Shown: positions 1-61,560, numbered from the whole stretch's first letter. The stretch is DNA of 61,560 nt, filler included, from 5 parts of 5 records of this genome joined end to end with filler, not necessarily neighbours in it; one strand, 5' to 3'. Numbers and translations are program-made. The notes: generated from the letters alone by a model not told the origin.

Positions 1-1
1 C

Positions 2-847
2 GGCAAGGGCAACGACCAGGTGCGTTTCGAACTGACCACCATGGCCCTGGATCCAGACCTTATAACCGTCGCCCCCTGGCGCATCTGGGATTTCAAATCC
101 AGGACCGACCTTATCGAATACGCGCGCAACCATGGCATCCCCGTGCCCGCCACCACCGAAAAACCCTATAGCTGCGACCGCAACCTCTTGCATATGAGCT
201 TTGAAGGCGGCGTGCTGGAGGATCCCTGGATGGAGCCGGACGCCTCCATGTTCGTCCTGTCGGTAGCCCCGGAAGACGCCCCCGACAGCCCCCTTTACAT
301 CGAAGTCGATTTTGAAGCCGGCAACCCCACGGCCGTAAACGGAGAGAAGCTTTCTCCCGCCAACCTGTTGGCCAGGCTCAATGAACTGGGCGGCGCCAAC
401 GGCATCGGCCGCGTGGATATGGTTGAAAACCGTTACGTGGGCATGAAATCAAGGGGCATCTATGAAACCCCGGGCGGAACCATTCTCCACATAGCCCACC
501 GGGCCCTCGAATCCATTTGCCTGGACCGTGAAGTCATGCACCTGAAAGATTCCATGATTCCGCGCTATGCCGATATGGTCTACAATGGTTACTGGTATTC
601 GCCGGAAATGAAATCCATGCAGGCGCTCATCGATTCCACCCAGGAACACGTGACCGGCAAGGTCAGGCTTAAGCTGTACAAAGGCAACTGCATTGTCGTG
701 GGCCGTAAATCGGATTATTCCCTGTACAATACCGATTTCGCCACTTTCGAGGAAGACGAGGTCTATAACCAGAAGGACGCGGAAGGATTCATCAGGCTTA
801 ATGGTCTGAGACTCAGAATCCAGAACGCCCTGAGGACTAAAAAATGA
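2..847 (+). CDS. argG: Argininosuccinate synthase (5' partial)
   Basis: [25 protein letters not shown] and [13 protein letters not shown] motifs; frame open from window start; overlaps argH start. Confidence 0.97.
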
Positions 848-2268
848 CCACTGAACAAAACGGCGAGACCAAGATGTGGGGCGGGCGCTTCGCCCAACCC
901 ACCGACAAGTTGCTGGAAACGTTTTCCGCTTCGGTCCATTTTGATTATAAACTCTACCCTTATGATATCGCCGGCAGCATCGCCCATGCTAAGATGCTCG
1001 GCCGGCAGGGACTGGTAGCTCCGGATGAAGCCGTGGCCATCGTCCAGGGTCTTGAAGAAATAAGGGAGGACATTAAGTCCGGCAAGTTCGAATGGGACCC
1101 TTCACTCGAAGACGTCCATATGAACATTGAACGGGCCCTCGCCGACAAGATAGGTCCGGCCGGAGAAAAACTACACACCGCCCGGAGCCGAAACGACCAG
1201 GTCGCCCTTGACACAAGGTTGTACGTCAAGGACGCCATTGATATGATCGCCGACGGCATCAGGGAGTTGCGAACCGCCCTGACCCTGAAGGCCGAACAGT
1301 ATCCTGACGCGGCCATGCCGGGATACACGCACCTGCAAAGGGCCCAACCCGTTCTGGCCTCCCATCACCTGATGGCCTACCAGGAAATGCTCAAACGGGA
1401 CGGACAAAGACTGGACGACCTGTATAAAAGAGTGGACCTTATGCCCTTGGGCAGCGCCGCCCTGGCCGGCACGGGTTTGTCAATAGACATGAAATTCGTG
1501 GCCAAGGAACTTGGTTTTTCCAAAATCGTGGCCAACAGCATGGACGGCGTGGCTGATCGCGACTATCTGATAGAATTACTGTCCACGGCTTCCATATTAA
1601 TGATGCATCTTTCGCGTATGTCCGAAGATCTCATTTTGTGGGCGACCTCGGAATTCGATTTCGTTAACCTGCCAGACGAACTCTGCACCGGATCGTCCAT
1701 AATGCCCCAAAAAAAGAATCCTGACGTTCCTGAACTTATCCGGGGCAAGACCGGCAGGGTTTACGGGCATTTGATGGCGCTTCTGACCCTGATGAAAGGC
1801 CTGCCCCTTTCATACAACCGGGATATGCAGGAAGACAAGGAACCGCTCTTCGACACCGTTGAAACTCTTTCTATCATACTACCGCTTGCGGCCAGGCTGA
1901 TTTCCAGGCTGGAATTCAAAATCGACAATATGCGGGACGCGGCCGACGATCCCTTTGTCACGGCCACCGATCTCGCCGACCACCTGGTCCGTCGGGGCGT
2001 GCCGTTCAGACAGGCCCATGCCATGGTCGGCAGGACCGTAAGGCACTGCATTGAAAAAGAATGCCGTCTGACCGACCTGTCCGAAAAAGATCTGGCCTCT
2101 CTGTGCCCGGGAGTCAAGCCCGGAGTTCTTAAGGAACTTACCCTCGAGGAATCTCTCAAGGCCCGAATAACTCCGGGCGGCACCGCACCTAAAAGAGTCA
2201 GGGCCGCCATAAAGGAAGCCCTAAAGGAACTCCGGCCGGGCAAAGGTGAAAAGGCCGGGCATGAATAA
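844..2268 (+). CDS. argH: Argininosuccinate lyase
   Basis: [15 protein letters not shown] and fumarate-lyase signature [12 protein letters not shown]. Confidence 0.97.
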
Positions 2269-3334
2269 TGCCATCCGCAATGCCGCGATCATTCTCATGG
2301 TCGCGGCCTTGGGCTTTGCCTGCGGAGTCAAGGCTCCGCCTTTGCCCTCGAGCGTGCTCCTTCCGGACAGGCCGGGCGAACCCGTTTACTCTTTTGGAAA
2401 AAACGGCGTTATAACCGTCAGCTTTAAACCTCCGGAAAAAAACATTAAAGGTCTGCCTCTCAAGGACCTGGGCGGCTTTTTTATCGAGAAAAGCGAAAAC
2501 AGAATCAGGCCGGGATTCTGCCCGGGCTGCCCGGTTGAATACACCGACACTTTCAGTATTGAAGCCGAGAAGCCGCCCGCACGTAAATTAGTAGCTGATG
2601 TCCTTTACAGGTTCGAAGACAAACTGACTCCCGGCTATTTTTACAAATATCGGATTCACGCCCATGATTCCGACGGGGATTACGACCCGGCAAGCTTCAC
2701 AACCCTGCAGGTTTTTTACGACGACCCCGGTCTGCCCCCCGATGCCGTAACAGCGAGAACCGAAGATAAAATGGTCTTTCTCAAGTGGGCGCCTCCCCAA
2801 ACCCTTGTCGATGGAAGGCCCATGGACGACCTGGACGGGTACGACATTTATCGCCGCGAGCCCGGAGGCCCCTGGGTAAAGCTTAACTCGGACAACCCCT
2901 GGACAAAGAATTTTTTTGAAGATTCAAGGGTGGCTAATGAAAAGACATATGAGTATGAAATCAGAAGCGTCAGGGACATTGAGGGAACCATGGTTCCGGG
3001 GCCGCCGTCCCCAATCGTTTCGGCGCGTCCACGCGACTTGACACCTCCGCCGCCGCCTGTTAATGTTTATTCCGCTGCGTTTAAAGACGGCGTCAAACTT
3101 ACCTGGCCTGAGGCAAAGGCGCCTGATTTGGCGGGGTATCGAATCTATAAAAGACGCGAAGGCCAAACCGATTCCAAGCGGATAGGCCCGGCCCTTTTAA
3201 AAGTTAACTTATTCCTCGATTCCGATGTCCGCATTGGTGAAACCTATTATTATCGCGTGACGTCAGTGGATGGTTCTCCGGCTGCGAATGAAAGCGAACC
3301 AAGCGTCGAGGTCAGTATAATTTATGAACCTTGA
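2261..3334 (+). CDS. Lipoprotein with fibronectin type III-like domains
   Basis: Signal II/lipobox LGFAC followed by GVKAPP; repeated FN3-like LxW...GYxIY.R...YxYxI/V motifs; ATG 2261 overlaps the argH stop. Confidence 0.75.
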   Translation: MNNAIRNAAIILMVAALGFACGVKAPPLPSSVLLPDRPGEPVYSFGKNGVITVSFKPPEKNIKGLPLKDLGGFFIEKSENRIRPGFCPGCPVEYTDTFSIEAEKPPARKLVADVLYRFEDKLTPGYFYKYRIHAHDSDGDYDPASFTTLQVFYDDPGLPPDAVTARTEDKMVFLKWAPPQTLVDGRPMDDLDGYDIYRREPGGPWVKLNSDNPWTKNFFEDSRVANEKTYEYEIRSVRDIEGTMVPGPPSPIVSARPRDLTPPPPPVNVYSAAFKDGVKLTWPEAKAPDLAGYRIYKRREGQTDSKRIGPALLKVNLFLDSDVRIGETYYYRVTSVDGSPAANESEPSVEVSIIYEP

Positions 3335-3444
3335 AATGAGCCGCTACATCCAAGGAGCGGCTTGCAGAGTGAATTGACAAAGCTTTTGGGATGTCTCTTG
3401 CTGCCGAATCAAGCTTTGTTTTTTAGGAGTTTATCGGGATTCTT

Positions 3445-4710
3445 ATGAACTATTTCGAATACAAAAATAATGAACTGTTTTGTGAGGACGTGCCCATGTC
3501 CAGGATTGCCGAAGAAGTCGGCACTCCCGTCTATGTTTACAGCCATGCGACGCTTCAAAGACATTTTAAAGCCTTTGACGGCGCCTTTGAAGGCATGGAC
3601 CATCTGACCTGTTTTTCCGTCAAGGCCAATTCCAATATAGCTTTGCTTAAACTAATGGCTGACATGGGCGGCGGCGTGGATATCGTTTCCGGCGGCGAAC
3701 TCTTCCGGGCTCTTAAGGCCGGAGTGCCCCATGACAAGATCGTTTTCTCCGGCGTCGGCAAAACCAGGGATGAAATGAAAGCCGCCCTGGATGCAGATAT
3801 CCTGATGTTTAACATCGAATCCAAGCAGGAAATAGACATCCTTAACGATGTCGCCGTTTCCATGGGCAAAAAAGCCAGAATCTCCTTAAGAGTCAATCCG
3901 GATGTGGACCCCCAGACCCACCCTTATATTTCCACCGGTCTGAGGAAAAACAAGTTCGGCGTCCCCTTTGATGAAGCGCTGGCCGAGTACATCAGGGCCG
4001 ATGAAATGCCTGGCTTGGAAATCGTCGGCATCGATTGCCATATCGGCTCTCAGCTAACCACGGTCAATCCTTTCGTCGACGCCGCGGCCCGGTTGAGAAA
4101 CCTTGTGGACCAGCTCAAGGAAAAAGGCATCGAGCTTAAATACCTGGATCTCGGCGGCGGCCTGGGCATAACCTATGACGAAGAAATTCCCCCCGAACCC
4201 GGCGAATACGCCAAGGCGGTCAACCGGGCCATGGCCGGCAGCAACCTCAAGATAATTCTTGAACCCGGCCGGGTCATTGTCGGCAACGCCGGCGTTTTCA
4301 TGGCCAGGGTCCTCTTTACCAAGGACGGGGAAGAAAAAAGTTTTGTCGTAACCGACGGGGCCATGAACGACCTGATGAGGCCGGCCCTGTATGACTCCTA
4401 TCACATGATCCGACCCGTGAACATTACCGACAGACCTTCGGTTAATGTGGACGTGGTCGGACCGATTTGCGAATCAAGCGACTTCCTGGGACGCGAAAGG
4501 CTTCTTGAAAGATTCCAGCCTGGTGAATTGGTGGCGGTCATGAGCGCCGGGGCCTATGGATTCACCATGAGTTCGAATTACAATTCCAGGCGTCGGGCCG
4601 CTGAGGTCCTGGTAAATGGAAATGAATTTTTCCTGGTCCGGGACAGAGAAACCAACGATGATTTAATCAGGGGAGAGGTCATCCCCAACTTCATGAAAAC
4701 CGGAGCCTGA
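3445..4710 (+). CDS. lysA: Diaminopimelate decarboxylase
   Basis: FSVKAN PLP lysine, HIGSQ, LDLGGG, EPGR, GPICESSD, MSSNYN. Confidence 0.97.
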   Translation: MNYFEYKNNELFCEDVPMSRIAEEVGTPVYVYSHATLQRHFKAFDGAFEGMDHLTCFSVKANSNIALLKLMADMGGGVDIVSGGELFRALKAGVPHDKIVFSGVGKTRDEMKAALDADILMFNIESKQEIDILNDVAVSMGKKARISLRVNPDVDPQTHPYISTGLRKNKFGVPFDEALAEYIRADEMPGLEIVGIDCHIGSQLTTVNPFVDAAARLRNLVDQLKEKGIELKYLDLGGGLGITYDEEIPPEPGEYAKAVNRAMAGSNLKIILEPGRVIVGNAGVFMARVLFTKDGEEKSFVVTDGAMNDLMRPALYDSYHMIRPVNITDRPSVNVDVVGPICESSDFLGRERLLERFQPGELVAVMSAGAYGFTMSSNYNSRRRAAEVLVNGNEFFLVRDRETNDDLIRGEVIPNFMKTGA

Positions 4711-4713
4711 AAA

Positions 4714-5544
4714 ATGATAGATCTCGAATTCTATAAAATGAGCGGCCATGGAAACGACTTTGTTATCGTCGACAACTGGGAAGGCATTGTTAAGGAAGAA
4801 AACATGGCCGACCTGGCCAAGGCCGTCTGCCGCAGGCAAAACGGGGTCGGGGCCGATGGAATGGTTTTTGTCGAGGAAGGCCCCAATGAAGTGGATTTTG
4901 CCTGGCGGTTCTTTAATTCCGACGGCAGCGAAGCTGAAATGTGCGGCAATGCCGGCAGGTGCGTGGCCCAGTTCGCTTACCTGACCGGGATCGCTCCCGC
5001 GGAAATGAGTTTTATGACCTTGGCCGGTATAATTAACGCCAAGGTAGGGGAAAAGTCCGTCCGTATCCAGATGACGCCTCCGGGCGAACCGGAAATGGAC
5101 TGTATTTTAAACGTGGAAGGACGTGATTTGAAGTTTTGCAGCATCAACACGGGCGTTCCACATGCCGTCACCTGGGTGGATGACGTGAAGGCGGCAGAGG
5201 TGTTTGAGATGGGTCGGGTTATCCGGTTCCATCCAAATTTTAAGCCGGCGGGAACAAATGTGAATTTTGTGGAAGTTGTGGGAGAGGACCGCTTGTCCGT
5301 AAGGACATACGAAAGAGGAGTCGAAGACGAAACTCTGGCCTGCGGGACCGGAGTTATCGCCTCCGTTCTTTTGTCCTCCCTCAAAGGACTGGTGGAATCG
5401 CCGACCAGGGTTCGCACCCAAGGCGGAGAAGATCTTCTTGTCCATTTCACATACGAAGGAGACAAATTCACAAAGGTGTTCCTGGAAGGGCCGGTCAGGC
5501 TCACATTCACCGGGCGCCTTGGTCCGGACGTAATGCGTCGTTAG
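4714..5544 (+). CDS. dapF: Diaminopimelate epimerase
   Basis: GNDF, NSDGSEAEMCGN and ERGVEDETLACGTG catalytic cysteines. Confidence 0.97.
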   Translation: MIDLEFYKMSGHGNDFVIVDNWEGIVKEENMADLAKAVCRRQNGVGADGMVFVEEGPNEVDFAWRFFNSDGSEAEMCGNAGRCVAQFAYLTGIAPAEMSFMTLAGIINAKVGEKSVRIQMTPPGEPEMDCILNVEGRDLKFCSINTGVPHAVTWVDDVKAAEVFEMGRVIRFHPNFKPAGTNVNFVEVVGEDRLSVRTYERGVEDETLACGTGVIASVLLSSLKGLVESPTRVRTQGGEDLLVHFTYEGDKFTKVFLEGPVRLTFTGRLGPDVMRR

Positions 5545-5588
5545 GACCAAAATTTTCATCCACTTTTATTCTGGATAAGGAGCAAAAG

Positions 5589-6467
5589 ATGTTTGAAGGA
5601 ATAATGACGGCTCTTGTCACCCCGTTTGCCAACGGCGGAGTCGACGAAGAAGCCTTTCGCCGGCTTATTAATTTTCAAATCGAAGGCGGAGTATCCGCCA
5701 TTGTCCCCTGCGGCACCACCGGCGAATCAGCCACAATGGACCATGCCGAACACAAACGCGTCACCGAATTAGCTATCGATGAAGCCAAAGGCCGCGTTCC
5801 CGTAATTGCAGGAACCGGATCAAACAGCACGGACGAAGCAATCGAGCTTACCGTCCATGCCAAGGAAGCCGGAGCCCAGGGCGCCCTCATGGTCTCGCCA
5901 TATTACAATAAACCTACCCAGGAAGGGCTGTACCTGCATTTCAAGGCCGTGGCCGAAGCCGCCGACATACCCATCATCCTTTACAACATACCCGGCCGGA
6001 CCGCATCCAATATGCTGCCCGAAACAATCGCCCGGCTGGCTGAAATCGATAACATAGTCGGCGTCAAGGAAGCCACCGGCGACCTCAATCAAATGGCGCG
6101 TACAATAGAACTTTGCGGCCCCGATTTTGTGGTGGTTTCCGGAGACGACTCCCTGACCCTGCCCTTGCTGGCCATTGGCGGAAGAGGCGTCATTTCGGTC
6201 GCCGCCAATATAATCCCCCGTCGAATGGCTGATATGTGGGAAACATGGAAATCCGGCGACCTGGAAAAAACCAGGACCCAATTCTATGAACTCTTGCCCC
6301 TGTTCAGGGCCCTGTTCATTGAAACAAATCCCATTCCCATCAAAACGGCCCTGCATCTTTACGGCATTATGGGACCTGAATTCCGCCTGCCCATGTGCGC
6401 CATGAATGAAAACAACCAGGCCGCCTTTAAAAAAGTATTGGCCGATTACGGGTTGATCGGGTCATGA
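5589..6467 (+). CDS. dapA: 4-hydroxy-tetrahydrodipicolinate synthase
   Basis: GTTGES, PYYNKP, LYNIPGRT, GVKEA, SGDD, ETNPIPIK. Confidence 0.97.
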   Translation: MFEGIMTALVTPFANGGVDEEAFRRLINFQIEGGVSAIVPCGTTGESATMDHAEHKRVTELAIDEAKGRVPVIAGTGSNSTDEAIELTVHAKEAGAQGALMVSPYYNKPTQEGLYLHFKAVAEAADIPIILYNIPGRTASNMLPETIARLAEIDNIVGVKEATGDLNQMARTIELCGPDFVVVSGDDSLTLPLLAIGGRGVISVAANIIPRRMADMWETWKSGDLEKTRTQFYELLPLFRALFIETNPIPIKTALHLYGIMGPEFRLPMCAMNENNQAAFKKVLADYGLIGS

Positions 6468-7267
6468 CTTCCGTAATTGTCGCCGGAGCTGCCGGGAGAA
6501 TGGGCGCCCGGATTATGCGGGCGGTAATGGATTCCGGAGAATTAAACTTGACCGGGGCGTTCGAGCGCCCCGACCACCCCGACATAGGCCGTGACGCGGG
6601 TCTTGCCGCCGGTATCGGCGAAAATGGGGTCAAACTGGCCAAAAACCTGGATGAAGTGCTCGATAACGGCGACGTTATCATTGATTTCACTCATCCGGAA
6701 GCAACCATGAACAATGCTGAAAAAGCCGCCTCCGCGTGCAAGGCCATGGTTATCGGCACAACCGGGTTGTCCGACGATCAAAAAAATCGCCTTAAGGAAC
6801 TTGGCGAAGGCGCCCGTCTGGTCGTTGCGCCTAACATGAGCGTCGGTGTAAACCTTTTATTCAAGGTTGTCGGCGATGTGGCCGGAATATTGGGCGAAGG
6901 CTTTGATTTAGAAATTGTTGAAGCCCACCACCGCCTCAAAAAGGACGCTCCCAGCGGGACCGCCGTGCGCCTGGCCGAAGTGCTGGCCGATGCAACCGGA
7001 AGGAAAATTTCCGAGTGCGGCGTGTACGGAAGACAAGGCATGGTCGGCGAAAGAACCGATGATGAAATCGCGGTGCTGGCCGTCCGGGCCGGCGACATTG
7101 TCGGCGATCATACCGTCACATTCGGCGGCATTGGAGAACGCATAGAAATAACACATCGCGCCCACTCCAGGGACACTTTCGCCCGGGGTGCGGCCCGGGC
7201 CGCCGCCTGGATCGCCGAAAAGCCGAACGGGTTCTACGACATGCAGGACGTCCTGGGACTAAGGTGA
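6464..7267 (+). CDS. dapB: 4-hydroxy-tetrahydrodipicolinate reductase
   Basis: GAAGRMG, IDFT, GTTG, EAHHRLKKDAPSGTA. Confidence 0.97.
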   Translation: MTSVIVAGAAGRMGARIMRAVMDSGELNLTGAFERPDHPDIGRDAGLAAGIGENGVKLAKNLDEVLDNGDVIIDFTHPEATMNNAEKAASACKAMVIGTTGLSDDQKNRLKELGEGARLVVAPNMSVGVNLLFKVVGDVAGILGEGFDLEIVEAHHRLKKDAPSGTAVRLAEVLADATGRKISECGVYGRQGMVGERTDDEIAVLAVRAGDIVGDHTVTFGGIGERIEITHRAHSRDTFARGAARAAAWIAEKPNGFYDMQDVLGLR

Positions 7268-7272
7268 ACAAT

Positions 7273-8034
7273 ATGAACCTCGTAAGATTCAAATCAGGAA
7301 CTGAAAATCCGAAAGCCGGACTACTCGAAGCCGGGATAATATATGAACTCGAAGGCAACGTCTTTGGCCCTTATAATAAAACAGGAAAAGAGTTCGCCGC
7401 CGGCGACGTTGAAATCCTGGCCCCCTGCCTGCCCGGCAAGATTATCGGCGTTGGTCTCAATTATCGAGACCATGCCGAGGAAATGAATTTCCCGCTTCCC
7501 CAGGAGCCGTTGATCTTTATGAAAGCCCCATCTACGGTAATCGGGCCGGGACAAGCCATCGTCTGCCCCAAGGTCAGCAAGCAAGTGGATTACGAAGCCG
7601 AAATAGCTGTTGTCATGGGCCGCAGGGCTAAAAACGTTTCAAGCGAAAAAGCCCTGGAATACGTGCTGGGATACACCTGCCTGAATGATGTGACCGCGCG
7701 GGACCTGCAAGCCGTTGACAACCAATGGGTCAGGGCCAAAAGCTTTGATACTTTTTGTCCGTTGGGCCCGGCGATTGTCACGGATATCGATCCTTCCGAT
7801 CTGGCTGTGGAAGCATGGCTTTCCGGGGAAAGAAAGCAGTGCTCCCGCACCAGCAACCTCGTTTTTGATATTCCGGCCCTGGTGGAATACATCTCTTCCA
7901 TAATGACCCTGGAGCCCGGAGACGTTATTGCCACCGGCACTCCTTCGGGCGTTGGTCCCATGAAACCGGGCGATTCCATTGAAATTAAAATAGAAGGATT
8001 AGGATCGATAGTAAATCCGGTGGCGGCTGAATAA
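7273..8034 (+). CDS. Fumarylacetoacetate hydrolase family protein
   Basis: GLNYRDH, DYEAE, NDVTARD, KSFDTF, PGDVIATGTPSG; alternative GTG start at 7264. Confidence 0.9.
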   Translation: MNLVRFKSGTENPKAGLLEAGIIYELEGNVFGPYNKTGKEFAAGDVEILAPCLPGKIIGVGLNYRDHAEEMNFPLPQEPLIFMKAPSTVIGPGQAIVCPKVSKQVDYEAEIAVVMGRRAKNVSSEKALEYVLGYTCLNDVTARDLQAVDNQWVRAKSFDTFCPLGPAIVTDIDPSDLAVEAWLSGERKQCSRTSNLVFDIPALVEYISSIMTLEPGDVIATGTPSGVGPMKPGDSIEIKIEGLGSIVNPVAAE

Positions 8035-8062
8035 CACCGGATCAGACCTGGTTTATATCCCC

Positions 8063-8094
8063 AAGGCCCCGGTTCCGAAAGGCGCCGGGGCCTT
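8063..8094 (+). terminator. GC-rich hairpin, possible intrinsic terminator after the FAH gene
   Basis: Perfect 10-bp inverted repeat AAGGCCCCGG...CCGGGGCCTT; U-tail is weak. Confidence 0.5.
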
Positions 8095-8105
8095 GTTCTG
8101 ATTAC

Positions 8106-8292
8106 GCCGGGGCTGCGGCTGATATCGATTTTTATGAAAAGGTTGTTAAATTTGCTCAAAAATATGAGATAATCATGGTCAGCGACGCCATTTATATGGA
8201 TTCGGGCCTTCGGGCGAAGGATGCGCCCGTTTTGCCTTAACAAGGATGAGAGCCGGTTGCGCGAAGCTGTTGACCGGATCAAGGGGCTGTAA
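8106..8292 (+). pseudogene. dapL: Relic of a class I/II PLP aminotransferase, probably LL-diaminopimelate aminotransferase
   Basis: Three fragments in shifting frames: AGAAADIDFYEKVVKFAQKYEIIMVSDAIY / GFGPSGEGCARFALT / DESRLREAVDRIKGL*; these match middle and C-terminal aminotransferase motifs; position in a dap cluster. Confidence 0.7.
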
Positions 8293-8294
8293 TC

Positions 8295-8789
8295 ATAGTA
8301 AGCAGAAATCAAGCCGCTATAGGACTCGGCTCAAATGACGGCGACAAAATAGGCCTGATCAACAGGGCCTTGGATGAAATAGGCGCCATTCCAGGCCTGT
8401 CCGTTCTAAGCGTGTCCGAATTTTACAGAACTCAACCCGTGGGTTATACTGAACAGGATTGGTTCGTCAATGCAGCCGCCCTGGTCGAAACAGAAATACG
8501 GCCGCAAGATCTGCTGATCCGGTTATTGGGTATTGAAGAAAAAATGGGCCGCATCCGGACCATAAAATGGGGGCCGAGGTTAATAGACCTGGATCTCTTG
8601 TTTTATGATAATGTGGTAATCCGGGAAGAGGATTTTTCCATACCGCATCCTTTCCTGGATCAAAGACGGTTCGTCCTTGTGCCGTTGGCCGATGTCGCCC
8701 CCGATTGGACGCATCCCGTAACCGGCTTGACGACCGTTGAAATGTTGGACAGTCTCGATGAAACGGATCAGGAAGTCAGACCCCTGTAG
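8295..8789 (+). CDS. folK: 2-amino-4-hydroxy-6-hydroxymethyldihydropteridine diphosphokinase
   Basis: AIGLGSN (upstream of the track's TTG 8370), QDWFVN, KWGPRLIDLDLL, IPHP, RRFVLVPL; start probably ATA 8295. Confidence 0.9.
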   Translation: MVSRNQAAIGLGSNDGDKIGLINRALDEIGAIPGLSVLSVSEFYRTQPVGYTEQDWFVNAAALVETEIRPQDLLIRLLGIEEKMGRIRTIKWGPRLIDLDLLFYDNVVIREEDFSIPHPFLDQRRFVLVPLADVAPDWTHPVTGLTTVEMLDSLDETDQEVRPL

Positions 8790-8791
8790 TC

Positions 8792-9067
8792 ATGGTTCGC
8801 TGGGTCATAATAATTATTCTGTTTTATCTGATTTATCAGGTTCTGAAAGGGCTCATCAACCCGCCGGAACCAAAAAATGAGCTTCGTCGCAACACCGAAC
8901 CGGAAAAGAAATCCGGGCAGCCGGAAGAACTGGTTCGCGACCCGTTTAACGGAACCTATTTCCCCAGGTCCGAAGGGGTTGCATATATGGTGGACGGACG
9001 GTTATTATACTTTCTCAATGAAGAAAGCCGTGACAAGTATCTCCTGGCGCGGCAGGCAAAAAACTAG
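8792..9067 (+). CDS. Small membrane-anchored protein with YHS/TRASH-like domain lacking cysteines
   Basis: N-terminal TM helix; [14 protein letters not shown]...[11 protein letters not shown] resembles DPVCGxY...YFCSxxCxxxY. Confidence 0.65.
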
Positions 9068-9078
9068 GGAGGACCTTA

Positions 9079-9735
9079 ATGAAATTCTTCATCGATACAG
9101 CCAATCTGGCTGAAATAAAAGAAGCGGCCGAAATGGGGCTCTTGGACGGCGTGACCACCAATCCCAGTCTTATGGCCAAGGAAAAAGCTGATATGGAAAC
9201 CCGGCTCAAGGAAATATGTGAAATTGTCGATGGGCCGGTTAATGGCGAAGTTGTCAGCCTCAAAGCGGCCGGTATGGTCAGGGAAGGTAAACAACTGGCC
9301 AAGCTGGCGCCCAATATGGTCGTCAAGATTCCGATGACCAATGACGGCATCAAGGCAACCAAGGCCCTGTCCCAAGCAGGCATAATGACCAACGTCACCC
9401 TGGTTTTTTCACCGCTTCAGGCTCTAATGGCCGCAAAAGCGGGCGCTACATTCGTAAGCCCGTTCGTAGGGCGGTTGGACGATCTGTCACAGGTCGGCAT
9501 GGAACTCGTCGATCAGATCGTCACCATATACGGCAACTATGGATTTGATACGGAAGTCATAGTGGCCAGCATCAGGAACCCTGTTCACGTGCTGGATTCG
9601 GCCCTGATGGGCGCGGATATCGCGACCATGCCTTTCAAGGTCATTCAGCAACTGAGTAAACATCCCCTAACGGATAAAGGACTCCAGGCCTTTTTGGATG
9701 ACTGGAAAAAGACGGCGGGAAAAAAGAAAAAATAG
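9079..9735 (+). CDS. fsa: Transaldolase / fructose-6-phosphate aldolase family (short type)
   Basis: [39 protein letters not shown]. Confidence 0.93.
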
Positions 9736-10324
9736 CGTCCTCTTTAAGGCAAGCCTGATCTTTTTAGCCCTGGCCTTGTTAACAGGCGGCGCCCGGGCTA
9801 AACAGGTTTACATGTTTCGGGACAGCAAGGGCGTGGTCCATTTCACCGACGCTCCGACCGATACGCGGTATCAGCCTTTTGAGGTTAAAGCAAAATTGAT
9901 AATCGGCGCCGCCGGGCCGCGGCGAATTGACCCGGCTTTGCTGAAACCTTATATTTTGGCAGCCGGACGTCAATACAGACTTGATCCGGCCTTGATAACA
10001 GCGGTCATCAGGGTCGAATCAGCCTTTGATCCAAATGCAGTTTCCTGGGCCGGGGCGCAGGGGTTAATGCAGCTTATGCCTGGCACTGCTTCCATGATGG
10101 GCGTCCGCAACGTTTTCAGCCCCAGGGAAAACATTTTCGGCGGCAGTAAATACTTGAGGTGCATGCTGGATCGCTTTAAAGGCAATCTCAAGCTGTCTCT
10201 GGCGGCTTATAATATCGGCCCCGAAAGAGTCGCCCGGGAAAAGAAAATCCCTAATGTGCGGGAAACCCAAGCCTACGTGAAAAGGGTGCTCCTGTATTAC
10301 AACCAGTATAAAAAGAAGAAATAA
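9698..10324 (+). CDS. Lytic transglycosylase (SLT domain) with DUF4124-like N-terminus
   Basis: [42 protein letters not shown]. Confidence 0.9.
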
Positions 10325-10329
10325 AGAAA

Positions 10330-10926
10330 ATGCCGAATAAAATAATGAACCTGCCCAACTGGTTGTCCCTCAGCCGCATAGCGGCCGTGCCGGTGCTCGT
10401 TTTATTGCTGCTTATCGGCCAGGGCGGGGAAATCACTTCCATGATTTCCGCCCTGATCTTTCTTGTCGCTGTTCTGACGGACCTCCTGGATGGTTACCTG
10501 GCCCGAAAATACAAACTGGAAACAAATCTGGGCCGCTTTCTCGACCCACTGGCGGACAAGCTTATCAACACCGCGGCCCTGGTTATGCTTATACCCCTGG
10601 ATCGCGTACCTGCCTGGCTGGCTTTCCTCATAATAGGCAGGGAAATAGCCATTACCGGCCTGCGAAGCATTGCCGCGGCCGAGGGCGTGGTTATTTCCGC
10701 CAGCAGCCTGGGCAAGCAGAAGACCCTCACCCAGAATATAGCTATATTCTGCCTGCTTTGGCACTATCCCTTTTTCGGTCGGGACGTCCAGGCGGTAGGC
10801 ACGGTATTGCTGTATTTGGCCCTAGCCGCCACCTATTGGTCGGGGTATAAATATTTCGCCAGTTTTCATAAAATATTTCTTGAAAAAACCATGCAAAAGG
10901 GGCTTGACAAGGACGACGGAAAGTAG
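10330..10926 (+). CDS. pgsA: CDP-diacylglycerol--glycerol-3-phosphate 3-phosphatidyltransferase
   Basis: NLPN.LS.SR and TDLLDGYLARK...GRFLDPLADK CDP-alcohol phosphotransferase motif; followed by tRNA-Gly. Confidence 0.93.
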   Translation: MPNKIMNLPNWLSLSRIAAVPVLVLLLLIGQGGEITSMISALIFLVAVLTDLLDGYLARKYKLETNLGRFLDPLADKLINTAALVMLIPLDRVPAWLAFLIIGREIAITGLRSIAAAEGVVISASSLGKQKTLTQNIAIFCLLWHYPFFGRDVQAVGTVLLYLALAATYWSGYKYFASFHKIFLEKTMQKGLDKDDGK

Positions 10927-10932
10927 CATACT
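10904..10932 (+). promoter_or_regulatory. Sigma70 promoter for the tRNA gene, overlapping the pgsA 3' end
   Basis: TTGACA-17 bp-CATACT, ending 15 nt before the tRNA 5' end. Confidence 0.7.
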
Positions 10933-10947
10933 CCACCACTGAACTGA

Positions 10948-10971
10948 GCGGGAATAACTCAGTGGTAGAGT
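10948..10971 (+). tRNA. tRNA-Gly, 5' part only (truncated by contig end)
   Basis: GCGGGAATAACTCAGTGGTAGAGT is the acceptor stem and D-arm typical of tRNA-Gly; conserved pgsA-tRNA-Gly linkage; anticodon not visible. Confidence 0.8.
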
Positions 10972-11071
10972 NNNNNNNNNNNNNNNNNNNNNNNNNNNNN
11001 NNNNNNNNNNNNNNNTTAATTAATTAANNNNNNNNNNNNNNNNNNNNNNNNNNNNNNNNNNNNNNNNNNNN
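10972..11071. other. Artificial contig linker
   Basis: N44-TTAATTAATTAA-N44 (stops in all six frames). Confidence 0.98.
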
Positions 11072-11341
11072 TCCGGCGCCCAGGGACTCCAGGGTGACGC
11101 CGCCCTGACCGCCCAATTCATATGAGGAGGGGTTGCCAAAGTCGTATTTTCCGCCAAGCTTAAAATTGGCTATGGCGTATGATTTTTTGAGATTTCCATA
11201 TTGAGGAAAATTGGCCGAACCCGTTACGGGCTCCGCAAGATCGGGTTTGGCTGAAGCATAATTGATTGGAATGCAAAGAAAAACGGAAACCACCACCGCG
11301 GCTAATGTTTTGAATATGATTCTTTTTGTCGGTCTTCCCAT
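11072..11341 (-). CDS. Secreted protein, 3' truncated; possibly an alpha/beta hydrolase (homoserine acetyltransferase-like)
   Basis: SD AAGGAGG, ATG 11341, signal peptide ending ASA; family guess from LKKSYAIANFKLGGKYD...GGVTLESLGAG only. Confidence 0.5.
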
Positions 11342-11735
11342 ACTTACCTCCTTCATCAATAATTTTCACTTGCCATCTAAAACTGCATTCTGTCTCCCCA
11401 TTATAATGCCGAGGCGGTTTCCGGCGTTCCCATGAAACATCCATGCCGGCCACAGGCAACACTTGCCCGAGCATCACCGATCCGGACCGCCTTTTGATTC
11501 CATAAAGGTTTTATTCCCCCTCCTTTCCGATCATATGGGTTCATGCCTACCGAAATCCGACCTTGCTACCGCAAGGAAACTCCGCCCCTTTGACCCCGAT
11601 ATTCCGGAAAAAGGGTTGCTTTATGAATGAAAAATTATTAAATGTCGGGTCGTGGTTGCTGTTTCTAAAATGCCAGAATAATCAGTCAAGTCAAGACTGA
11701 ATAATCGCCTAAACAACACGTACATTTTTTAAGTG

Positions 11736-12722
11736 TTATTGAATGGATAAGAGATGGGCTCTGAGGGCTGTCTTTTTGTTTTTGATTCCCAGCTTCTTTC
11801 GAATGCTGTTTCTCTGGGTTTCGATGGTCCTTGGGGAAAGATTCAATAGATTGGCAATTTCTTTAGTGCTTTTCCCCTGTCTCACAAGATTGGCCACATG
11901 AACCTCCGCATGGGAAAGGTTATAATATCCGGAGGATAATCGGGCTGAGAGCGGTGAAGCAATGTCTCTCAAATTGGATGCTACGATGCCCAGAATAGCT
12001 TTCTGGTCTTTGTCTAATCCGCTCTCCTTTAGTTTTTCCATATAGGGCTCTACCACTCCCATCAAATTGAACAGTATTTTTTCTTCTATCTCTGTCTGAT
12101 CTTCTTCCCTTTTCTTCAACAGCACCTTCAGTGCTGTATTTGTCTCTTCAAGATTGATGGTTTTGAGTTTTAACTCCTTCTCCCTTTCTTTCAACTGTTC
12201 ATTCGCCTGCAATAGATCCCAAGTCCGTTCACGGACCCGTTCTTCCAATTCCTTGTGCGCCCTTTGAAGCTTTTCCTGGGCCTGTTTACGTTCCGTGACA
12301 TCAATGAGCACGACCTGCGACGTGGGATTCCCCTTGTAATTCATAAGGGTGGCAAAAGCTTCCACCCAGCGCAACGTCCGGTCCCTCTTAACAATGCGGA
12401 ACTCGTATCGTTGGGGCGTGGAAATCCCCCGCAGGCGATTCAAATAATTCTTCCAGACATCAGCCCGATCATCGGGATGTACAAGATTGACCACCGCCTC
12501 GGAAGATAGAGACGTGATTTCCTCGACGGTATAGCCGAGCATATCGGCATAAACGGAGTTGGCAAAGATCACACGGGGTTTTTCCCCTTGAAGGAGATGA
12601 AGCGCTTGCAGGGAATGATCAACAAAAGCGGAATATGCCTCTTCGATCCAATATTGCTCCTGAGCGTCTCTCTCTAAGCCCTTAACTCTCTGTTCCAGTT
12701 CTCTGTATGTTGCCTTCTTCAC
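11736..12722 (-). CDS. PAS-domain LuxR-family transcriptional regulator
   Basis: KATYRELEQRVK.LE N-terminus, PAS (VHPDDR, DVTERK), coiled coil, LuxR HTH (GKSTKEIA.LLNLSPRTIE..R.SIRKKLG); start uncertain, frame open to 12872. Confidence 0.88.
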   Translation of the reverse strand: MKKATYRELEQRVKGLERDAQEQYWIEEAYSAFVDHSLQALHLLQGEKPRVIFANSVYADMLGYTVEEITSLSSEAVVNLVHPDDRADVWKNYLNRLRGISTPQRYEFRIVKRDRTLRWVEAFATLMNYKGNPTSQVVLIDVTERKQAQEKLQRAHKELEERVRERTWDLLQANEQLKEREKELKLKTINLEETNTALKVLLKKREEDQTEIEEKILFNLMGVVEPYMEKLKESGLDKDQKAILGIVASNLRDIASPLSARLSSGYYNLSHAEVHVANLVRQGKSTKEIANLLNLSPRTIETQRNSIRKKLGIKNKKTALRAHLLSIQ

Positions 12723-12847
12723 GATATAAAAGGAGCCAAAGTGTTTTTTTGCGTGAGGCGGGAAAATCATGGTTTTGCCGTACTGATGTAATCTACCATA
12801 ATGAAAGTGGTCTGTCCACAACTCCCATGCTCTGAAAGCGGTACGGA

Positions 12848-12965
12848 TATTGCTTTGCAGTTTTTGCTGCAATGCGGTATTTTTTGTTGCAATGCAATAT
12901 TCTTTTTGCTACATGTACATCAAAATCGCCGGTTATAATATGCGCTTTTGTGTTGCCTTGCACCC
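12848..12965. promoter_or_regulatory. Four TGC-N3-GC(A/G) boxes (putative PhaR operators) around a TATAAT at 12934
   Basis: TATTGCTTTGCAGTT 12848, TGCTGCAATGCGGTA 12865, TGTTGCAATGCAATA 12885, TGTTGCCTTGCACCC 12951. Confidence 0.6.
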
Positions 12966-13094
12966 GCCATATGCGGAGACTTTATATCTCCGAAGTTCTT
13001 CCGGATAATTGGCATTCCATGGCAGCGCAAGGGATTTTCCACTTTACGGTGAACGGCGGTTCCCAAAACCTATGGAAAGGAGAACTTTTATACG

Positions 13095-14507
13095 ATGCCG
13101 ACCTCTTTCATGACGCTCTTTCCCCATGTACTCAACAGCCTTGAAGCCATGAAGATTCCCATTGAGACCAGTGCGGATTTCACAAAAACCGCTATGCACT
13201 GTCAGTCTTTGGGGTTTGATTTGATGAGGAACACACAACAATATGGTTGCCGATTGATGAAACATCTCTTGCCGGCGACGGTCAACGCGAAGCAGGAGGA
13301 TTGCAACCGGCTCTCCGAGATCTTTTTGGAAGGATCAGACAGTCTCCTGTCGTCGGCTGAAAAAAATGCCAAGGACTGCCTGGATCGTTTTCACCGGGAG
13401 CGGCTGGGGGAATTGGAATTTCTGGAGTTTTTTACGGAAAAGCTTCCGGATCAGGGTTGGACGGTTGAATATGACGACTCGAAGGTCATCCTTGATTTGC
13501 CGGGTCTCAGACTTATTGATATCTCCGCGGAGGTGAAACACAAAATCAGAAACTACGGAGTGGTCTTTGCACCGCGGGCGGGACATCATTCCAACATTGC
13601 TGAACGGGTGGCCCTCTACATGAGAGATCACGGCCTTACCCGCATGGCCATTGTAGAGCAAAAATGCGCCGAGGAGATCCCTCTTTACGTTGACGACCAG
13701 AGACATTATGAGGATTTTGACGGGCAGGTTGAGCAGTATCGAAAAGTCTTGGAGGCGCTGAAAGAGCGGACGGGTTGTCCCCCCCACCTGATCGCAATCT
13801 GCCAGCCGGGCCCCCTCCTGATGAGCACCCTGATCCTTCACCCCCATTTGGGCAAAACATTCGGTTCCGCCGGAGCGCCCATGCACACGGAGGGAGAAAA
13901 GGGATATTTGACCGATTTTGCTCGTTTGGCGGGCGAGGATTACATCGAAAAGCTCGTTGCCGTATCGGGCCTCACCATATCCGATGAACATGAAGGGGGC
14001 GGTAGAGAGAGCTATGACGGCCGGGTTCATGTCTTGGGATTTTATCTCTTGGGAATGGATCAGCACCTTGGGAACTTGAGGAAGCTTTTGACTGATCTGA
14101 AAGAGGGGAATAGAGAAGATGCCCAACGCCAAAAGGCCTTTTATCGCTGGTACAATTACGTTAATCATGCTCCCATGGGATTCATCCGGGATACATATCA
14201 GAAGATATTTGTGAAAAATGAATTAATCCGGGGGACCCTCTCCATTCACGGGAAAGAGATCGGCATCAAGGATTACCCGGGTTCGGTCCCCATCTGGGCG
14301 CTAGGCGGTAGAAAGGATGCCATCGCTCCACCTCTCCAGGCCACGGGGCACATGGAAATAATCGATTCCGTACCACCCCGGGACAAACTGACCCTTATCT
14401 GCGATGGGGGCCACATGGGTCTTTTCCGCTCCACCAAGATCTTGAAAGAATACTACAATAGGATTGTGGAATTCCTCCTCCGTCACAGCGATAAAGCCGC
14501 GGTGTAA
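13095..14507 (+). CDS. phaZ: Intracellular PHA depolymerase-like alpha/beta hydrolase (PhaZ1-type, Cys nucleophile)
   Basis: APRAGHHS, AICQPG, GGRKDAIA and GGHMGLF give a Cys-Asp-His triad; adjacent to phaR. Confidence 0.7.
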   Translation: MPTSFMTLFPHVLNSLEAMKIPIETSADFTKTAMHCQSLGFDLMRNTQQYGCRLMKHLLPATVNAKQEDCNRLSEIFLEGSDSLLSSAEKNAKDCLDRFHRERLGELEFLEFFTEKLPDQGWTVEYDDSKVILDLPGLRLIDISAEVKHKIRNYGVVFAPRAGHHSNIAERVALYMRDHGLTRMAIVEQKCAEEIPLYVDDQRHYEDFDGQVEQYRKVLEALKERTGCPPHLIAICQPGPLLMSTLILHPHLGKTFGSAGAPMHTEGEKGYLTDFARLAGEDYIEKLVAVSGLTISDEHEGGGRESYDGRVHVLGFYLLGMDQHLGNLRKLLTDLKEGNREDAQRQKAFYRWYNYVNHAPMGFIRDTYQKIFVKNELIRGTLSIHGKEIGIKDYPGSVPIWALGGRKDAIAPPLQATGHMEIIDSVPPRDKLTLICDGGHMGLFRSTKILKEYYNRIVEFLLRHSDKAAV

Positions 14508-14527
14508 GCCCTGGATTTTTGCCCTTT

Positions 14528-15001
14528 CTATCCATCCTGCTTCTTATCCCCCGGTTTTTTCTCCGAAGAAAAAGTGGGATCGGGAAATGGATGGAAGGGC
14601 GTCAGCCCGGTCATGGTTTTTTGAGCAATGGTGGAGAGATCCATCCCCATATCCAGCCATTTGCCGAACTGTTCATCAGCCGTTTTCTTGTATTTCAGAT
14701 AGCTTTTAATGGTTTGCTGAAGATGGTTCTCGAAAAATTCATGGAGGACGTTTCCTCCGTGTTGAATGATCAGGTGCAAAAGAGGAACGGGCAGGAGGGC
14801 GTTTCTATTCTTGGCCTCTTCCAGTACAATCTGGGTGAGGATAAAAGCGGTGACATCCTCCTTGGTTTTTGCGTCAACCACCTCCACCCGCCGCCCCTCC
14901 CTGATCATATGGGCCACATGGGCGAGGGTCACGTACTTGCTTTTTTCCGTATCATACAAGCGCCTGTTGGCGTATTTCTTGAGCAGAATCTTTTCGCTCA
15001 T
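14528..15001 (-). CDS. phaR: PHA synthesis regulator PhaR
   Basis: KKYANRRLYDTEKSKYVTL...VVDAKTKEDVT..ILTQI; SD GGAGG before ATG 15001. Confidence 0.92.
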   Translation of the reverse strand: MSEKILLKKYANRRLYDTEKSKYVTLAHVAHMIREGRRVEVVDAKTKEDVTAFILTQIVLEEAKNRNALLPVPLLHLIIQHGGNVLHEFFENHLQQTIKSYLKYKKTADEQFGKWLDMGMDLSTIAQKTMTGLTPFHPFPDPTFSSEKKPGDKKQDG

Positions 15002-15168
15002 CTTTACCTCCCAATGATGCATAAAGTTTTGATGTATTGCAAAAAAATGTGATAGATGAACTCCGTTCAGCTGATCTTCACAATAGACATATAACATTAA
15101 TCGCTATATGTCAAAGCGTTATGATGGCTTATGGATTGGAAAACAAAACCGATGGGTTTCAAAATAAT

Positions 15169-15218
15169 TGTTGCGATGCAACATTTTTTCTTGACAAAAT
15201 TCTAATGTGAATTATAAT
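15169..15218 (+). promoter_or_regulatory. Palindromic operator plus consensus sigma70 promoter of the phasin-like genes
   Basis: TGTTGC-GAT-GCAACA (15169-15183), then TTGACA (15191)-16 bp-TATAAT (15213). Confidence 0.75.
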
Positions 15219-15279
15219 CAGTCAGTGTTCGGACGAGGCATACAAGAAGAATAAAAACTTTCAGGAGGGATTATTGACA

Positions 15280-15567
15280 ATGGAACCCGCAAAAATTGTA
15301 AAGCAGATGATCGATTTTCAAAAGGCCACATTTGACAACAGCTTTAGCGCCATGGCCATGGTCCAGGAGCAGGCGGAGAGGATGCTCAACATGGGCTTGG
15401 AGCAGGCCACGTGGCTTCCGGAGGAGGGAAAAAAAGTTATTGATGAATGGATCAAGGCCTATAAGAAGGGACGTGAGGATTTCAAGAAAAACGTTGATGA
15501 TAATTTCGCGAAAGTTGAAGCATTCTTTGCCGAAACTGAAAAGGGCACAAAGACAAAAACCAAGTAA
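15280..15567 (+). CDS. Phasin-like amphipathic helical protein, copy 1
   Basis: About 95 aa helical protein KQMIDFQKATFDNSFSAM...WLPEEGKK; strong SD; divergent from phaR. Confidence 0.7.
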   Translation: MEPAKIVKQMIDFQKATFDNSFSAMAMVQEQAERMLNMGLEQATWLPEEGKKVIDEWIKAYKKGREDFKKNVDDNFAKVEAFFAETEKGTKTKTK

Positions 15568-15619
15568 TTCATGACCAAATTATCACAAATTTTTATTTAT
15601 ATAATTGAGGAGAAGCAAG

Positions 15620-15886
15620 ATGGATCAAAATCAGATATTCAAACAGATGATTGATTTCCATAAGGCCGCATTCGACAATAGCTTCAGTGCCATGGCCATG
15701 GTTCAGGAGCAGACGGCAAAAATGGTCGGCACAACCTTGGAGCAGGCCTCATGGCTTCCGGAGGAGGGAAAAAAAGCCGTAAACAAGTGGGTCAACACCT
15801 ATAAAAGTGGTTGTGAAGATTTCAAAAAGGCCATAGACGATAATTTCAAGAAGGTAGAGGATTTTTTGGCAACCTCAAAAAGATAA
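15620..15886 (+). CDS. Phasin-like amphipathic helical protein, copy 2
   Basis: Clear paralogue of 15280-15567 at protein and DNA level. Confidence 0.7.
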   Translation: MDQNQIFKQMIDFHKAAFDNSFSAMAMVQEQTAKMVGTTLEQASWLPEEGKKAVNKWVNTYKSGCEDFKKAIDDNFKKVEDFLATSKR

Positions 15887-15900
15887 GCGGCCGAAAAAAT

Positions 15901-15924
15901 AGGGTGGCTTCTCAGCCACCCTTT
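15901..15924 (+). terminator. Hairpin between the phasin-like genes and the phaC-like gene
   Basis: AGGGTGGCT-TCTC-AGCCACCCT perfect 9-bp stem with a short U-tail. Confidence 0.55.
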
Positions 15925-15991
15925 CCCCGTGCCGTGCAGGCAAGCGTTTGTCACCTTGATATGGATCAGGCAACTTTCAATGGAGGTGAGG

Positions 15992-17557
15992 ATGGATCGC
16001 ACGACCGATTTGGCTTTGGCTTCATATAAATCCCTTTCCCGCTCCCTGGAAAGGCTGTGGGAAATAAACCTCAAGTTGATCGGGGCGACCGGAGAGCAGA
16101 TCAAAGCCTCACAGACATACTGGATCGGGGTTTCCAAATATATGAACGAGTTCATGACCCCTTTCCGGATTGCCTTGAACGCCTTTTCCGCCACTGAAAA
16201 GGAGAAATTGTCGAACCATACCCCATACGAGAGCTTGAGGGATTATGTGGAGCTTCTCCGGTTCAACCTTCAAGTCGCCGAAAAGGGCCTCAACAGCAGT
16301 ATGGCGCTCATGGGCGATTACCATCGGAAAGAGATGGCCGCAGCCTTCTCCGCATGGCTCAACACTTTATTCGACCGGGAGGGAAAAGACATTCATGAAT
16401 TCACGGCCGATCAGGCAAAGGCACTGGAGAAATTGGTCTATGGTTATCCAAAGGCGATTCTGGAAATCGAGTCCGAATTCGGGTTTCACTTTGAAGGCCC
16501 GGGTTATGAAAAAGCGGCGGAGACGGACCGTTTCCTTCTCTATCAGGTTTTTCCCGGGAACAACAAAGTCAGGATCAGAAAAAAGGGCAAACCGATCATC
16601 ATCATCCCCCCCTATGTCCTGGGTCCCAACATCCTTGCGTTTTTGCCCGGCGAGAACAAGAGCTATGTGCATGCCTTTGCAAACCAGGGGATTCCCACCT
16701 ATATCAGGGTCATGAAGGATATCGATTCAACCCCGGCCGTACAGACCATAACAGGGGAGGAGGACGCTTCCGATACCCGCTTTTTCTGTGAGCGGATAAA
16801 AGCCAAGCACCAAAGAGCGGTTACTTTGAACGGATTCTGCCAGGGGGGATTCATGGCGGTTGCAGACCTCCTTTCCGGTGAACTGGACGGACTGGTGGAC
16901 GCCCTCATCACCTGTGTGGCGCCCATGGACGGCACCCGAAGCAGGTCACTGGTTGAATATATGGAACATCTCCCCCCCCGGTTCAGGGACTTGGGCTATT
17001 CCGTGAAGACCCTGCCCAACGGCAACCGGGTGGTGGACGGCAAGGTTATGAGCTGGGTCTATAAGCTGAAAAGCATGGAAAAGGAGGCCCCTGTTTTCGC
17101 CCTTTATCGAGACCTGATGATGTTCAACAGGCCGGATGGCCGGGAGAGCAACATCAGCAAGACCGCGGCGGCGCTCAATTACTGGTTGATCTATGACCGA
17201 AATGACCTTCCCCTAGCCATCACCAAGATGAGTTTTGACTCCTACACCATTCCCGTGGATAAGGAGGGGACCCTGCCGGTCAGGCTTTTTGATCGGAAAC
17301 TCAATTTCAAGCGCCTGAAAGAGAAAGGGATCAAGTTCCTTATCTGCTATGCGGAAAAGGACGATCTGGTGGACAAGGCATCGGCCCTTGCCCCCCTGGA
17401 TTTCATGGACGCGGAGGTCTCGGCCTTCCCCAAAGGTCACGGCGCCATCGCCACCTCCTGGTCTCTTCCCACCTCCGAGTGCGCGCTTCATACCTGCTTC
17501 GGCCATAACTGCCGCGGTCCCGTACGTTACCAGTTGGATCTCGAAAAAGGGTTGTGA
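15992..17557 (+). CDS. phaC: Divergent PHA synthase-like alpha/beta hydrolase
   Basis: PIIIIPPYV...ILAFLPGENKSYV, lipase-box variant GFCQGG, EKDDLV, KGH; SD GGAGG before ATG 15992; PHA gene context. Confidence 0.65.
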   Translation: MDRTTDLALASYKSLSRSLERLWEINLKLIGATGEQIKASQTYWIGVSKYMNEFMTPFRIALNAFSATEKEKLSNHTPYESLRDYVELLRFNLQVAEKGLNSSMALMGDYHRKEMAAAFSAWLNTLFDREGKDIHEFTADQAKALEKLVYGYPKAILEIESEFGFHFEGPGYEKAAETDRFLLYQVFPGNNKVRIRKKGKPIIIIPPYVLGPNILAFLPGENKSYVHAFANQGIPTYIRVMKDIDSTPAVQTITGEEDASDTRFFCERIKAKHQRAVTLNGFCQGGFMAVADLLSGELDGLVDALITCVAPMDGTRSRSLVEYMEHLPPRFRDLGYSVKTLPNGNRVVDGKVMSWVYKLKSMEKEAPVFALYRDLMMFNRPDGRESNISKTAAALNYWLIYDRNDLPLAITKMSFDSYTIPVDKEGTLPVRLFDRKLNFKRLKEKGIKFLICYAEKDDLVDKASALAPLDFMDAEVSAFPKGHGAIATSWSLPTSECALHTCFGHNCRGPVRYQLDLEKGL

Positions 17558-17601
17558 GAGACCGGTTGAATTCTACCGGGAATTGAAAGGAGAGCACCTT
17601 T

Positions 17602-18105
17602 GTGGAAACGCAATTTTTAGAGTTTTTTGGAAATCTGTTAATCAACGCCGCAAAAGGGCGGAAACAGATGGACGAGCTGGCCCGATGGATCAATCCGGGT
17701 TTTGAAAGTTGGGAGGGGCAAAAGGCCGTTTCCCGAAAATTCTACGGCCTAAACGACCCCAATGGGGAAAGCCCGGATTTTCCGAAGGAATGGAAGAATG
17801 CGGCAGACGGCTTTCAAAAGTCTTTGAATGAATGTCTTGATGTAATGGGTGTGGTTTCTAAAGAAGAACACCTTAAGTTGGTGGGGAAATATGAAGATCT
17901 CAAAGAAAAGGCCGCGGACCTGGAGGAGACCATCAAACATTTAAAGCTGCTGCTGGATGAAAAAGGGATGGCCAGGGAAGAGGTGCATAGGGGATTCCAG
18001 GATCTCATAAAGAGACAAAATGATCAGTTTCAGGATTTAATGAAGGGATCCTGGCACCTCCTTGAAAAGAAATCCAACGGCATGAATGACAACAACAATT
18101 CCTAA
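17602..18105 (+). CDS. Helical/coiled-coil protein, candidate PhaE-like synthase partner
   Basis: Directly follows the phaC-like gene; MGVVSKEEHLKL..KYEDLKEK..LEE coiled coil resembles PhaE/PhaR-subunit C-termini. Confidence 0.5.
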   Translation: METQFLEFFGNLLINAAKGRKQMDELARWINPGFESWEGQKAVSRKFYGLNDPNGESPDFPKEWKNAADGFQKSLNECLDVMGVVSKEEHLKLVGKYEDLKEKAADLEETIKHLKLLLDEKGMAREEVHRGFQDLIKRQNDQFQDLMKGSWHLLEKKSNGMNDNNNS

Positions 18106-18616
18106 AACGCCTCAACCGTCCTTCGGCGGGGGACTGACCAGTGCTTCACCGACCGGAACAATCGTAACATCCTGATTGCCACAGAAGGTTTTCAGTTTTA
18201 AACGGTTCTTTTAGGTCTTCACCATTTTGCAGCTTTTTCCCTCGGCGGCCACAAAATGCCGTACCCCTCCTTCACCGTAACCATGAACGCGTTTGGACGT
18301 AGACTATCCAGCGCCGGTCTTTTTGAACATTCAAAGTTTCAACAAACGACCCCTTGAAACTTACCTTTCTATTACACATCAAGGATTAAAACTTCATAAC
18401 ATGTGGCAATTCACAAATTAAAACGTGACCCTATTTGCTTTTATATCGAATAGTTACAATTATTTTAACGGGAATTAACAGGGGATAATTGTTGTCTTTA
18501 AAACACGGGTTGGTATAAAAAACGGATTATTGGGGTTTCGGGAACGACCGTTGAGTAACTTTCCTAAAAAGGAAAAGCAGGTTTAAATCGCAACGGAAAA
18601 GCAGGGAGGAGAGATC

Positions 18617-19074
18617 ATGAAAAGACTGGGGTTCGCATGGTGTATGGCCGTGGCCTGTGTGGGGCTATGGTCCGTGGCGCTGGGGCAGGACATCACGAAC
18701 AAGCTGGGGAACAACAGCGGCGCCACCTTCACGGTGAAGGACTCGGCCGGCAATAACATCCTGGTTCTGGAAGCCAAGGACCAGGCATCACTCAGCCCCA
18801 ACATCATCGGGGGGCATAACGCCAACTCGGTCACCCCGGGCATGTACGGGGCCGTGGTGGGGGGCGGCGGCAGTGGCAGCTATCCGAACACCGTGACGAA
18901 CCATTACGGAACGGTCGGCGGCGGCAGCGAGAACCGGGCGAGCTGAACCGACGGGTGTTCGCCCTGGGCCGTGCCGACATCATACCCGCCTTCAGCCCAT
19001 GGGGAATGGTCCTGTTGAGCATCCTGCTGGCCGCCGCCGGGGGCGTGATATTGCGCAGATCGGTGTCCGGCTGA
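18617..19074 (+). pseudogene. Internally deleted or frameshifted secreted protein with IPTL-CTERM-like sorting signal
   Basis: Signal peptide plus GxVGGG..NxA repeats stop at 18946; the -1 frame continues ELNRRVFALGRADIIPAFSPWGMVLLSILLAAAGGVILRRSVSG* to 19074. Confidence 0.65.
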
Positions 19075-19185
19075 AGACCGTCTTGGGTAAGGGCTAAAGA
19101 TATTTGTAATTTTTTACTACGAATATGGAAGGGTGATAATGAAAAAACTCCTCAAAATGTATCCTATGCAAATTCCCCGGTAGAT

Positions 19186-19959
19186 TCATTTTGCCTTCCC
19201 CCGGGATTTCAAAAAGTCTCGTACGGCCTCCTTATGGGCAACGGTTTGAAAAAGGATGGCCTGGTGAGAAGACTCCCATTCAAGAACATCCTTCAAACAC
19301 ATATGAAGACTTCCTTCAAGGCCCTCTTTGATCAAGGCCATGGCCGAAAGAGCCTTTTTGGAAAGATTGTCAGCCAAGGCATTCACCTCGTTGCCCAACT
19401 CATCTTGAGGAACGGACTTGTAGATGAGGTTCATGGATGCCGCCTTCCGCCCGTCTATTTCTTCTCCCAGAAGGGCCAGTTCCCTGGCTTTCGCAAGGCC
19501 CACGAGCCTCGGCAGGAAATAGGTACCCCCTCCATCCAGAGCAACTCCAATATTGACAAAAGACTGGCACAGCCTGGAAGAATGGGAAGCGACCACGAAA
19601 TCCCCGGCCAGGGCAAGGTTGAACCCTCCTCCAAAGGCCACGCCCTCAGCCTGAACAACGATGGGCTGGGGCATCTCCCGCATCATTCTGATGACAATTC
19701 CGAACAATTTCATCACCTGAAGCCATCGGGGAGAATCCCGGGCTTCATCAAGCATGGACATGTCGGCACCGGCGCAGAAGTTTCCTCCGGCACCTTGCAG
19801 AATCACCACCCGGATCCGCCCATTTGAAGAAACCTTTTCGAATGTCTCTTTCAAGCCGTTGAGAATGTCAAGGTTGATGGCATTCATGACCTTGGGGCGA
19901 TTCAAGGTCACACGCAATATTCCGTGGCGCTTTCCCACAAGAACGGTATCTTTCTGCAT
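19186..19959 (-). CDS. Enoyl-CoA hydratase/isomerase family (PaaG-like)
   Basis: LNRP, FCAGAD; AFGGGFNLALAGD and FVNIGVALDGGG lack both crotonase Glu residues and carry an Asp; SD AGGAGG. Confidence 0.88.
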   Translation of the reverse strand: MQKDTVLVGKRHGILRVTLNRPKVMNAINLDILNGLKETFEKVSSNGRIRVVILQGAGGNFCAGADMSMLDEARDSPRWLQVMKLFGIVIRMMREMPQPIVVQAEGVAFGGGFNLALAGDFVVASHSSRLCQSFVNIGVALDGGGTYFLPRLVGLAKARELALLGEEIDGRKAASMNLIYKSVPQDELGNEVNALADNLSKKALSAMALIKEGLEGSLHMCLKDVLEWESSHQAILFQTVAHKEAVRDFLKSRGKAK

Positions 19960-20050
19960 GCATTCCTCCTTGGGGCCTGTTGGGACACCTGAAAAGGCCT
20001 CTGATGACGGAAGGGAAAAGAGGGGCAAACCAATTCACGGGCATTCCCCA

Positions 20051-21907
20051 TTACGAAAAAGAAAATTCCGAAACCTCCATTGCAGACATATCCCCCTTAA
20101 GGATGACTTCCGCTTTCCCCGGGCTCAAGGCCAGAAATCTGTTGGCAAAAAATTTTGCGGCTTCCATCTTGCCGGAGTAGAAAGCAACATCCCGATTTTC
20201 CCGAATCAATGTTTCCCGTTCTTCTCCGGTATGGGCTCCATGCTTATGGGTCAGGACCCCGAGTTTTTTGTTGGCGATGTCTGCCTGCCAAAGCAGTTGC
20301 CATCCGATAATTAAGTCTCCTAAAAGATGTAGAAAATCCACGGCATAAAGCAAAGGAAGCGCAGCATCCCGCGGTAACTCGGAGCGTAGAAAGTTTCCCG
20401 CACGGGCAACAGCGTCCTTCGCTGCTCCCAGTGTATGGATCTCTCCTTTCAAATCTTCGTTTTCCCCTGCAAGCGCCATAAAATCTCCTATCTCGTCCAT
20501 AAACAGGTCAAAAACCGAGCCCCCTTTCATTCCCAGTTTTCTGCCGACCAGGTCCATGGCCTGAATGCCGTTCGTCCCTTCAAATATGGTGGTGACCTTG
20601 CTGTCCCTGAGGAACTGCTCAACCGGATATTCGCTTACGTACCCGTAACCGCCGTAGACCTGCATGGCCGTCTCCACCACCCGGAACCCCATTTCAGACG
20701 AATACCCCTTGATAACCGGAATCAGAAGATCCGCAAACCCTTGCCACTTGCTGCGATCTTGATCGGTCGAGGCGATACGGACCCGGTCCATACAGTAGGC
20801 GCCGTAGTAGATCATGCCCCGCATGCCCTCCACCAGGCTCTTCATATACATGAGCATTCTTCGGACGTCGGGGTGGCGGATAATGGGTACGCCGGGGGCA
20901 TTGGGGTTTCCCGCATCCCTGAAATCAGGCCCCTGGATCCTCCCTTTGGCATATTTCAGGGCATGCAGGTAGGCCGTTGACGCCAGGGCCATGCCTGCCA
21001 GCCCCACCCCGAGACGGGCCTCATTCATCATCTGGAACATGATTTTCATGCCACGGTTCTCTTCACCCAACAGTTCTCCCACGCATCCGCCGTCTTCCCC
21101 AAAATTCATGGCGCAGGTGGGTGATCCATGAAGCCCCATTTTCTCCTCGAGCCCGGTAACCTTTACATCGTTGAACCCCCCCATACCGCCGTCATCTTTC
21201 ACACGGTACTTGGGCACCAGGAAAAGTGAAATACCCCTTGTGCCGGCAGGTGCGCCCTCGATACGGGCCAGCACGGGGTGAACAATATTCTCGGTCAAGT
21301 CATGATCCCCATCGGTGATGAATATCTTGGACCCGCTGATGGAAAAGGTCCCATCCGGATTTCTTTTGGCCGTGGTTTTCACGGCCCCCACGTCGGATCC
21401 CGCATCGGGTTCGGTGAGACACATGGTGCCGGCCCAACGCCCTTCATGCATCTTCAACATGTACCGGTCCTTCTGCGCGTCGGTTCCAAAGTTTTGAATG
21501 AGACGCGCGGCCCCCTTGGTAAGGCTCAAGAAGCTGTAGAAGGAATAGTTGGCCGCGAGGGTATGCTCCAAACAGGTGAGGCCGATCACCTGAGGGATAC
21601 CCTGCCCTCCCGCTTCAGGGGGCTCCGTCAGTACGATCCAACCCCATTCAGTAAATAATCGCCATGGTTCTTGAAAGGCTTCGGGCACCTTGACCCGGCC
21701 GTTTTCCATGCGGCACCCCTCCCTGTCTCCGACCGCATTCCGGGGCATCGCTTCTCTAGAAGACATTTTGAAGGATTCCTTCATAATCATCTCAAAAAGA
21801 TCCCGCGAAAATTCCTCATAGGGCTTATGGGCACAGAGTCCGTCGGCCCCCAGTTGTTCAAAAAGGGTAAATTCCATATCTCTCCGGTCCGACAACAGAT
21901 CCGCCAT
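20051..21907 (-). CDS. Acyl-CoA dehydrogenase (long, about 620 aa type)
   Basis: GTMCLTEPDAGSD, GSKIFIT, EEKMGLHGSPT, QVYGGYGY, IFEGTNGIQAMDL; alternative start 21922. Confidence 0.95.
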   Translation of the reverse strand: MADLLSDRRDMEFTLFEQLGADGLCAHKPYEEFSRDLFEMIMKESFKMSSREAMPRNAVGDREGCRMENGRVKVPEAFQEPWRLFTEWGWIVLTEPPEAGGQGIPQVIGLTCLEHTLAANYSFYSFLSLTKGAARLIQNFGTDAQKDRYMLKMHEGRWAGTMCLTEPDAGSDVGAVKTTAKRNPDGTFSISGSKIFITDGDHDLTENIVHPVLARIEGAPAGTRGISLFLVPKYRVKDDGGMGGFNDVKVTGLEEKMGLHGSPTCAMNFGEDGGCVGELLGEENRGMKIMFQMMNEARLGVGLAGMALASTAYLHALKYAKGRIQGPDFRDAGNPNAPGVPIIRHPDVRRMLMYMKSLVEGMRGMIYYGAYCMDRVRIASTDQDRSKWQGFADLLIPVIKGYSSEMGFRVVETAMQVYGGYGYVSEYPVEQFLRDSKVTTIFEGTNGIQAMDLVGRKLGMKGGSVFDLFMDEIGDFMALAGENEDLKGEIHTLGAAKDAVARAGNFLRSELPRDAALPLLYAVDFLHLLGDLIIGWQLLWQADIANKKLGVLTHKHGAHTGEERETLIRENRDVAFYSGKMEAAKFFANRFLALSPGKAEVILKGDMSAMEVSEFSFS

Positions 21908-21962
21908 ACCGCTTTTCTCCATTTCTCGTTATTGACAACTTATAGTCAGGCCAATACTTTTG

Positions 21963-22745
21963 TCATTTTCCCGAAAACACGGGTTTGCGCTTTTCCAAAA
22001 AAGCCGCCATACCTTCTTTTCTATCCTCGGAATTGAAAAGGATATTGAAGACACGCGCCTCAAAACGGATTCCGCTGTTCAGATCCATTTGCAGACCATA
22101 GTTGACGGCCTCTTTGACCATTTGAAGAGCCAGGGGGGGACGTTTACATAACTTTTTTGCAAGCTGATCCACTTCTTCATCGAGCCGCCCATGGGGCACA
22201 ACCCGATTAACGAGGCCTATTCCGAGAGCTTCCTGTGCAGTAATAATGTCACCCGTCATCATCAGCTCCTTGGCCTTGCCGGCCCCAACCAAACGGGCCA
22301 GCCGTTGTGTTCCACCATAGCCCGGCATAACACCCAGTGTTATTTCGGGTAAACCGAGCCGTGCCTTTTCCGATGCAATGCGGATATCACAGGCCAGCGC
22401 CAGTTCCGTTCCGCCGCCCAGGGCAACGCCGTTGATGCGGGCGATGATCGGTTTGCGCAACTCCTCCATCCTTCGAATAATCTCCTGCCCTTCGGTTTGC
22501 TCGTTCAACAGGCTTGAAGCAGTCGCCTCATTCATATACTTGATGTCGCCGCCCGCGACGAATGCCTTATCTCCCGCACCGGTCAAGACCGCAACCTTGA
22601 GTGAATCATCCGCCTCAATAACCTTCAGTGCATGGTCCATCTCTCTCATGACATCAATGGTCAGGGAATTCAAACTTTCCGGCCTATTAACTTTAATTCT
22701 CCCAATGCCGGTATCTTTTGAAAACCGGATACATCCATAATCCAT
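21963..22745 (-). CDS. Enoyl-CoA hydratase (crotonase-like)
   Basis: AFVAGGDI, ALGGGTELALACD, LPEITLG.MPGYGGTQRL; both catalytic Glu present. Confidence 0.92.
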   Translation of the reverse strand: MDYGCIRFSKDTGIGRIKVNRPESLNSLTIDVMREMDHALKVIEADDSLKVAVLTGAGDKAFVAGGDIKYMNEATASSLLNEQTEGQEIIRRMEELRKPIIARINGVALGGGTELALACDIRIASEKARLGLPEITLGVMPGYGGTQRLARLVGAGKAKELMMTGDIITAQEALGIGLVNRVVPHGRLDEEVDQLAKKLCKRPPLALQMVKEAVNYGLQMDLNSGIRFEARVFNILFNSEDRKEGMAAFLEKRKPVFSGK

Positions 22746-22937
22746 ATTTCTTGACTCCCATACGCTGTTGAGCCTGCAAAACACCCCGCATAAAGCCGGC
22801 CACGCCATATTTTATCCATAATGGCGCAGCCCCCTTCCAGAGCCCCATCGCTTTCAGCCTTGCGGTTATCAAGGGCGTCAATCGGGTCGGGCTTCTATTT
22901 TTCAGTCCAAATATCCATTGTCTTAACCGAATCCGAA

Positions 22938-23993
22938 TCATTTATTATGCTTGGCCCTGGCGATCTCCGATAAAAGTTCCGCACCTTTCCCATAAGGCTC
23001 AGAAGCATTTTCTCGTTTCATCATCGATACGGCACCCTCCGGGCATACGGAAGTACAAAGCCCACAGCCAACACAATTTTCCAGGGAAACAGCGGCTACA
23101 TTTTCATCTCCTATTTCAATGCCGTTAAATTTGCATATCGGCACGCACTCTTGACACCCGATACATTCATCCTCATTCACTACGGCCATGAAACTGGAAG
23201 AGGCCAGGCTCTTGTGGCCCAACTCCGTTACGCCTCTCAGCATAAAGCAGCAGCAGGAACAGCAGTTGCAAATGTAAGGCACGGGCGTCCTGGTGTTCGG
23301 GGTCGTGTGTACCAATCCCGCCGCCACCGCACGTTTAAGGGCATCAACGGCCTCCTCCACATGGATGGGTCGCGCCAGGTTCCGGTCAATGAGAAAATCC
23401 GCCCAATTGTCCAGAAGGAGACAGACATCCAGAGGGGCGTCGCACTTTCGGACCGAAAATCGGCACTGACACTGACCCAGTGCGATTTTTCCCGCTCTTT
23501 TGACGATTTCCTCCGCCGCTTCAGAAGGGAAGATTTCCATGCCGTAAGCCACCTTTTTATCCACAGGCACAACCCGGCTGATGGGAATTTTCGTGCCGTG
23601 CATGGCATCTCCAAGGGCACCCACGAAATACTCGTCCCAGAGCTTTCCAAGACTTCGGTTTCGTGGTGTATCCTCTCCCTTGACGAGGGAAAATTCAAAA
23701 AAACCGGGCATCGGCGGCATGAGCGCATAACGAACCCGGCCTTTTGTCTTCACACAATAGATAATACCCTTATCGGCCATGTTTTCGAGAAGGGAAAAGG
23801 CCCGCTCCAAGGGTACTTGTCCCCTTGCGGCGATCTTGGAAACCTCCAGGCCTGTAAGACTCATATTTGAGGCGAGTTGCGCTTCATCCGGCGTAAAAAG
23901 TTCTTTCAGGATGGCAAGAACGGCGGGATGGCTGGGCGCACCCATGGGATGTTTGTTTATTTTATTAAGTAGCGTTACATGAATATCTTGCAT
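22938..23993 (-). CDS. Multi-iron-sulfur protein (N-terminal HTH-like region, Cys-rich core, C-terminal 2x[4Fe-4S])
   Basis: CQCR...C...C, ICNCCSCCC, CIGCQECVPIC, CVGCGLCTSVCP. Confidence 0.85.
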   Translation of the reverse strand: MQDIHVTLLNKINKHPMGAPSHPAVLAILKELFTPDEAQLASNMSLTGLEVSKIAARGQVPLERAFSLLENMADKGIIYCVKTKGRVRYALMPPMPGFFEFSLVKGEDTPRNRSLGKLWDEYFVGALGDAMHGTKIPISRVVPVDKKVAYGMEIFPSEAAEEIVKRAGKIALGQCQCRFSVRKCDAPLDVCLLLDNWADFLIDRNLARPIHVEEAVDALKRAVAAGLVHTTPNTRTPVPYICNCCSCCCFMLRGVTELGHKSLASSSFMAVVNEDECIGCQECVPICKFNGIEIGDENVAAVSLENCVGCGLCTSVCPEGAVSMMKRENASEPYGKGAELLSEIARAKHNK

Positions 23994-24112
23994 CGAACAA
24001 TACTCCTTAATACTTTCCGGTATAGGGTATTAAGCAAGAAACAGGGGAAATTTCATCTTAGGATGGCCCGACTTTTACCCGAACCACCCTATATTTAAAA
24101 TCTTTTCATGCA

Positions 24113-25321
24113 TCATCTGACGCTTGGATTTTTGTATTCGGTCACGGGAACCCACAACTTCCCGACCAGATCCGCCTTGAAGATCCGCCCCTGACATTTG
24201 GGCGAATGCATATCCGGACCAAAGGAGATGACCCCCGCCAACCCCTTGGTATCAAAATTCCGGATGTTTTCCATGGCTTTGATCCATCCTTCACGGGTCA
24301 AATCCTTTCCGGCGCCTTTGAGGGCCTGGGCAAAGATCATGCTGTTCACATAGCCGAGGATATGGTAGTGCATGATCATGCCGATGTCGGGGCGGTATTT
24401 CTTGTAAACCGCTTTCAGTTGCTCCATTCCGGGGGACTCTTCCCAGAAACGCGCAATATAATTTACCGTGTACAAGTTCTTTGCCTTATCCCCCAAAAGC
24501 TCTATGACCTTCTCGTCACACACCGCCGATGTCGAAAAGCAAAGGGGATACCATCCCAGTTTATCCGTCTCCTTTAAAAAAGCGGTTGTTTCCCGGGTGA
24601 CCGTCGCCATCATCAATATATCGGGGTTGGCCCTTTTCAGGTTCAGGGCCTGGGAACTGAAATCCACGGCTCCCCGCTTGTATGCCTCTTTGGCGACAAT
24701 CTTGAGACCATATTCCTTGGCGGCCAGTTCGATCCCCCTGATATTCTCTTTACCATATGCGTCGTCCTGGTAGATGATCCCGATGGTGGGCTTTTTCATT
24801 TTCAGATCTTTTACGGCATAATCAATGGCCAGGACCATCTGTTCGCCATAGGGCATGCCGAAGGTAAATAACATGGGCATCTCTTTCATGAGACCCGGGA
24901 AGGACGGTATGATCCCGGAAAGGGCCGGAATCTTCTCCTTTTCCAGCAAAGGGACCAGTTGAAGGGTCTGGGGCGTTCCGGAGGTCGTCAGAAATGCAAA
25001 GATCTTATCGCGCGCGATGAGTTTTTTTGCCGCAGCCACGGCCCGTGTCGGGTTGTATCCGTCATCCTCCAAAAGGCACTCTACCTTTCGGCCATGGACC
25101 CCGCCCTGATCGTTGAACCATTTCCAGTAGATGCCCAAGCCATCGGCCGCGGCCGTGCCCAGTTTTGCAATGGGTCCCGTAATAAGCATGGGCCCACCGA
25201 TCTTGATGGTCTTATCGGTCACGCCGGGGACTTGATCACCGGCAGCGGTGCCGGGTATCCACGCCATAAGAATCACTGCTACCAGTGCTACACCAAAGAA
25301 ATTAACGGGCTTTTTTTTCAT
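24113..25321 (-). CDS. ABC transporter substrate-binding protein (LivJ-like)
   Basis: Signal peptide, GVTDKTIKIG, NDQGGVHGRK, DDGYNP, YQDDAYG. Confidence 0.9.
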   Translation of the reverse strand: MKKKPVNFFGVALVAVILMAWIPGTAAGDQVPGVTDKTIKIGGPMLITGPIAKLGTAAADGLGIYWKWFNDQGGVHGRKVECLLEDDGYNPTRAVAAAKKLIARDKIFAFLTTSGTPQTLQLVPLLEKEKIPALSGIIPSFPGLMKEMPMLFTFGMPYGEQMVLAIDYAVKDLKMKKPTIGIIYQDDAYGKENIRGIELAAKEYGLKIVAKEAYKRGAVDFSSQALNLKRANPDILMMATVTRETTAFLKETDKLGWYPLCFSTSAVCDEKVIELLGDKAKNLYTVNYIARFWEESPGMEQLKAVYKKYRPDIGMIMHYHILGYVNSMIFAQALKGAGKDLTREGWIKAMENIRNFDTKGLAGVISFGPDMHSPKCQGRIFKADLVGKLWVPVTEYKNPSVR

Positions 25322-25531
25322 GACTTCCTCCTTATAGGTTTCAGATGACCATCATTTCCAATCCAAACACCTTCCGGTTTAGCGCTGCTCAGTGGAGGGC
25401 GGCCTTCCCTGCAGTCCATATGGAATCAATTCATTCACCTCCTTTCAAACCAACCGCTTTTTGTTTTGCCGGCATTTTTCTGGCTGAACTTTTTGCAAAC
25501 TGAAAAAAAACCCCAGCCATACGGTTTTTGT

Positions 25532-26575
25532 TCAGTATGTAAACGGCCAGTTGCGCCAATAGGCTTTTATGGTTTGCCACCGTCCATACAGCCCGTCCGG
25601 TTCGAACACGAGGAAAAGGACAATAATCAGGCCGTTTACAACGGTTGTCAGGGCGGCGAACCGGGTGGTCAGCAGAGGATAGGTGTCTCGAACCAGATCG
25701 GTCGCCAGACGGATCCCTTCGGGGAGCAAGGTCATAAATACGGCCCCGTAGATGGAACCCAGGATACTGCCCATCCCCCCGACGATAATCATGGCCAGAT
25801 ATTCAATGGACAGCTGCAGGGTGAAATGCTCGAAGGTAATGAATTGAGTGTAGGAGGCAAACAAGGCGCCGGCAACCCCGGCATAGAAAGAACTAATGCT
25901 GAAGGCCAGAATCTTGTATCTGGCCAACTCGATCCCCATAACCTGGGCGGAAACGTCATGGTCCCGAATGGCCGCCAGGGCACGACCGATCCCTGTCCGG
26001 AACAGGTTGCGGGCAAAGGCGCCCATCAGGACCACCATAACCATCAGAAAATAGAAAAACCGTTGGTCCATATCCAGTTCAAATCCCATCACGCCGGCGG
26101 TCGGCAATGGGACCCCGTCGGACCCCCCGGTCACTCCCTCCCATCGAACAATGACGTGCTCAACAATGAAACCGAAAGCAAACGTTGTTACCGCTATATA
26201 AAGGCCCTTCAAACGAAGAGAAGGGATGGCGACAATCAATCCGGCAAGGGCCGCCGCCAGCCCGCCCAAGGGGATGCTCACGAGGAAAGGCATGTTGAGC
26301 CGGGTGATACAGAGGGCCGAGGTATAGGCCCCGATGGCGATAAAACCGGCATGCCCCAGAGAAATCAGACCGGTGTTGCCCACAAGGATGTTGAGCCCCA
26401 GGGCTCCGATCACCGCGATACCGCACAAATTCGCAAGATAAATCACGTAGCGGTCGAAAATATGCGGAAAGAGGATGAGAAAAACGAGAAAGATGAGGAG
26501 CGACAATTTCACAAAACGGGTCTGATAGAGCTTGATTTCGTCCCTATAGGATACCTTGTATGTTGTATTCAGCAT
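25532..26575 (-). CDS. Branched-chain-type ABC permease (LivM-like)
   Basis: GLNILVGNTGLISLGHAGF, LRLKGLY, AIRD, GGMGS. Confidence 0.92.
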   Translation of the reverse strand: MLNTTYKVSYRDEIKLYQTRFVKLSLLIFLVFLILFPHIFDRYVIYLANLCGIAVIGALGLNILVGNTGLISLGHAGFIAIGAYTSALCITRLNMPFLVSIPLGGLAAALAGLIVAIPSLRLKGLYIAVTTFAFGFIVEHVIVRWEGVTGGSDGVPLPTAGVMGFELDMDQRFFYFLMVMVVLMGAFARNLFRTGIGRALAAIRDHDVSAQVMGIELARYKILAFSISSFYAGVAGALFASYTQFITFEHFTLQLSIEYLAMIIVGGMGSILGSIYGAVFMTLLPEGIRLATDLVRDTYPLLTTRFAALTTVVNGLIIVLFLVFEPDGLYGRWQTIKAYWRNWPFTY

Positions 26576-26577
26576 AG

Positions 26578-27462
26578 TTACACCCGAGTAATTTTTTCCT
26601 TTCCGAAAAGCCCGTAAGGCTTGATCATGAGGATACCGATCAGAATAATGAAGGATGTTATCTCCTTGATGCCGCCCCCCACCAGTTGATCCAGATAACC
26701 GCCGGCCAATGTTTCACAGACACCGATAATAATGCCGCCCACGATTGCCCCCGGAATACTGTCCAACCCTCCCAGAATCGCCGCGGGAAATGCCTTTAAA
26801 CCGATATGACTCATATCGGGGGCAAGGAAAAGGACATTCGCATAGCAGATGCCGCCCACAGCGGCAATGCACGCGGCAATGGCCCAGGATAAGGAAAAGA
26901 CCCTTTTCACGTTGATGCCCATGAGCAGGGCCGTGTCCTGATTATTGGCCGTACCCCGCATGGCAAGTCCCAGCTTGGAGCGCCGAAAGAAGGCATAGAA
27001 CCCGACAACCAAAAGAAAGGTCGCGGCAAACACCCATATGTCCGTGGGTTTTAATGATATTCCCTGCAACTTCAACGTTTTGTCGGAAAAGAGTTTTGGG
27101 AAATTAAAAATATCATCACCCCAGATGAGGGACACGCTTCCCTGCAGGATAACGGCAAGTCCAACCGTCACCATGATGACGGAGAATATGGGCTTTCCCA
27201 AAAGCGGCCTAAGAATCAGGATTTCTATGACCATGCCGAAAACAAAGCAAAAACAGAGCGTCAAAAGGAGAGAAAGCCAATATCCCATTCCCAAATGGGC
27301 AATCAAGGTATAACAGATATAGGCCCCCACCATCATGATTTCACCCTGTGCAAAATTGAAGACATCCGTGGCTTTGTAAATGAGCACGAAACCCAGGGCA
27401 ACAATGGCGTAAATGGAACCCAGCGCCACACCGTTCAGCAAAATCTGCAAAAAATCCGTCAC
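26578..27462 (-). CDS. Branched-chain-type ABC permease (LivH-like)
   Basis: GSIYAIVALGFVLI...NFAQGE, GLAMRG, ILGGLDS. Confidence 0.92.
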   Translation of the reverse strand: MTDFLQILLNGVALGSIYAIVALGFVLIYKATDVFNFAQGEIMMVGAYICYTLIAHLGMGYWLSLLLTLCFCFVFGMVIEILILRPLLGKPIFSVIMVTVGLAVILQGSVSLIWGDDIFNFPKLFSDKTLKLQGISLKPTDIWVFAATFLLVVGFYAFFRRSKLGLAMRGTANNQDTALLMGINVKRVFSLSWAIAACIAAVGGICYANVLFLAPDMSHIGLKAFPAAILGGLDSIPGAIVGGIIIGVCETLAGGYLDQLVGGGIKEITSFIILIGILMIKPYGLFGKEKITRV

Positions 27463-29270
27463 GATCTCCCCCTTCCGTAAATGCTCTCAATTAGATCCCG
27501 GTATTTTTCTTCGATGGCCTTGCGACGAACCTTCATGGTTGCGGTCAACTCTTCATCGTCGTGGTCCAACTCTTTTTCAAGCAAGACAAATTTCCTGATA
27601 TTTTCAACCGCGGCAAATCTCTTGTTGGACGCATCCACCTCCTTCTGAATCAATTGGTAGACCCTCCCGTCCCGGACCAGGCTTTTGAAGGTGGTAAAAG
27701 GAATTTTGTTTTCCTGGGCCCATTTGGACACATTCTCAAACTCGATTTGAATCAAGGCGGACAGGAATTTCTTCCCGTCTCCCATGACGATGGCCTCATT
27801 GATATAGGGACTGAATTTCAAGGAGTTCTCCTGCTCCGACGGCGCAATGTTCTTCCCCCCGGCCGTAACCAGGATATCTTTTTTCCGATCGGTGATCACC
27901 AGATGCCCATCCTCATCCAATCGTCCCACGTCTCCCGAACAGAGCCAGCCGTCGGAAAAGATATTCACCGTTCCTTCCGGGTCTTTAAAATATCCTTGAA
28001 AGACGCCGGGGCCTTTTTCCAGGATCTCCCCATCTTCCGCTATCTTCAACTCCACGCCGGGGACCGCTTTGCCCACCGTTCCGATTTTCACGTCGTCAAA
28101 ATGGTGAATACAGCAGATACCCGAGATTTCCGTTTGGCCGTAACCCTCCCGGATGTACAGACCCATGGCATGGAAGAATTTAAGCAGGTCGGGGGAAACC
28201 GGCGCCGCACCGGAGATGGTGATCCTGGTCCGCGAAAGACCCAGAAAATGGCGCAGGCTTCGGTACAAGCAAAAGTAGGCGATCCAATAAAGAGCCTTCG
28301 AGAGCAAGGGCACCTTTTCTTTTGCGAGCTTTTTTTCAGTGATTCCAATGCCCACCGGCATAAAAACTTTGTATGCCAATCGCTTCAGGAAAGTGGCGTC
28401 CTGGATCTTTATCACAATGGACGACTGCATCTTCTCCCAGATACGCGGCACACCCATAAAAAGTGTGGGACCGATTTCCCGCAGCGCCTCCTGGACGGTG
28501 TTGATGCTTTCCGAAAAATTGACCACACATCCTGATTTTAAGGGAATAAGAATGGAGAAAATCCTTTCCGCCGCATGGCAGAGCGGCAGATAGGAAACCA
28601 CCGAGTCTTTTTCGGTCATGGGCATAACCTGGAGAACCGAATCGATCATGGCCATGAGATTGTTCTGGTTCAGCAGTGCACCCTTTGGCGGGCCCGTGGT
28701 TCCGGAGGTGTAGATAACGACGGCAAGATCCGACGGATCCGTGCGGTCGATCATTTTCTCGAAAAGCCGGGGGTGCTCTCCATGATAGGCGGCCCCCATC
28801 TCCTCCAACCGTTGAAAGCTCATGAGAAGCGGAGAATCATAGTGTCGCAACCCCTTCATGTCGATGACGATAATCTTCTCCAGATGGGAAAGATCGTCCG
28901 CCACCTCCAGCACCTTGTCTGCCTGTTCCTGATCCTCTACAATGACAAACCGGGATTCGGAATGGCCGACCACATACTTCACCTGTTCAGGCGGATTGGT
29001 GGAATAGACCCCCACCGTCATGGCCCTCACGGACTGGATGGCCAGATCCCCGTAAAGCCACTGTTGGTTGTTTTCCGAGAGGATGGAAATCTTATCGCCC
29101 TTTTCAAGCCCCAGCTTGACAAAGCCAAGGGTCACATCTCGAACATGCTCGTAATATTTCTCCCAGGTTATCTCGTTCCAGACGCCCAACTCCTTTTCTC
29201 TGAGCGCAACCCGAGAACCTGAATTTCGAACCTGTTCACGGAACAGTTTCGGCAATGTATCAACTTTCAT
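27459..29270 (-). CDS. Long-chain acyl-CoA synthetase (AMP-binding)
   Basis: YTSGTTGPPKG, YLPLCH, EGYGQTE, SGDVG, DRKKD, GGKNIAP, T.K..R; SD before ATG 29270. Confidence 0.93.
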   Translation of the reverse strand: MKVDTLPKLFREQVRNSGSRVALREKELGVWNEITWEKYYEHVRDVTLGFVKLGLEKGDKISILSENNQQWLYGDLAIQSVRAMTVGVYSTNPPEQVKYVVGHSESRFVIVEDQEQADKVLEVADDLSHLEKIIVIDMKGLRHYDSPLLMSFQRLEEMGAAYHGEHPRLFEKMIDRTDPSDLAVVIYTSGTTGPPKGALLNQNNLMAMIDSVLQVMPMTEKDSVVSYLPLCHAAERIFSILIPLKSGCVVNFSESINTVQEALREIGPTLFMGVPRIWEKMQSSIVIKIQDATFLKRLAYKVFMPVGIGITEKKLAKEKVPLLSKALYWIAYFCLYRSLRHFLGLSRTRITISGAAPVSPDLLKFFHAMGLYIREGYGQTEISGICCIHHFDDVKIGTVGKAVPGVELKIAEDGEILEKGPGVFQGYFKDPEGTVNIFSDGWLCSGDVGRLDEDGHLVITDRKKDILVTAGGKNIAPSEQENSLKFSPYINEAIVMGDGKKFLSALIQIEFENVSKWAQENKIPFTTFKSLVRDGRVYQLIQKEVDASNKRFAAVENIRKFVLLEKELDHDDEELTATMKVRRKAIEEKYRDLIESIYGRGRS

Positions 29271-29320
29271 GATTTCACCCTCTCCAAGCTCACAACAAAT
29301 CCCCTCACCTTCATGGCGTT

Positions 29321-30115
29321 TCAAGACAGCCAACGCTTCCGGCGTTTGTAGTGTTTTACGTTTCGAAAACTCTTTTTTTTGCCCACTTCGGTGAGACCCA
29401 GATAGAATTCCTTGATATCCTCGTTTTCCATGACCTTTTCCGAGGGACCATCCAGAACGATCTTTCCGTTCTCCATAATGTACCCGTATTGGGCAAAACC
29501 GAGGGCCAGGTTGGCATTTTGCTCCACGATGAGGACGGAAACCTTCTCCTGTTGGTTTACTTTTTTGGTGATATGGAAAATCTCGGCAATTACCAATGGG
29601 GCCAACCCCAAAGAGGGCTCGTCCAACATCAGTAGTTTTGGTCGGGACATGAGACCCCGACCGATGGCAACCATCTGCTGTTCACCTCCGCTCAAGTACA
29701 CGGACAGGGAATTCTTTCGCCCCCCCAGGACCGGAAAATAGTCGTAAATCCTGTTCAGATCCTTCCCCATATCGGTGGAAGATTTCCGGGTATAGGCGCC
29801 GATCCTGAGGTTTTCATCGACGGTAAGCTCGTCGAAGACCTGTCTTCCTTCAGGCACATGACATACCCCCAGACGGACCACCTGCTCCGCGGAAAGTTCA
29901 TTTAGAAGATGCTCATTGAAATTGATTGTACCGTCTTCGATCTCGCCCTCATCTGAGTAAAGAACATTTGAGATGGCCTTAAGGGTTGTTGTCTTGCCGG
30001 CTCCGTTGGATCCCAAAAGCGCCACGATTCCCGCGTCGGGCACTTGAAGGGAGATGCCCCGAACCACCAAGACCACATCATTGTAAACGACTTCCAGATT
30101 ATTGATCTTGAGCAT
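29321..30115 (-). CDS. ABC ATP-binding protein (LivF-like)
   Basis: GSNGAGKTT, LSGGEQQM, LDEPSLGLAP, EQN. Confidence 0.93.
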   Translation of the reverse strand: MLKINNLEVVYNDVVLVVRGISLQVPDAGIVALLGSNGAGKTTTLKAISNVLYSDEGEIEDGTINFNEHLLNELSAEQVVRLGVCHVPEGRQVFDELTVDENLRIGAYTRKSSTDMGKDLNRIYDYFPVLGGRKNSLSVYLSGGEQQMVAIGRGLMSRPKLLMLDEPSLGLAPLVIAEIFHITKKVNQQEKVSVLIVEQNANLALGFAQYGYIMENGKIVLDGPSEKVMENEDIKEFYLGLTEVGKKKSFRNVKHYKRRKRWLS

Positions 30116-30116
30116 T

Positions 30117-30899
30117 TTATCCTTTCCCTTTGTCTTCGCTCATTTCTCCCAGATAGGCCTTGATCACCACGGGATCCTCTCTTACGGTTTGAGGCCTGCC
30201 TTCGCTGATCTTCTTTCCGAAATCCAGGACACATACCCGATCCGAGATATCCATGACAACGCCCATATCGTGCTCAATCATCAGGATCGTCGTCCCCATC
30301 TCTTCCTGGATATCCAGGATAAAACGGGCCATATCTTCCGTCTCTTCCACATTCATTCCGGCCATGGGTTCGTCCAGCAGTAAAACCTTAGGATCCGAAA
30401 CGAGGGCCCGGCCCAATTCCACCCGTTTCCGGATGCCGTAGGGGAGCAATGAAACCACACTTTTCCGGGTATGCTCGATTTCAAGAAAATCGATGATTTC
30501 TTCGGCTTTTTTTCGGATCTTCATCTCTTCTTTCACCGCCCGGCCGTAGAAAATCCCGGCCGACAGGACATCGGCCCTCAATTTGGAGTGGCATCCCAAA
30601 AGAAGGTTTTCCAGGACCGTCATATGTTTGAAAAGGGCTATGTTCTGGAATGTTCGGGCGATGCCCAGATTGGAAATATCACTGATCTTTTTTTTCAACA
30701 ATTCCTGCCCCATGAACTTAATGGAGCCTGTGTCCGGCTTGTAAATGCGGCTGATGCAGTTAAAAATAGTCGTCTTACCGGCACCGTTGGGACCGATGAT
30801 GGCGTAGATCTCACCCTCTTCAACGGTGAAATCCACATCCAACAATGCCTGTACACCGCCGAAATTGATGCTCAAGCGCTTACCTGACAATATTGTCAT
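30117..30899 (-). CDS. ABC ATP-binding protein (LivG-like)
   Basis: GPNGAGKTT, RTFQN, LPYG, LLDEP, IEHDM, AYLG. Confidence 0.93.
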   Translation of the reverse strand: MTILSGKRLSINFGGVQALLDVDFTVEEGEIYAIIGPNGAGKTTIFNCISRIYKPDTGSIKFMGQELLKKKISDISNLGIARTFQNIALFKHMTVLENLLLGCHSKLRADVLSAGIFYGRAVKEEMKIRKKAEEIIDFLEIEHTRKSVVSLLPYGIRKRVELGRALVSDPKVLLLDEPMAGMNVEETEDMARFILDIQEEMGTTILMIEHDMGVVMDISDRVCVLDFGKKISEGRPQTVREDPVVIKAYLGEMSEDKGKG

Positions 30900-30955
30900 G
30901 TCGTTCTTCCCCTTACTCTACCAGAGACAACCCGTAAGACACGTCACTGATATCT

Positions 30956-31351
30956 CTATGCAAAGTATTTTTTCAGATACTTGACAACATCTTTTACCAG
31001 CGAACCTCGAAAGACACGCTTGACCCCCATCTTGATAAGTTCCTCTTCATCATGAGGCGGAAAAATGCCCCCGACAATAACCGGGATTTCCTGGGCCTTG
31101 TGCTTGATAAGCGCTTCCATCAGGATGGGGGTCAGCGTGAGGTGCTCTCCGGAAAGGCAGCTAACCCCGATCATGTCCACGTCTTCCTGGATGGCGCTCT
31201 GAACCAGCATCTCGGGGGTATTGTACATGCCGAGATAGATCACTTCGTAGCCTTCGCTTCGGAGCATGGCGGCGAGGACCTTTGCGCCACGGTCATGCCC
31301 ATCCAGGCCGAGCTTTGCGATAACGATACGAACCCTGTTTTCGGATCCCAT
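30956..31351 (-). CDS. Acyl-CoA mutase small (cobalamin-binding) subunit
   Basis: AKLGLDGHDRGAKV (DxHxxG), SCLSG.H, VGG. Confidence 0.93.
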   Translation of the reverse strand: MGSENRVRIVIAKLGLDGHDRGAKVLAAMLRSEGYEVIYLGMYNTPEMLVQSAIQEDVDMIGVSCLSGEHLTLTPILMEALIKHKAQEIPVIVGGIFPPHDEEELIKMGVKRVFRGSLVKDVVKYLKKYFA

Positions 31352-31374
31352 TCTCTCATCTCCCTTTGAGTCCT

Positions 31375-32895
31375 TTAATCCTGCGAATAATCGGGCAGGA
31401 TCTCCCCCACGTAGTCTTTTTCACTCACCCGACTGGCCGCGATAATCCCGGCATGGGTGGCGGCATCATTGGCCGCCATGGAACATTCCGAACTGTCGGA
31501 AGCGTGGTAGAGGCCTTCCACAAATGGACACTTGGCCCGAGGTCTGGCGTCTCCCACCTGGAAAGGCGCCTGGGCTACCGGCACCAGGCTGTCGGAAACC
31601 GTGTAAAGCGCCCATTCCAGGGATTCCTTGAACCCCGGGTAGCTCTCGGTCATGAACGCCATCATCCGATCATAGGCCAGATTGACCAGTTCCCGGCTGT
31701 GCGCCTCCTTGTCCGTCAAGGACACGTAGGCATCCAGAAGCTGTTTTCCGGCGGGGGCCCGACCGGGATCCATACCCGAACTGTCCCAGAACCCCATCCG
31801 CACATCACTGTCAAAGCCGTCCTCTTTGCCCGCAATTTTGGGTGTGAAGGTCACGTGCTCTTTCACGACTTGACGATTAAGGCCGAAGTACACCGCCCCG
31901 ATCCCTGCACGCCAGAAGCCCTTAACCCGATTGACGAAGGTGTATGGGAAGTGCTTTTCCGGGATATATCGGAACATCTCGTTGACCAGCCCGGAATTGA
32001 TGACGATGGGGCATTCGATCTTCTCAACAGTGCCTTCCACGTCAACCAGTACCCCTTTCACTTTTCCCCCTTCAATCAGAACTTCCATGACCTTTGCTCC
32101 GGTCATCACCTTGCCGCCATTCTCTTCGATGACGTGGCACAGGGACATGGGAATTTTAACAAAGCCCGGCAGCCCTGGAGTCGAACATCCACCCAGGGAA
32201 AAGCGCTTTCCGGCCCTGGCCACAAAACGATTCATCAAGATGTTGTCTCCGGCGGAGATATTGGCCGGGTCATTGATGGTGCAATTCATGGTGCCATTGA
32301 CGTAATGGAACTCTTTGGTATTCCCATTGTCGGTCCGGGCCTCCATCCATTCTTTCAAGCTCATATGGTCGTACGAGTGGGCCTCTTCGGCCGACATCCG
32401 GACCATGGTGCGGTTAATCCTGCCGCATTCGGACCGGTCCCGGTCATTCATCCATGGAAAGTTCCCTCCCCGCTCCGAACCACGTTCAAAGTGATATAGT
32501 TTTCCGTCATGCCACCATCCGGCGCTTATGGCCGGATAGAGGGTCAAGGGTTTGCCGAGGTACGTAAGGCATGTGTTGGTGCGGCCCTTTTCAGTAACCA
32601 TAAGCGTATGGATCCCCGCCTCAAAGGCATATCCGTCCAGGTAGCCCTGGCTGAACAGTTCCGGCAGATCCGGTTCCGACCTGGAAAACCACGTGCAGGC
32701 GGCCTCTCCCATGGCTTTCCGATAGGTTTCGGCACCCTCCTCCTTTAAGTTAAAGGAGATGTCCCTCCCTCCGATTCGAGAGGCTTTCTCCAGCACCAGG
32801 ACTTTCATTCCCTCTTGTTTGGCCAAAATGGCTCCGGCGGTGGGCCCGCCAACACCGGCGCCGATAACAACCACATCAAATTTCTCGTTCTTCAT
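31375..32895 (-). CDS. FAD-dependent oxidoreductase, phytoene dehydrogenase-like
   Basis: DVVVIGAGVGG Rossmann motif, LEK...GGR, FEAGIH, DPGRAPAGKQL, VEGLY; SD GGAGG before ATG 32895. Confidence 0.8.
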   Translation of the reverse strand: MKNEKFDVVVIGAGVGGPTAGAILAKQEGMKVLVLEKASRIGGRDISFNLKEEGAETYRKAMGEAACTWFSRSEPDLPELFSQGYLDGYAFEAGIHTLMVTEKGRTNTCLTYLGKPLTLYPAISAGWWHDGKLYHFERGSERGGNFPWMNDRDRSECGRINRTMVRMSAEEAHSYDHMSLKEWMEARTDNGNTKEFHYVNGTMNCTINDPANISAGDNILMNRFVARAGKRFSLGGCSTPGLPGFVKIPMSLCHVIEENGGKVMTGAKVMEVLIEGGKVKGVLVDVEGTVEKIECPIVINSGLVNEMFRYIPEKHFPYTFVNRVKGFWRAGIGAVYFGLNRQVVKEHVTFTPKIAGKEDGFDSDVRMGFWDSSGMDPGRAPAGKQLLDAYVSLTDKEAHSRELVNLAYDRMMAFMTESYPGFKESLEWALYTVSDSLVPVAQAPFQVGDARPRAKCPFVEGLYHASDSSECSMAANDAATHAGIIAASRVSEKDYVGEILPDYSQD

Positions 32896-32943
32896 CAAAA
32901 CCTCCCTTTTTCCCCTTTGTAATAAATCGAAGGCCACAAACCG

Positions 32944-34608
32944 TCAGATAAACGGGTGGGTCAGCACCTCCAAAGGATCATAAGGTTCTCCCATGGCCAC
33001 GCGCACGGTGCCCAAGACCTCCCCCAAGGTGGCGTAGTGCTTTGCCGCTTCTATCATCGCAGGGATCAGGTTTTCCTTCTCCCCCTCTTCCGCCCTTGAC
33101 TTGAGTGCCATAAGGGCATCCTTTACTCCCTTTTCATTTCTGGTTTCCTTAAGACGCTTAACCCTTGCAATCTGATTTTCCTCCGATTCCGGCGAGATGC
33201 GGTGGAAATCCCCAACGGACGGGCCTTCTTCCATCTGAAAACTGTTCAACCCCACCACGGTCCGTTCGCCGCTTTCCACCTCTTGCTGATATTTCAAGGC
33301 AGCCTCATCGAACTGGGCGTCCACCCATCCGGAATCCAGAACCTTCTTCATTCCCCCTTTTCCCTCGATCTCTTCCATAATCTTGTTCACTTCCTTCTCG
33401 ATCTCTTCCGTAAGCGATTCCATGAAGTAGCTCCCCCCAAGAGGATCCGCCACTTTGGCCACGCCGGTTTCATAGGCCAGGATCTGCTGTGTTCGAATGG
33501 CCAGTCTCACCGATTCTTCCGTGGGTAGGGCAATGGGTTCGTCGTATGAACAGCAATGAAGGGATTGAACCCCCGCCAGCACGGCCGCCATGGCTTCATA
33601 GGCCACTCGGACGATATTGTTGACCGGCTGTTGAGGAACGAGAGAGCACCCGGCCGTGTGAACGCCGAATTTAAATTTCCATGACTTGGGGTCTTTAGCC
33701 CCGAATCGCTCTTTCATGATTTTCGCCCAGATACGGCGCGCTGCCCGCAACTTGGCGATCTCTTCGAAAAAATCCATGTGGGCGGAACAGTAGAAGGCGA
33801 ATCTGGGAGCGAAATCATCGATCGCAAGGCCCCTGTCCAGGACGCCTTGGACATAGAGCATGGCCATGGAGAACCCAAAGGCAACCTCCTGGGGGGCGCT
33901 CAAGCCCTGTTCTCTCAAATCATAGAGGTTGACATTGATGGGATACCAGCGGGGCATGTTCCGGATGGAGTACTCGATCACATCCACCCCCGTTTTGAGG
34001 GCCAAATCGATGGGAGAGGAGATCTTAAAGCCGGCGTATCGGCAGTGAATGGGATCATTCTGGGTTGTCCCCGCCAATACCGAAGGATCCAATCCCAGAT
34101 TCTGAGCCAATGCGATATATTGCGACAGGGTCACCGGGGTCTGGGTTGAAGAGACGATCAAAGACATGCTGATCTTTTCCAGGGGCAGGTCCTTCATCAG
34201 GAGTTCCATGTCCTGAAGGGTGCACATGGACACCCCCTGAACACCCACTTCCCCTCCGGCCCGGGGATGATCGGAATCGATACCCATGATGCTGGGATTG
34301 TCCGGGATTACATTGAGCCCGCTGGACCCCTCTCCGATCAAGAATTTCAGCCTCTCGTTGGTCTCCGCGGGTGTTCCGTATCCCGTTACCTCGCGGCGGG
34401 TCCAGTAGCGGCCGCGAAACATGTTCTTGTGAATTCCTCTGGTATAGGGAAACTCACCCGGGGCTCCCGTCGTTTTTCCATAATCAATTCCGGAAACGTC
34501 CGCCGGGCCATAGGAGTCCTTCAAGGGAAGGCCGGACCAGGTTTTCAACCCGGTGGGTTTCTCATAATAAGCATCAACGAGCTTGGGATTTTTTTCTTTT
34601 TCAGACAT
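32944..34608 (-). CDS. B12-dependent acyl-CoA mutase large subunit (methylmalonyl-CoA mutase family), divergent active site
   Basis: PGEFPYTRG, GTTQND, FFEEIAKLRAAR, QSLH..SYDE..ALPT, DPLGGSY. Confidence 0.93.
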   Translation of the reverse strand: MSEKEKNPKLVDAYYEKPTGLKTWSGLPLKDSYGPADVSGIDYGKTTGAPGEFPYTRGIHKNMFRGRYWTRREVTGYGTPAETNERLKFLIGEGSSGLNVIPDNPSIMGIDSDHPRAGGEVGVQGVSMCTLQDMELLMKDLPLEKISMSLIVSSTQTPVTLSQYIALAQNLGLDPSVLAGTTQNDPIHCRYAGFKISSPIDLALKTGVDVIEYSIRNMPRWYPINVNLYDLREQGLSAPQEVAFGFSMAMLYVQGVLDRGLAIDDFAPRFAFYCSAHMDFFEEIAKLRAARRIWAKIMKERFGAKDPKSWKFKFGVHTAGCSLVPQQPVNNIVRVAYEAMAAVLAGVQSLHCCSYDEPIALPTEESVRLAIRTQQILAYETGVAKVADPLGGSYFMESLTEEIEKEVNKIMEEIEGKGGMKKVLDSGWVDAQFDEAALKYQQEVESGERTVVGLNSFQMEEGPSVGDFHRISPESEENQIARVKRLKETRNEKGVKDALMALKSRAEEGEKENLIPAMIEAAKHYATLGEVLGTVRVAMGEPYDPLEVLTHPFI

Positions 34609-34669
34609 TTATTCACCTCGATATCAGATCGATAAACAAACCCGCTTTTGGGTCCATGACTCCCTGAAT

Positions 34670-35470
34670 CTATCGGTTCAGAAAACCCGGTTTTCGCTTC
34701 TCCAGAAAGGCTCCAACGCCTTCTCTGGCATCATCCGTGTTCAACAAGGTCTCAAGCCCCTTCATCTCAAGTGCAAGCCCATCCGTGAACGGAAGCTCAA
34801 GTCCTTTATTGATGCATTCCTTGACCACGGAAACGGCCACACCCGCCAGATCCTTGAATGTCTGGGCATAAGCCAGACAGCTTTCCATCAGTGATCCCGG
34901 ATCATAAATTCGGTCAACCACACCTTTGGCAAGTGCATCTTCGGCGTCAAGAAGTGTTCGGTTATAAATGATATCTTTTGCGCGGCTCCTACCGATCAAA
35001 CGGCACAGGCGTTGGGTTCCGCCGGCCCCCGGAAGGAGTCCCAGGTTCAGCTCCGGCAATCCCACGCGTGCATTTCCTTTGGCCATGAAGCGAAAATCGC
35101 AGGCGAGCGCCAGTTCCAGGCCCCCTCCCATGGCGTGACCGTTGATGGCGGCAATGACAGGAAATGGGAGATCCTCAACCTGGTTGATGGTCGCCTGGAG
35201 TCGGGTGTTGAAAAAGATCTGGTCTTTCACCAGATTCGGCCCTTCCATGTACCCCTTAATCATTTTGATGTCCGCGCCCGCAATAAAGATACCCTCTAAA
35301 CGACTGGCCAGGATCAGGCAACGAATCTGACTTGGTCTTTCCCTGAAATCCGCCGCCACCTGTGCCAACTCCTCAACCATATCCAGATTGAGTCCGTTTG
35401 CCGGGGGCGCATTAAACCAGATGATCCCCGTTGTTTCCCGTTTTTCCGTTTCCAGAAACTTCAGGCCCAT
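34670..35470 (-). CDS. Enoyl-CoA hydratase/isomerase family
   Basis: FIAGADI, AMGGGLELALACD, LPELNLGLLPGAGGTQRL. Confidence 0.92.
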   Translation of the reverse strand: MGLKFLETEKRETTGIIWFNAPPANGLNLDMVEELAQVAADFRERPSQIRCLILASRLEGIFIAGADIKMIKGYMEGPNLVKDQIFFNTRLQATINQVEDLPFPVIAAINGHAMGGGLELALACDFRFMAKGNARVGLPELNLGLLPGAGGTQRLCRLIGRSRAKDIIYNRTLLDAEDALAKGVVDRIYDPGSLMESCLAYAQTFKDLAGVAVSVVKECINKGLELPFTDGLALEMKGLETLLNTDDAREGVGAFLEKRKPGFLNR

Positions 35471-35472
35471 AA

Positions 35473-35535
35473 TTACCCCTGCTTATCTGCTAAGTATTTG
35501 CGGGCAATGACGGTCCTCTGGATTTCGGAGGTCCC
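35473..35535 (-). CDS. Acyl-CoA dehydrogenase, C-terminal fragment (truncated by contig end)
   Basis: GTSEIQRTVIARKYLADKQG*, the canonical ACAD C-terminal motif; not in the ORF track. Confidence 0.75.
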   Translation of the reverse strand, partial: GTSEIQRTVIARKYLADKQG

Positions 35536-35536
35536 C

Positions 35537-35636
35537 NNNNNNNNNNNNNNNNNNNNNNNNNNNNNNNNNNNNNNNNNNNNTTAATTAATTAANNNNNNNN
35601 NNNNNNNNNNNNNNNNNNNNNNNNNNNNNNNNNNNN
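35537..35636. other. Artificial contig linker
   Basis: N44-TTAATTAATTAA-N44; abrupt switch to AT-rich DNA after it. Confidence 0.98.
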
Positions 35637-35755
35637 TTGAGCTTTAAAGCGGCTCATGCTTCTCGTTACGTCCCAATGACGCCATGACATATGCAAAGTT
35701 GCATAATCAAAACGATACTACCATTCTAGAGAAACGCTGAGTGTTTTCTAAAAAA
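35637..35755 (-). ncRNA. Candidate structured ncRNA, possibly 6S RNA (3' truncated)
   Basis: Minus-strand TATAAT at 35768-35763 behind an AT-rich tract, followed by ORF-less DNA richer in GC than the contig, with hairpin TATGCAA-NN-TTGCATA. Confidence 0.4.
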
Positions 35756-35937
35756 GTTCGTGATTATACTTAATACAAACTTAAATATGCCTTATGTTAA
35801 TAATGGGATTGGCGGTAACAATTACTATACATAAGGCTTTAAAAAGTGAGGACAAAACTATGTTTTAGAAATATAAAAAATCTCATACGCTTCATAGTAG
35901 CGTATTGAAATTATAAGTAGTTTAGGTTTCTATTGGG

Positions 35938-36609
35938 TTACAAATTATTAGATTTTTTTGCTTTTAACAAAAGGTTTTTACCTGTGATTTTACCAAAAGT
36001 AATTTTGTCAAAAAATCTACTTATAGGAAATATATATTTATCATATATGATTAAACTTTTGGGTGAAACTTCACTGCTATTACTAATTGATTTAAAAACT
36101 AAGGTTGCAAAAAAACCTAAAAAATCAAAATACTTGCAATACTCTATTGTAAAGCCTGCATTTTTAAATTTTTGTTCCAACTCTTTTTTGCTATATCTTC
36201 TATAATGACCTACTGCTTTATCCATATTTGAATATAAAAGCATATGTGCAGGAACTAAGATTTTTATTTTGCTATTTGGTTTTAAAAAAGAAAAAAATTC
36301 TTTTATAATCTCTTCATCCTCTTTTATATGTTCTAAAACATTTGATGAATAGATAAAATCAAACTCTTTTTCAAATTCCAAAAGAGATTTTCTAGTAGGA
36401 GCTTTTATGAAACTATGCATAGATTCATCAAGTTCAACTGCAAAAATATTTTTATCAAACCTATTTGCAAATTCCCCTTTTCCTGCACCAAAATCTAAGA
36501 TATTTTTATTGGCTAAATTTTCTGATGTAATCCAATCATAAATTGTATTATTATAATTAATTGCCAAAGTCATTACATCAAGATTTTCTTTTCCTTCATA
36601 TTCAGCCAT
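35938..36609 (-). CDS. Class I SAM-dependent methyltransferase
   Basis: ILDFGAGKG, NVLEHI, VPAH..LYS.MD..VGHYRRY. Confidence 0.88.
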   Translation of the reverse strand: MAEYEGKENLDVMTLAINYNNTIYDWITSENLANKNILDFGAGKGEFANRFDKNIFAVELDESMHSFIKAPTRKSLLEFEKEFDFIYSSNVLEHIKEDEEIIKEFFSFLKPNSKIKILVPAHMLLYSNMDKAVGHYRRYSKKELEQKFKNAGFTIEYCKYFDFLGFFATLVFKSISNSSEVSPKSLIIYDKYIFPISRFFDKITFGKITGKNLLLKAKKSNNL

Positions 36610-36685
36610 CTAATTACTACCTAGTTAATTATTTTTTATATTTTATCATATATAGCTTTTAAGGGCTTATTTTATAAAATAATAA

Positions 36686-36958
36686 ATGTCTACTACAAAT
36701 GTTATATTTATATATTTAATATCAATCAATTCTATTTCATTTATATTCTATGGATTAGACAAATATAAAGCTATAAAAAGCAAACAGAGAATAAGTGAAA
36801 AAAACCTACACCTTTTTTCTATATTTGCAGGCTTTCTAGGTTCTTTTTTTGCAATGTTTCTTTTCAGACATAAAATAAGAAAAATCAAATTTTTACTTAT
36901 TGAACTATTTATACTAATAGTTTGGTTGATAATACTTTCTCAAATTTTTCTAAAATAA
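36686..36958 (+). CDS. DUF1294 family membrane protein
   Basis: YGLDKYKA...RISEK.L...G..GS...M..FRHK. Confidence 0.88.
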   Translation: MSTTNVIFIYLISINSISFIFYGLDKYKAIKSKQRISEKNLHLFSIFAGFLGSFFAMFLFRHKIRKIKFLLIELFILIVWLIILSQIFLK

Positions 36959-36959
36959 T

Positions 36960-37763
36960 TTAATCTAAAAAATCAGTAAACACAGCTTTTATTCCCCAGG
37001 AGAAGAGTTCCTCTTTTCTTTTTTTGTCATTAACTGTAAATACACAAGTATGAATTTCGTTTTTTAAAAGCTCTTCAACAATATCTTTTGTAATAATCTC
37101 ATTACAACAATGGTAGGCGTGGATATTGTATTTTAAAAGTGTTTCCACTAAATCTTTCAAATGAACTTCTTCTTGTAATAAAGCTTTTTTTATATTTTTA
37201 TTTTTTTCTTCTATTTGTAAAATATATTCATAATTAAAAGATGAGATAATCACTTCATCTTGCATATCATATTTTAAGATTAGTTCTATTACCTTGTCTA
37301 CTGCAACTTTGTGAAAGGGGGTATTTCTTAAATCTTTAATCTCTATATTTATTGCCATCTTATTTTCTTTACAAAAAGCTAGCACCTCTTCTAAAGTAGA
37401 GATTTTTTGAGGCTTTATATCATCTTTACTAATTATATTATTGTGTAAAGTTTTATGTGGGTCAGCATCTATAAACCATGATGAAATATCAAGTTGCTTT
37501 AACTCTTCAAGGGTAAACTCATCAATATTATAATCTTGTTTTGAAGTAAACACTATATCCACGTCACTTGTTCTTTTCATGGTATCATCATGAACAACTA
37601 CTGCAATACCATCACTAGAAAAAGCTACATCTAACTCTATCATTTTTACTTTTTCTAAAGCTTTTTTAAAAGCATCCAGTGTATTTTCTGCTTGGATTGA
37701 ACTATGTCCTCTATGGGCTATTTGAATTTTGTCGTTATCTTTATAAAAATTAAAATTATTCAT
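36960..37763 (-). CDS. Glycerophosphodiester phosphodiesterase
   Basis: IAHRG, ENT, IELDV, HD, IEIK, SSF, FTVN, FTD. Confidence 0.92.
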   Translation of the reverse strand: MNNFNFYKDNDKIQIAHRGHSSIQAENTLDAFKKALEKVKMIELDVAFSSDGIAVVVHDDTMKRTSDVDIVFTSKQDYNIDEFTLEELKQLDISSWFIDADPHKTLHNNIISKDDIKPQKISTLEEVLAFCKENKMAINIEIKDLRNTPFHKVAVDKVIELILKYDMQDEVIISSFNYEYILQIEEKNKNIKKALLQEEVHLKDLVETLLKYNIHAYHCCNEIITKDIVEELLKNEIHTCVFTVNDKKRKEELFSWGIKAVFTDFLD

Positions 37764-37764
37764 C

Positions 37765-38616
37765 TTACTTCTTCTTTGAAAATATTAAATTAAAAAATGC
37801 AATTATAGAAGTACAAATAATCAATAAAAATGAAATTGAATTTATAATTGGCGTACTTCCATCCCTTACTTGTAGATACAAATTTATTGGTAAAGTTGTA
37901 TCTGAACCTATTAAAAAAAGCGTTGTATTAAAGTTTTCAAAACTCATTAGAAAAGCTACTGCCCCTGCTCCAATTAAAGCTGGTTTTAAAAAAGGTAAAA
38001 CTATATAAAAAATAGTTTGGGGCATACTAGCTCCTAAATTTAATGCTGCTTCCTCCAAGCATACATCAAATTTTTTAAGTCGTGCTGAAACCACAAGTAA
38101 TACAAAAGTAGTGATAAACGAAAACTGCCCAATTACTACAAGCCAAAAGCTGGGTCTTAAAACCTCTAAATCTATCCCATAATTCATATCTAAATATAAA
38201 CCTAAATCATTTACAGAAACCAATAAAGAGATACCTAAAATAACTCCAGGGATAACTAAAGGTGTTAAAGCTAAAAAATATAAAGCCTGTTTAAATTTAA
38301 AATCTTTTCTTTCAAATAAAATTGCAGCATATGTTCCAACAAATAAAGAAAGAATAGTCACAAAAAATGCTGTTTTTAAACTGTTGTAAATACTTGTTAG
38401 ATTTTCACTATCATTAAATATCCCTACTCTTTGAGAATTATCAGCTATAAACCAATCAAGAGTAAAACCATTCCAAGGAAGTGAAGGAAAATTTGAGTCA
38501 TTAAAAGCAAACACACAAGTTACAACTAAAGGCGCAAATAAAAAAAGAAAAAACAATATTACATAAACTCTAAATGCAATAGCATAAAGTTTTGATTTTG
38601 GTAGTGTTCTTATCAT
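37765..38616 (-). CDS. Polyamine-type ABC permease (PotC-like)
   Basis: W.GFTL.W, PLVIPG, LEEAA.NLGA EAA loop, TLP. Confidence 0.88.
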   Translation of the reverse strand: MIRTLPKSKLYAIAFRVYVILFFLFLFAPLVVTCVFAFNDSNFPSLPWNGFTLDWFIADNSQRVGIFNDSENLTSIYNSLKTAFFVTILSLFVGTYAAILFERKDFKFKQALYFLALTPLVIPGVILGISLLVSVNDLGLYLDMNYGIDLEVLRPSFWLVVIGQFSFITTFVLLVVSARLKKFDVCLEEAALNLGASMPQTIFYIVLPFLKPALIGAGAVAFLMSFENFNTTLFLIGSDTTLPINLYLQVRDGSTPIINSISFLLIICTSIIAFFNLIFSKKK

Positions 38617-39479
38617 CTTAATGCCTTAGAAAGAGACTGTTTACTAAGTTTCAATGCTACAAAAATAATAAGTGAAGATAAAACCAAAAGTAAAAACCCG
38701 AATGCTGAACCTTGATTCCAGTTAAAGCTTGAGATAAACTGATTATAGATTTGTTCAGTAAACCATAAAGAGTTTTTCCCACCAATTAGATTTGGAGTTA
38801 AATAGTTACCTAAAGTCAACATAAATACCACAATAGAACCAGATACAATTCCACTTGAAGCATATGGAATAATTATTTTGAAAAAGATTGTAAACTTTGA
38901 AGCTCCTAAATCATAAGCAGCTTCTATATAAGAATCATCCATGCCTTCTAAAGCAGACATTATAGGAACAACCATAAAAAGCATAGAAGTATAAACTAAT
39001 CCCATAATCATGCTAATATCGTTGTATAAAAACTCTATACCTTTTGAAGTTAGTCCGAAATATTGTAAGAAAAAGTTTATAATACCACTTTCTCTTAATA
39101 AAATTGTCCATCCATAAACCCTTACTAACTCACTAACCCAAAAGGGCAAAAGTAAAAGGATTGATAAAAAAAGTGCATACTTTTTATTTACAATTTTAGT
39201 GATATAAAAAGCAACAGGAAAAGTAACTACAAAAGTTAAAAAGGTTACAAAGATAGCATAAGAGGCAGTTCTTACAAAAGTATACCAATAAACTTCATTG
39301 TTAAAAAACTCTTTATAGTTTGCAAAAGACCAAACTAAACCCCCATAATCATCTTCTGCTTGAAAAGACATAAGTAGTAATTCAAATTGTGGTAAAACTA
39401 TAAGTAAAAAAAGCCATAACAATACTGGTAAAAGCAAAAGATAAATACCAAATTGAAACCTTAAATCTTTTAGTTTCAT
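38613..39479 (-). CDS. Polyamine-type ABC permease (PotB-like)
   Basis: LPFWVSELVRVYGW, IEAAYDLGA. Confidence 0.88.
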   Translation of the reverse strand: MKLKDLRFQFGIYLLLLPVLLWLFLLIVLPQFELLLMSFQAEDDYGGLVWSFANYKEFFNNEVYWYTFVRTASYAIFVTFLTFVVTFPVAFYITKIVNKKYALFLSILLLLPFWVSELVRVYGWTILLRESGIINFFLQYFGLTSKGIEFLYNDISMIMGLVYTSMLFMVVPIMSALEGMDDSYIEAAYDLGASKFTIFFKIIIPYASSGIVSGSIVVFMLTLGNYLTPNLIGGKNSLWFTEQIYNQFISSFNWNQGSAFGFLLLVLSSLIIFVALKLSKQSLSKALR

Positions 39480-40528
39480 CTAAAAACCTTACAATCTTCT
39501 TTGCTAACCCCTGCTTTTATCTTATCCCCAATTTTAATCTCTTTGAATTGTTTATTTTGAGGAAGTGAAATCATTATCTCTTTTTTACTTGCTAAAGTTG
39601 CAAGAAGTTTAGTATTTGAACCATCAAATAGTATATTGACAATATCAACTTCAAAGTAGTTTATATCTTCTATATTTTCACTTGGATTTATAATAATAGC
39701 TTCAGGTCTTATATATAAAGAACACTCTTCATCAACTGAGTCTATAAAACTTGCATTAAATTTTATATTTTGACTTTCAACTTTTCCATCTGAATTTTTT
39801 TTTGCTTCTAAAATATTTGTTTCCCCAACAAAAGAGGCTACAAAAGCAGTTTTAGGATTTGCATATAAGTTTTGAGGAGTATCAATTTGTTCAAATACAC
39901 CTTGATTCATAACTGCAACTCTATCACTCATAACTAAAGCTTCTGATTGGTCATGAGTTATATAGATAAAAGTTGTTCCAAACTCATGTTGAAGCTTTTT
40001 TAACTCTATTTTCATAGATTCACGAAGTTTTAAATCTAATGCACCTAAAGGCTCATCTAAAAGTAATATTGAGGGTTCAAGTATCAAAGACCTTGCTATT
40101 GCAACCCTTTGCTTTTGACCTCCCGATAAAGATGAAACATCTTTATTTTCATATCCACTTAAATGAACTTTTTCTAAAATCTCTTTAACTTTTTTATCAA
40201 TCTCAACTTTAGACACTTTTCTTCTTTTTAATCCAAAAGCGATATTCTCATACACATTCATCATGGGGAAAAGTGCTAAGTTTTGAAATACTAAATTAAC
40301 AGGTCTTTTATTTGCTGGAATATTTAACATCGACTTGTCATTTATGATTATGTCACCTGATGTTGGTTGTGTAAATCCAGATATCATTCGAAGAAGTGTT
40401 GTTTTTCCACACCCTGATGGGCCCAATATTGAGAAGAACTCACCTTGTTTTACTTGCAAATTAATCTTCTTAACTGCAAGGTGGTCTGCGAACTCTTTTC
40501 GCAGACTCTTAATACTTAAAATGCTCAT
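39476..40528 (-). CDS. Polyamine-type ABC ATP-binding protein (PotA-like)
   Basis: GPSGCGKTT, FQNLALFP, LSGGQKQRVA, LDEPLGALD, THDQ. Confidence 0.92.
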   Translation of the reverse strand: MSILSIKSLRKEFADHLAVKKINLQVKQGEFFSILGPSGCGKTTLLRMISGFTQPTSGDIIINDKSMLNIPANKRPVNLVFQNLALFPMMNVYENIAFGLKRRKVSKVEIDKKVKEILEKVHLSGYENKDVSSLSGGQKQRVAIARSLILEPSILLLDEPLGALDLKLRESMKIELKKLQHEFGTTFIYITHDQSEALVMSDRVAVMNQGVFEQIDTPQNLYANPKTAFVASFVGETNILEAKKNSDGKVESQNIKFNASFIDSVDEECSLYIRPEAIIINPSENIEDINYFEVDIVNILFDGSNTKLLATLASKKEIMISLPQNKQFKEIKIGDKIKAGVSKEDCKVFR

Positions 40529-40557
40529 TAATTTCCTTGCCTTAAAGCTTTAAATTT

Positions 40558-41622
40558 TTAGTTTGAAGCTTTAATTCTATCTAAAAGTTTTCCCTCTATT
40601 TTTTCTAGTTTTGCTGGAACTGGAGGATACCAGTTTATGTTATCTATATCAGCTTTTGTAAAAGATCTTTCAAAGTTACCTTTTATCTCTTTTTCTAAAA
40701 ACTCATTTGCACCATCTGAAGCTGTTCCGTACCCTTCTTTATTTGTAAAGTATGCTGCATTTTGTGGTTCTAACATAAAGTTAATCCATGCATAAGCACC
40801 TTTTATATTTTTAGCTTTTGCAGGGATTGCAAATGTATCAATCCAACCTAAAGCTCCACTTTTTGGCGCAACAAAATCTATATCAGGGTTCTCTTTATGA
40901 AGTTTCCAACCACCGTTGTCCCAACCCATTGCAACAACAACTTCACCACTTCTCATTAACTCCAATAAAGAATCACCATTTGACCAGTAGTTTTTAACAT
41001 AAGGTTTTGCATCTATTAAATCTTTTGCAACACCTTCCATAAGAGTTTTATAAGCTGTTACATCTGTATATTTTTCAAAAGGTTTTCCACCTTTTGCAAA
41101 TGCAACACCAATAAGAGTTGGTCTTTTTAGTCTATATGAGATTTTTCCTGAATATTGTTTGTCTAATAATGCATCATAATCTACAGCATTTGCTGCATAT
41201 TTTTTATTTACAATAAGTCCAGATGTTCCATAACAAAAAGGAACAGCGAAAGACTCATCTTTTACTTTTGTATTCTTTTTAACAGCAGCTAACATTGATG
41301 GAACTATTGAAGATGAATCGATTTTAGTATAATCAATTGCTTTGTAGATTTTATATTTGGCTTGAACAGAAGAAATTCTGTCTTGACTTGGTTGCGCAAC
41401 ATCAAAACCTGCACCTCTTGTTGCTCTTAGTTTAGCAATCATCTCTTCATTATTTGAGTAGGTAACTTCAACTTTATAACCTGTTTTTTTCTCAAATTTT
41501 TCAATTAATGCCTTTGGAGCATAACCTTTCCAAGTAAGTATTTTTAATGTATCTTGAGCTATTGCAGAATTTGATAAAACACCTAAAGCTAAAACACAAG
41601 AAAATGCAATTTTTCTTTTCAT
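40558..41622 (-). CDS. Polyamine-type ABC substrate-binding protein (PotD/PotF-like)
   Basis: Signal peptide, LTWKGY, SNNEEMIAKL, PKSG..GWID, AYAWINFML.P. Confidence 0.88.
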   Translation of the reverse strand: MKRKIAFSCVLALGVLSNSAIAQDTLKILTWKGYAPKALIEKFEKKTGYKVEVTYSNNEEMIAKLRATRGAGFDVAQPSQDRISSVQAKYKIYKAIDYTKIDSSSIVPSMLAAVKKNTKVKDESFAVPFCYGTSGLIVNKKYAANAVDYDALLDKQYSGKISYRLKRPTLIGVAFAKGGKPFEKYTDVTAYKTLMEGVAKDLIDAKPYVKNYWSNGDSLLELMRSGEVVVAMGWDNGGWKLHKENPDIDFVAPKSGALGWIDTFAIPAKAKNIKGAYAWINFMLEPQNAAYFTNKEGYGTASDGANEFLEKEIKGNFERSFTKADIDNINWYPPVPAKLEKIEGKLLDRIKASN

Positions 41623-41722
41623 TTTTCATCCTTGTAAAATTTTCTTAGTTATCTTACCATTAAAATGTTACAGGAGAGTTCCAAAAATCTACATAAAAAT
41701 TATACTTTTTTGAATCCTTGAA

Positions 41723-42790
41723 TTATTTTTTGGGTATAAAATACATAACAGTTTCATATATACCTTCCATATAATGTCTTAAAAAAACATCATAATCTTT
41801 TTGGATTTCTAAAACTAATTGCGGAACTTTATACCAATCTTGAGCTTTATGATAAACACAAATTGCAAGTATTGGTTTGTATTTTTTGATAGTATTTTTT
41901 GCTCCAATTATTGCATCTTGTTCAGCACCTTCAATATCAAGTTTTATAAAATCAACTTTTTCATCTATTAGATTATCAATTGTATTTATATTTAAAGCTT
42001 GATAGTCATGTTGTCCATGGTGAAGTTGGTTTGAGATATCTTTTTCTTCTACTTTTTCTTTTCCTAAACCACAATTTACAAACTCAATATTAGGAAGTTT
42101 TTCAAAATCTCTTTTTGCTATATTTATATGAAGTTCATTTGGTTCGAAACAATATATTTTTTTATAATCAGGGAAATACTCAATAATCTGTGGAAGTGTA
42201 TCTCCAACATAAGCTCCTCCATCTACAAAAACTACATCTTTGATTTTAGGAATAAGCTCTTCATCAAAATATTGTTCTTTGAAGTTATTTGTAAAGCCTG
42301 CCATAAAATCAAAATCAAAACTTATTTTAAAGTTTATAATTTTTGTAAATACCTCTTTTGATTTTTTATCAGCTAGAAGTTCAAAAACCTCTTTATATCT
42401 ATTTTGATTGTTTTTATAATCTTCTTTAAAATCACAAATAAATGGTGGTTGTTTTAATTCTAAGTTTGAGTATTTGAAAAAAGCAAGATAGTTTATATGT
42501 TCAAAACCTCTTTTATCAAGTTCAGTTTTTACTTCAAGTGGACTTCCTGTTGATACTGAAAGTATTAATGCATCATTTGGAACATCATCAATTTTATAGA
42601 TTGTTTTTTTTCTTGAGCTTTGAACTCTTGTAAAGTCGTCAATTACTCCATCAACTTCAACATATTTTTGAATCGATTTTGTAAATTTGTTTATTCCTAA
42701 AATAAACTTTTTTCTTGTAGTTGAAGAGATAAACTCCTCAACTAGTTTTTTATCATATTCATTTGTATAATCTAGACTTACTAAATCCAT
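41723..42790 (-). CDS. FkbM-family methyltransferase
   Basis: QYFD, FVDGGAYVGD, FEP, FIKLDIEGAE, LAICVYH, LRHY. Confidence 0.9.
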   Translation of the reverse strand: MDLVSLDYTNEYDKKLVEEFISSTTRKKFILGINKFTKSIQKYVEVDGVIDDFTRVQSSRKKTIYKIDDVPNDALILSVSTGSPLEVKTELDKRGFEHINYLAFFKYSNLELKQPPFICDFKEDYKNNQNRYKEVFELLADKKSKEVFTKIINFKISFDFDFMAGFTNNFKEQYFDEELIPKIKDVVFVDGGAYVGDTLPQIIEYFPDYKKIYCFEPNELHINIAKRDFEKLPNIEFVNCGLGKEKVEEKDISNQLHHGQHDYQALNINTIDNLIDEKVDFIKLDIEGAEQDAIIGAKNTIKKYKPILAICVYHKAQDWYKVPQLVLEIQKDYDVFLRHYMEGIYETVMYFIPKK

Positions 42791-42791
42791 T

Positions 42792-43673
42792 TTAGCTAAT
42801 CAAAGCCTTTAAACTTTTTGCAGTATAAAGTTTTAGACCCTCGCCTTTTTCACTTTTTAGTTCGTTTGTAAATCCACTTTTAGAAAATAAAACTACCTCA
42901 TCAGGTACTATTTCTAATTTTTCACATATAGTTTTAAGTCTTGAAAGTTCTGTTTTTTTCATCTTTGAGTTTGTATATCTGCATGAACCTATTATGATTT
43001 TTCCATTTTCAGTTTGAGCGAATAGATCTATTTCATTATTCTCATCATCCCAAAATCTTCCAATCTCTTCAATTTTGTCATCTTGATAAATCTCTTTAAT
43101 ATATTCATGAGAAAGTTGTTCAAAGATTAGGTGCATAAACTCTGCTTGATAGTTATTAAATCTTTCAAAACATTCATCATAGTCACCTCTTGAAACTCCT
43201 CTATATAAAGGTGAAACAAAAGCAAACCAAAATCTTAAGAAAGGTGCAGTAAAAAGAAGTTTGTCTGCTACATCATTCTCTTCAAATTTGTTTGTTAAAA
43301 AATCCAATGAAGTTTCTATTTGGATTATATTTAATTCTTCTAACTGATTTACAGCTTCAATACCCTCTTTGTATTCTATTTCTGCTCTTTTAAAAGCTGA
43401 ATTAACTCTTCTGTCACCTAATGCAATTCCAGTTAAAACTTTATGATATGGAGCTTGATTTTTCGTCTCTTTTTGTAATATATCTTGTATCGTATAGTAC
43501 TCATCTAAGATATGTCTTATTATAAGAGTTCTTAGAGGTTTTGTTGTATCGATTTTTATATCAAGTCCACCAAATACTGCAAAATAGTTTATTGCTGTTT
43601 GCATATCTTTTGGTTTATTAGTTTCACAAAATATTTGAAACTGTTCTTTTAATGTTTTGTCATTTAGTATAAT
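42792..43673 (-). CDS. DUF234-type protein with C-terminal PD-(D/E)xK-like region
   Basis: YFAVFGG, PFLRFWF, FEQL, GRFWD...EIDL, FSKSGF; frame extends 23 codons upstream of ATG 43604 to ATT 43673. Confidence 0.8.
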   Translation of the reverse strand: MILNDKTLKEQFQIFCETNKPKDMQTAINYFAVFGGLDIKIDTTKPLRTLIIRHILDEYYTIQDILQKETKNQAPYHKVLTGIALGDRRVNSAFKRAEIEYKEGIEAVNQLEELNIIQIETSLDFLTNKFEENDVADKLLFTAPFLRFWFAFVSPLYRGVSRGDYDECFERFNNYQAEFMHLIFEQLSHEYIKEIYQDDKIEEIGRFWDDENNEIDLFAQTENGKIIIGSCRYTNSKMKKTELSRLKTICEKLEIVPDEVVLFSKSGFTNELKSEKGEGLKLYTAKSLKALIS

Positions 43674-43713
43674 GGGAAAACCTTTTTATTTTTTTGAAGT
43701 ATAACATAAATCA

Positions 43714-44160
43714 CTATAGATATTTTTGTAAGAAAGCATTCAAAGAGTTTGCAAAACTTTGAACATCATTTTGAGAAAAAGGTTTTGGTCCTTTTGTTAT
43801 CTCTCCACTATCTCTAATCTCTTGCATTAAATTTCTTATTGCTAGATATTGTTTTATATTATCTTCTGTATAAAGCTCACCTCTATGATCTATTGCATGA
43901 GCTTGTTTTTCAATAACTCTATTTGCCAAAGGAATATCTGCTGTTATAACCAAATCACCCTCTTCTAAGAGTTCAACTATTTTATTATCAGCTTCATCTG
44001 CTCCTTGTTCTACTATTTCATAGTTTATAAAAGAGCTTTTTCCTATATTTACTTTTTTGTTTGAGATAACTTGTGTTTTAAGAGATTTTCTTTCAATGGC
44101 TCTTAAAACAACAGGCTTTAGAAGATTAGGGAACGCATCTGCATCTATATATAAAGTCAT
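43714..44160 (-). CDS. YaiI/YqxD (UPF0178) family protein
   Basis: IDADA.P, GADEAD, GDLVITADIPLA. Confidence 0.9.
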   Translation of the reverse strand: MTLYIDADAFPNLLKPVVLRAIERKSLKTQVISNKKVNIGKSSFINYEIVEQGADEADNKIVELLEEGDLVITADIPLANRVIEKQAHAIDHRGELYTEDNIKQYLAIRNLMQEIRDSGEITKGPKPFSQNDVQSFANSLNAFLQKYL

Positions 44161-44345
44161 AGAATCTCTTGAACTCGCCCTACTTGTCCATCTTGAAGTC
44201 TAACTTTTATTCCGTGGGGATGGGTTGGAGAGTTTGTTAATATATTTTTTACTATCCCTTGAGTTAATTTACCCGTTCTTTGGTCTTGTTTTAAAACAAT
44301 ATTTACTTTCATTCCTTGCTTTATATTGAACCTTTTTCTATGCAT
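44157..44345 (-). CDS. YwbE (DUF2196) family protein
   Basis: VLKQDQRTGKLT.G.V..ILT.S..HPHGIKVRL.DGQVGRV. Confidence 0.9.
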   Translation of the reverse strand: MHRKRFNIKQGMKVNIVLKQDQRTGKLTQGIVKNILTNSPTHPHGIKVRLQDGQVGRVQEIL

Positions 44346-44823
44346 TGTAGCTTAGTACCTTTTTTGCTTCATTTAGATTGTAAAAAAAGATTGCTTTAAA
44401 AGCAAAAGTTGTTTTAGTTTTTTTCTCTTCACTTGTATCTAAAATAGAAAAAGAAAAACTCTCATTTTCATTCTCTTTTGATTCAAAAGTTATTGTTACT
44501 GATTTTAAAGTTCTCATCATATTCATAGTAATTTTATACTCTTTTGGGTTAGTCCCGTTTAGCATGTCACCATTTTTTTCTTCTCTTCTGATTGCTTCAA
44601 AAAGTGCTGTAAATGTATCTTTGAACATAGGCTTACTCAGTGTTACTTTTACATTTGTTGTGTGAAATGTACCAGTTTTATTTAATAAAGGATTAGGCTT
44701 GATATCTCTGATATCCTCAATCATCTTTAAAAAAGGGTTTTTCCCACCTAATACATTACTATAATTATCAAAACAAGAATTAATCTCTTCTTTTATTGAT
44801 ACATCAAGTTTATTAAAATCCAT
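44338..44823 (-). CDS. Hypothetical protein
   Basis: 161-aa ORF in AT-rich DNA, SD GGAG, overlaps the ywbE-like start. Confidence 0.75.
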   Translation of the reverse strand: MDFNKLDVSIKEEINSCFDNYSNVLGGKNPFLKMIEDIRDIKPNPLLNKTGTFHTTNVKVTLSKPMFKDTFTALFEAIRREEKNGDMLNGTNPKEYKITMNMMRTLKSVTITFESKENENESFSFSILDTSEEKKTKTTFAFKAIFFYNLNEAKKVLSYNA

Positions 44824-44909
44824 AAATCTCCGTTCATTATTAACTATTTAATTTTATTAATTAAAAAAATGTATTTTATCTAAATTATGAGTATTTTTAT
44901 CAATATTTT

Positions 44910-44938
44910 AAAAGAAAGGGGAATTTTCCCTCTCTTTT
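44910..44938 (-). terminator. Intrinsic terminator after the MCP gene
   Basis: Minus strand AGAGAGGG-loop-CCCTTTCT followed by a U-run. Confidence 0.55.
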
Positions 44939-45258
44939 ATTCTTTTCTAAATTGTTTTGTACTTACATTATCAATTATATTTTGAGCAATATTTGAAGTA
45001 TCGCTAGAAATTTGGTGAGTATGATTTGCAACATTTGCATTTTCTTGAGTTCTTGAATCAAGTTTTGCAACTGCATCATTGATTTGTTCTATACCTTGTT
45101 TTTGCTCTTTTGAAGCACTCTCAATTTGAGAGATAAGTTGGGTAGTTTTATTTATGTTATCATTTAAAATAGAATAACCATTTATCATCTCATCGGCATT
45201 TTTCTTACCTGTATTTGTTTTAATTGTCGCATTTTCAACAAGTTCTTTAATCTCTTTT
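44937..45258 (-). CDS. Methyl-accepting chemotaxis protein, C-terminal part (5' truncated)
   Basis: KEIKELVE...ASKEQ..GIEQIN.AV..LD..TQENA signalling-domain motifs. Confidence 0.9.
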
Positions 45259-45358
45259 NNNNNNNNNNNNNNNNNNNNNNNNNNNNNNNNNNNNNNNNNN
45301 NNTTAATTAATTAANNNNNNNNNNNNNNNNNNNNNNNNNNNNNNNNNNNNNNNNNNNN
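45259..45358. other. Artificial contig linker
   Basis: N44-TTAATTAATTAA-N44. Confidence 0.98.
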
Positions 45359-45672
45359 TGGCCAAATATGTGGATGCCTTTACCTGGCAGAAAGGCTCTG
45401 TGGGGTTCCATATTGCGAGCTCGGAATGCCAGACATTAAAAAGGAAGAACACCAGGGTCTGGTGCAAGAAAATGCTGGACTACGGTATTGCCGCAACCGT
45501 GGGGCCTGTGGGCGAACCCTATGTCCAGTCCTTTCCCATGCCTGAGATATTTTTCGATTACCTGTCCCGGGGCCGTCTGACCCTTGCGGAATCCTATCTG
45601 ATCAGCCTGCCCTATTTGTCCTGGAAAATGGTTTTGGTGGGGGATCCTCTGTATCGTGTTCGTCTGAAATAA
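45359..45672 (+). CDS. TIGR03790-like protein, C-terminal part (5' truncated)
   Basis: GSVGFHIASSE, AT.GPV.EPY..FP.P, LSW...VGDPLY; PEP-CTERM context. Confidence 0.75.
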
Positions 45673-45758
45673 CAGCGGATCTTGATTTTTAGGGCGCTAT
45701 TGTATAGATATTTTATAATCGTTCACCTGTTTTTTTTATTTAAAAAAGGAAAAATACC

Positions 45759-48095
45759 ATGTCCAGATTCGGACGGATCGTTTTCATTTTTGCAGTCTGT
45801 TTTTTCATCGCCGGTTGCGGTGAAGATAATCAAAGTCAGGTGAATGCGCATATCGAAAGTGCCCGGCAGTTTATTGCCCAGGAAAAAGCACAGACGGCCA
45901 TTGTCGAATACAGGAATGCATTAAATCTGGATCCGGATAATGATGTGGCCTTGTTTGAACTGGCCGAGGCCTATATTCTCGCAGGACAGGTCAGCAGCGC
46001 CATCCGGTATTATAATCTGGCGGCAAATGCCAATCCGGAGACCATTGTTCCCTATCTCAGGCTTGCCCAGATCAATATACAGACAGGTCATCTCATGGAG
46101 GCCAGAAATTATATTTCAAAGGTATTGGAAATTTCCCCCGTATCTGTTGAAGCACACCATCTGCTGTCCGGTGTCCAGATTGGGGAAAGGGATATTGATT
46201 CAGCCATAGAAACCCTTAACAAGGCTGTTTTATTAGATGATAAAAATATAAAGACCTATATATCCCTTGCCCGTCTCTATGAGATGGCCCAGGATGCGGA
46301 TAAAGCAGAAAATGCCTATAGAGCCGCCATAAGAAATGATACTGCTTCCAGGGATGCCTATATGGGGCTGGCCAGGCTGTACGGACGCCAAAATAAATGG
46401 GATAAGGCTGAAACCCTATTAAAAGAGGTGTTGAAAACTCCGGGGATTAAAATTCAAAAAAATACGGATATGGCCCTGTTTTATCAGGGGCGCATGAAAA
46501 ATGACCTGGCTAAAAAATATTTTCAGGAAGCGGTTCTTCACGGAAAGGATAAGGTGGAACCTCTGATTAATTTAGGGGAATTTTATACCCGGATTGGTGA
46601 AGAGGAAAATGCCGTTATAACCATGGAAAACGCTTTGGCTAAAGATCCTGGAAACAAAATGATTTTTACGGGTCTTGCCCAGATTTATCTCCATTTTAAC
46701 AGGGTTGATAAGGCTGAAGAAACCATAGATAAAGCCCTGTCCATTGATAATAATGATCCGGATGCCTTGTTTCAAAAGGGCCGGATTTTTATGGCAAAAA
46801 ATAATTATAAAGAAGCGCTGAACCGGTTTGACCAGGTTATAACATTGAATAATATTAATGCCCAGGCTTACTATTATAGGGCGTTATGCATCCAAAAGCG
46901 GGGGGCTACGGATCGGCCCGAACAGAAAATATTCAGGGCGGCTGCGGGAATGCTGAACAATCCCGAAGAATTTGAGCGGGACCAGGTAAAAAATAATCTT
47001 CTGGCATCCATTACCATTGATCCGAACATGATAGATGCCAGGCTTAAGCTTGCGGAAATTTATATAATTGAAAAAAATATAAAAAAAGCCCGGGAGCAAA
47101 TGGAAGACATTTTTAAACGGTCAAAACCCAACAACAGGATAATGACACTGGTGTCGGGACTCCAGCTGCTTGAAGGGGATATCAAAGGGGCGGAAGAAAT
47201 TCTGCAGTCCATAATAAAAAACAGCCCCGGCTATATTCCCGCTTACATCCGTATGGCAATACTTTACCGGTCGACGGACAGGCCGGATAAGGCATTGGAA
47301 TATTTCCAGGCGGCTTTTGAGAAAAATCCGGATCAGGTCGGTATTGTAAAAATGATGGCCGGGATTTATCAAGGCCGCAAGGAATATGGGTTGGCTATTG
47401 ATTTGGTAAACAAAACAGCTGCAAAATCTAAACCGGATAAATTTCCTTTTTTTGAAAATTTAAAAGGTGAGATATATTTGGCTGACGGCAAGGTTGAAAA
47501 AGCGTTTGAATTTTTTTCAAGCGCATCCGAACGGGCCCCGGAGTATATTACCCCCCTTATGCATATGGCCCGAATGCTCACCCAAAAAAGAGAATTGAAC
47601 AGAGCCCTTGACCTGTATAAAAAAATTGAAGCGGTTAATCCTCAATATCTGCCGTCCCTTATTTCCATGGGGATTATCCATGATACCCTTGGAAATCAGG
47701 ACCAGGCTGAATTATATTATAGAAAGGTTCTTGAACAGGACCCGGGCCATGTCGATGCCGCCAATAACCTGGCCTTTATTTTGTCGGACAGGGACGGGGC
47801 AATAGATGAAGCCTTTAAATATGCCGGTATTGCCCGGGAAAAGGATCCTAAAAATCCCAATGTTCTGGATACCATGGGCTGGATTTTTTACCAGAAAGGC
47901 AATTACCTGAGTGCTATTTCCGAACTTGAGGAAAGCCTGAAACTTAATCCGGAAAATGCCCTAACCTGTTTTCACTATGGCATGGCATTGTACCGGAATC
48001 AGGAATTTGAAAAGGCAAGGCAATATTTTGAAAAGGCATTGGAACTGAACCCGGAATTTAAAGATGCGGCAACCGCTAAAAATATGCTCAATTAA
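45759..48095 (+). CDS. TPR-repeat lipoprotein (PrsT-like, PEP-CTERM system associated)
   Basis: Lipobox IAGC, many TPR repeats, AANNLA...DTMGWIFYQKG C-terminal motif. Confidence 0.85.
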   Translation: MSRFGRIVFIFAVCFFIAGCGEDNQSQVNAHIESARQFIAQEKAQTAIVEYRNALNLDPDNDVALFELAEAYILAGQVSSAIRYYNLAANANPETIVPYLRLAQINIQTGHLMEARNYISKVLEISPVSVEAHHLLSGVQIGERDIDSAIETLNKAVLLDDKNIKTYISLARLYEMAQDADKAENAYRAAIRNDTASRDAYMGLARLYGRQNKWDKAETLLKEVLKTPGIKIQKNTDMALFYQGRMKNDLAKKYFQEAVLHGKDKVEPLINLGEFYTRIGEEENAVITMENALAKDPGNKMIFTGLAQIYLHFNRVDKAEETIDKALSIDNNDPDALFQKGRIFMAKNNYKEALNRFDQVITLNNINAQAYYYRALCIQKRGATDRPEQKIFRAAAGMLNNPEEFERDQVKNNLLASITIDPNMIDARLKLAEIYIIEKNIKKAREQMEDIFKRSKPNNRIMTLVSGLQLLEGDIKGAEEILQSIIKNSPGYIPAYIRMAILYRSTDRPDKALEYFQAAFEKNPDQVGIVKMMAGIYQGRKEYGLAIDLVNKTAAKSKPDKFPFFENLKGEIYLADGKVEKAFEFFSSASERAPEYITPLMHMARMLTQKRELNRALDLYKKIEAVNPQYLPSLISMGIIHDTLGNQDQAELYYRKVLEQDPGHVDAANNLAFILSDRDGAIDEAFKYAGIAREKDPKNPNVLDTMGWIFYQKGNYLSAISELEESLKLNPENALTCFHYGMALYRNQEFEKARQYFEKALELNPEFKDAATAKNMLN

Positions 48096-48297
48096 AAAAA
48101 TATATTTATACGAATTTTTTTTTGCATAAAATATAACCTTTTTTTCCTATACATAAATAGAAAAGTTCCTAAATATAACCAAGCCGGATAATAGCAGGTC
48201 TGTTCAAGATTGCAGGGATTTTCGTGAAAAAATGTGAAACATTTAAATACAAATAGGTTGGGAGAAAATTAATTAAATAATAAGAAAAAAACATAAT

Positions 48298-48315
48298 CTG
48301 GCATTATGATTGCAT
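48298..48315 (+). promoter_or_regulatory. Sigma54 (-24/-12) promoter of the PEP-CTERM gene
   Basis: CTGGCA-TTATGA-TTGCAT with exact GG-N10-GC spacing, about 48 nt before ATG 48363. Confidence 0.75.
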
Positions 48316-48362
48316 TTGATAGCACTCGATTATATTTTTTACTTTCGAGTTCGAGGGGAATT

Positions 48363-49196
48363 ATGAAAAAACGGAATTTAATATCGGTCTTATTTTTAAC
48401 GGTTTTATTGGTGTTGCCGGCAATTTCTTATTCAAGTCCTAATATTATTATTGATGGGGCCATGTCTAACACTGAATGGGGCAGCTACCAGGCGAAAGAT
48501 TTTAACTATGGTGATTATCTGGGTCCGGGATACGGGGGCCAGAATTTTGATGTCGAACGGATCGGTATTTATGTTGATGACACCTATATGTATATAGGGC
48601 TTCAAACCGGGTTTGAACTGAACCACAGAGAGCCGGACGGTATTGATAATGTAAGACCCGGCCATATTGCAGTCGGGTTTACAGCCTATGACACCACTCC
48701 TGATCCTTATACCTCTTTAACCCCTTCGGACTACCAGTTTGCGTTTCAATTTGATTTCAGTAACGGGTGGAGTAACCCGGATCTGATTGCCCGTAAAGTT
48801 GATTCCTGGCATACTGTGGACTATCCCGATGGTGTGTATGCGCCTTATCCCTATGTCCCCGATAATGCTTCGCTGCTGGCGGATGGGGGCAGTGTCGTTG
48901 ATGTTGATTATCAAAGATATGGCGGTACGATGTATGATCCCTATAGAAATACATTGGAGGCAAAAATAAAATTAAGCTCCCTTAAAGCAGAGCTTTTGGG
49001 TTTTAATTTTGATGCCGGGTTTAATGCCAATGTGTTCTGGACCATGTCATGTAATAACGATATGCTGGGCAAAGCATTCAGTGTCGATCCCACACCCAGC
49101 GGAAACGCTGTTCCCGAGCCTGCAACCATTTTGCTGTTCGGCATCGGATTGCTGGGAGCAAGTGCTCTAGGGCGAAAAAAAATAAATTTAAACTAA
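48363..49196 (+). CDS. PEP-CTERM sorting domain protein
   Basis: Signal peptide; C-terminal VPEPATILLFGIGLLGASALGRKK. Confidence 0.93.
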   Translation: MKKRNLISVLFLTVLLVLPAISYSSPNIIIDGAMSNTEWGSYQAKDFNYGDYLGPGYGGQNFDVERIGIYVDDTYMYIGLQTGFELNHREPDGIDNVRPGHIAVGFTAYDTTPDPYTSLTPSDYQFAFQFDFSNGWSNPDLIARKVDSWHTVDYPDGVYAPYPYVPDNASLLADGGSVVDVDYQRYGGTMYDPYRNTLEAKIKLSSLKAELLGFNFDAGFNANVFWTMSCNNDMLGKAFSVDPTPSGNAVPEPATILLFGIGLLGASALGRKKINLN

Positions 49197-49221
49197 GTTT
49201 AAATATAAGTAGTTTTTACAG

Positions 49222-49260
49222 AACAGGCTGTATAGAGTATGCATGCAGCCTGTTTTTTTT
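49222..49260 (+). terminator. Intrinsic terminator
   Basis: AACAGGCTGTAT...ATGCAGCCTGTT stem plus a T-run. Confidence 0.8.
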
Positions 49261-49387
49261 GGGGGACTTGATAAAAAGCGCGAAACACGGGATTTCGCAA
49301 GATTTAGGCATTGACAAAACCCAAATACCTGATAGAACTTAAAAATCCTTGTTTTATGTAAAAAATGATCTAAACTTTAACTGTGGA

Positions 49388-51067
49388 ATGAATATGGCTG
49401 ACCCGTTTCAATCGACACCGCAGATCACGCCGGAACAGATCATCGATATCCTGCTCCGGGGAAAATGGATTCTCATTATTCCATTGTGCATTACCCTGAC
49501 ATTGGGGCTTGCAAAAACCCTGACCTCGGATAAAACCTATGAGGCCTCCACCCTTATTTTAGTCCAGCCCCAGCGGGTGCCGACCAATTATGTCCAATCG
49601 GTTGTGACCTCTACCATCAGTCAGCGCATCAGCACAATTTCCCAGCAGATCCTGAGCCGGAGCAATATTGAAAAAATTATAGATCAGTTCGGGCTCTATG
49701 AAAATAGTGCAGATATGTACCTGGAAGATAAAATTGCAAATATGCGAAAAAAAATTCAGGTAAAAATAGAGAGGGCCCGGCGCAGTGGTGCGGAAGCGTT
49801 TTCCATCTCGTATAAAGGAAGCCAGCCCCAGCGGGTAATGCGAATAGCCAACACCCTTGCTTCTTATTTCATGGACGAAAATTTAAAAGTCAGGGAAGCC
49901 CAGGCCGTGGGAACCAGCGATTTTTTGGACTCGGAGCTTGAAAAAACCAGAAACCGGCTGGAAGACAGGGAACAGAAACTGGCGGCCTATAGGGCAAAGT
50001 ACCTAGGCGGTCTGCCGGATGAACTTGAAACCAATTTAAGAACCTTGGACCGGCTTCAGGAACAGCTCATTGAAAAAAATAATATGATCAGAAGCGCTAA
50101 AAATACCTTAAGTATGCTTGAGACCCAGATTGCCCAGTCAAAGGAGATGGCTTCCCAGTCTTTTGAAGATCCTTTTGGGGGATTTGATTTTGAAGGCGAT
50201 GGCAGCTTCGGTGAATCCGAAGATGTCCAGAAGTTGACGGCAGCCCAGGCCCAATATGAAGATCTTCTGCTAAAATATACCGAAAAACATCCGGATGTAC
50301 TCAAGGTTAAAAAGATTATTGAAAAATTGGAAAAAAGCATTGCTGAAGAGGAAAAAGCGGCTTTAGAGGAGGGGGAAAACTCCCCTGGCCCGGAAGAAGA
50401 TACGGCTGCCGGAGACCAAGAGGCGGTGATGGGAGGAATACCGAATTTCGCTGCTATTCAACAGGAAAATCAGCTCAAGCAGTTGAAAAATGAAATCAAT
50501 AAAATTACAGCAGAAGCAGCCGGCATCCAGAAGAAGATGAAGGTCTATCAGCAGCGGGTGGAGGATACCCCTAAACGGGAGTTGGAACTTCAGTCTTTGA
50601 AACGGGATTACACAAATATCCAGGATATTTTTAATTCCCTTCTGGATAGAAAACTTGAAGCAGAATTGTCCGTAAGTATGGAAAAGAAACAAAAAGGTGA
50701 GCAGTTCAGAATTCTGGACCATGCCCGGCTACCTGAAAAACCCATATCCCCTAATGTAAAACTGTTGTTTTTATTATCCGTCGCGTTGGGATTAGGCCTT
50801 GGCGGAGGGATTATCTTTCTGAAAGAATTTATAAATTTTTCTGTAATCAGAAGGGATAAACAGATTGAGGAAACCCTGGGCCTGAATATTATGGCCTCTA
50901 TTCCTCCCCTGAAGAAGCAGTCTGATAAACTTAGGCAGAGAATTAATAATATTGCATTTATCGGATGCTGCTTTTATGCGGTGATTTTTTTAGGATTTTT
51001 CGCCGTATTAAATGCCAAAGGCCTTGACAGGACAATTAATTTTATAAAAATGCACATAAATATTTAG
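49388..51067 (+). CDS. Polysaccharide chain-length determinant (GumC/Wzc periplasmic part, XrtA-system type)
   Basis: Two TM segments, YEASTLILV, YTEKHPDV, coiled coils, FRILDHA.LP.KP.SP. Confidence 0.9.
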   Translation: MNMADPFQSTPQITPEQIIDILLRGKWILIIPLCITLTLGLAKTLTSDKTYEASTLILVQPQRVPTNYVQSVVTSTISQRISTISQQILSRSNIEKIIDQFGLYENSADMYLEDKIANMRKKIQVKIERARRSGAEAFSISYKGSQPQRVMRIANTLASYFMDENLKVREAQAVGTSDFLDSELEKTRNRLEDREQKLAAYRAKYLGGLPDELETNLRTLDRLQEQLIEKNNMIRSAKNTLSMLETQIAQSKEMASQSFEDPFGGFDFEGDGSFGESEDVQKLTAAQAQYEDLLLKYTEKHPDVLKVKKIIEKLEKSIAEEEKAALEEGENSPGPEEDTAAGDQEAVMGGIPNFAAIQQENQLKQLKNEINKITAEAAGIQKKMKVYQQRVEDTPKRELELQSLKRDYTNIQDIFNSLLDRKLEAELSVSMEKKQKGEQFRILDHARLPEKPISPNVKLLFLLSVALGLGLGGGIIFLKEFINFSVIRRDKQIEETLGLNIMASIPPLKKQSDKLRQRINNIAFIGCCFYAVIFLGFFAVLNAKGLDRTINFIKMHINI

Positions 51068-51084
51068 TTCCGTGGAGGGTCGGT

Positions 51085-51933
51085 TTGGGTAAAATTTTCA
51101 ACGCCTTGGAAAAAGCGGATAAAAATAATGGACATGAAATTTCTCCATTGGCGGATTCGGTACAGCCGGGGGATGTGATCCCGTCCAGTAAACCGGAAAA
51201 CACAAAAAAAAATGAGAGGATTCCTTTACCGGAGCCGGACATTGAGAAGCTGGTTACGATTTCAAAACCCTATTCTCCTGTCTCAGAGCAGTTCAGGCTT
51301 TTAAAGAATAATATTCTATTTCCGGAAAACGGCCACCCGCCGAGAACCATTATGATCACCAGTGCCTCACCGGGTGAAGGAAAATCATTTGTGTCGGCAA
51401 ACCTTGCTGTCAGCATGGCACAGAGTATTGATGAGTATGTTCTCCTTATGGATTGTGATCTCAGGAAACCAAGCATTCACTCTCTGTTCGGGTTTGAGAA
51501 GAACCAAAAAGGATTAAGTGATTATCTGTCAAAGGGGATTCCATTATCATCCGCTCTAAAAAAAACATCCGTAAATAAACTCACCATACTGCCGGCCGGG
51601 AGGATTCCGTTCAACCCTTCGGAGTTGCTTTCGTCCGAACAGATGCGGCGGATGCTCCAAGAGGTAAAACTCAGGTATAGTGACAGGTATATTCTTATTG
51701 ATACCCCCCCGCCTTATATTACCTCAGAAACCAATGCCATTGCCCGGTATGTGGATGGTATTGTCATTGTGGTAAGACAGGGAAAAACAAGGCTTAAAGA
51801 GGTTCAGGATATCATTGATATTTACGGCAAGGAAAAAATTATAGGGGTCATTAAAAATTTTTCCGCAAAATCCGTGGGATATGGATACGGATACCATAAA
51901 TATGGATATGGATACCACCATAATAAGGAATAG
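51085..51933 (+). CDS. Polysaccharide biosynthesis tyrosine autokinase (BY-kinase)
   Basis: EQFR.L, SASPGEGKS, DCDLRKP, PSELL, IDTPP, C-terminal GYGYGYHKYGYGY cluster; TTG start with GGAGG. Confidence 0.92.
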   Translation: MGKIFNALEKADKNNGHEISPLADSVQPGDVIPSSKPENTKKNERIPLPEPDIEKLVTISKPYSPVSEQFRLLKNNILFPENGHPPRTIMITSASPGEGKSFVSANLAVSMAQSIDEYVLLMDCDLRKPSIHSLFGFEKNQKGLSDYLSKGIPLSSALKKTSVNKLTILPAGRIPFNPSELLSSEQMRRMLQEVKLRYSDRYILIDTPPPYITSETNAIARYVDGIVIVVRQGKTRLKEVQDIIDIYGKEKIIGVIKNFSAKSVGYGYGYHKYGYGYHHNKE

Positions 51934-51949
51934 ATAAGGGGAAGCAGAT

Positions 51950-53341
51950 ATGCTCAGGGTTTTGAGGCAGTATTTTCCCATCCGGAATATTCTTTTTCTT
52001 CTTTTTGAAGGAGGGATTATTTTCGGGTGTATCCTTTTTTCTAGTGTATTGCTAACTTTTTCTAATTCCTATTGGTTTGACTTTATGTTGGTCTTGCGGA
52101 TTACCCTAATTACTATTATCTGCCAGGTCAGCCTCTATTACAACGATCTTTACGATTTTGATGCGGTTTCCACTGTTCCGGAAATTACCATCCGGCTTTT
52201 ACAGGCTTTGGGTATCACATCCATTGCCCTGGCGGGAATTTACTATTTTTTCCCCCTCGTGATTATGGATCAGAAGATTTATATATTGAGTATAATATTC
52301 CTAATGTTTTTCATTGTCTTCTGGCGAATAGGATATATTCACATGCTCAACCAGGGAATGTTCAATGAGCATATCATTATTTTAGGATCCAGCGGCCTGG
52401 CCGTGGATATTTATACCCAGGTCAACAAGACCATTGATTGCGGATATACAATATCTGCCGTTATTCCGGATAATGAAGATGCCTTACAGAACAGTATACC
52501 TGATGGTATTATTACCTCACTTGGGGACCTTAAACTGTCGGAATTTTCAAAAACCAAAGGCATTGATAAAATTATTGTGGCCTTAAAGGAAAAAAGAGGG
52601 CTTTTTCCCACCCAGGAACTCATCCGATGCAGAACAAATGGTATTGAAGTGATCGAAGGCAGTTCCTTTTATGAGATGCTGACCGGAAAAGTGTTGGTCC
52701 GGAAAATAAATCCGTCCTGGCTGATTTTTTCCCAGGGATTCCAAAAATCCAGAACCAGGGCAATATTAAAAAGGATAGAAGATATTGTAATGTCTTCTGT
52801 AATGCTTTTGCTTTTTTCCCCGTTATTATTGATGGTTGTAATTCTTATCAAACTGGATTCAAAAGGTCCGGTTCTCTTTGCCCAGGATCGGGTGGGTAAG
52901 GATAAAAAAGAATATATGATGCATAAATTCAGGTCTATGGTTGTGGATGCGGAAAAACTCACAGGGCCGGTATGGGCCGGGGATAATGATAATAGGATCA
53001 CCCGGGTGGGCCGGGTGATCCGAAAATACCGTATAGATGAACTACCCCAGTTATGGGAAGTTTTTGTCGGTAAGATGAGCCTGGTGGGTCCCAGGCCTGA
53101 GCGGAAGCATTTTACGGATCAGCTGGAAAAAGAGATCCCATATTATGATCAGCGGTTTAATGTAAAACCCGGACTGACTGGTTGGGCCCAGGTATGCTAC
53201 GATTACGGGGCCACCGTTGAAGATGCTGTTGAAAAATTGAATTACGAATTATTCTATATAAAAAATATGTCCCTTGCCATGGATGTGGTCATTATCATGA
53301 AAACCGTTAAAACAGTTCTTTTCGGCAGGGGTGCAAGGTAA
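51950..53341 (+). CDS. Polyprenyl glycosylphosphotransferase (TIGR03013-like priming transferase)
   Basis: KR..D, KLDSKGP, KFRSM, RIDELPQ, MSLVGPRPE, KPGLTGWAQ. Confidence 0.92.
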   Translation: MLRVLRQYFPIRNILFLLFEGGIIFGCILFSSVLLTFSNSYWFDFMLVLRITLITIICQVSLYYNDLYDFDAVSTVPEITIRLLQALGITSIALAGIYYFFPLVIMDQKIYILSIIFLMFFIVFWRIGYIHMLNQGMFNEHIIILGSSGLAVDIYTQVNKTIDCGYTISAVIPDNEDALQNSIPDGIITSLGDLKLSEFSKTKGIDKIIVALKEKRGLFPTQELIRCRTNGIEVIEGSSFYEMLTGKVLVRKINPSWLIFSQGFQKSRTRAILKRIEDIVMSSVMLLLFSPLLLMVVILIKLDSKGPVLFAQDRVGKDKKEYMMHKFRSMVVDAEKLTGPVWAGDNDNRITRVGRVIRKYRIDELPQLWEVFVGKMSLVGPRPERKHFTDQLEKEIPYYDQRFNVKPGLTGWAQVCYDYGATVEDAVEKLNYELFYIKNMSLAMDVVIIMKTVKTVLFGRGAR

Positions 53342-53414
53342 GCGGGTTTATTCCCACAACCTACTTCCTATTAATTATAATTAATTAACTCGATGTAATC
53401 GAAGGGGCGGAGCT

Positions 53415-54005
53415 ATGTTAAAATATTACCCAGGCAAAATCCTTTTCTGTGTCTTTGCTGTACTTATTTATTTTTTTTCTTTGACGCCAATATGTTTTTC
53501 AGAGGAAAAAGCGGATACCTCAGGAGATTATAAAATAGGGATAGGGGACTTGTTGAAAATCAATACCTGGAAGGAAGATGATCTTTCTTTTGATGCTGTT
53601 TTTGTCCGGAATGACGGTAAAATAACCTTTCCCCTGCTGGATGATATTCAGGCCGAAGGCCGGACAACCATGGAACTTAAGGAGACAATTCAAAAGAGGT
53701 TATCGGAATTTGTAGAAGCCCCCACGGTTACCATTACCCTGGCAAACCCGGGGAGCCAGAAATATTATATCCTCGGAGAAGTCAAAAATGTGGGTGAATA
53801 TCCCCTGATTAAAAAATTGACAGTGGTACAGGCATTTGCCCTGGCAAAGGGGTTTACAGAGTGGGCCTCAAAAGATGAGATCATCCTTTTCCGCCGGCAC
53901 CAGGGAAGAGAAAAAATGATTAAAATTGATTACGGAGATATCACAGACGGGAACCTGAAAAATGATATCCAGCTTAAGGCCGATGATATTATTATTGTTC
54001 CTTAA
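53415..54005 (+). CDS. Polysaccharide export protein (Wza/Poly_export plus SLBB, short form)
   Basis: YKIGIGD.L.I, VRNDGKI.FPL, GEV..G.Y, A.GFTEWA, L...D.IIVP. Confidence 0.9.
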   Translation: MLKYYPGKILFCVFAVLIYFFSLTPICFSEEKADTSGDYKIGIGDLLKINTWKEDDLSFDAVFVRNDGKITFPLLDDIQAEGRTTMELKETIQKRLSEFVEAPTVTITLANPGSQKYYILGEVKNVGEYPLIKKLTVVQAFALAKGFTEWASKDEIILFRRHQGREKMIKIDYGDITDGNLKNDIQLKADDIIIVP

Positions 54006-54032
54006 CCATATTCATAAATTGATTTCCTGGAG

Positions 54033-54640
54033 GTGAAGATGAAATGGTTCACATATAAAATTCCGGCAATGCTGTTTTTAATTTTTCTGGTTTCGGTACC
54101 GGTCCATGCCAGGATGATCACCCAGATCATCCCCACCCTGACCATTACAGAAGAGTACAGCGATAATTATTTCCGTAGTGATTCCGATCCCTTTGAAGAG
54201 TGGAAAACATCTTTTGAGCTGGGCTTTACCATGGGGTTTTTAAATAAAAAAAGCCAGATTTACCTGGAGTACAATCCGGAATATGTCTTTTATAAAAACC
54301 TGGACGACAGAGATGGTTTAGACCATAATGCAAGCCTGTCTGCCGCGTTTCAGCCCACTAAACATACCTCGGCCAAAGCGGATTTAGCCTATGAGGGCCA
54401 CGACGGAAATAATGTGGGTGAATCTTGGGAGCACTCTGCGGGTGTGTCTATTGACAGCCAGCTAACAGAATCTTTAACAGCATTTTTTTCCCATGATTAT
54501 TCCAGAACCTATGACCAGCAGGTTAGAACCGGTGACTATAAGGAGCATCAGACCAATACCAGCCTGGCGGGATTTAGAAATAAATTCGGGGCCAAAAATG
54601 AATTCGGTATGGATTTTACCTATGAGTTTGATGAATATGA
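54033..54640 (+). CDS. Outer-membrane beta-barrel protein of the EPS export locus (3' truncated)
   Basis: Signal peptide, P.LTI.EEYSDN.F motif, alternating beta-strand pattern; follows the short Wza. Confidence 0.7.
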
Positions 54641-54740
54641 NNNNNNNNNNNNNNNNNNNNNNNNNNNNNNNNNNNNNNNNNNNNTTAATTAATTAANNNN
54701 NNNNNNNNNNNNNNNNNNNNNNNNNNNNNNNNNNNNNNNN
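54641..54740. other. Artificial contig linker
   Basis: N44-TTAATTAATTAA-N44. Confidence 0.98.
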
Positions 54741-54794
54741 GACATAAACGGATGCGATGAGGTTTGGGCTTTTTTCAAAACATTAATGGAATAA
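54741..54794 (+). CDS. C-terminal fragment of a CDS, possibly an LpqC/esterase-like hydrolase
   Basis: DINGCDEVWAFFKTLME* resembles the DI.A...IW.FF ending of that family; very short. Confidence 0.35.
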   Translation, partial: DINGCDEVWAFFKTLME

Positions 54795-54890
54795 GCCGAA
54801 AGGATTCAAAAGAAAGAGAAAATATGGTGAATAATAACACGCAGTTGCTAAATTATTGTGGGTGTTTTATGCCTTCCTGCACTGCAAATA

Positions 54891-54983
54891 TTAACAGAAT
54901 TAACACATTTAACACTTGCTAACGCGGTTTAACAATAATTCATATTGGTTAAATCGGTTTAACACAAATTGGTGGTATTTTTG
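54891..54983 (+). promoter_or_regulatory. TTAACA direct-repeat array plus Bacteroidota -7 element
   Basis: TTAACA at 54891, 54900, 54909, 54929, 54959 (variants at 54919, 54949); TATTTTTG (TAnnTTTG) at 54976-54983. Confidence 0.6.
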
Positions 54984-54987
54984 AAAC

Positions 54988-55077
54988 GTGATTATAAATA
55001 AAAGCTGTTAGAACACAAAAGAGTGTTCAGAAAACGTTAGGGAAACGGGGTTGTCTTATTGAAGGCAACCCTTTTTT
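54988..55077 (+). ncRNA. Candidate sRNA 1
   Basis: Promoter upstream, hairpin GAACAC-N6-GTGTTC, terminator GGGTTGTCTT-ATTG-AAGGCAACCC-T6, no ORF. Confidence 0.5.
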
Positions 55078-55148
55078 ATATCCTGATTATTAACAGTTAT
55101 TTTCTTTTTTTTCAAGTACTTAACAGAATGTGGCTTGTGCTTTGTAAT

Positions 55149-55238
55149 AAGTTGGGCAATCAATCAATGGTGTTATCACCATCTGGTGTTTTGAAGATGA
55201 TTAAGGGGCCTCTGCTGGATGAGGTCCCTTTCCTTTTT
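55149..55238 (+). ncRNA. Candidate sRNA 2, similar in layout to sRNA 1
   Basis: Same TTAACA/TTAACA/TTTG spacing upstream, hairpin CACC-ATCT-GGTG, terminator AAGGGGCCTC-N8-GAGGTCCCTT plus T-rich tail. Confidence 0.45.
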
Positions 55239-55843
55239 CAGTTTAAAACCAGCTAATTTGAGGACAGTGTAAATTTCCGGTAGTGTAAAAATTATTCTCA
55301 TCTTTGCTGTCTATTTTTTTTCGATAAATAAATCTTCTCAAAACCTAAGTTCAAACGAGTGACTTAATCTCATCAGGTTGTTGTTGTTGAAAGTATTCGA
55401 TTGAATTCGTTCCTCGTTTCATCACTCACTAGGAACTTCTCCATTTTACTAAGGTTTCGATTTCGGGATTGATATCTCATGCTTCGTAGTGGCATTTATC
55501 CAAGATGCAACTTTGAAGCGTGGCCTTGGGCGGTGAGCCGGAAAACAAGGGGTGAAGGCTGCCTGGCAGGGCATAAAATTATCAGAATATTATTGCCTGC
55601 GGACAATCTTTAGTTCACCTTCTTTTCAAGGTGATTCCTGATTTGCCGATTGGCATTCCTTCCACAGTTACAGCGGCCAGGTTTTATTTCCACTGTTTTT
55701 TATCTAAAGTTTTACACCGTTTAAAATTAATGGAGTATTGAGATATAAGCATAAAGTGTTATCTGTTTTTCTTATTATTTACGTCTCGCAGCAAACAAAA
55801 TCCCATTCAATCTTAACCCGATGTACTTTTAATGCACAGAGCT

Positions 55844-56617
55844 TTATTTATTCATTTCTTCTTTTAACCACTTAGGGCGGTTGGTGGTGATACCGGTAAC
55901 ACCAATGTCTGTTAATCGTTGTGCTTCAGCAGGATCATCGACGGTCCAGGTTAAAACCTCCAGGTTAAGTGACTTGGCAAGAGTCATAATTTCTTCGTCG
56001 ATAATCGAATGTTTTAGGTTTACACCCGCAAGCCCTTCAGCTGCGGCCTGTTCCATTTTCTTTTTCGCACCGGGTTTTAAGGCACTAAGCCAGTAGCATT
56101 TATTGTTCGGAAATGCTTTATGGGTTTTTAAAATGGTATTCCAACTAAAACTAATAAATACAATTTGATCCGACTTGCCGCTTTTTTCAATGCTTCGGCT
56201 AAGCGCCGGAAGCACTTCGGCACCACATTTAATCTCAATTACAAGTGTTTTTCCCTCAGGAACGGTTTTAATTATTTCTGAAATAAACGGAATCTTTTCA
56301 CCTTTAAATTCTTCGCTTTTCCAAATCCCGGCATCCTGGTCGCGTAAAAGTATTGAAGGTGTTTTCTTAATTTCCAGATTCTTCTTCCCGTGGCAGGTTT
56401 TTCTGGTGTCCTTATCGTGAATCACCATAACCCGGTTGTCTTTCGACAGGTGTACATCAACCTCCACTGCATCGGCACCAAGCTCCCAGGCCAGCTTTGC
56501 CGAGGCCACCGTGTTTTCGGGAGCCAGGTAGGATGCTCCGCGGTGGGCAATAAAAGTATTTTGTGCAAAAGCATGCATTGCAAATAATAGTACTGTCACT
56601 GTAAAAATAGTTCTCAT
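55844..56617 (-). CDS. Secreted glycerophosphodiester phosphodiesterase
   Basis: Signal peptide, IAHRGAS..APENT, EVDV, HD, IEIK, WTVD, ITTN.P. Confidence 0.92.
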   Translation of the reverse strand: MRTIFTVTVLLFAMHAFAQNTFIAHRGASYLAPENTVASAKLAWELGADAVEVDVHLSKDNRVMVIHDKDTRKTCHGKKNLEIKKTPSILLRDQDAGIWKSEEFKGEKIPFISEIIKTVPEGKTLVIEIKCGAEVLPALSRSIEKSGKSDQIVFISFSWNTILKTHKAFPNNKCYWLSALKPGAKKKMEQAAAEGLAGVNLKHSIIDEEIMTLAKSLNLEVLTWTVDDPAEAQRLTDIGVTGITTNRPKWLKEEMNK

Positions 56618-56742
56618 GTTTCTAGTTTTTCGTTAATCGAATATAAAAATATTTTTAGCGTTTATGAGCTTAAAAGTGTAGTTTTGAGCTTCCTTATTAA
56701 ACAATTTTAACAAGAATTTGACACACATTCGCAAATCATTTG

Positions 56743-57675
56743 ATGGCAGAGAAATCGGATAATAATAACAGTTGGAGCGCAAATGTAACACAATTTGGGA
56801 ACCAAATAGCCGTTTGGCTTTTGAAATTTTTAGCGCTATTACCTTTGTGGTTTTTGTATGGCATTTCAAATATTTTATTTGTTCTTCTAAAGCATGTAAT
56901 AAAATACCGCAGTAAGGTTATTCTCGAGAACCTTGCACATGCTTTCCCCGAAAAACCGGAAGAAGAGTTACTGATTTTACGCAACAAATTCTACCGTTTT
57001 TTTTGCGATATAACAGTTGAGAGCATTAAGCTCAGACACATGTCGGTAAAGCAACTCGAAAAAAGAATCAGGTTTACCGGTGCCGATCTCCTGAACGAAT
57101 ATGCCCTAAAAAACAATGGGGCAGTATTGTTGGCATTTCATTACAACAACTGGGAGTGGGCCAGTGCTTTACAGCTTAAATTACAACCCCGGGTATTAAT
57201 GGTTTACAACAAAATGCGCAACAACGAACCCATGGATCGTTTTCTGCAAAAAGCCCGCGAAAAATGTGGGGGTAAGGCCGTGCAAATGGGACGGGCAGCC
57301 AAGGTGGCATTCGAATATGCCCATAAAAAAGAACCTGCGGTGTTGGGTTTAATTGCCGATCAGAGTGCGCTGGAAAGCTCGCAATCGTGGACCCGGTTTT
57401 TAAATCGTGAGGCGGCTTTTTTCACTGGTCCCCAAAAAATAGCCAGGCATACCAATCAGCCTGTTTTTTTTCAGCAGGTAAAACGTTTAGGGCGCGGACA
57501 TTACGAGTATTCCTACTCGCTCATTCATGCCGAACCGGCAAAGGCAGCACCTAACGAAATTTTGCTTCGTTATGTTCAAAAAATGGAAGAGCTTATTAAA
57601 ACCGAACCGGAATATTATCTTTGGAGCCACAAACGGTGGAAGCATAAGCGTCCTGTAGGAACAGATTTAATTTAA
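56743..57675 (+). CDS. Lipid A / lysophospholipid acyltransferase (LpxL family), copy 1
   Basis: YR.KVI.ENL..AFPEK, HYNNWE, IADQ, F.GP, P.YYLWSHKRWK. Confidence 0.9.
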   Translation: MAEKSDNNNSWSANVTQFGNQIAVWLLKFLALLPLWFLYGISNILFVLLKHVIKYRSKVILENLAHAFPEKPEEELLILRNKFYRFFCDITVESIKLRHMSVKQLEKRIRFTGADLLNEYALKNNGAVLLAFHYNNWEWASALQLKLQPRVLMVYNKMRNNEPMDRFLQKAREKCGGKAVQMGRAAKVAFEYAHKKEPAVLGLIADQSALESSQSWTRFLNREAAFFTGPQKIARHTNQPVFFQQVKRLGRGHYEYSYSLIHAEPAKAAPNEILLRYVQKMEELIKTEPEYYLWSHKRWKHKRPVGTDLI

Positions 57676-57681
57676 TAAAAA

Positions 57682-58626
57682 ATGGTCGACGAGAGTTTAC
57701 GAAAAACAAGTAAAGGATACCGGGAAGGACTTTTTAAACGTATTTTAAACGGGGTGTTGGTTTTATTTTTAAAACTAATCTCTGTTTTACCATTCTGGGT
57801 GATTTATGGCATCTCCGATTTGTTTTATGTAATTGTACGCTATCTTGTTGCTTACCGGAAAAAGGTAATTCTCGAAAACCTTCGAAACGCTTTCCCGGAG
57901 AAGAGCGAAAAAGAGATTGTTGGAATCATGTCGCGGTATTACCGTCATTTTTGCGATTTTTCGTTGGAGACCATAAAACTCCACAGCATGACCGGGAAAC
58001 AAATTGACAAACGATTAACGGTTAAAGGCCTCGAACTGGCTGCTCCCATTGCCGACGCAGGCCGAAGCATTATGCTTTTGGGCTTTCATTACAACAACTG
58101 GGAATGGTGCAGTGCCATTCAGCCCAAAGCCCGGCACAAATTACTAATGATCGTTAATCCGATACGCGGTAACCTGGCGCTCGAAAAATTTGTCGAACAT
58201 TCGCGTAGCAAGTGGGGAGGTATTTCTGTTCCGGTTCACAAATCGGCGCGCGAAGCAATTGCTTATGCCAAACGCGGCGAGCCTGCTGCACTCTGGTTGG
58301 CAGCCGATCAAACACCTCCGGCAAATTCACCCTTCTGGACTCTGTTTTTAAACCAGGAAACACCATTTTTTACCGGTCCCGAAAAAATCGCCATCAAAAC
58401 AAAACAACCCATTTTCTTTTTGCACCTTAAAAAGCTCAGCCGTGGAAAATACGAAGCCAACTTTTCCATGTTATTCGAAGATCCGTCAAAAGTAGATTCG
58501 AAAGATATTATGCTGGCTTACGTTCGAAAAATGGAAGAGATTATTCGCGAGGAACCCGATTATTACCTGTGGTCGCACCGCCGCTGGAAACACACCCGAC
58601 CTGAGGAAATTGAGCTGACGGTTTAA
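57682..58626 (+). CDS. Lipid A / lysophospholipid acyltransferase (LpxL family), copy 2
   Basis: Same motifs: HYNNWE, AADQ, FFTGPE, YYLWSHRRWK. Confidence 0.9.
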   Translation: MVDESLRKTSKGYREGLFKRILNGVLVLFLKLISVLPFWVIYGISDLFYVIVRYLVAYRKKVILENLRNAFPEKSEKEIVGIMSRYYRHFCDFSLETIKLHSMTGKQIDKRLTVKGLELAAPIADAGRSIMLLGFHYNNWEWCSAIQPKARHKLLMIVNPIRGNLALEKFVEHSRSKWGGISVPVHKSAREAIAYAKRGEPAALWLAADQTPPANSPFWTLFLNQETPFFTGPEKIAIKTKQPIFFLHLKKLSRGKYEANFSMLFEDPSKVDSKDIMLAYVRKMEEIIREEPDYYLWSHRRWKHTRPEEIELTV

Positions 58627-58647
58627 TTTTATGTTTATGTTTTTTTT

Positions 58648-58788
58648 GGCGGCCTTAGCGGGCTTTTTGCTGTAGTTGCCTCCGCTTACCTGGGCTCACA
58701 AAGCGTTTATTGGCTTCTGTTGTCGCCCAAAAACGCTTGTTCGCCCAAAGGTTCGTGTTCGGCAAGCTGCCGCTACAATCCCTGGCCG
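58648..58788 (+). ncRNA. Flavo-1-like Bacteroidota structured RNA / intergenic repeat
   Basis: GGGCTTTTTGCTGTAG-TTGCC...GGCAA-GCTGCCGCTACAATCCC arms enclosing a long imperfect hairpin; family name from recall. Confidence 0.5.
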
Positions 58789-59418
58789 GGAGATGGAGCA
58801 AGTTTTTTCCGATCGTTTTGTTACTCAACAAAACAACAAGGCATTTCCTATTTTAATCTGTTCGAAATAAGAGTGAACACTTGTTATTCCCCCGGTTAAC
58901 ATATATTTTTAAGTCATTCGTTCCCGGTTACACAGAAAAGATTAGCAGCGAGGGAAAGCCACCCCGAATTGATTTTGTTGATGGTAAAAATTTAATAACA
59001 CCTAAGATGATTTATTTGCTCTATCGATAGACGTGGTTTTGAGAAATAATTACATAAAACATGAATATATCCAATAATATACAGGGAGTGGATTCGTAAA
59101 AATAAACATATAAGTAAGTTTGCAATAATTTTAAGAGACATAAAGATATTGAAGATGGTAATATGCCTGTATTAGTTGAATCAATTGTTGATGAATTAAA
59201 AAACTATAGATAAGAACTTAGAGCCAAATTAGAGCATTACTTCTAAACTTTAAATCAATCAATATAAAAATGAAAAAATCAATCCTTCTAATTTTTATTG
59301 TACTTAATAAATATAGTACTGTTAATAAAATATTGCGATTTGAGAGTTGGGAGCTTTAAAATGCCAGACGCCCCATATTAACATCGTGTGTTTCATTCTG
59401 ACCTAAAAAAGTATCATT

Positions 59419-61560
59419 ATGAGAAAAGTAATTCTGACATTACTCTACCTACTAGCAATAGCATTCAATTTATTTGCTACCGGACTATCCAAACCAAGTC
59501 TTTATAGTCCCGAAGATCTGGCTATACAACAAGACACTGTTGCTTTTATCATAGAATGGATTCAGGCAACTGACACCACCGGCGAGAAAGTAACCTACGA
59601 CCTGTACCTCAGTACCGATCCTGATCCGGTATTATTTCGATCTAATCTGGATCCTTCTGTGAATGGATACTACAACGGTACTACAAACGAGATAATAATG
59701 GAAAGTACCTTAGACATAAACGGAACATCCTATGCGGGAGGGTATTATCTGAATTGTTATGCAGATACACTAAAATACAACACGACCTATTACTGGAAAA
59801 TAGTTGCTAAAAACGTAAGTGGTGAGACAAGTGAAAGCGAAATATTTTCATTTACCACATACAACACGCCACCCGAAAAACCGACATTACTATCACCGAC
59901 AAATGGCGAAACGAATGTATCTTCCAAACCAACGCTAACGTGGAATAAAAGCAACGATATTGATGGAGATATTGCAACATACCACATACACTTTAAAAAA
60001 GAAGGGGAAAGTTTTAAATATTTTACATCAACAGGGACAGACACAAGCTATACCTTTAGCACGCAATTAGATGATTACACCACCTATTATTGGCAAATAC
60101 ATGCTGTAGATGCAATTACAAGTAAATCGAACAGTTCCTCATCATCAAGCTTTACCGTTGAAAACTACATAAACGATGCGCCGGTTATGGGTGCACTAAA
60201 AACGCCTTCCAATGGAACTAAAAATATCGGTTTTTATCCAATTAAATTTAAATGGACAGCTACCGAAATTGACAACGAACCGTTGAAATATAATATTTAC
60301 GCCGACCAAAACACCAATCCAACAATCCTTATTGCAGAAAATATCTCAGAAGACAGTCTTGTTTACTCTTTTGATCAATACGGCAGCTATTATTGGAAAG
60401 TAGTAGTTAAAGACACATCGGGACTATCCGACACATCAGCTGTCCATTCCTTTTCATGTTGGGAACAAGCGCCGGATTTCGTCCCTGAAATGGCAGATGT
60501 AAAAGATAATGACTTTATTCTGGGAATTGCTGATACCGTATTTTATTGGACAACTTATTTCTGTGATGGACGTGAAGTCGTTATAAAATTAACAAACGAA
60601 ACATGCCCAGCACATCGCGTAACATTAGATGATTATAAGATAAGCAAATATGAAATAACCAATAAGCAATACTGTACGTTTTTAAACTCATTAGTAGCCG
60701 GAGGCAATACCGCTATTGTTGACGCTCCTAACAGTCACAGAGTAAAATCATTCCCATATAAAGATGTCACATTTAAAGGTACAGTACTATGTCAGGTATT
60801 TGATATGACTCGAAGTTTGGCAGATAGAGACAGTGTAGCTTATGAAGAAATATACGATTCACCTATTATGTGGAACGGAACTGATTTTGAGGTAGATACA
60901 AATTTTACTAATCATCCTGTAAGATTTATGTTTTATAACGGAGCCAAAACATTTGCCAATTGGGTCGGAGATTATCGTTTACCAACCGATGCCGAGTGGG
61001 AAAATGCAGCAATGGGAGGCAGCCAAAGCCAAGGGTATATATACAGTGGCAGCAATGACTATGATGAAGTCGCCGTACATGCCGAAGATCCTTGCACAAG
61101 TTCCGCACAAGCGTATACAATGCCGGTCGGCTCCTTAAAACCAAACGAATTGGGGATTTATGATATGAGTGGTAATGTGAAAGAAATCTGCTCAGATTAT
61201 TACAGCAATTCATATTATGCCAATAGCCCGACTCATAATCCTGAAAACACAACTGAAGAAACATGGGGAGCCGTAGTCAGAGACGGTTGTTTCAATTATA
61301 ATGACGAATTTTATTTTAGAGTAAAAAGACGTGGCTATTTAGGCTATTTTCAATACATCAAAAACGCCGGATTTCGTCTTGCAAAAACAATTGATTATTA
61401 CACCGTTATCTTTAACGACTGGGATGATATGACATTAAAAATTGATACGGTTGAATATGAACAAGCAGCCACAGCACCTATTGATCCATCCCGTTCGGGC
61501 TATATATTTACAGGTTGGGATACCGATTTCAGTCAAGTAACCGAAGATTTAATTGTAACA
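59419..61560 (+). CDS. Large secreted protein: three FN3-like repeats, FGE-sulfatase (SUMF1/EgtB/PvdO) fold domain and InlB B-type repeat (3' truncated)
   Basis: Open frame from ATG 59419 to window end; signal peptide; three P....P.N/D...W...D....Y...YYW repeats; KYEITN.QY, HPV, RLPTDAEWE.AA.GG, PNELGIYDMSGNV.E, GFRL; then YTVIF.DWD...P.R.GY.FTGWD. Confidence 0.88.
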   Translation, partial: MRKVILTLLYLLAIAFNLFATGLSKPSLYSPEDLAIQQDTVAFIIEWIQATDTTGEKVTYDLYLSTDPDPVLFRSNLDPSVNGYYNGTTNEIIMESTLDINGTSYAGGYYLNCYADTLKYNTTYYWKIVAKNVSGETSESEIFSFTTYNTPPEKPTLLSPTNGETNVSSKPTLTWNKSNDIDGDIATYHIHFKKEGESFKYFTSTGTDTSYTFSTQLDDYTTYYWQIHAVDAITSKSNSSSSSSFTVENYINDAPVMGALKTPSNGTKNIGFYPIKFKWTATEIDNEPLKYNIYADQNTNPTILIAENISEDSLVYSFDQYGSYYWKVVVKDTSGLSDTSAVHSFSCWEQAPDFVPEMADVKDNDFILGIADTVFYWTTYFCDGREVVIKLTNETCPAHRVTLDDYKISKYEITNKQYCTFLNSLVAGGNTAIVDAPNSHRVKSFPYKDVTFKGTVLCQVFDMTRSLADRDSVAYEEIYDSPIMWNGTDFEVDTNFTNHPVRFMFYNGAKTFANWVGDYRLPTDAEWENAAMGGSQSQGYIYSGSNDYDEVAVHAEDPCTSSAQAYTMPVGSLKPNELGIYDMSGNVKEICSDYYSNSYYANSPTHNPENTTEETWGAVVRDGCFNYNDEFYFRVKRRGYLGYFQYIKNAGFRLAKTIDYYTVIFNDWDDMTLKIDTVEYEQAATAPIDPSRSGYIFTGWDTDFSQVTEDLIVT

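Follow-up and report, generated by a model that had tools for sequence, protein, structure and literature searches.

Among the described B12-dependent acyl-CoA mutases, HcmAB from Aquincola tertiaricarbonis (4R3U) pairs a large barrel subunit (about 560 aa) with a separate B12 subunit (about 135 aa), a split layout that the mutase described here shares, and its specificity residues in HcmA carry numbers that we take to be Ile90 and Asp117, the positions themselves being given by alignment to 4r3u. To our knowledge, no flavoprotein is encoded between the two subunit genes of HCM. MCM (1REQ) and ICM (IcmAB/IcmF) belong to the same superfamily, and in ICM the positions of Tyr89 and Arg207 are occupied by Phe and Gln. 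The catalytic-site residues of the 1REQ mutase are listed in the available part of PMC3205055.

A different set of enzymes is known from anaerobic terpenoid and steroid degradation, where CtmAB and the steroid delta24-desaturase (COG1233) combine a phytoene-desaturase-like flavoprotein of two paralogous subunits with an Fe-S electron carrier. In the accessible part of PMC11061730, the consensus G-F-L/R-x-N/S-T/L-H-A of CtmAB and delta24-SD holds the flavinylated His. It has been reported that in C. defragrans BadK/H/I-like ring cleavage works jointly with a COG1233 flavoenzyme, a ferredoxin and a CoA ligase, and the word "mutase" occurs 0 times in the portion of that paper at hand (PMC4109377). 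The Bad/Ali pathway of R. palustris and the Mrc pathway of C. defragrans proceed without a B12 mutase and without a CrtI-fold flavoprotein at the step in question.

The window, which is the whole stretch of 61,560 nucleotides analysed here (filler included), consists of five joined contigs that differ in GC content. Its contig at 11072-35536 (24.5 kb) carries, on the minus strand, 14 complete genes and the tail of an ACAD gene, and the cluster formed by them spans 19186-35536. The earlier note had listed these genes in this order on a single strand and had called the contig truncated, and both descriptions are borne out, with every gene on the minus strand and an N/TTAATTAATTAA spacer breaking off the contig from 35537. 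The host is an uncultured bacterium of the Desulfobacterota type from sediment; the MAGs most closely related to it are those of Deltaproteobacteria, Syntrophaceae and Desulfomonilaceae. Intergenic gaps within the cluster run from -13 to 210 bp, and the roughly 1.08 kb beyond the last gene contain no ORF of at least 110 aa. In the direction of transcription, the features are as follows.

35473..35536, minus strand: C-terminal fragment of an ACAD, 20 aa plus stop (GTSEIQRTVIARKYLADKQG, then the stop), cut by the contig end and similar to the C-terminal end of the ACAD that precedes ECH_a in L006
34670..35470, minus strand: ECH_a, enoyl-CoA hydratase/isomerase family, 266 aa (PF00378, 177 bits; all NCBIfam matches below their cut-offs)
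32944..34608, minus strand: large, substrate-barrel subunit of an acyl-CoA mutase of a divergent clade, 554 aa (PF01642, 574.5 bits)
31375..32937, minus strand: FAD-dependent oxidoreductase of the CrtI/PDS/amine-oxidase fold, 520-aa ORF (PF01593 over residues 40-504; PF13450)
30956..31351, minus strand: small B12-binding subunit of the acyl-CoA mutase, 131 aa (PF02310, 94 bits; TIGR00640, 139 bits against a cut-off of 57)
30117..30899, minus strand: LivG-like ABC ATPase (PF00005 and PF12399; LivG model 260 bits, below the cut-off of 362)
29321..30115, minus strand: LivF-like ABC ATPase (PF00005; LivF model 198 bits, below its cut-off)
27459..29333, minus strand: AMP-forming (fatty) acyl-CoA ligase, 624 aa, amid the transporter genes (PF00501, 241 bits, and PF23562; FadD11 model 398 bits, below the cut-off of 950)
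26578..27462, minus strand: LivH-like permease (PF02653, 147 bits)
25532..26575, minus strand: LivM-like permease (PF02653, 152 bits)
24113..25321, minus strand: LivJ-like periplasmic solute-binding protein, 402 aa (PF13458, 216 bits; best solved relative 4n03, 88 bits)
22938..23993, minus strand: soluble multi-cluster Fe-S protein, 351 aa (Fer4 families at residues 270-324 only)
21963..22808, minus strand: ECH_b, crotonase-type enoyl-CoA hydratase, 281 aa (PF00378, 245 bits; short-chain enoyl-CoA hydratase model 313 bits, below the cut-off of 394)
20051..21922, minus strand: long acyl-CoA dehydrogenase, 623 aa, with a C-terminal PF12806 domain (PF00441, PF02770, PF02771, PF12806)
19186..20028, minus strand: ECH_c, PaaG-like enoyl-CoA hydratase/isomerase, 280 aa, the last gene of the cluster (PF00378, 152 bits; PaaG model 194 bits, below the cut-off of 345)

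The large subunit is recognisable as a complete substrate-binding TIM barrel of the mutase superfamily, with PF01642 matched over profile positions 1-511 of 512 and TIGR00641 at 541.7 bits against a cut-off of 303.8, and HcmA (4r3u) is its best solved relative (434 bits over residues 21-536). The B12 side agrees with MCM and ICM: K13, D17, H19 and G22 (DxHxxG) of the small subunit are invariant in 19/19 aligned sequences, and the first three correspond to Lys604, Asp608 and His610 of 1REQ. The barrel side, in contrast, departs from MCM, ICM and HCM. The aligned signature is E73 V74 I101 R190 G193 Y229 D230 G315 H317, where MCM has Q88 Y89 A R207 Y243 H244 H328 Q330; both catalytic residues of the superfamily barrel are thus exchanged (Tyr89→Val74, His244→Asp230, 1REQ numbering), and the carboxylate-binding Arg207 of MCM has become Gly193, so that the Tyr89 and Arg207 pair of MCM is missing. 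Val and Gly likewise stand where ICM has Phe and Gln. Ile90 and Asp117 of HcmA are replaced by Val74 and Ile101, hence the hydroxyl anchor is lost, and the Tyr-His and His-x-Gln of HcmA read Tyr-Asp and Gly-x-His in this clade. The "YD" pair is present in 118/118 clade members, and in the same alignment the canonical signatures are seen in homologues of about 45% identity, that of ICM (F/Q/H) in 30+ rows and that of MCM (Y/R/H) in 13 rows. In the tree, the flavoprotein-linked mutases form one clade (20/20, SH-like support 99). Judged by its residues, the mutase is a member of a distinct, previously uncharacterised clade set apart from MCM, ICM and HCM, and the earlier description of it as unusual is justified by the missing specificity residues and the missing catalytic His244. 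In the pocket, Val, Ile and Gly occupy the positions at which known mutases place a carboxylate-binding Arg, a hydroxyl-binding Asp or an aromatic residue, from which it follows that the substrate should be neutral and bulky, namely a branched, alicyclic or aryl-alkyl acyl-CoA.

The core of the locus is the gene order mutase large subunit, CrtI/PDS-fold flavoprotein and B12-binding small subunit. The large-subunit gene lies directly upstream of the flavoprotein gene in all 20 of the 20 related loci with room to assess it, and the small-subunit gene lies downstream in 25/25. The flavoprotein as the constant partner of the mutase is the most distinctive feature of the cluster, one that the earlier note did not single out. 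Co-conservation of the cluster genes holds for this triad, which alone is universal; it does not extend to the 16-kb block, which is not one fixed unit, as its flanks vary. An ABC/ligase block comes after the triad at some of the loci only, and two different kinds of upstream module are seen among the relatives.

The true start of the flavoprotein is probably the ATG at 32895, which gives 506 aa, and its close homologues are all 502-508 aa long. The family is narrow, comprising about 30 clusters at an identity of at least 54%, after which identity falls to 37% or less. The AF2 model (pLDDT 93.1, residues 1-14 disordered) has as its top Foldseek matches 3ka7, 4rep (CrtD-like), 3nrn and 5mog (PDS), with E-values of 1e-26 to 1e-17 against 3ka7, 4rep, 5mog, PPO and MAO. 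G26, G28 and G31 (GxGxxG) are invariant and, together with PF13450 and PF01593, place the protein, which has an N-terminal FAD-binding fold and a two-domain build, in the CrtI/PDS/amine-oxidase superfamily. His110 is invariant in 39/39 sequences and lies in the motif A-F-E-A-G-I-H110-T, five residues past a conserved Phe; compared through the CtmAB/delta24-SD consensus, as far as the source gives it, the Phe, the His and their spacing agree with the flavinylated site, and the remaining positions differ. On this one residue and one spacing, a covalently bound flavin could be imagined. Unlike the two paralogous subunits of CtmAB and the delta24-desaturase, a single flavoprotein gene is found per locus (window, L001-L008, L081-L098).

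The families proposed earlier for uptake, activation and β-oxidation were recovered by Pfam and NCBIfam matches. The importer set is complete for the HAAT/LIV type, with two ATPases, two BPD_transp_2 permeases and one Peripla_BP_6 protein; all LivFGHMJ equivalog scores are below their cut-offs. The position of the ligase gene amid the transporter genes is kept in L001, L006, L007 and L081. The Fe-S protein has a winged-helix-like N-terminus, a Cys-rich middle and a 2x[4Fe-4S] ferredoxin C-terminus, with 16 Cys invariant in 52 aligned sequences; its AF2 model (pLDDT 95) matches solved structures only in the N-terminal wHTH (Z ~8) and the C-terminal ferredoxin (Z ~10). Homologues of it are encoded downstream of the triad in L001, L003, L006, L081 and L085, and in L003 an ECH_b homologue of 74% identity follows.

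Upstream of the mutase, ECH_a homologues (58-81% identity) are found directly adjacent in L001, L006, L008, L086, L087, L093 and L098. MeaB, epimerase and thiolase genes, whose absence had been pointed out before, are indeed not found in the window's part of the cluster, and the relatives with longer contigs have a thiolase and an SDR upstream. Their upstream genes include MenB/BadI-like and BadH-like genes, ACAD, thiolase and a tandem TetR regulator. A gene set resembling that of the Bad/Ali and Mrc pathways, with a ligase, ACAD, hydratase, BadH-like SDR and BadI/MenB-like hydrolase, accompanies the triad in L005-L007, L084, L086, L088 and L091; L004, L008, L093 and L098 have the BadI/MenB-like gene, with no SDR over the threshold. 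The relatives' scores are below the equivalog cut-offs (MenB/BadI-like, 357 bits against 380 and 304 against 468; BadH, the top match of the BadH-like protein, 256 against 431), and the end of the contig leaves the window without BadI-, BadH- or thiolase-like genes. No characterised pathway matches the cluster gene for gene, in agreement with the earlier view that it belongs to no assigned pathway.

We put the probability at roughly 60% that this is a genuine catabolic operon with the triad as its core, joining acid uptake, CoA activation, flavin-dependent oxidation and B12-dependent rearrangement. Five steps can be proposed, the first two from family-level evidence, and we infer the other three. 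An organic acid would be imported by the LIV-type ABC importer and converted to its CoA thioester by the ligase encoded amid the transporter genes. The chain or ring would then be oxidised by the ACADs and hydratases, joined in the relatives by the SDR, thiolase and BadI/MenB-like hydrolase, until a branch stops β-oxidation, whereupon the mutase would move the -CO-SCoA group to the adjacent carbon by B12 radical chemistry. On the same molecule, the flavoprotein would oxidise or desaturate the hydrocarbon portion, handing its electrons to the multi-cluster Fe-S protein, for which limonene dehydrogenase CtmAB is the precedent; the flavoprotein could act before the mutase, after it, or on its cofactor. 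The acid that the cluster would take up and the flavoprotein oxidise is presumably neutral and bulky, and branched or alicyclic, with terpenoid or naphthenic-type acids as the preferred class. The cluster may be co-transcribed, and an anaerobic lifestyle appears probable, given the taxon labels of the relatives and the Fe-S and ferredoxin-type genes. The mutase-flavoprotein cluster points to an undescribed oxygen-free breakdown route for branched or ring-shaped acids. Against this reading, the invariant Arg190, three residues ahead of Gly193, could by its position bind a distal carboxylate, and the upstream module of L081 and L003 points to amino-acid- or arylalkanoate-derived substrates.

The latter observation leads to the alternative that amino-acid-derived or aryl-alkanoic acids, such as Leu/Ile/Val-derived branched acids or 2-/3-phenylpropionyl-CoA-type acids, are the substrates of the module instead of alicyclic or terpenoid ones, with the mutase interconverting 2-branched and linear isomers and with IOR, D-2-hydroxyacid dehydrogenase, a 2-hydroxyacyl-CoA-dehydratase-like enzyme and ACAD/Etf as partners, as in Stickland-type reductive branches. 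L081 (88% mutase identity) and L003 (Syntrophaceae, 81%), the two closest long relatives, encode directly upstream of the triad a ligase, IorA (645 bits, just under the cut-off of 651), IorB (confirmed by Pfam for L081 alone), a pair of HGD-D proteins and a D-2-hydroxyacid dehydrogenase; of these two, only L003 has ACAD-EtfB-EtfA downstream; and the importer type, LIV, is that of branched-chain amino acids. However, in the window ACAD-ECH precedes the mutase, as in L006, L086 and L087, the ligase resembles long-chain FadD11, the best models for the HGD-D pair (double-cubane reductase, BzdN, HadC) all score below cut-off, and an activator ATPase is not seen in the L003 and L081 loci, so this alternative is possible but doubtful. 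It is unlikely, at a lower grade, that the flavoprotein is no pathway enzyme but assists the mutase as an accessory subunit, for instance in the reduction of inactive cob(II)alamin or as a cofactor-loading gate, standing in for MeaB and adenosyltransferase. Its gene always lies between the mutase subunit genes, here with gaps of 48 bp after the large-subunit gene and 23 bp before the small-subunit gene, in a cluster that lacks MeaB; but three of four related genomes have MeaB homologues over cut-off elsewhere, the flavoprotein is folded like CrtI, PDS and the amine oxidases, which oxidise substrates and have a large substrate domain, and no flavoprotein-mutase fusion turned up among the proteins of near or greater length. 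We know of no B12 reductase with a CrtI/PDS fold.

Two further alternatives concern the mutase itself. On the first, it would serve a hydrocarbon pathway of the fumarate-addition type as its alkylsuccinyl-CoA (or arylsuccinyl-CoA) mutase, converting (1-methylalkyl)succinyl-CoA to alkylmalonyl-CoA. The invariant Arg190 near the pocket could bind a carboxylate, record names of the relatives hint at hydrocarbon-rich sites, e.g. tar biofilm, and related MAGs have 5-13 PF01642 matches apiece. Yet the Gly in place of the MCM carboxylate anchor, the external free acid suggested by the ABC importer and ligase, and the lack of a glycyl-radical enzyme, carboxyl transferase or decarboxylase among the annotated loci make this very improbable. 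Least credible of all is a divergent mutase of characterised specificity (MCM, ICM, HCM or PCM) with coincidental neighbours. Generic family models do name it methylmalonyl-CoA mutase, and its best solved match is HcmA; but the MCM, ICM and HCM specificity residues are all missing, His244 is exchanged clade-wide, the NCBIfam equivalog scores are far under cut-off (MCM, NF006944, 440 bits against 876; IcmF, 232 against 1500), and its neighbourhood is conserved at every one of the 20 and 25 loci assessed.

The cluster, which is real and conserved, is located at the high-coordinate end of the second of the five contigs of the window (1-10971, 11072-35536, 35637-45258, 45359-54640 and 54741-61560), which are parted by four N(44)-TTAATTAATTAA-N(44) spacers at 10972-11071, 35537-35636, 45259-45358 and 54641-54740. 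It is read on the minus strand, and every gene that the earlier note had listed in it was recovered by ORF calls and profile matches. The features of this contig, from high to low coordinates, are as follows.

35473-35536, minus: tail of an acyl-CoA dehydrogenase (ACAD), 20 residues, translation GTSEIQRTVIARKYLADKQG followed by the stop
34670-35470, minus: ECH_a, an enoyl-CoA hydratase-family gene
next, minus: mutase large subunit (554 aa), FAD oxidoreductase, mutase small subunit (131 aa)
next, minus: LivG-like ATPase, LivF-like ATPase, AMP-forming ligase, LivH-, LivM- and LivJ-like proteins
22938-23993, minus: Fe-S protein (351 aa)
21963-22808, minus: ECH_b, a second enoyl-CoA hydratase-family gene
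next, minus: ACAD (623 aa), PaaG-like enoyl-CoA hydratase
14528-15097, minus: PhaR-like regulator
13095-14507: PHB-depolymerase-C-like protein
11736-12872, minus: PAS-LuxR regulator

Gaps between the genes of the cluster range from -13 to 210 bp. Simple scans for promoter and terminator signals did not rise above shuffled controls (14 versus 14.5; 29 versus 22.6), and a search of 11072-35536 against Rfam, including cobalamin riboswitches, gave no match. The last cluster gene, at 19186, is followed downstream by about 1.08 kb without a sizeable ORF (18106-19185); beyond it (15929-18105) lie ORFs of 542 and 167 aa without Pfam matches, and the PAS-LuxR, PHB-depolymerase-C-like and PhaR-like genes (11736-15097) have no evident link to the mutase cluster. 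The bin is probably of mixed organisms, since GC content differs between the pieces of the window (about 0.52, 0.25-0.30 and 0.41).

The mutase large subunit belongs, over its full length, to the acyl-CoA mutase superfamily (PF01642, 574 bits; TIGR00641 above its cut-off), while tests for membership of the methylmalonyl- (MCM), isobutyryl- (ICM) and 2-hydroxyisobutyryl-CoA mutases (HCM) placed it outside all three, and its scores against the NCBIfam equivalogs for MCM and IcmF are far under their cut-offs. Its best solved relative is HcmA (4r3u, 434 bits), with human and Propionibacterium MCM ranking behind. Residues were mapped from pairwise alignments, in which the numbering check gave a constant offset of +1 for 1REQ and +11 for 4r3u. 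The replacements are as follows.

MCM Gln88-Tyr89: Glu73-Val74 in the window mutase
HcmA Asp117: Ile101
MCM Arg207 (Gln in ICM and HCM): Gly193
MCM Tyr243-His244: Tyr229-Asp230
MCM His328 and Gln330: Gly315 and His317

Five catalytic-site residues are given for 1REQ in PMC3205055, namely Tyr89, His244, Lys604, Asp608 and His610, the last three of which sit in the B12 domain. These three correspond to K13, D17 and H19 of the small subunit and are conserved in all 19 small subunits compared, and both barrel catalytic residues, Tyr89 and His244, are replaced in the mutase clade. The pair 'YD' is found in 118 of 118 sequences, namely the query and the 117 database proteins longer than 500 aa among the best 120 matches (at least 57% identity to the mutase), and the motifs E-[VL], I-x-D and R-[YW]-[AC]-G dominate in the same set; the clade comprises at least 117 database clusters at this identity. 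The column mapping is validated by the homologues of about 45% identity in an alignment of 91 segments from 100 fetched loci, because they show the classical signatures in the same columns, either ICM-type F/Q/H (30 + 8 + 5 + 1 rows) or MCM-type Y/R/H (13 rows). Few specificities of acyl-CoA mutases are known so far, and every one of them has given access to a pathway, those of propionate, valine/isobutyrate, MTBE/2-HIBA, ethylmalonyl and pivalate.

The gene between both mutase subunit genes encodes a flavoprotein that bears a GxGxxG motif near its N-terminus and matches the amine-oxidase family over the full length, though weakly. Its close family comprises about 30 clusters at 54-88% identity, all of 502-508 aa, the next relatives being at most 37% identical; because the close homologues all share this length, Met15 is probably the true start here. 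Distant relatives bear the names phytoene desaturase family or retinol saturase. An AF2 model from a 39-sequence alignment is confident (pLDDT 93.1), and its structural matches, at 13-17% identity, are 3ka7 and 3nrn (uncharacterised archaeal oxidoreductases), 4rep (a CrtD-like desaturase), plant PDS, PPO and MAO. A search for fused forms found no relative of 911-2600 aa at E ≤1e-20, which is weak evidence. An invariant His110 lies within F105-E-A-G-I-H110, five residues past a conserved Phe. According to PMC11061730 and PMC4109377, flavoenzymes of COG1233 act on allylic carbons, by hydroxylation or desaturation, when terpenes and steroids are degraded without oxygen, and carry a covalent flavin on a His five residues past a conserved Phe; the Phe-to-His spacing at His110 is the same as that of the flavinylated His described there. 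In C. defragrans, the partners of such an enzyme are a ferredoxin and a CoA ligase, along with ring cleavage of the BadK/H/I-like kind; no mutase is mentioned in that paper (PMC4109377).

The pairing of flavoprotein and mutase recurs among the related loci. In a genome search with the mutase, for which synteny was inspected in 13 of 80 loci, L001-L007 have the order large subunit, flavoprotein, small subunit (the triad), L008 ends within the flavoprotein gene, and the paralogues of L009-L011 (58-59% identity to the mutase) are without a flavoprotein; a metagenome search with the flavoprotein gave 20 further loci. Counted over the 27 loci whose flavoprotein is at least 66% identical, the large subunit is directly upstream in 20 of the 20 whose contig leaves room for it (at least 600 bp), and the small subunit follows within 1.2 kb in 25 of the 25 with at least 400 bp. 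These counts are not fully independent, because L005 and L088 seem to come from one organism, as do L007 and L082. In a FastTree phylogeny of 59 rows, in which every second row of the canonical mutase group was omitted, the flavoprotein-linked mutases form one clade (20/20, SH-like 99) nested in the E-V...Y-D clade (25 rows, support 100, stem 0.48). One subclade of these mutases has a dedicated flavoprotein partner. In a literature search that covered a minority of subscription journals, no description of such a pair of mutase and CrtI-like flavoprotein came up. At L004:9539-10426, an extra ORF of 295 aa without a Pfam match lies between the flavoprotein and small-subunit genes.

The triad is the sole universal part among the compared loci. 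It is followed by livG-livF-ligase-livH-livM-livJ in L001, L006, L007 and L081, and the same order starts in L082, L086, L087, L089 and L097 before those contigs end; an Fe-S homologue lies downstream in L001, L003, L006, L081 and L085. The upstream contexts are of two kinds. Type A, full in L005-L007, L084, L086, L088 and L091 and partial in L002, L004, L008, L083, L093, L094 and L098, consists of a TetR regulator, tandem and divergent, a crotonase resembling MenB/BadI (MenB 357 bits versus a cut-off of 380; BadI 304 bits), an SDR that scores best with the BadH model (256 versus 431 bits) and an ACAD, sometimes joined by a thiolase, a further ECH, a further ACAD and ECH_a; the order ACAD tail, ECH_a, mutase in the window is of this type. 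As for the thiolase and MeaB, of which the earlier note saw neither in the cluster, MeaB is genuinely unclustered, its homologues lying elsewhere in three of four related genomes, unlinked to the triad, and the thiolase gap is probably an artefact of truncation, since the upstream context of type A relatives sometimes has a thiolase. Type B, found in L003 (Syntrophaceae) and L081, consists of a ligase, IorA (645 versus 651 bits), IorB (confirmed by Pfam in L081 only), a D-2-hydroxyacid dehydrogenase and two proteins of the 2-hydroxyacyl-CoA-dehydratase-like family HGD-D, a pair with no clear assignment among the dehydratase, BCR and double-cubane families. L003 has in addition ACAD-EtfB-EtfA and one more ligase, with the Fe-S protein, ECH_b and an ACAD encoded downstream.

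At family level, the cluster comprises ACADs, crotonases, a CrtI-fold flavoprotein, an Fe-S protein, an ABC system that imports a small organic solute, an acyl-CoA ligase of the AMP-forming type and a B12 mutase whose cofactor side is intact. The mutase would retain the 1,2-shift of the thioester carbon, with Asp230 and His317 taking over the functions of His244 and Gln330, and its substrate would be a neutral, bulky acyl-CoA, since Arg207, Asp117 and an aromatic residue at position 89 are all missing; the flavoprotein would oxidise the hydrocarbon part of this same substrate. Taken together, mutase and flavoprotein may be a new two-enzyme system, possibly one complex, by which bulky neutral acyl-CoAs are freed, without oxygen, from the block that a methyl branch or quaternary carbon sets, with the flavoprotein as a covalent-flavin desaturase making or consuming the mutase substrate, and this could be a missing step in anaerobic terpenoid/naphthenic acid degradation; we hold this tentatively, at a probability of about 0.3. 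If it is true, the mutase would be the first of its kind to do without Tyr89 and His244, with Asp230 and His317 used in their place.

Terpenoid or naphthenic-type acids are favoured as putative substrates by analogy with the COG1233 flavoenzymes, including that of C. defragrans. The main rival is that branched-chain or aryl-alkanoic acids are the substrates, to which the type B context of L003 and L081 points. The indoleacetate (iaa) pathway was set aside, as it requires a carboxylate-binding mutase and is not known to have a flavoprotein of the CrtI type. The identity of the substrate could explain the oxygen-free mineralisation of branched, alicyclic or isoprenoid acids, and B12 enzymology would gain from it a naturally altered catalytic site.

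The Fe-S protein is read as the electron carrier of the flavoprotein; possibly it is a redox-sensing regulator instead. Proteins of its family, about 350 aa long, are widespread (401 representatives at E ≤1e-30) and share 16 invariant Cys, among them those of CxCx6Cx6C and CNCCxCCC motifs. Its model (pLDDT 95) begins with a winged-helix-like N-terminus (Z ~8) and ends in a 2x[4Fe-4S] ferredoxin domain, with a Cys-rich region between the two. In Foldseek and VIA, solved structures matched these two ends, wHTH-like and ferredoxin, and none matched the middle (residues ~120-265); an ESM Atlas search returned only generic Fer4 clusters.

The relatives are uncultured Desulfobacterota-type MAGs, and the record names of some samples suggest hydrocarbon-rich sites. 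The genomes of L006, L007, L003 and L001 (G001-G004) have 5-13 PF01642 matches per MAG, so many mutases being unusual. Loci such as L009 and L084 contain three or four paralogues of the mutase, whose signatures are odd in further ways. L084 has a multi-mutase cluster (~6000-19500): behind the triad come three additional paralogues of the large subunit (46-56% identity) and two additional small subunits, together with an Fe-S protein and an SDR. In the nine key columns, the paralogues at L009:204-7447 and L012:4332-5966 have the non-canonical signatures QVVYNYAHQ, EGFRYYDGH and HEIRGYNAK, which suggests that further unassigned mutase specificities may exist. Six other MAG homologues (L033, L052, L055, L064, L066 and L073, match 10001-11600 in each) share the signature QYAYRAHGV, in which Tyr89 and Arg207 are present and Ala, Gly and Val stand at the Tyr243, His328 and Gln330 columns.
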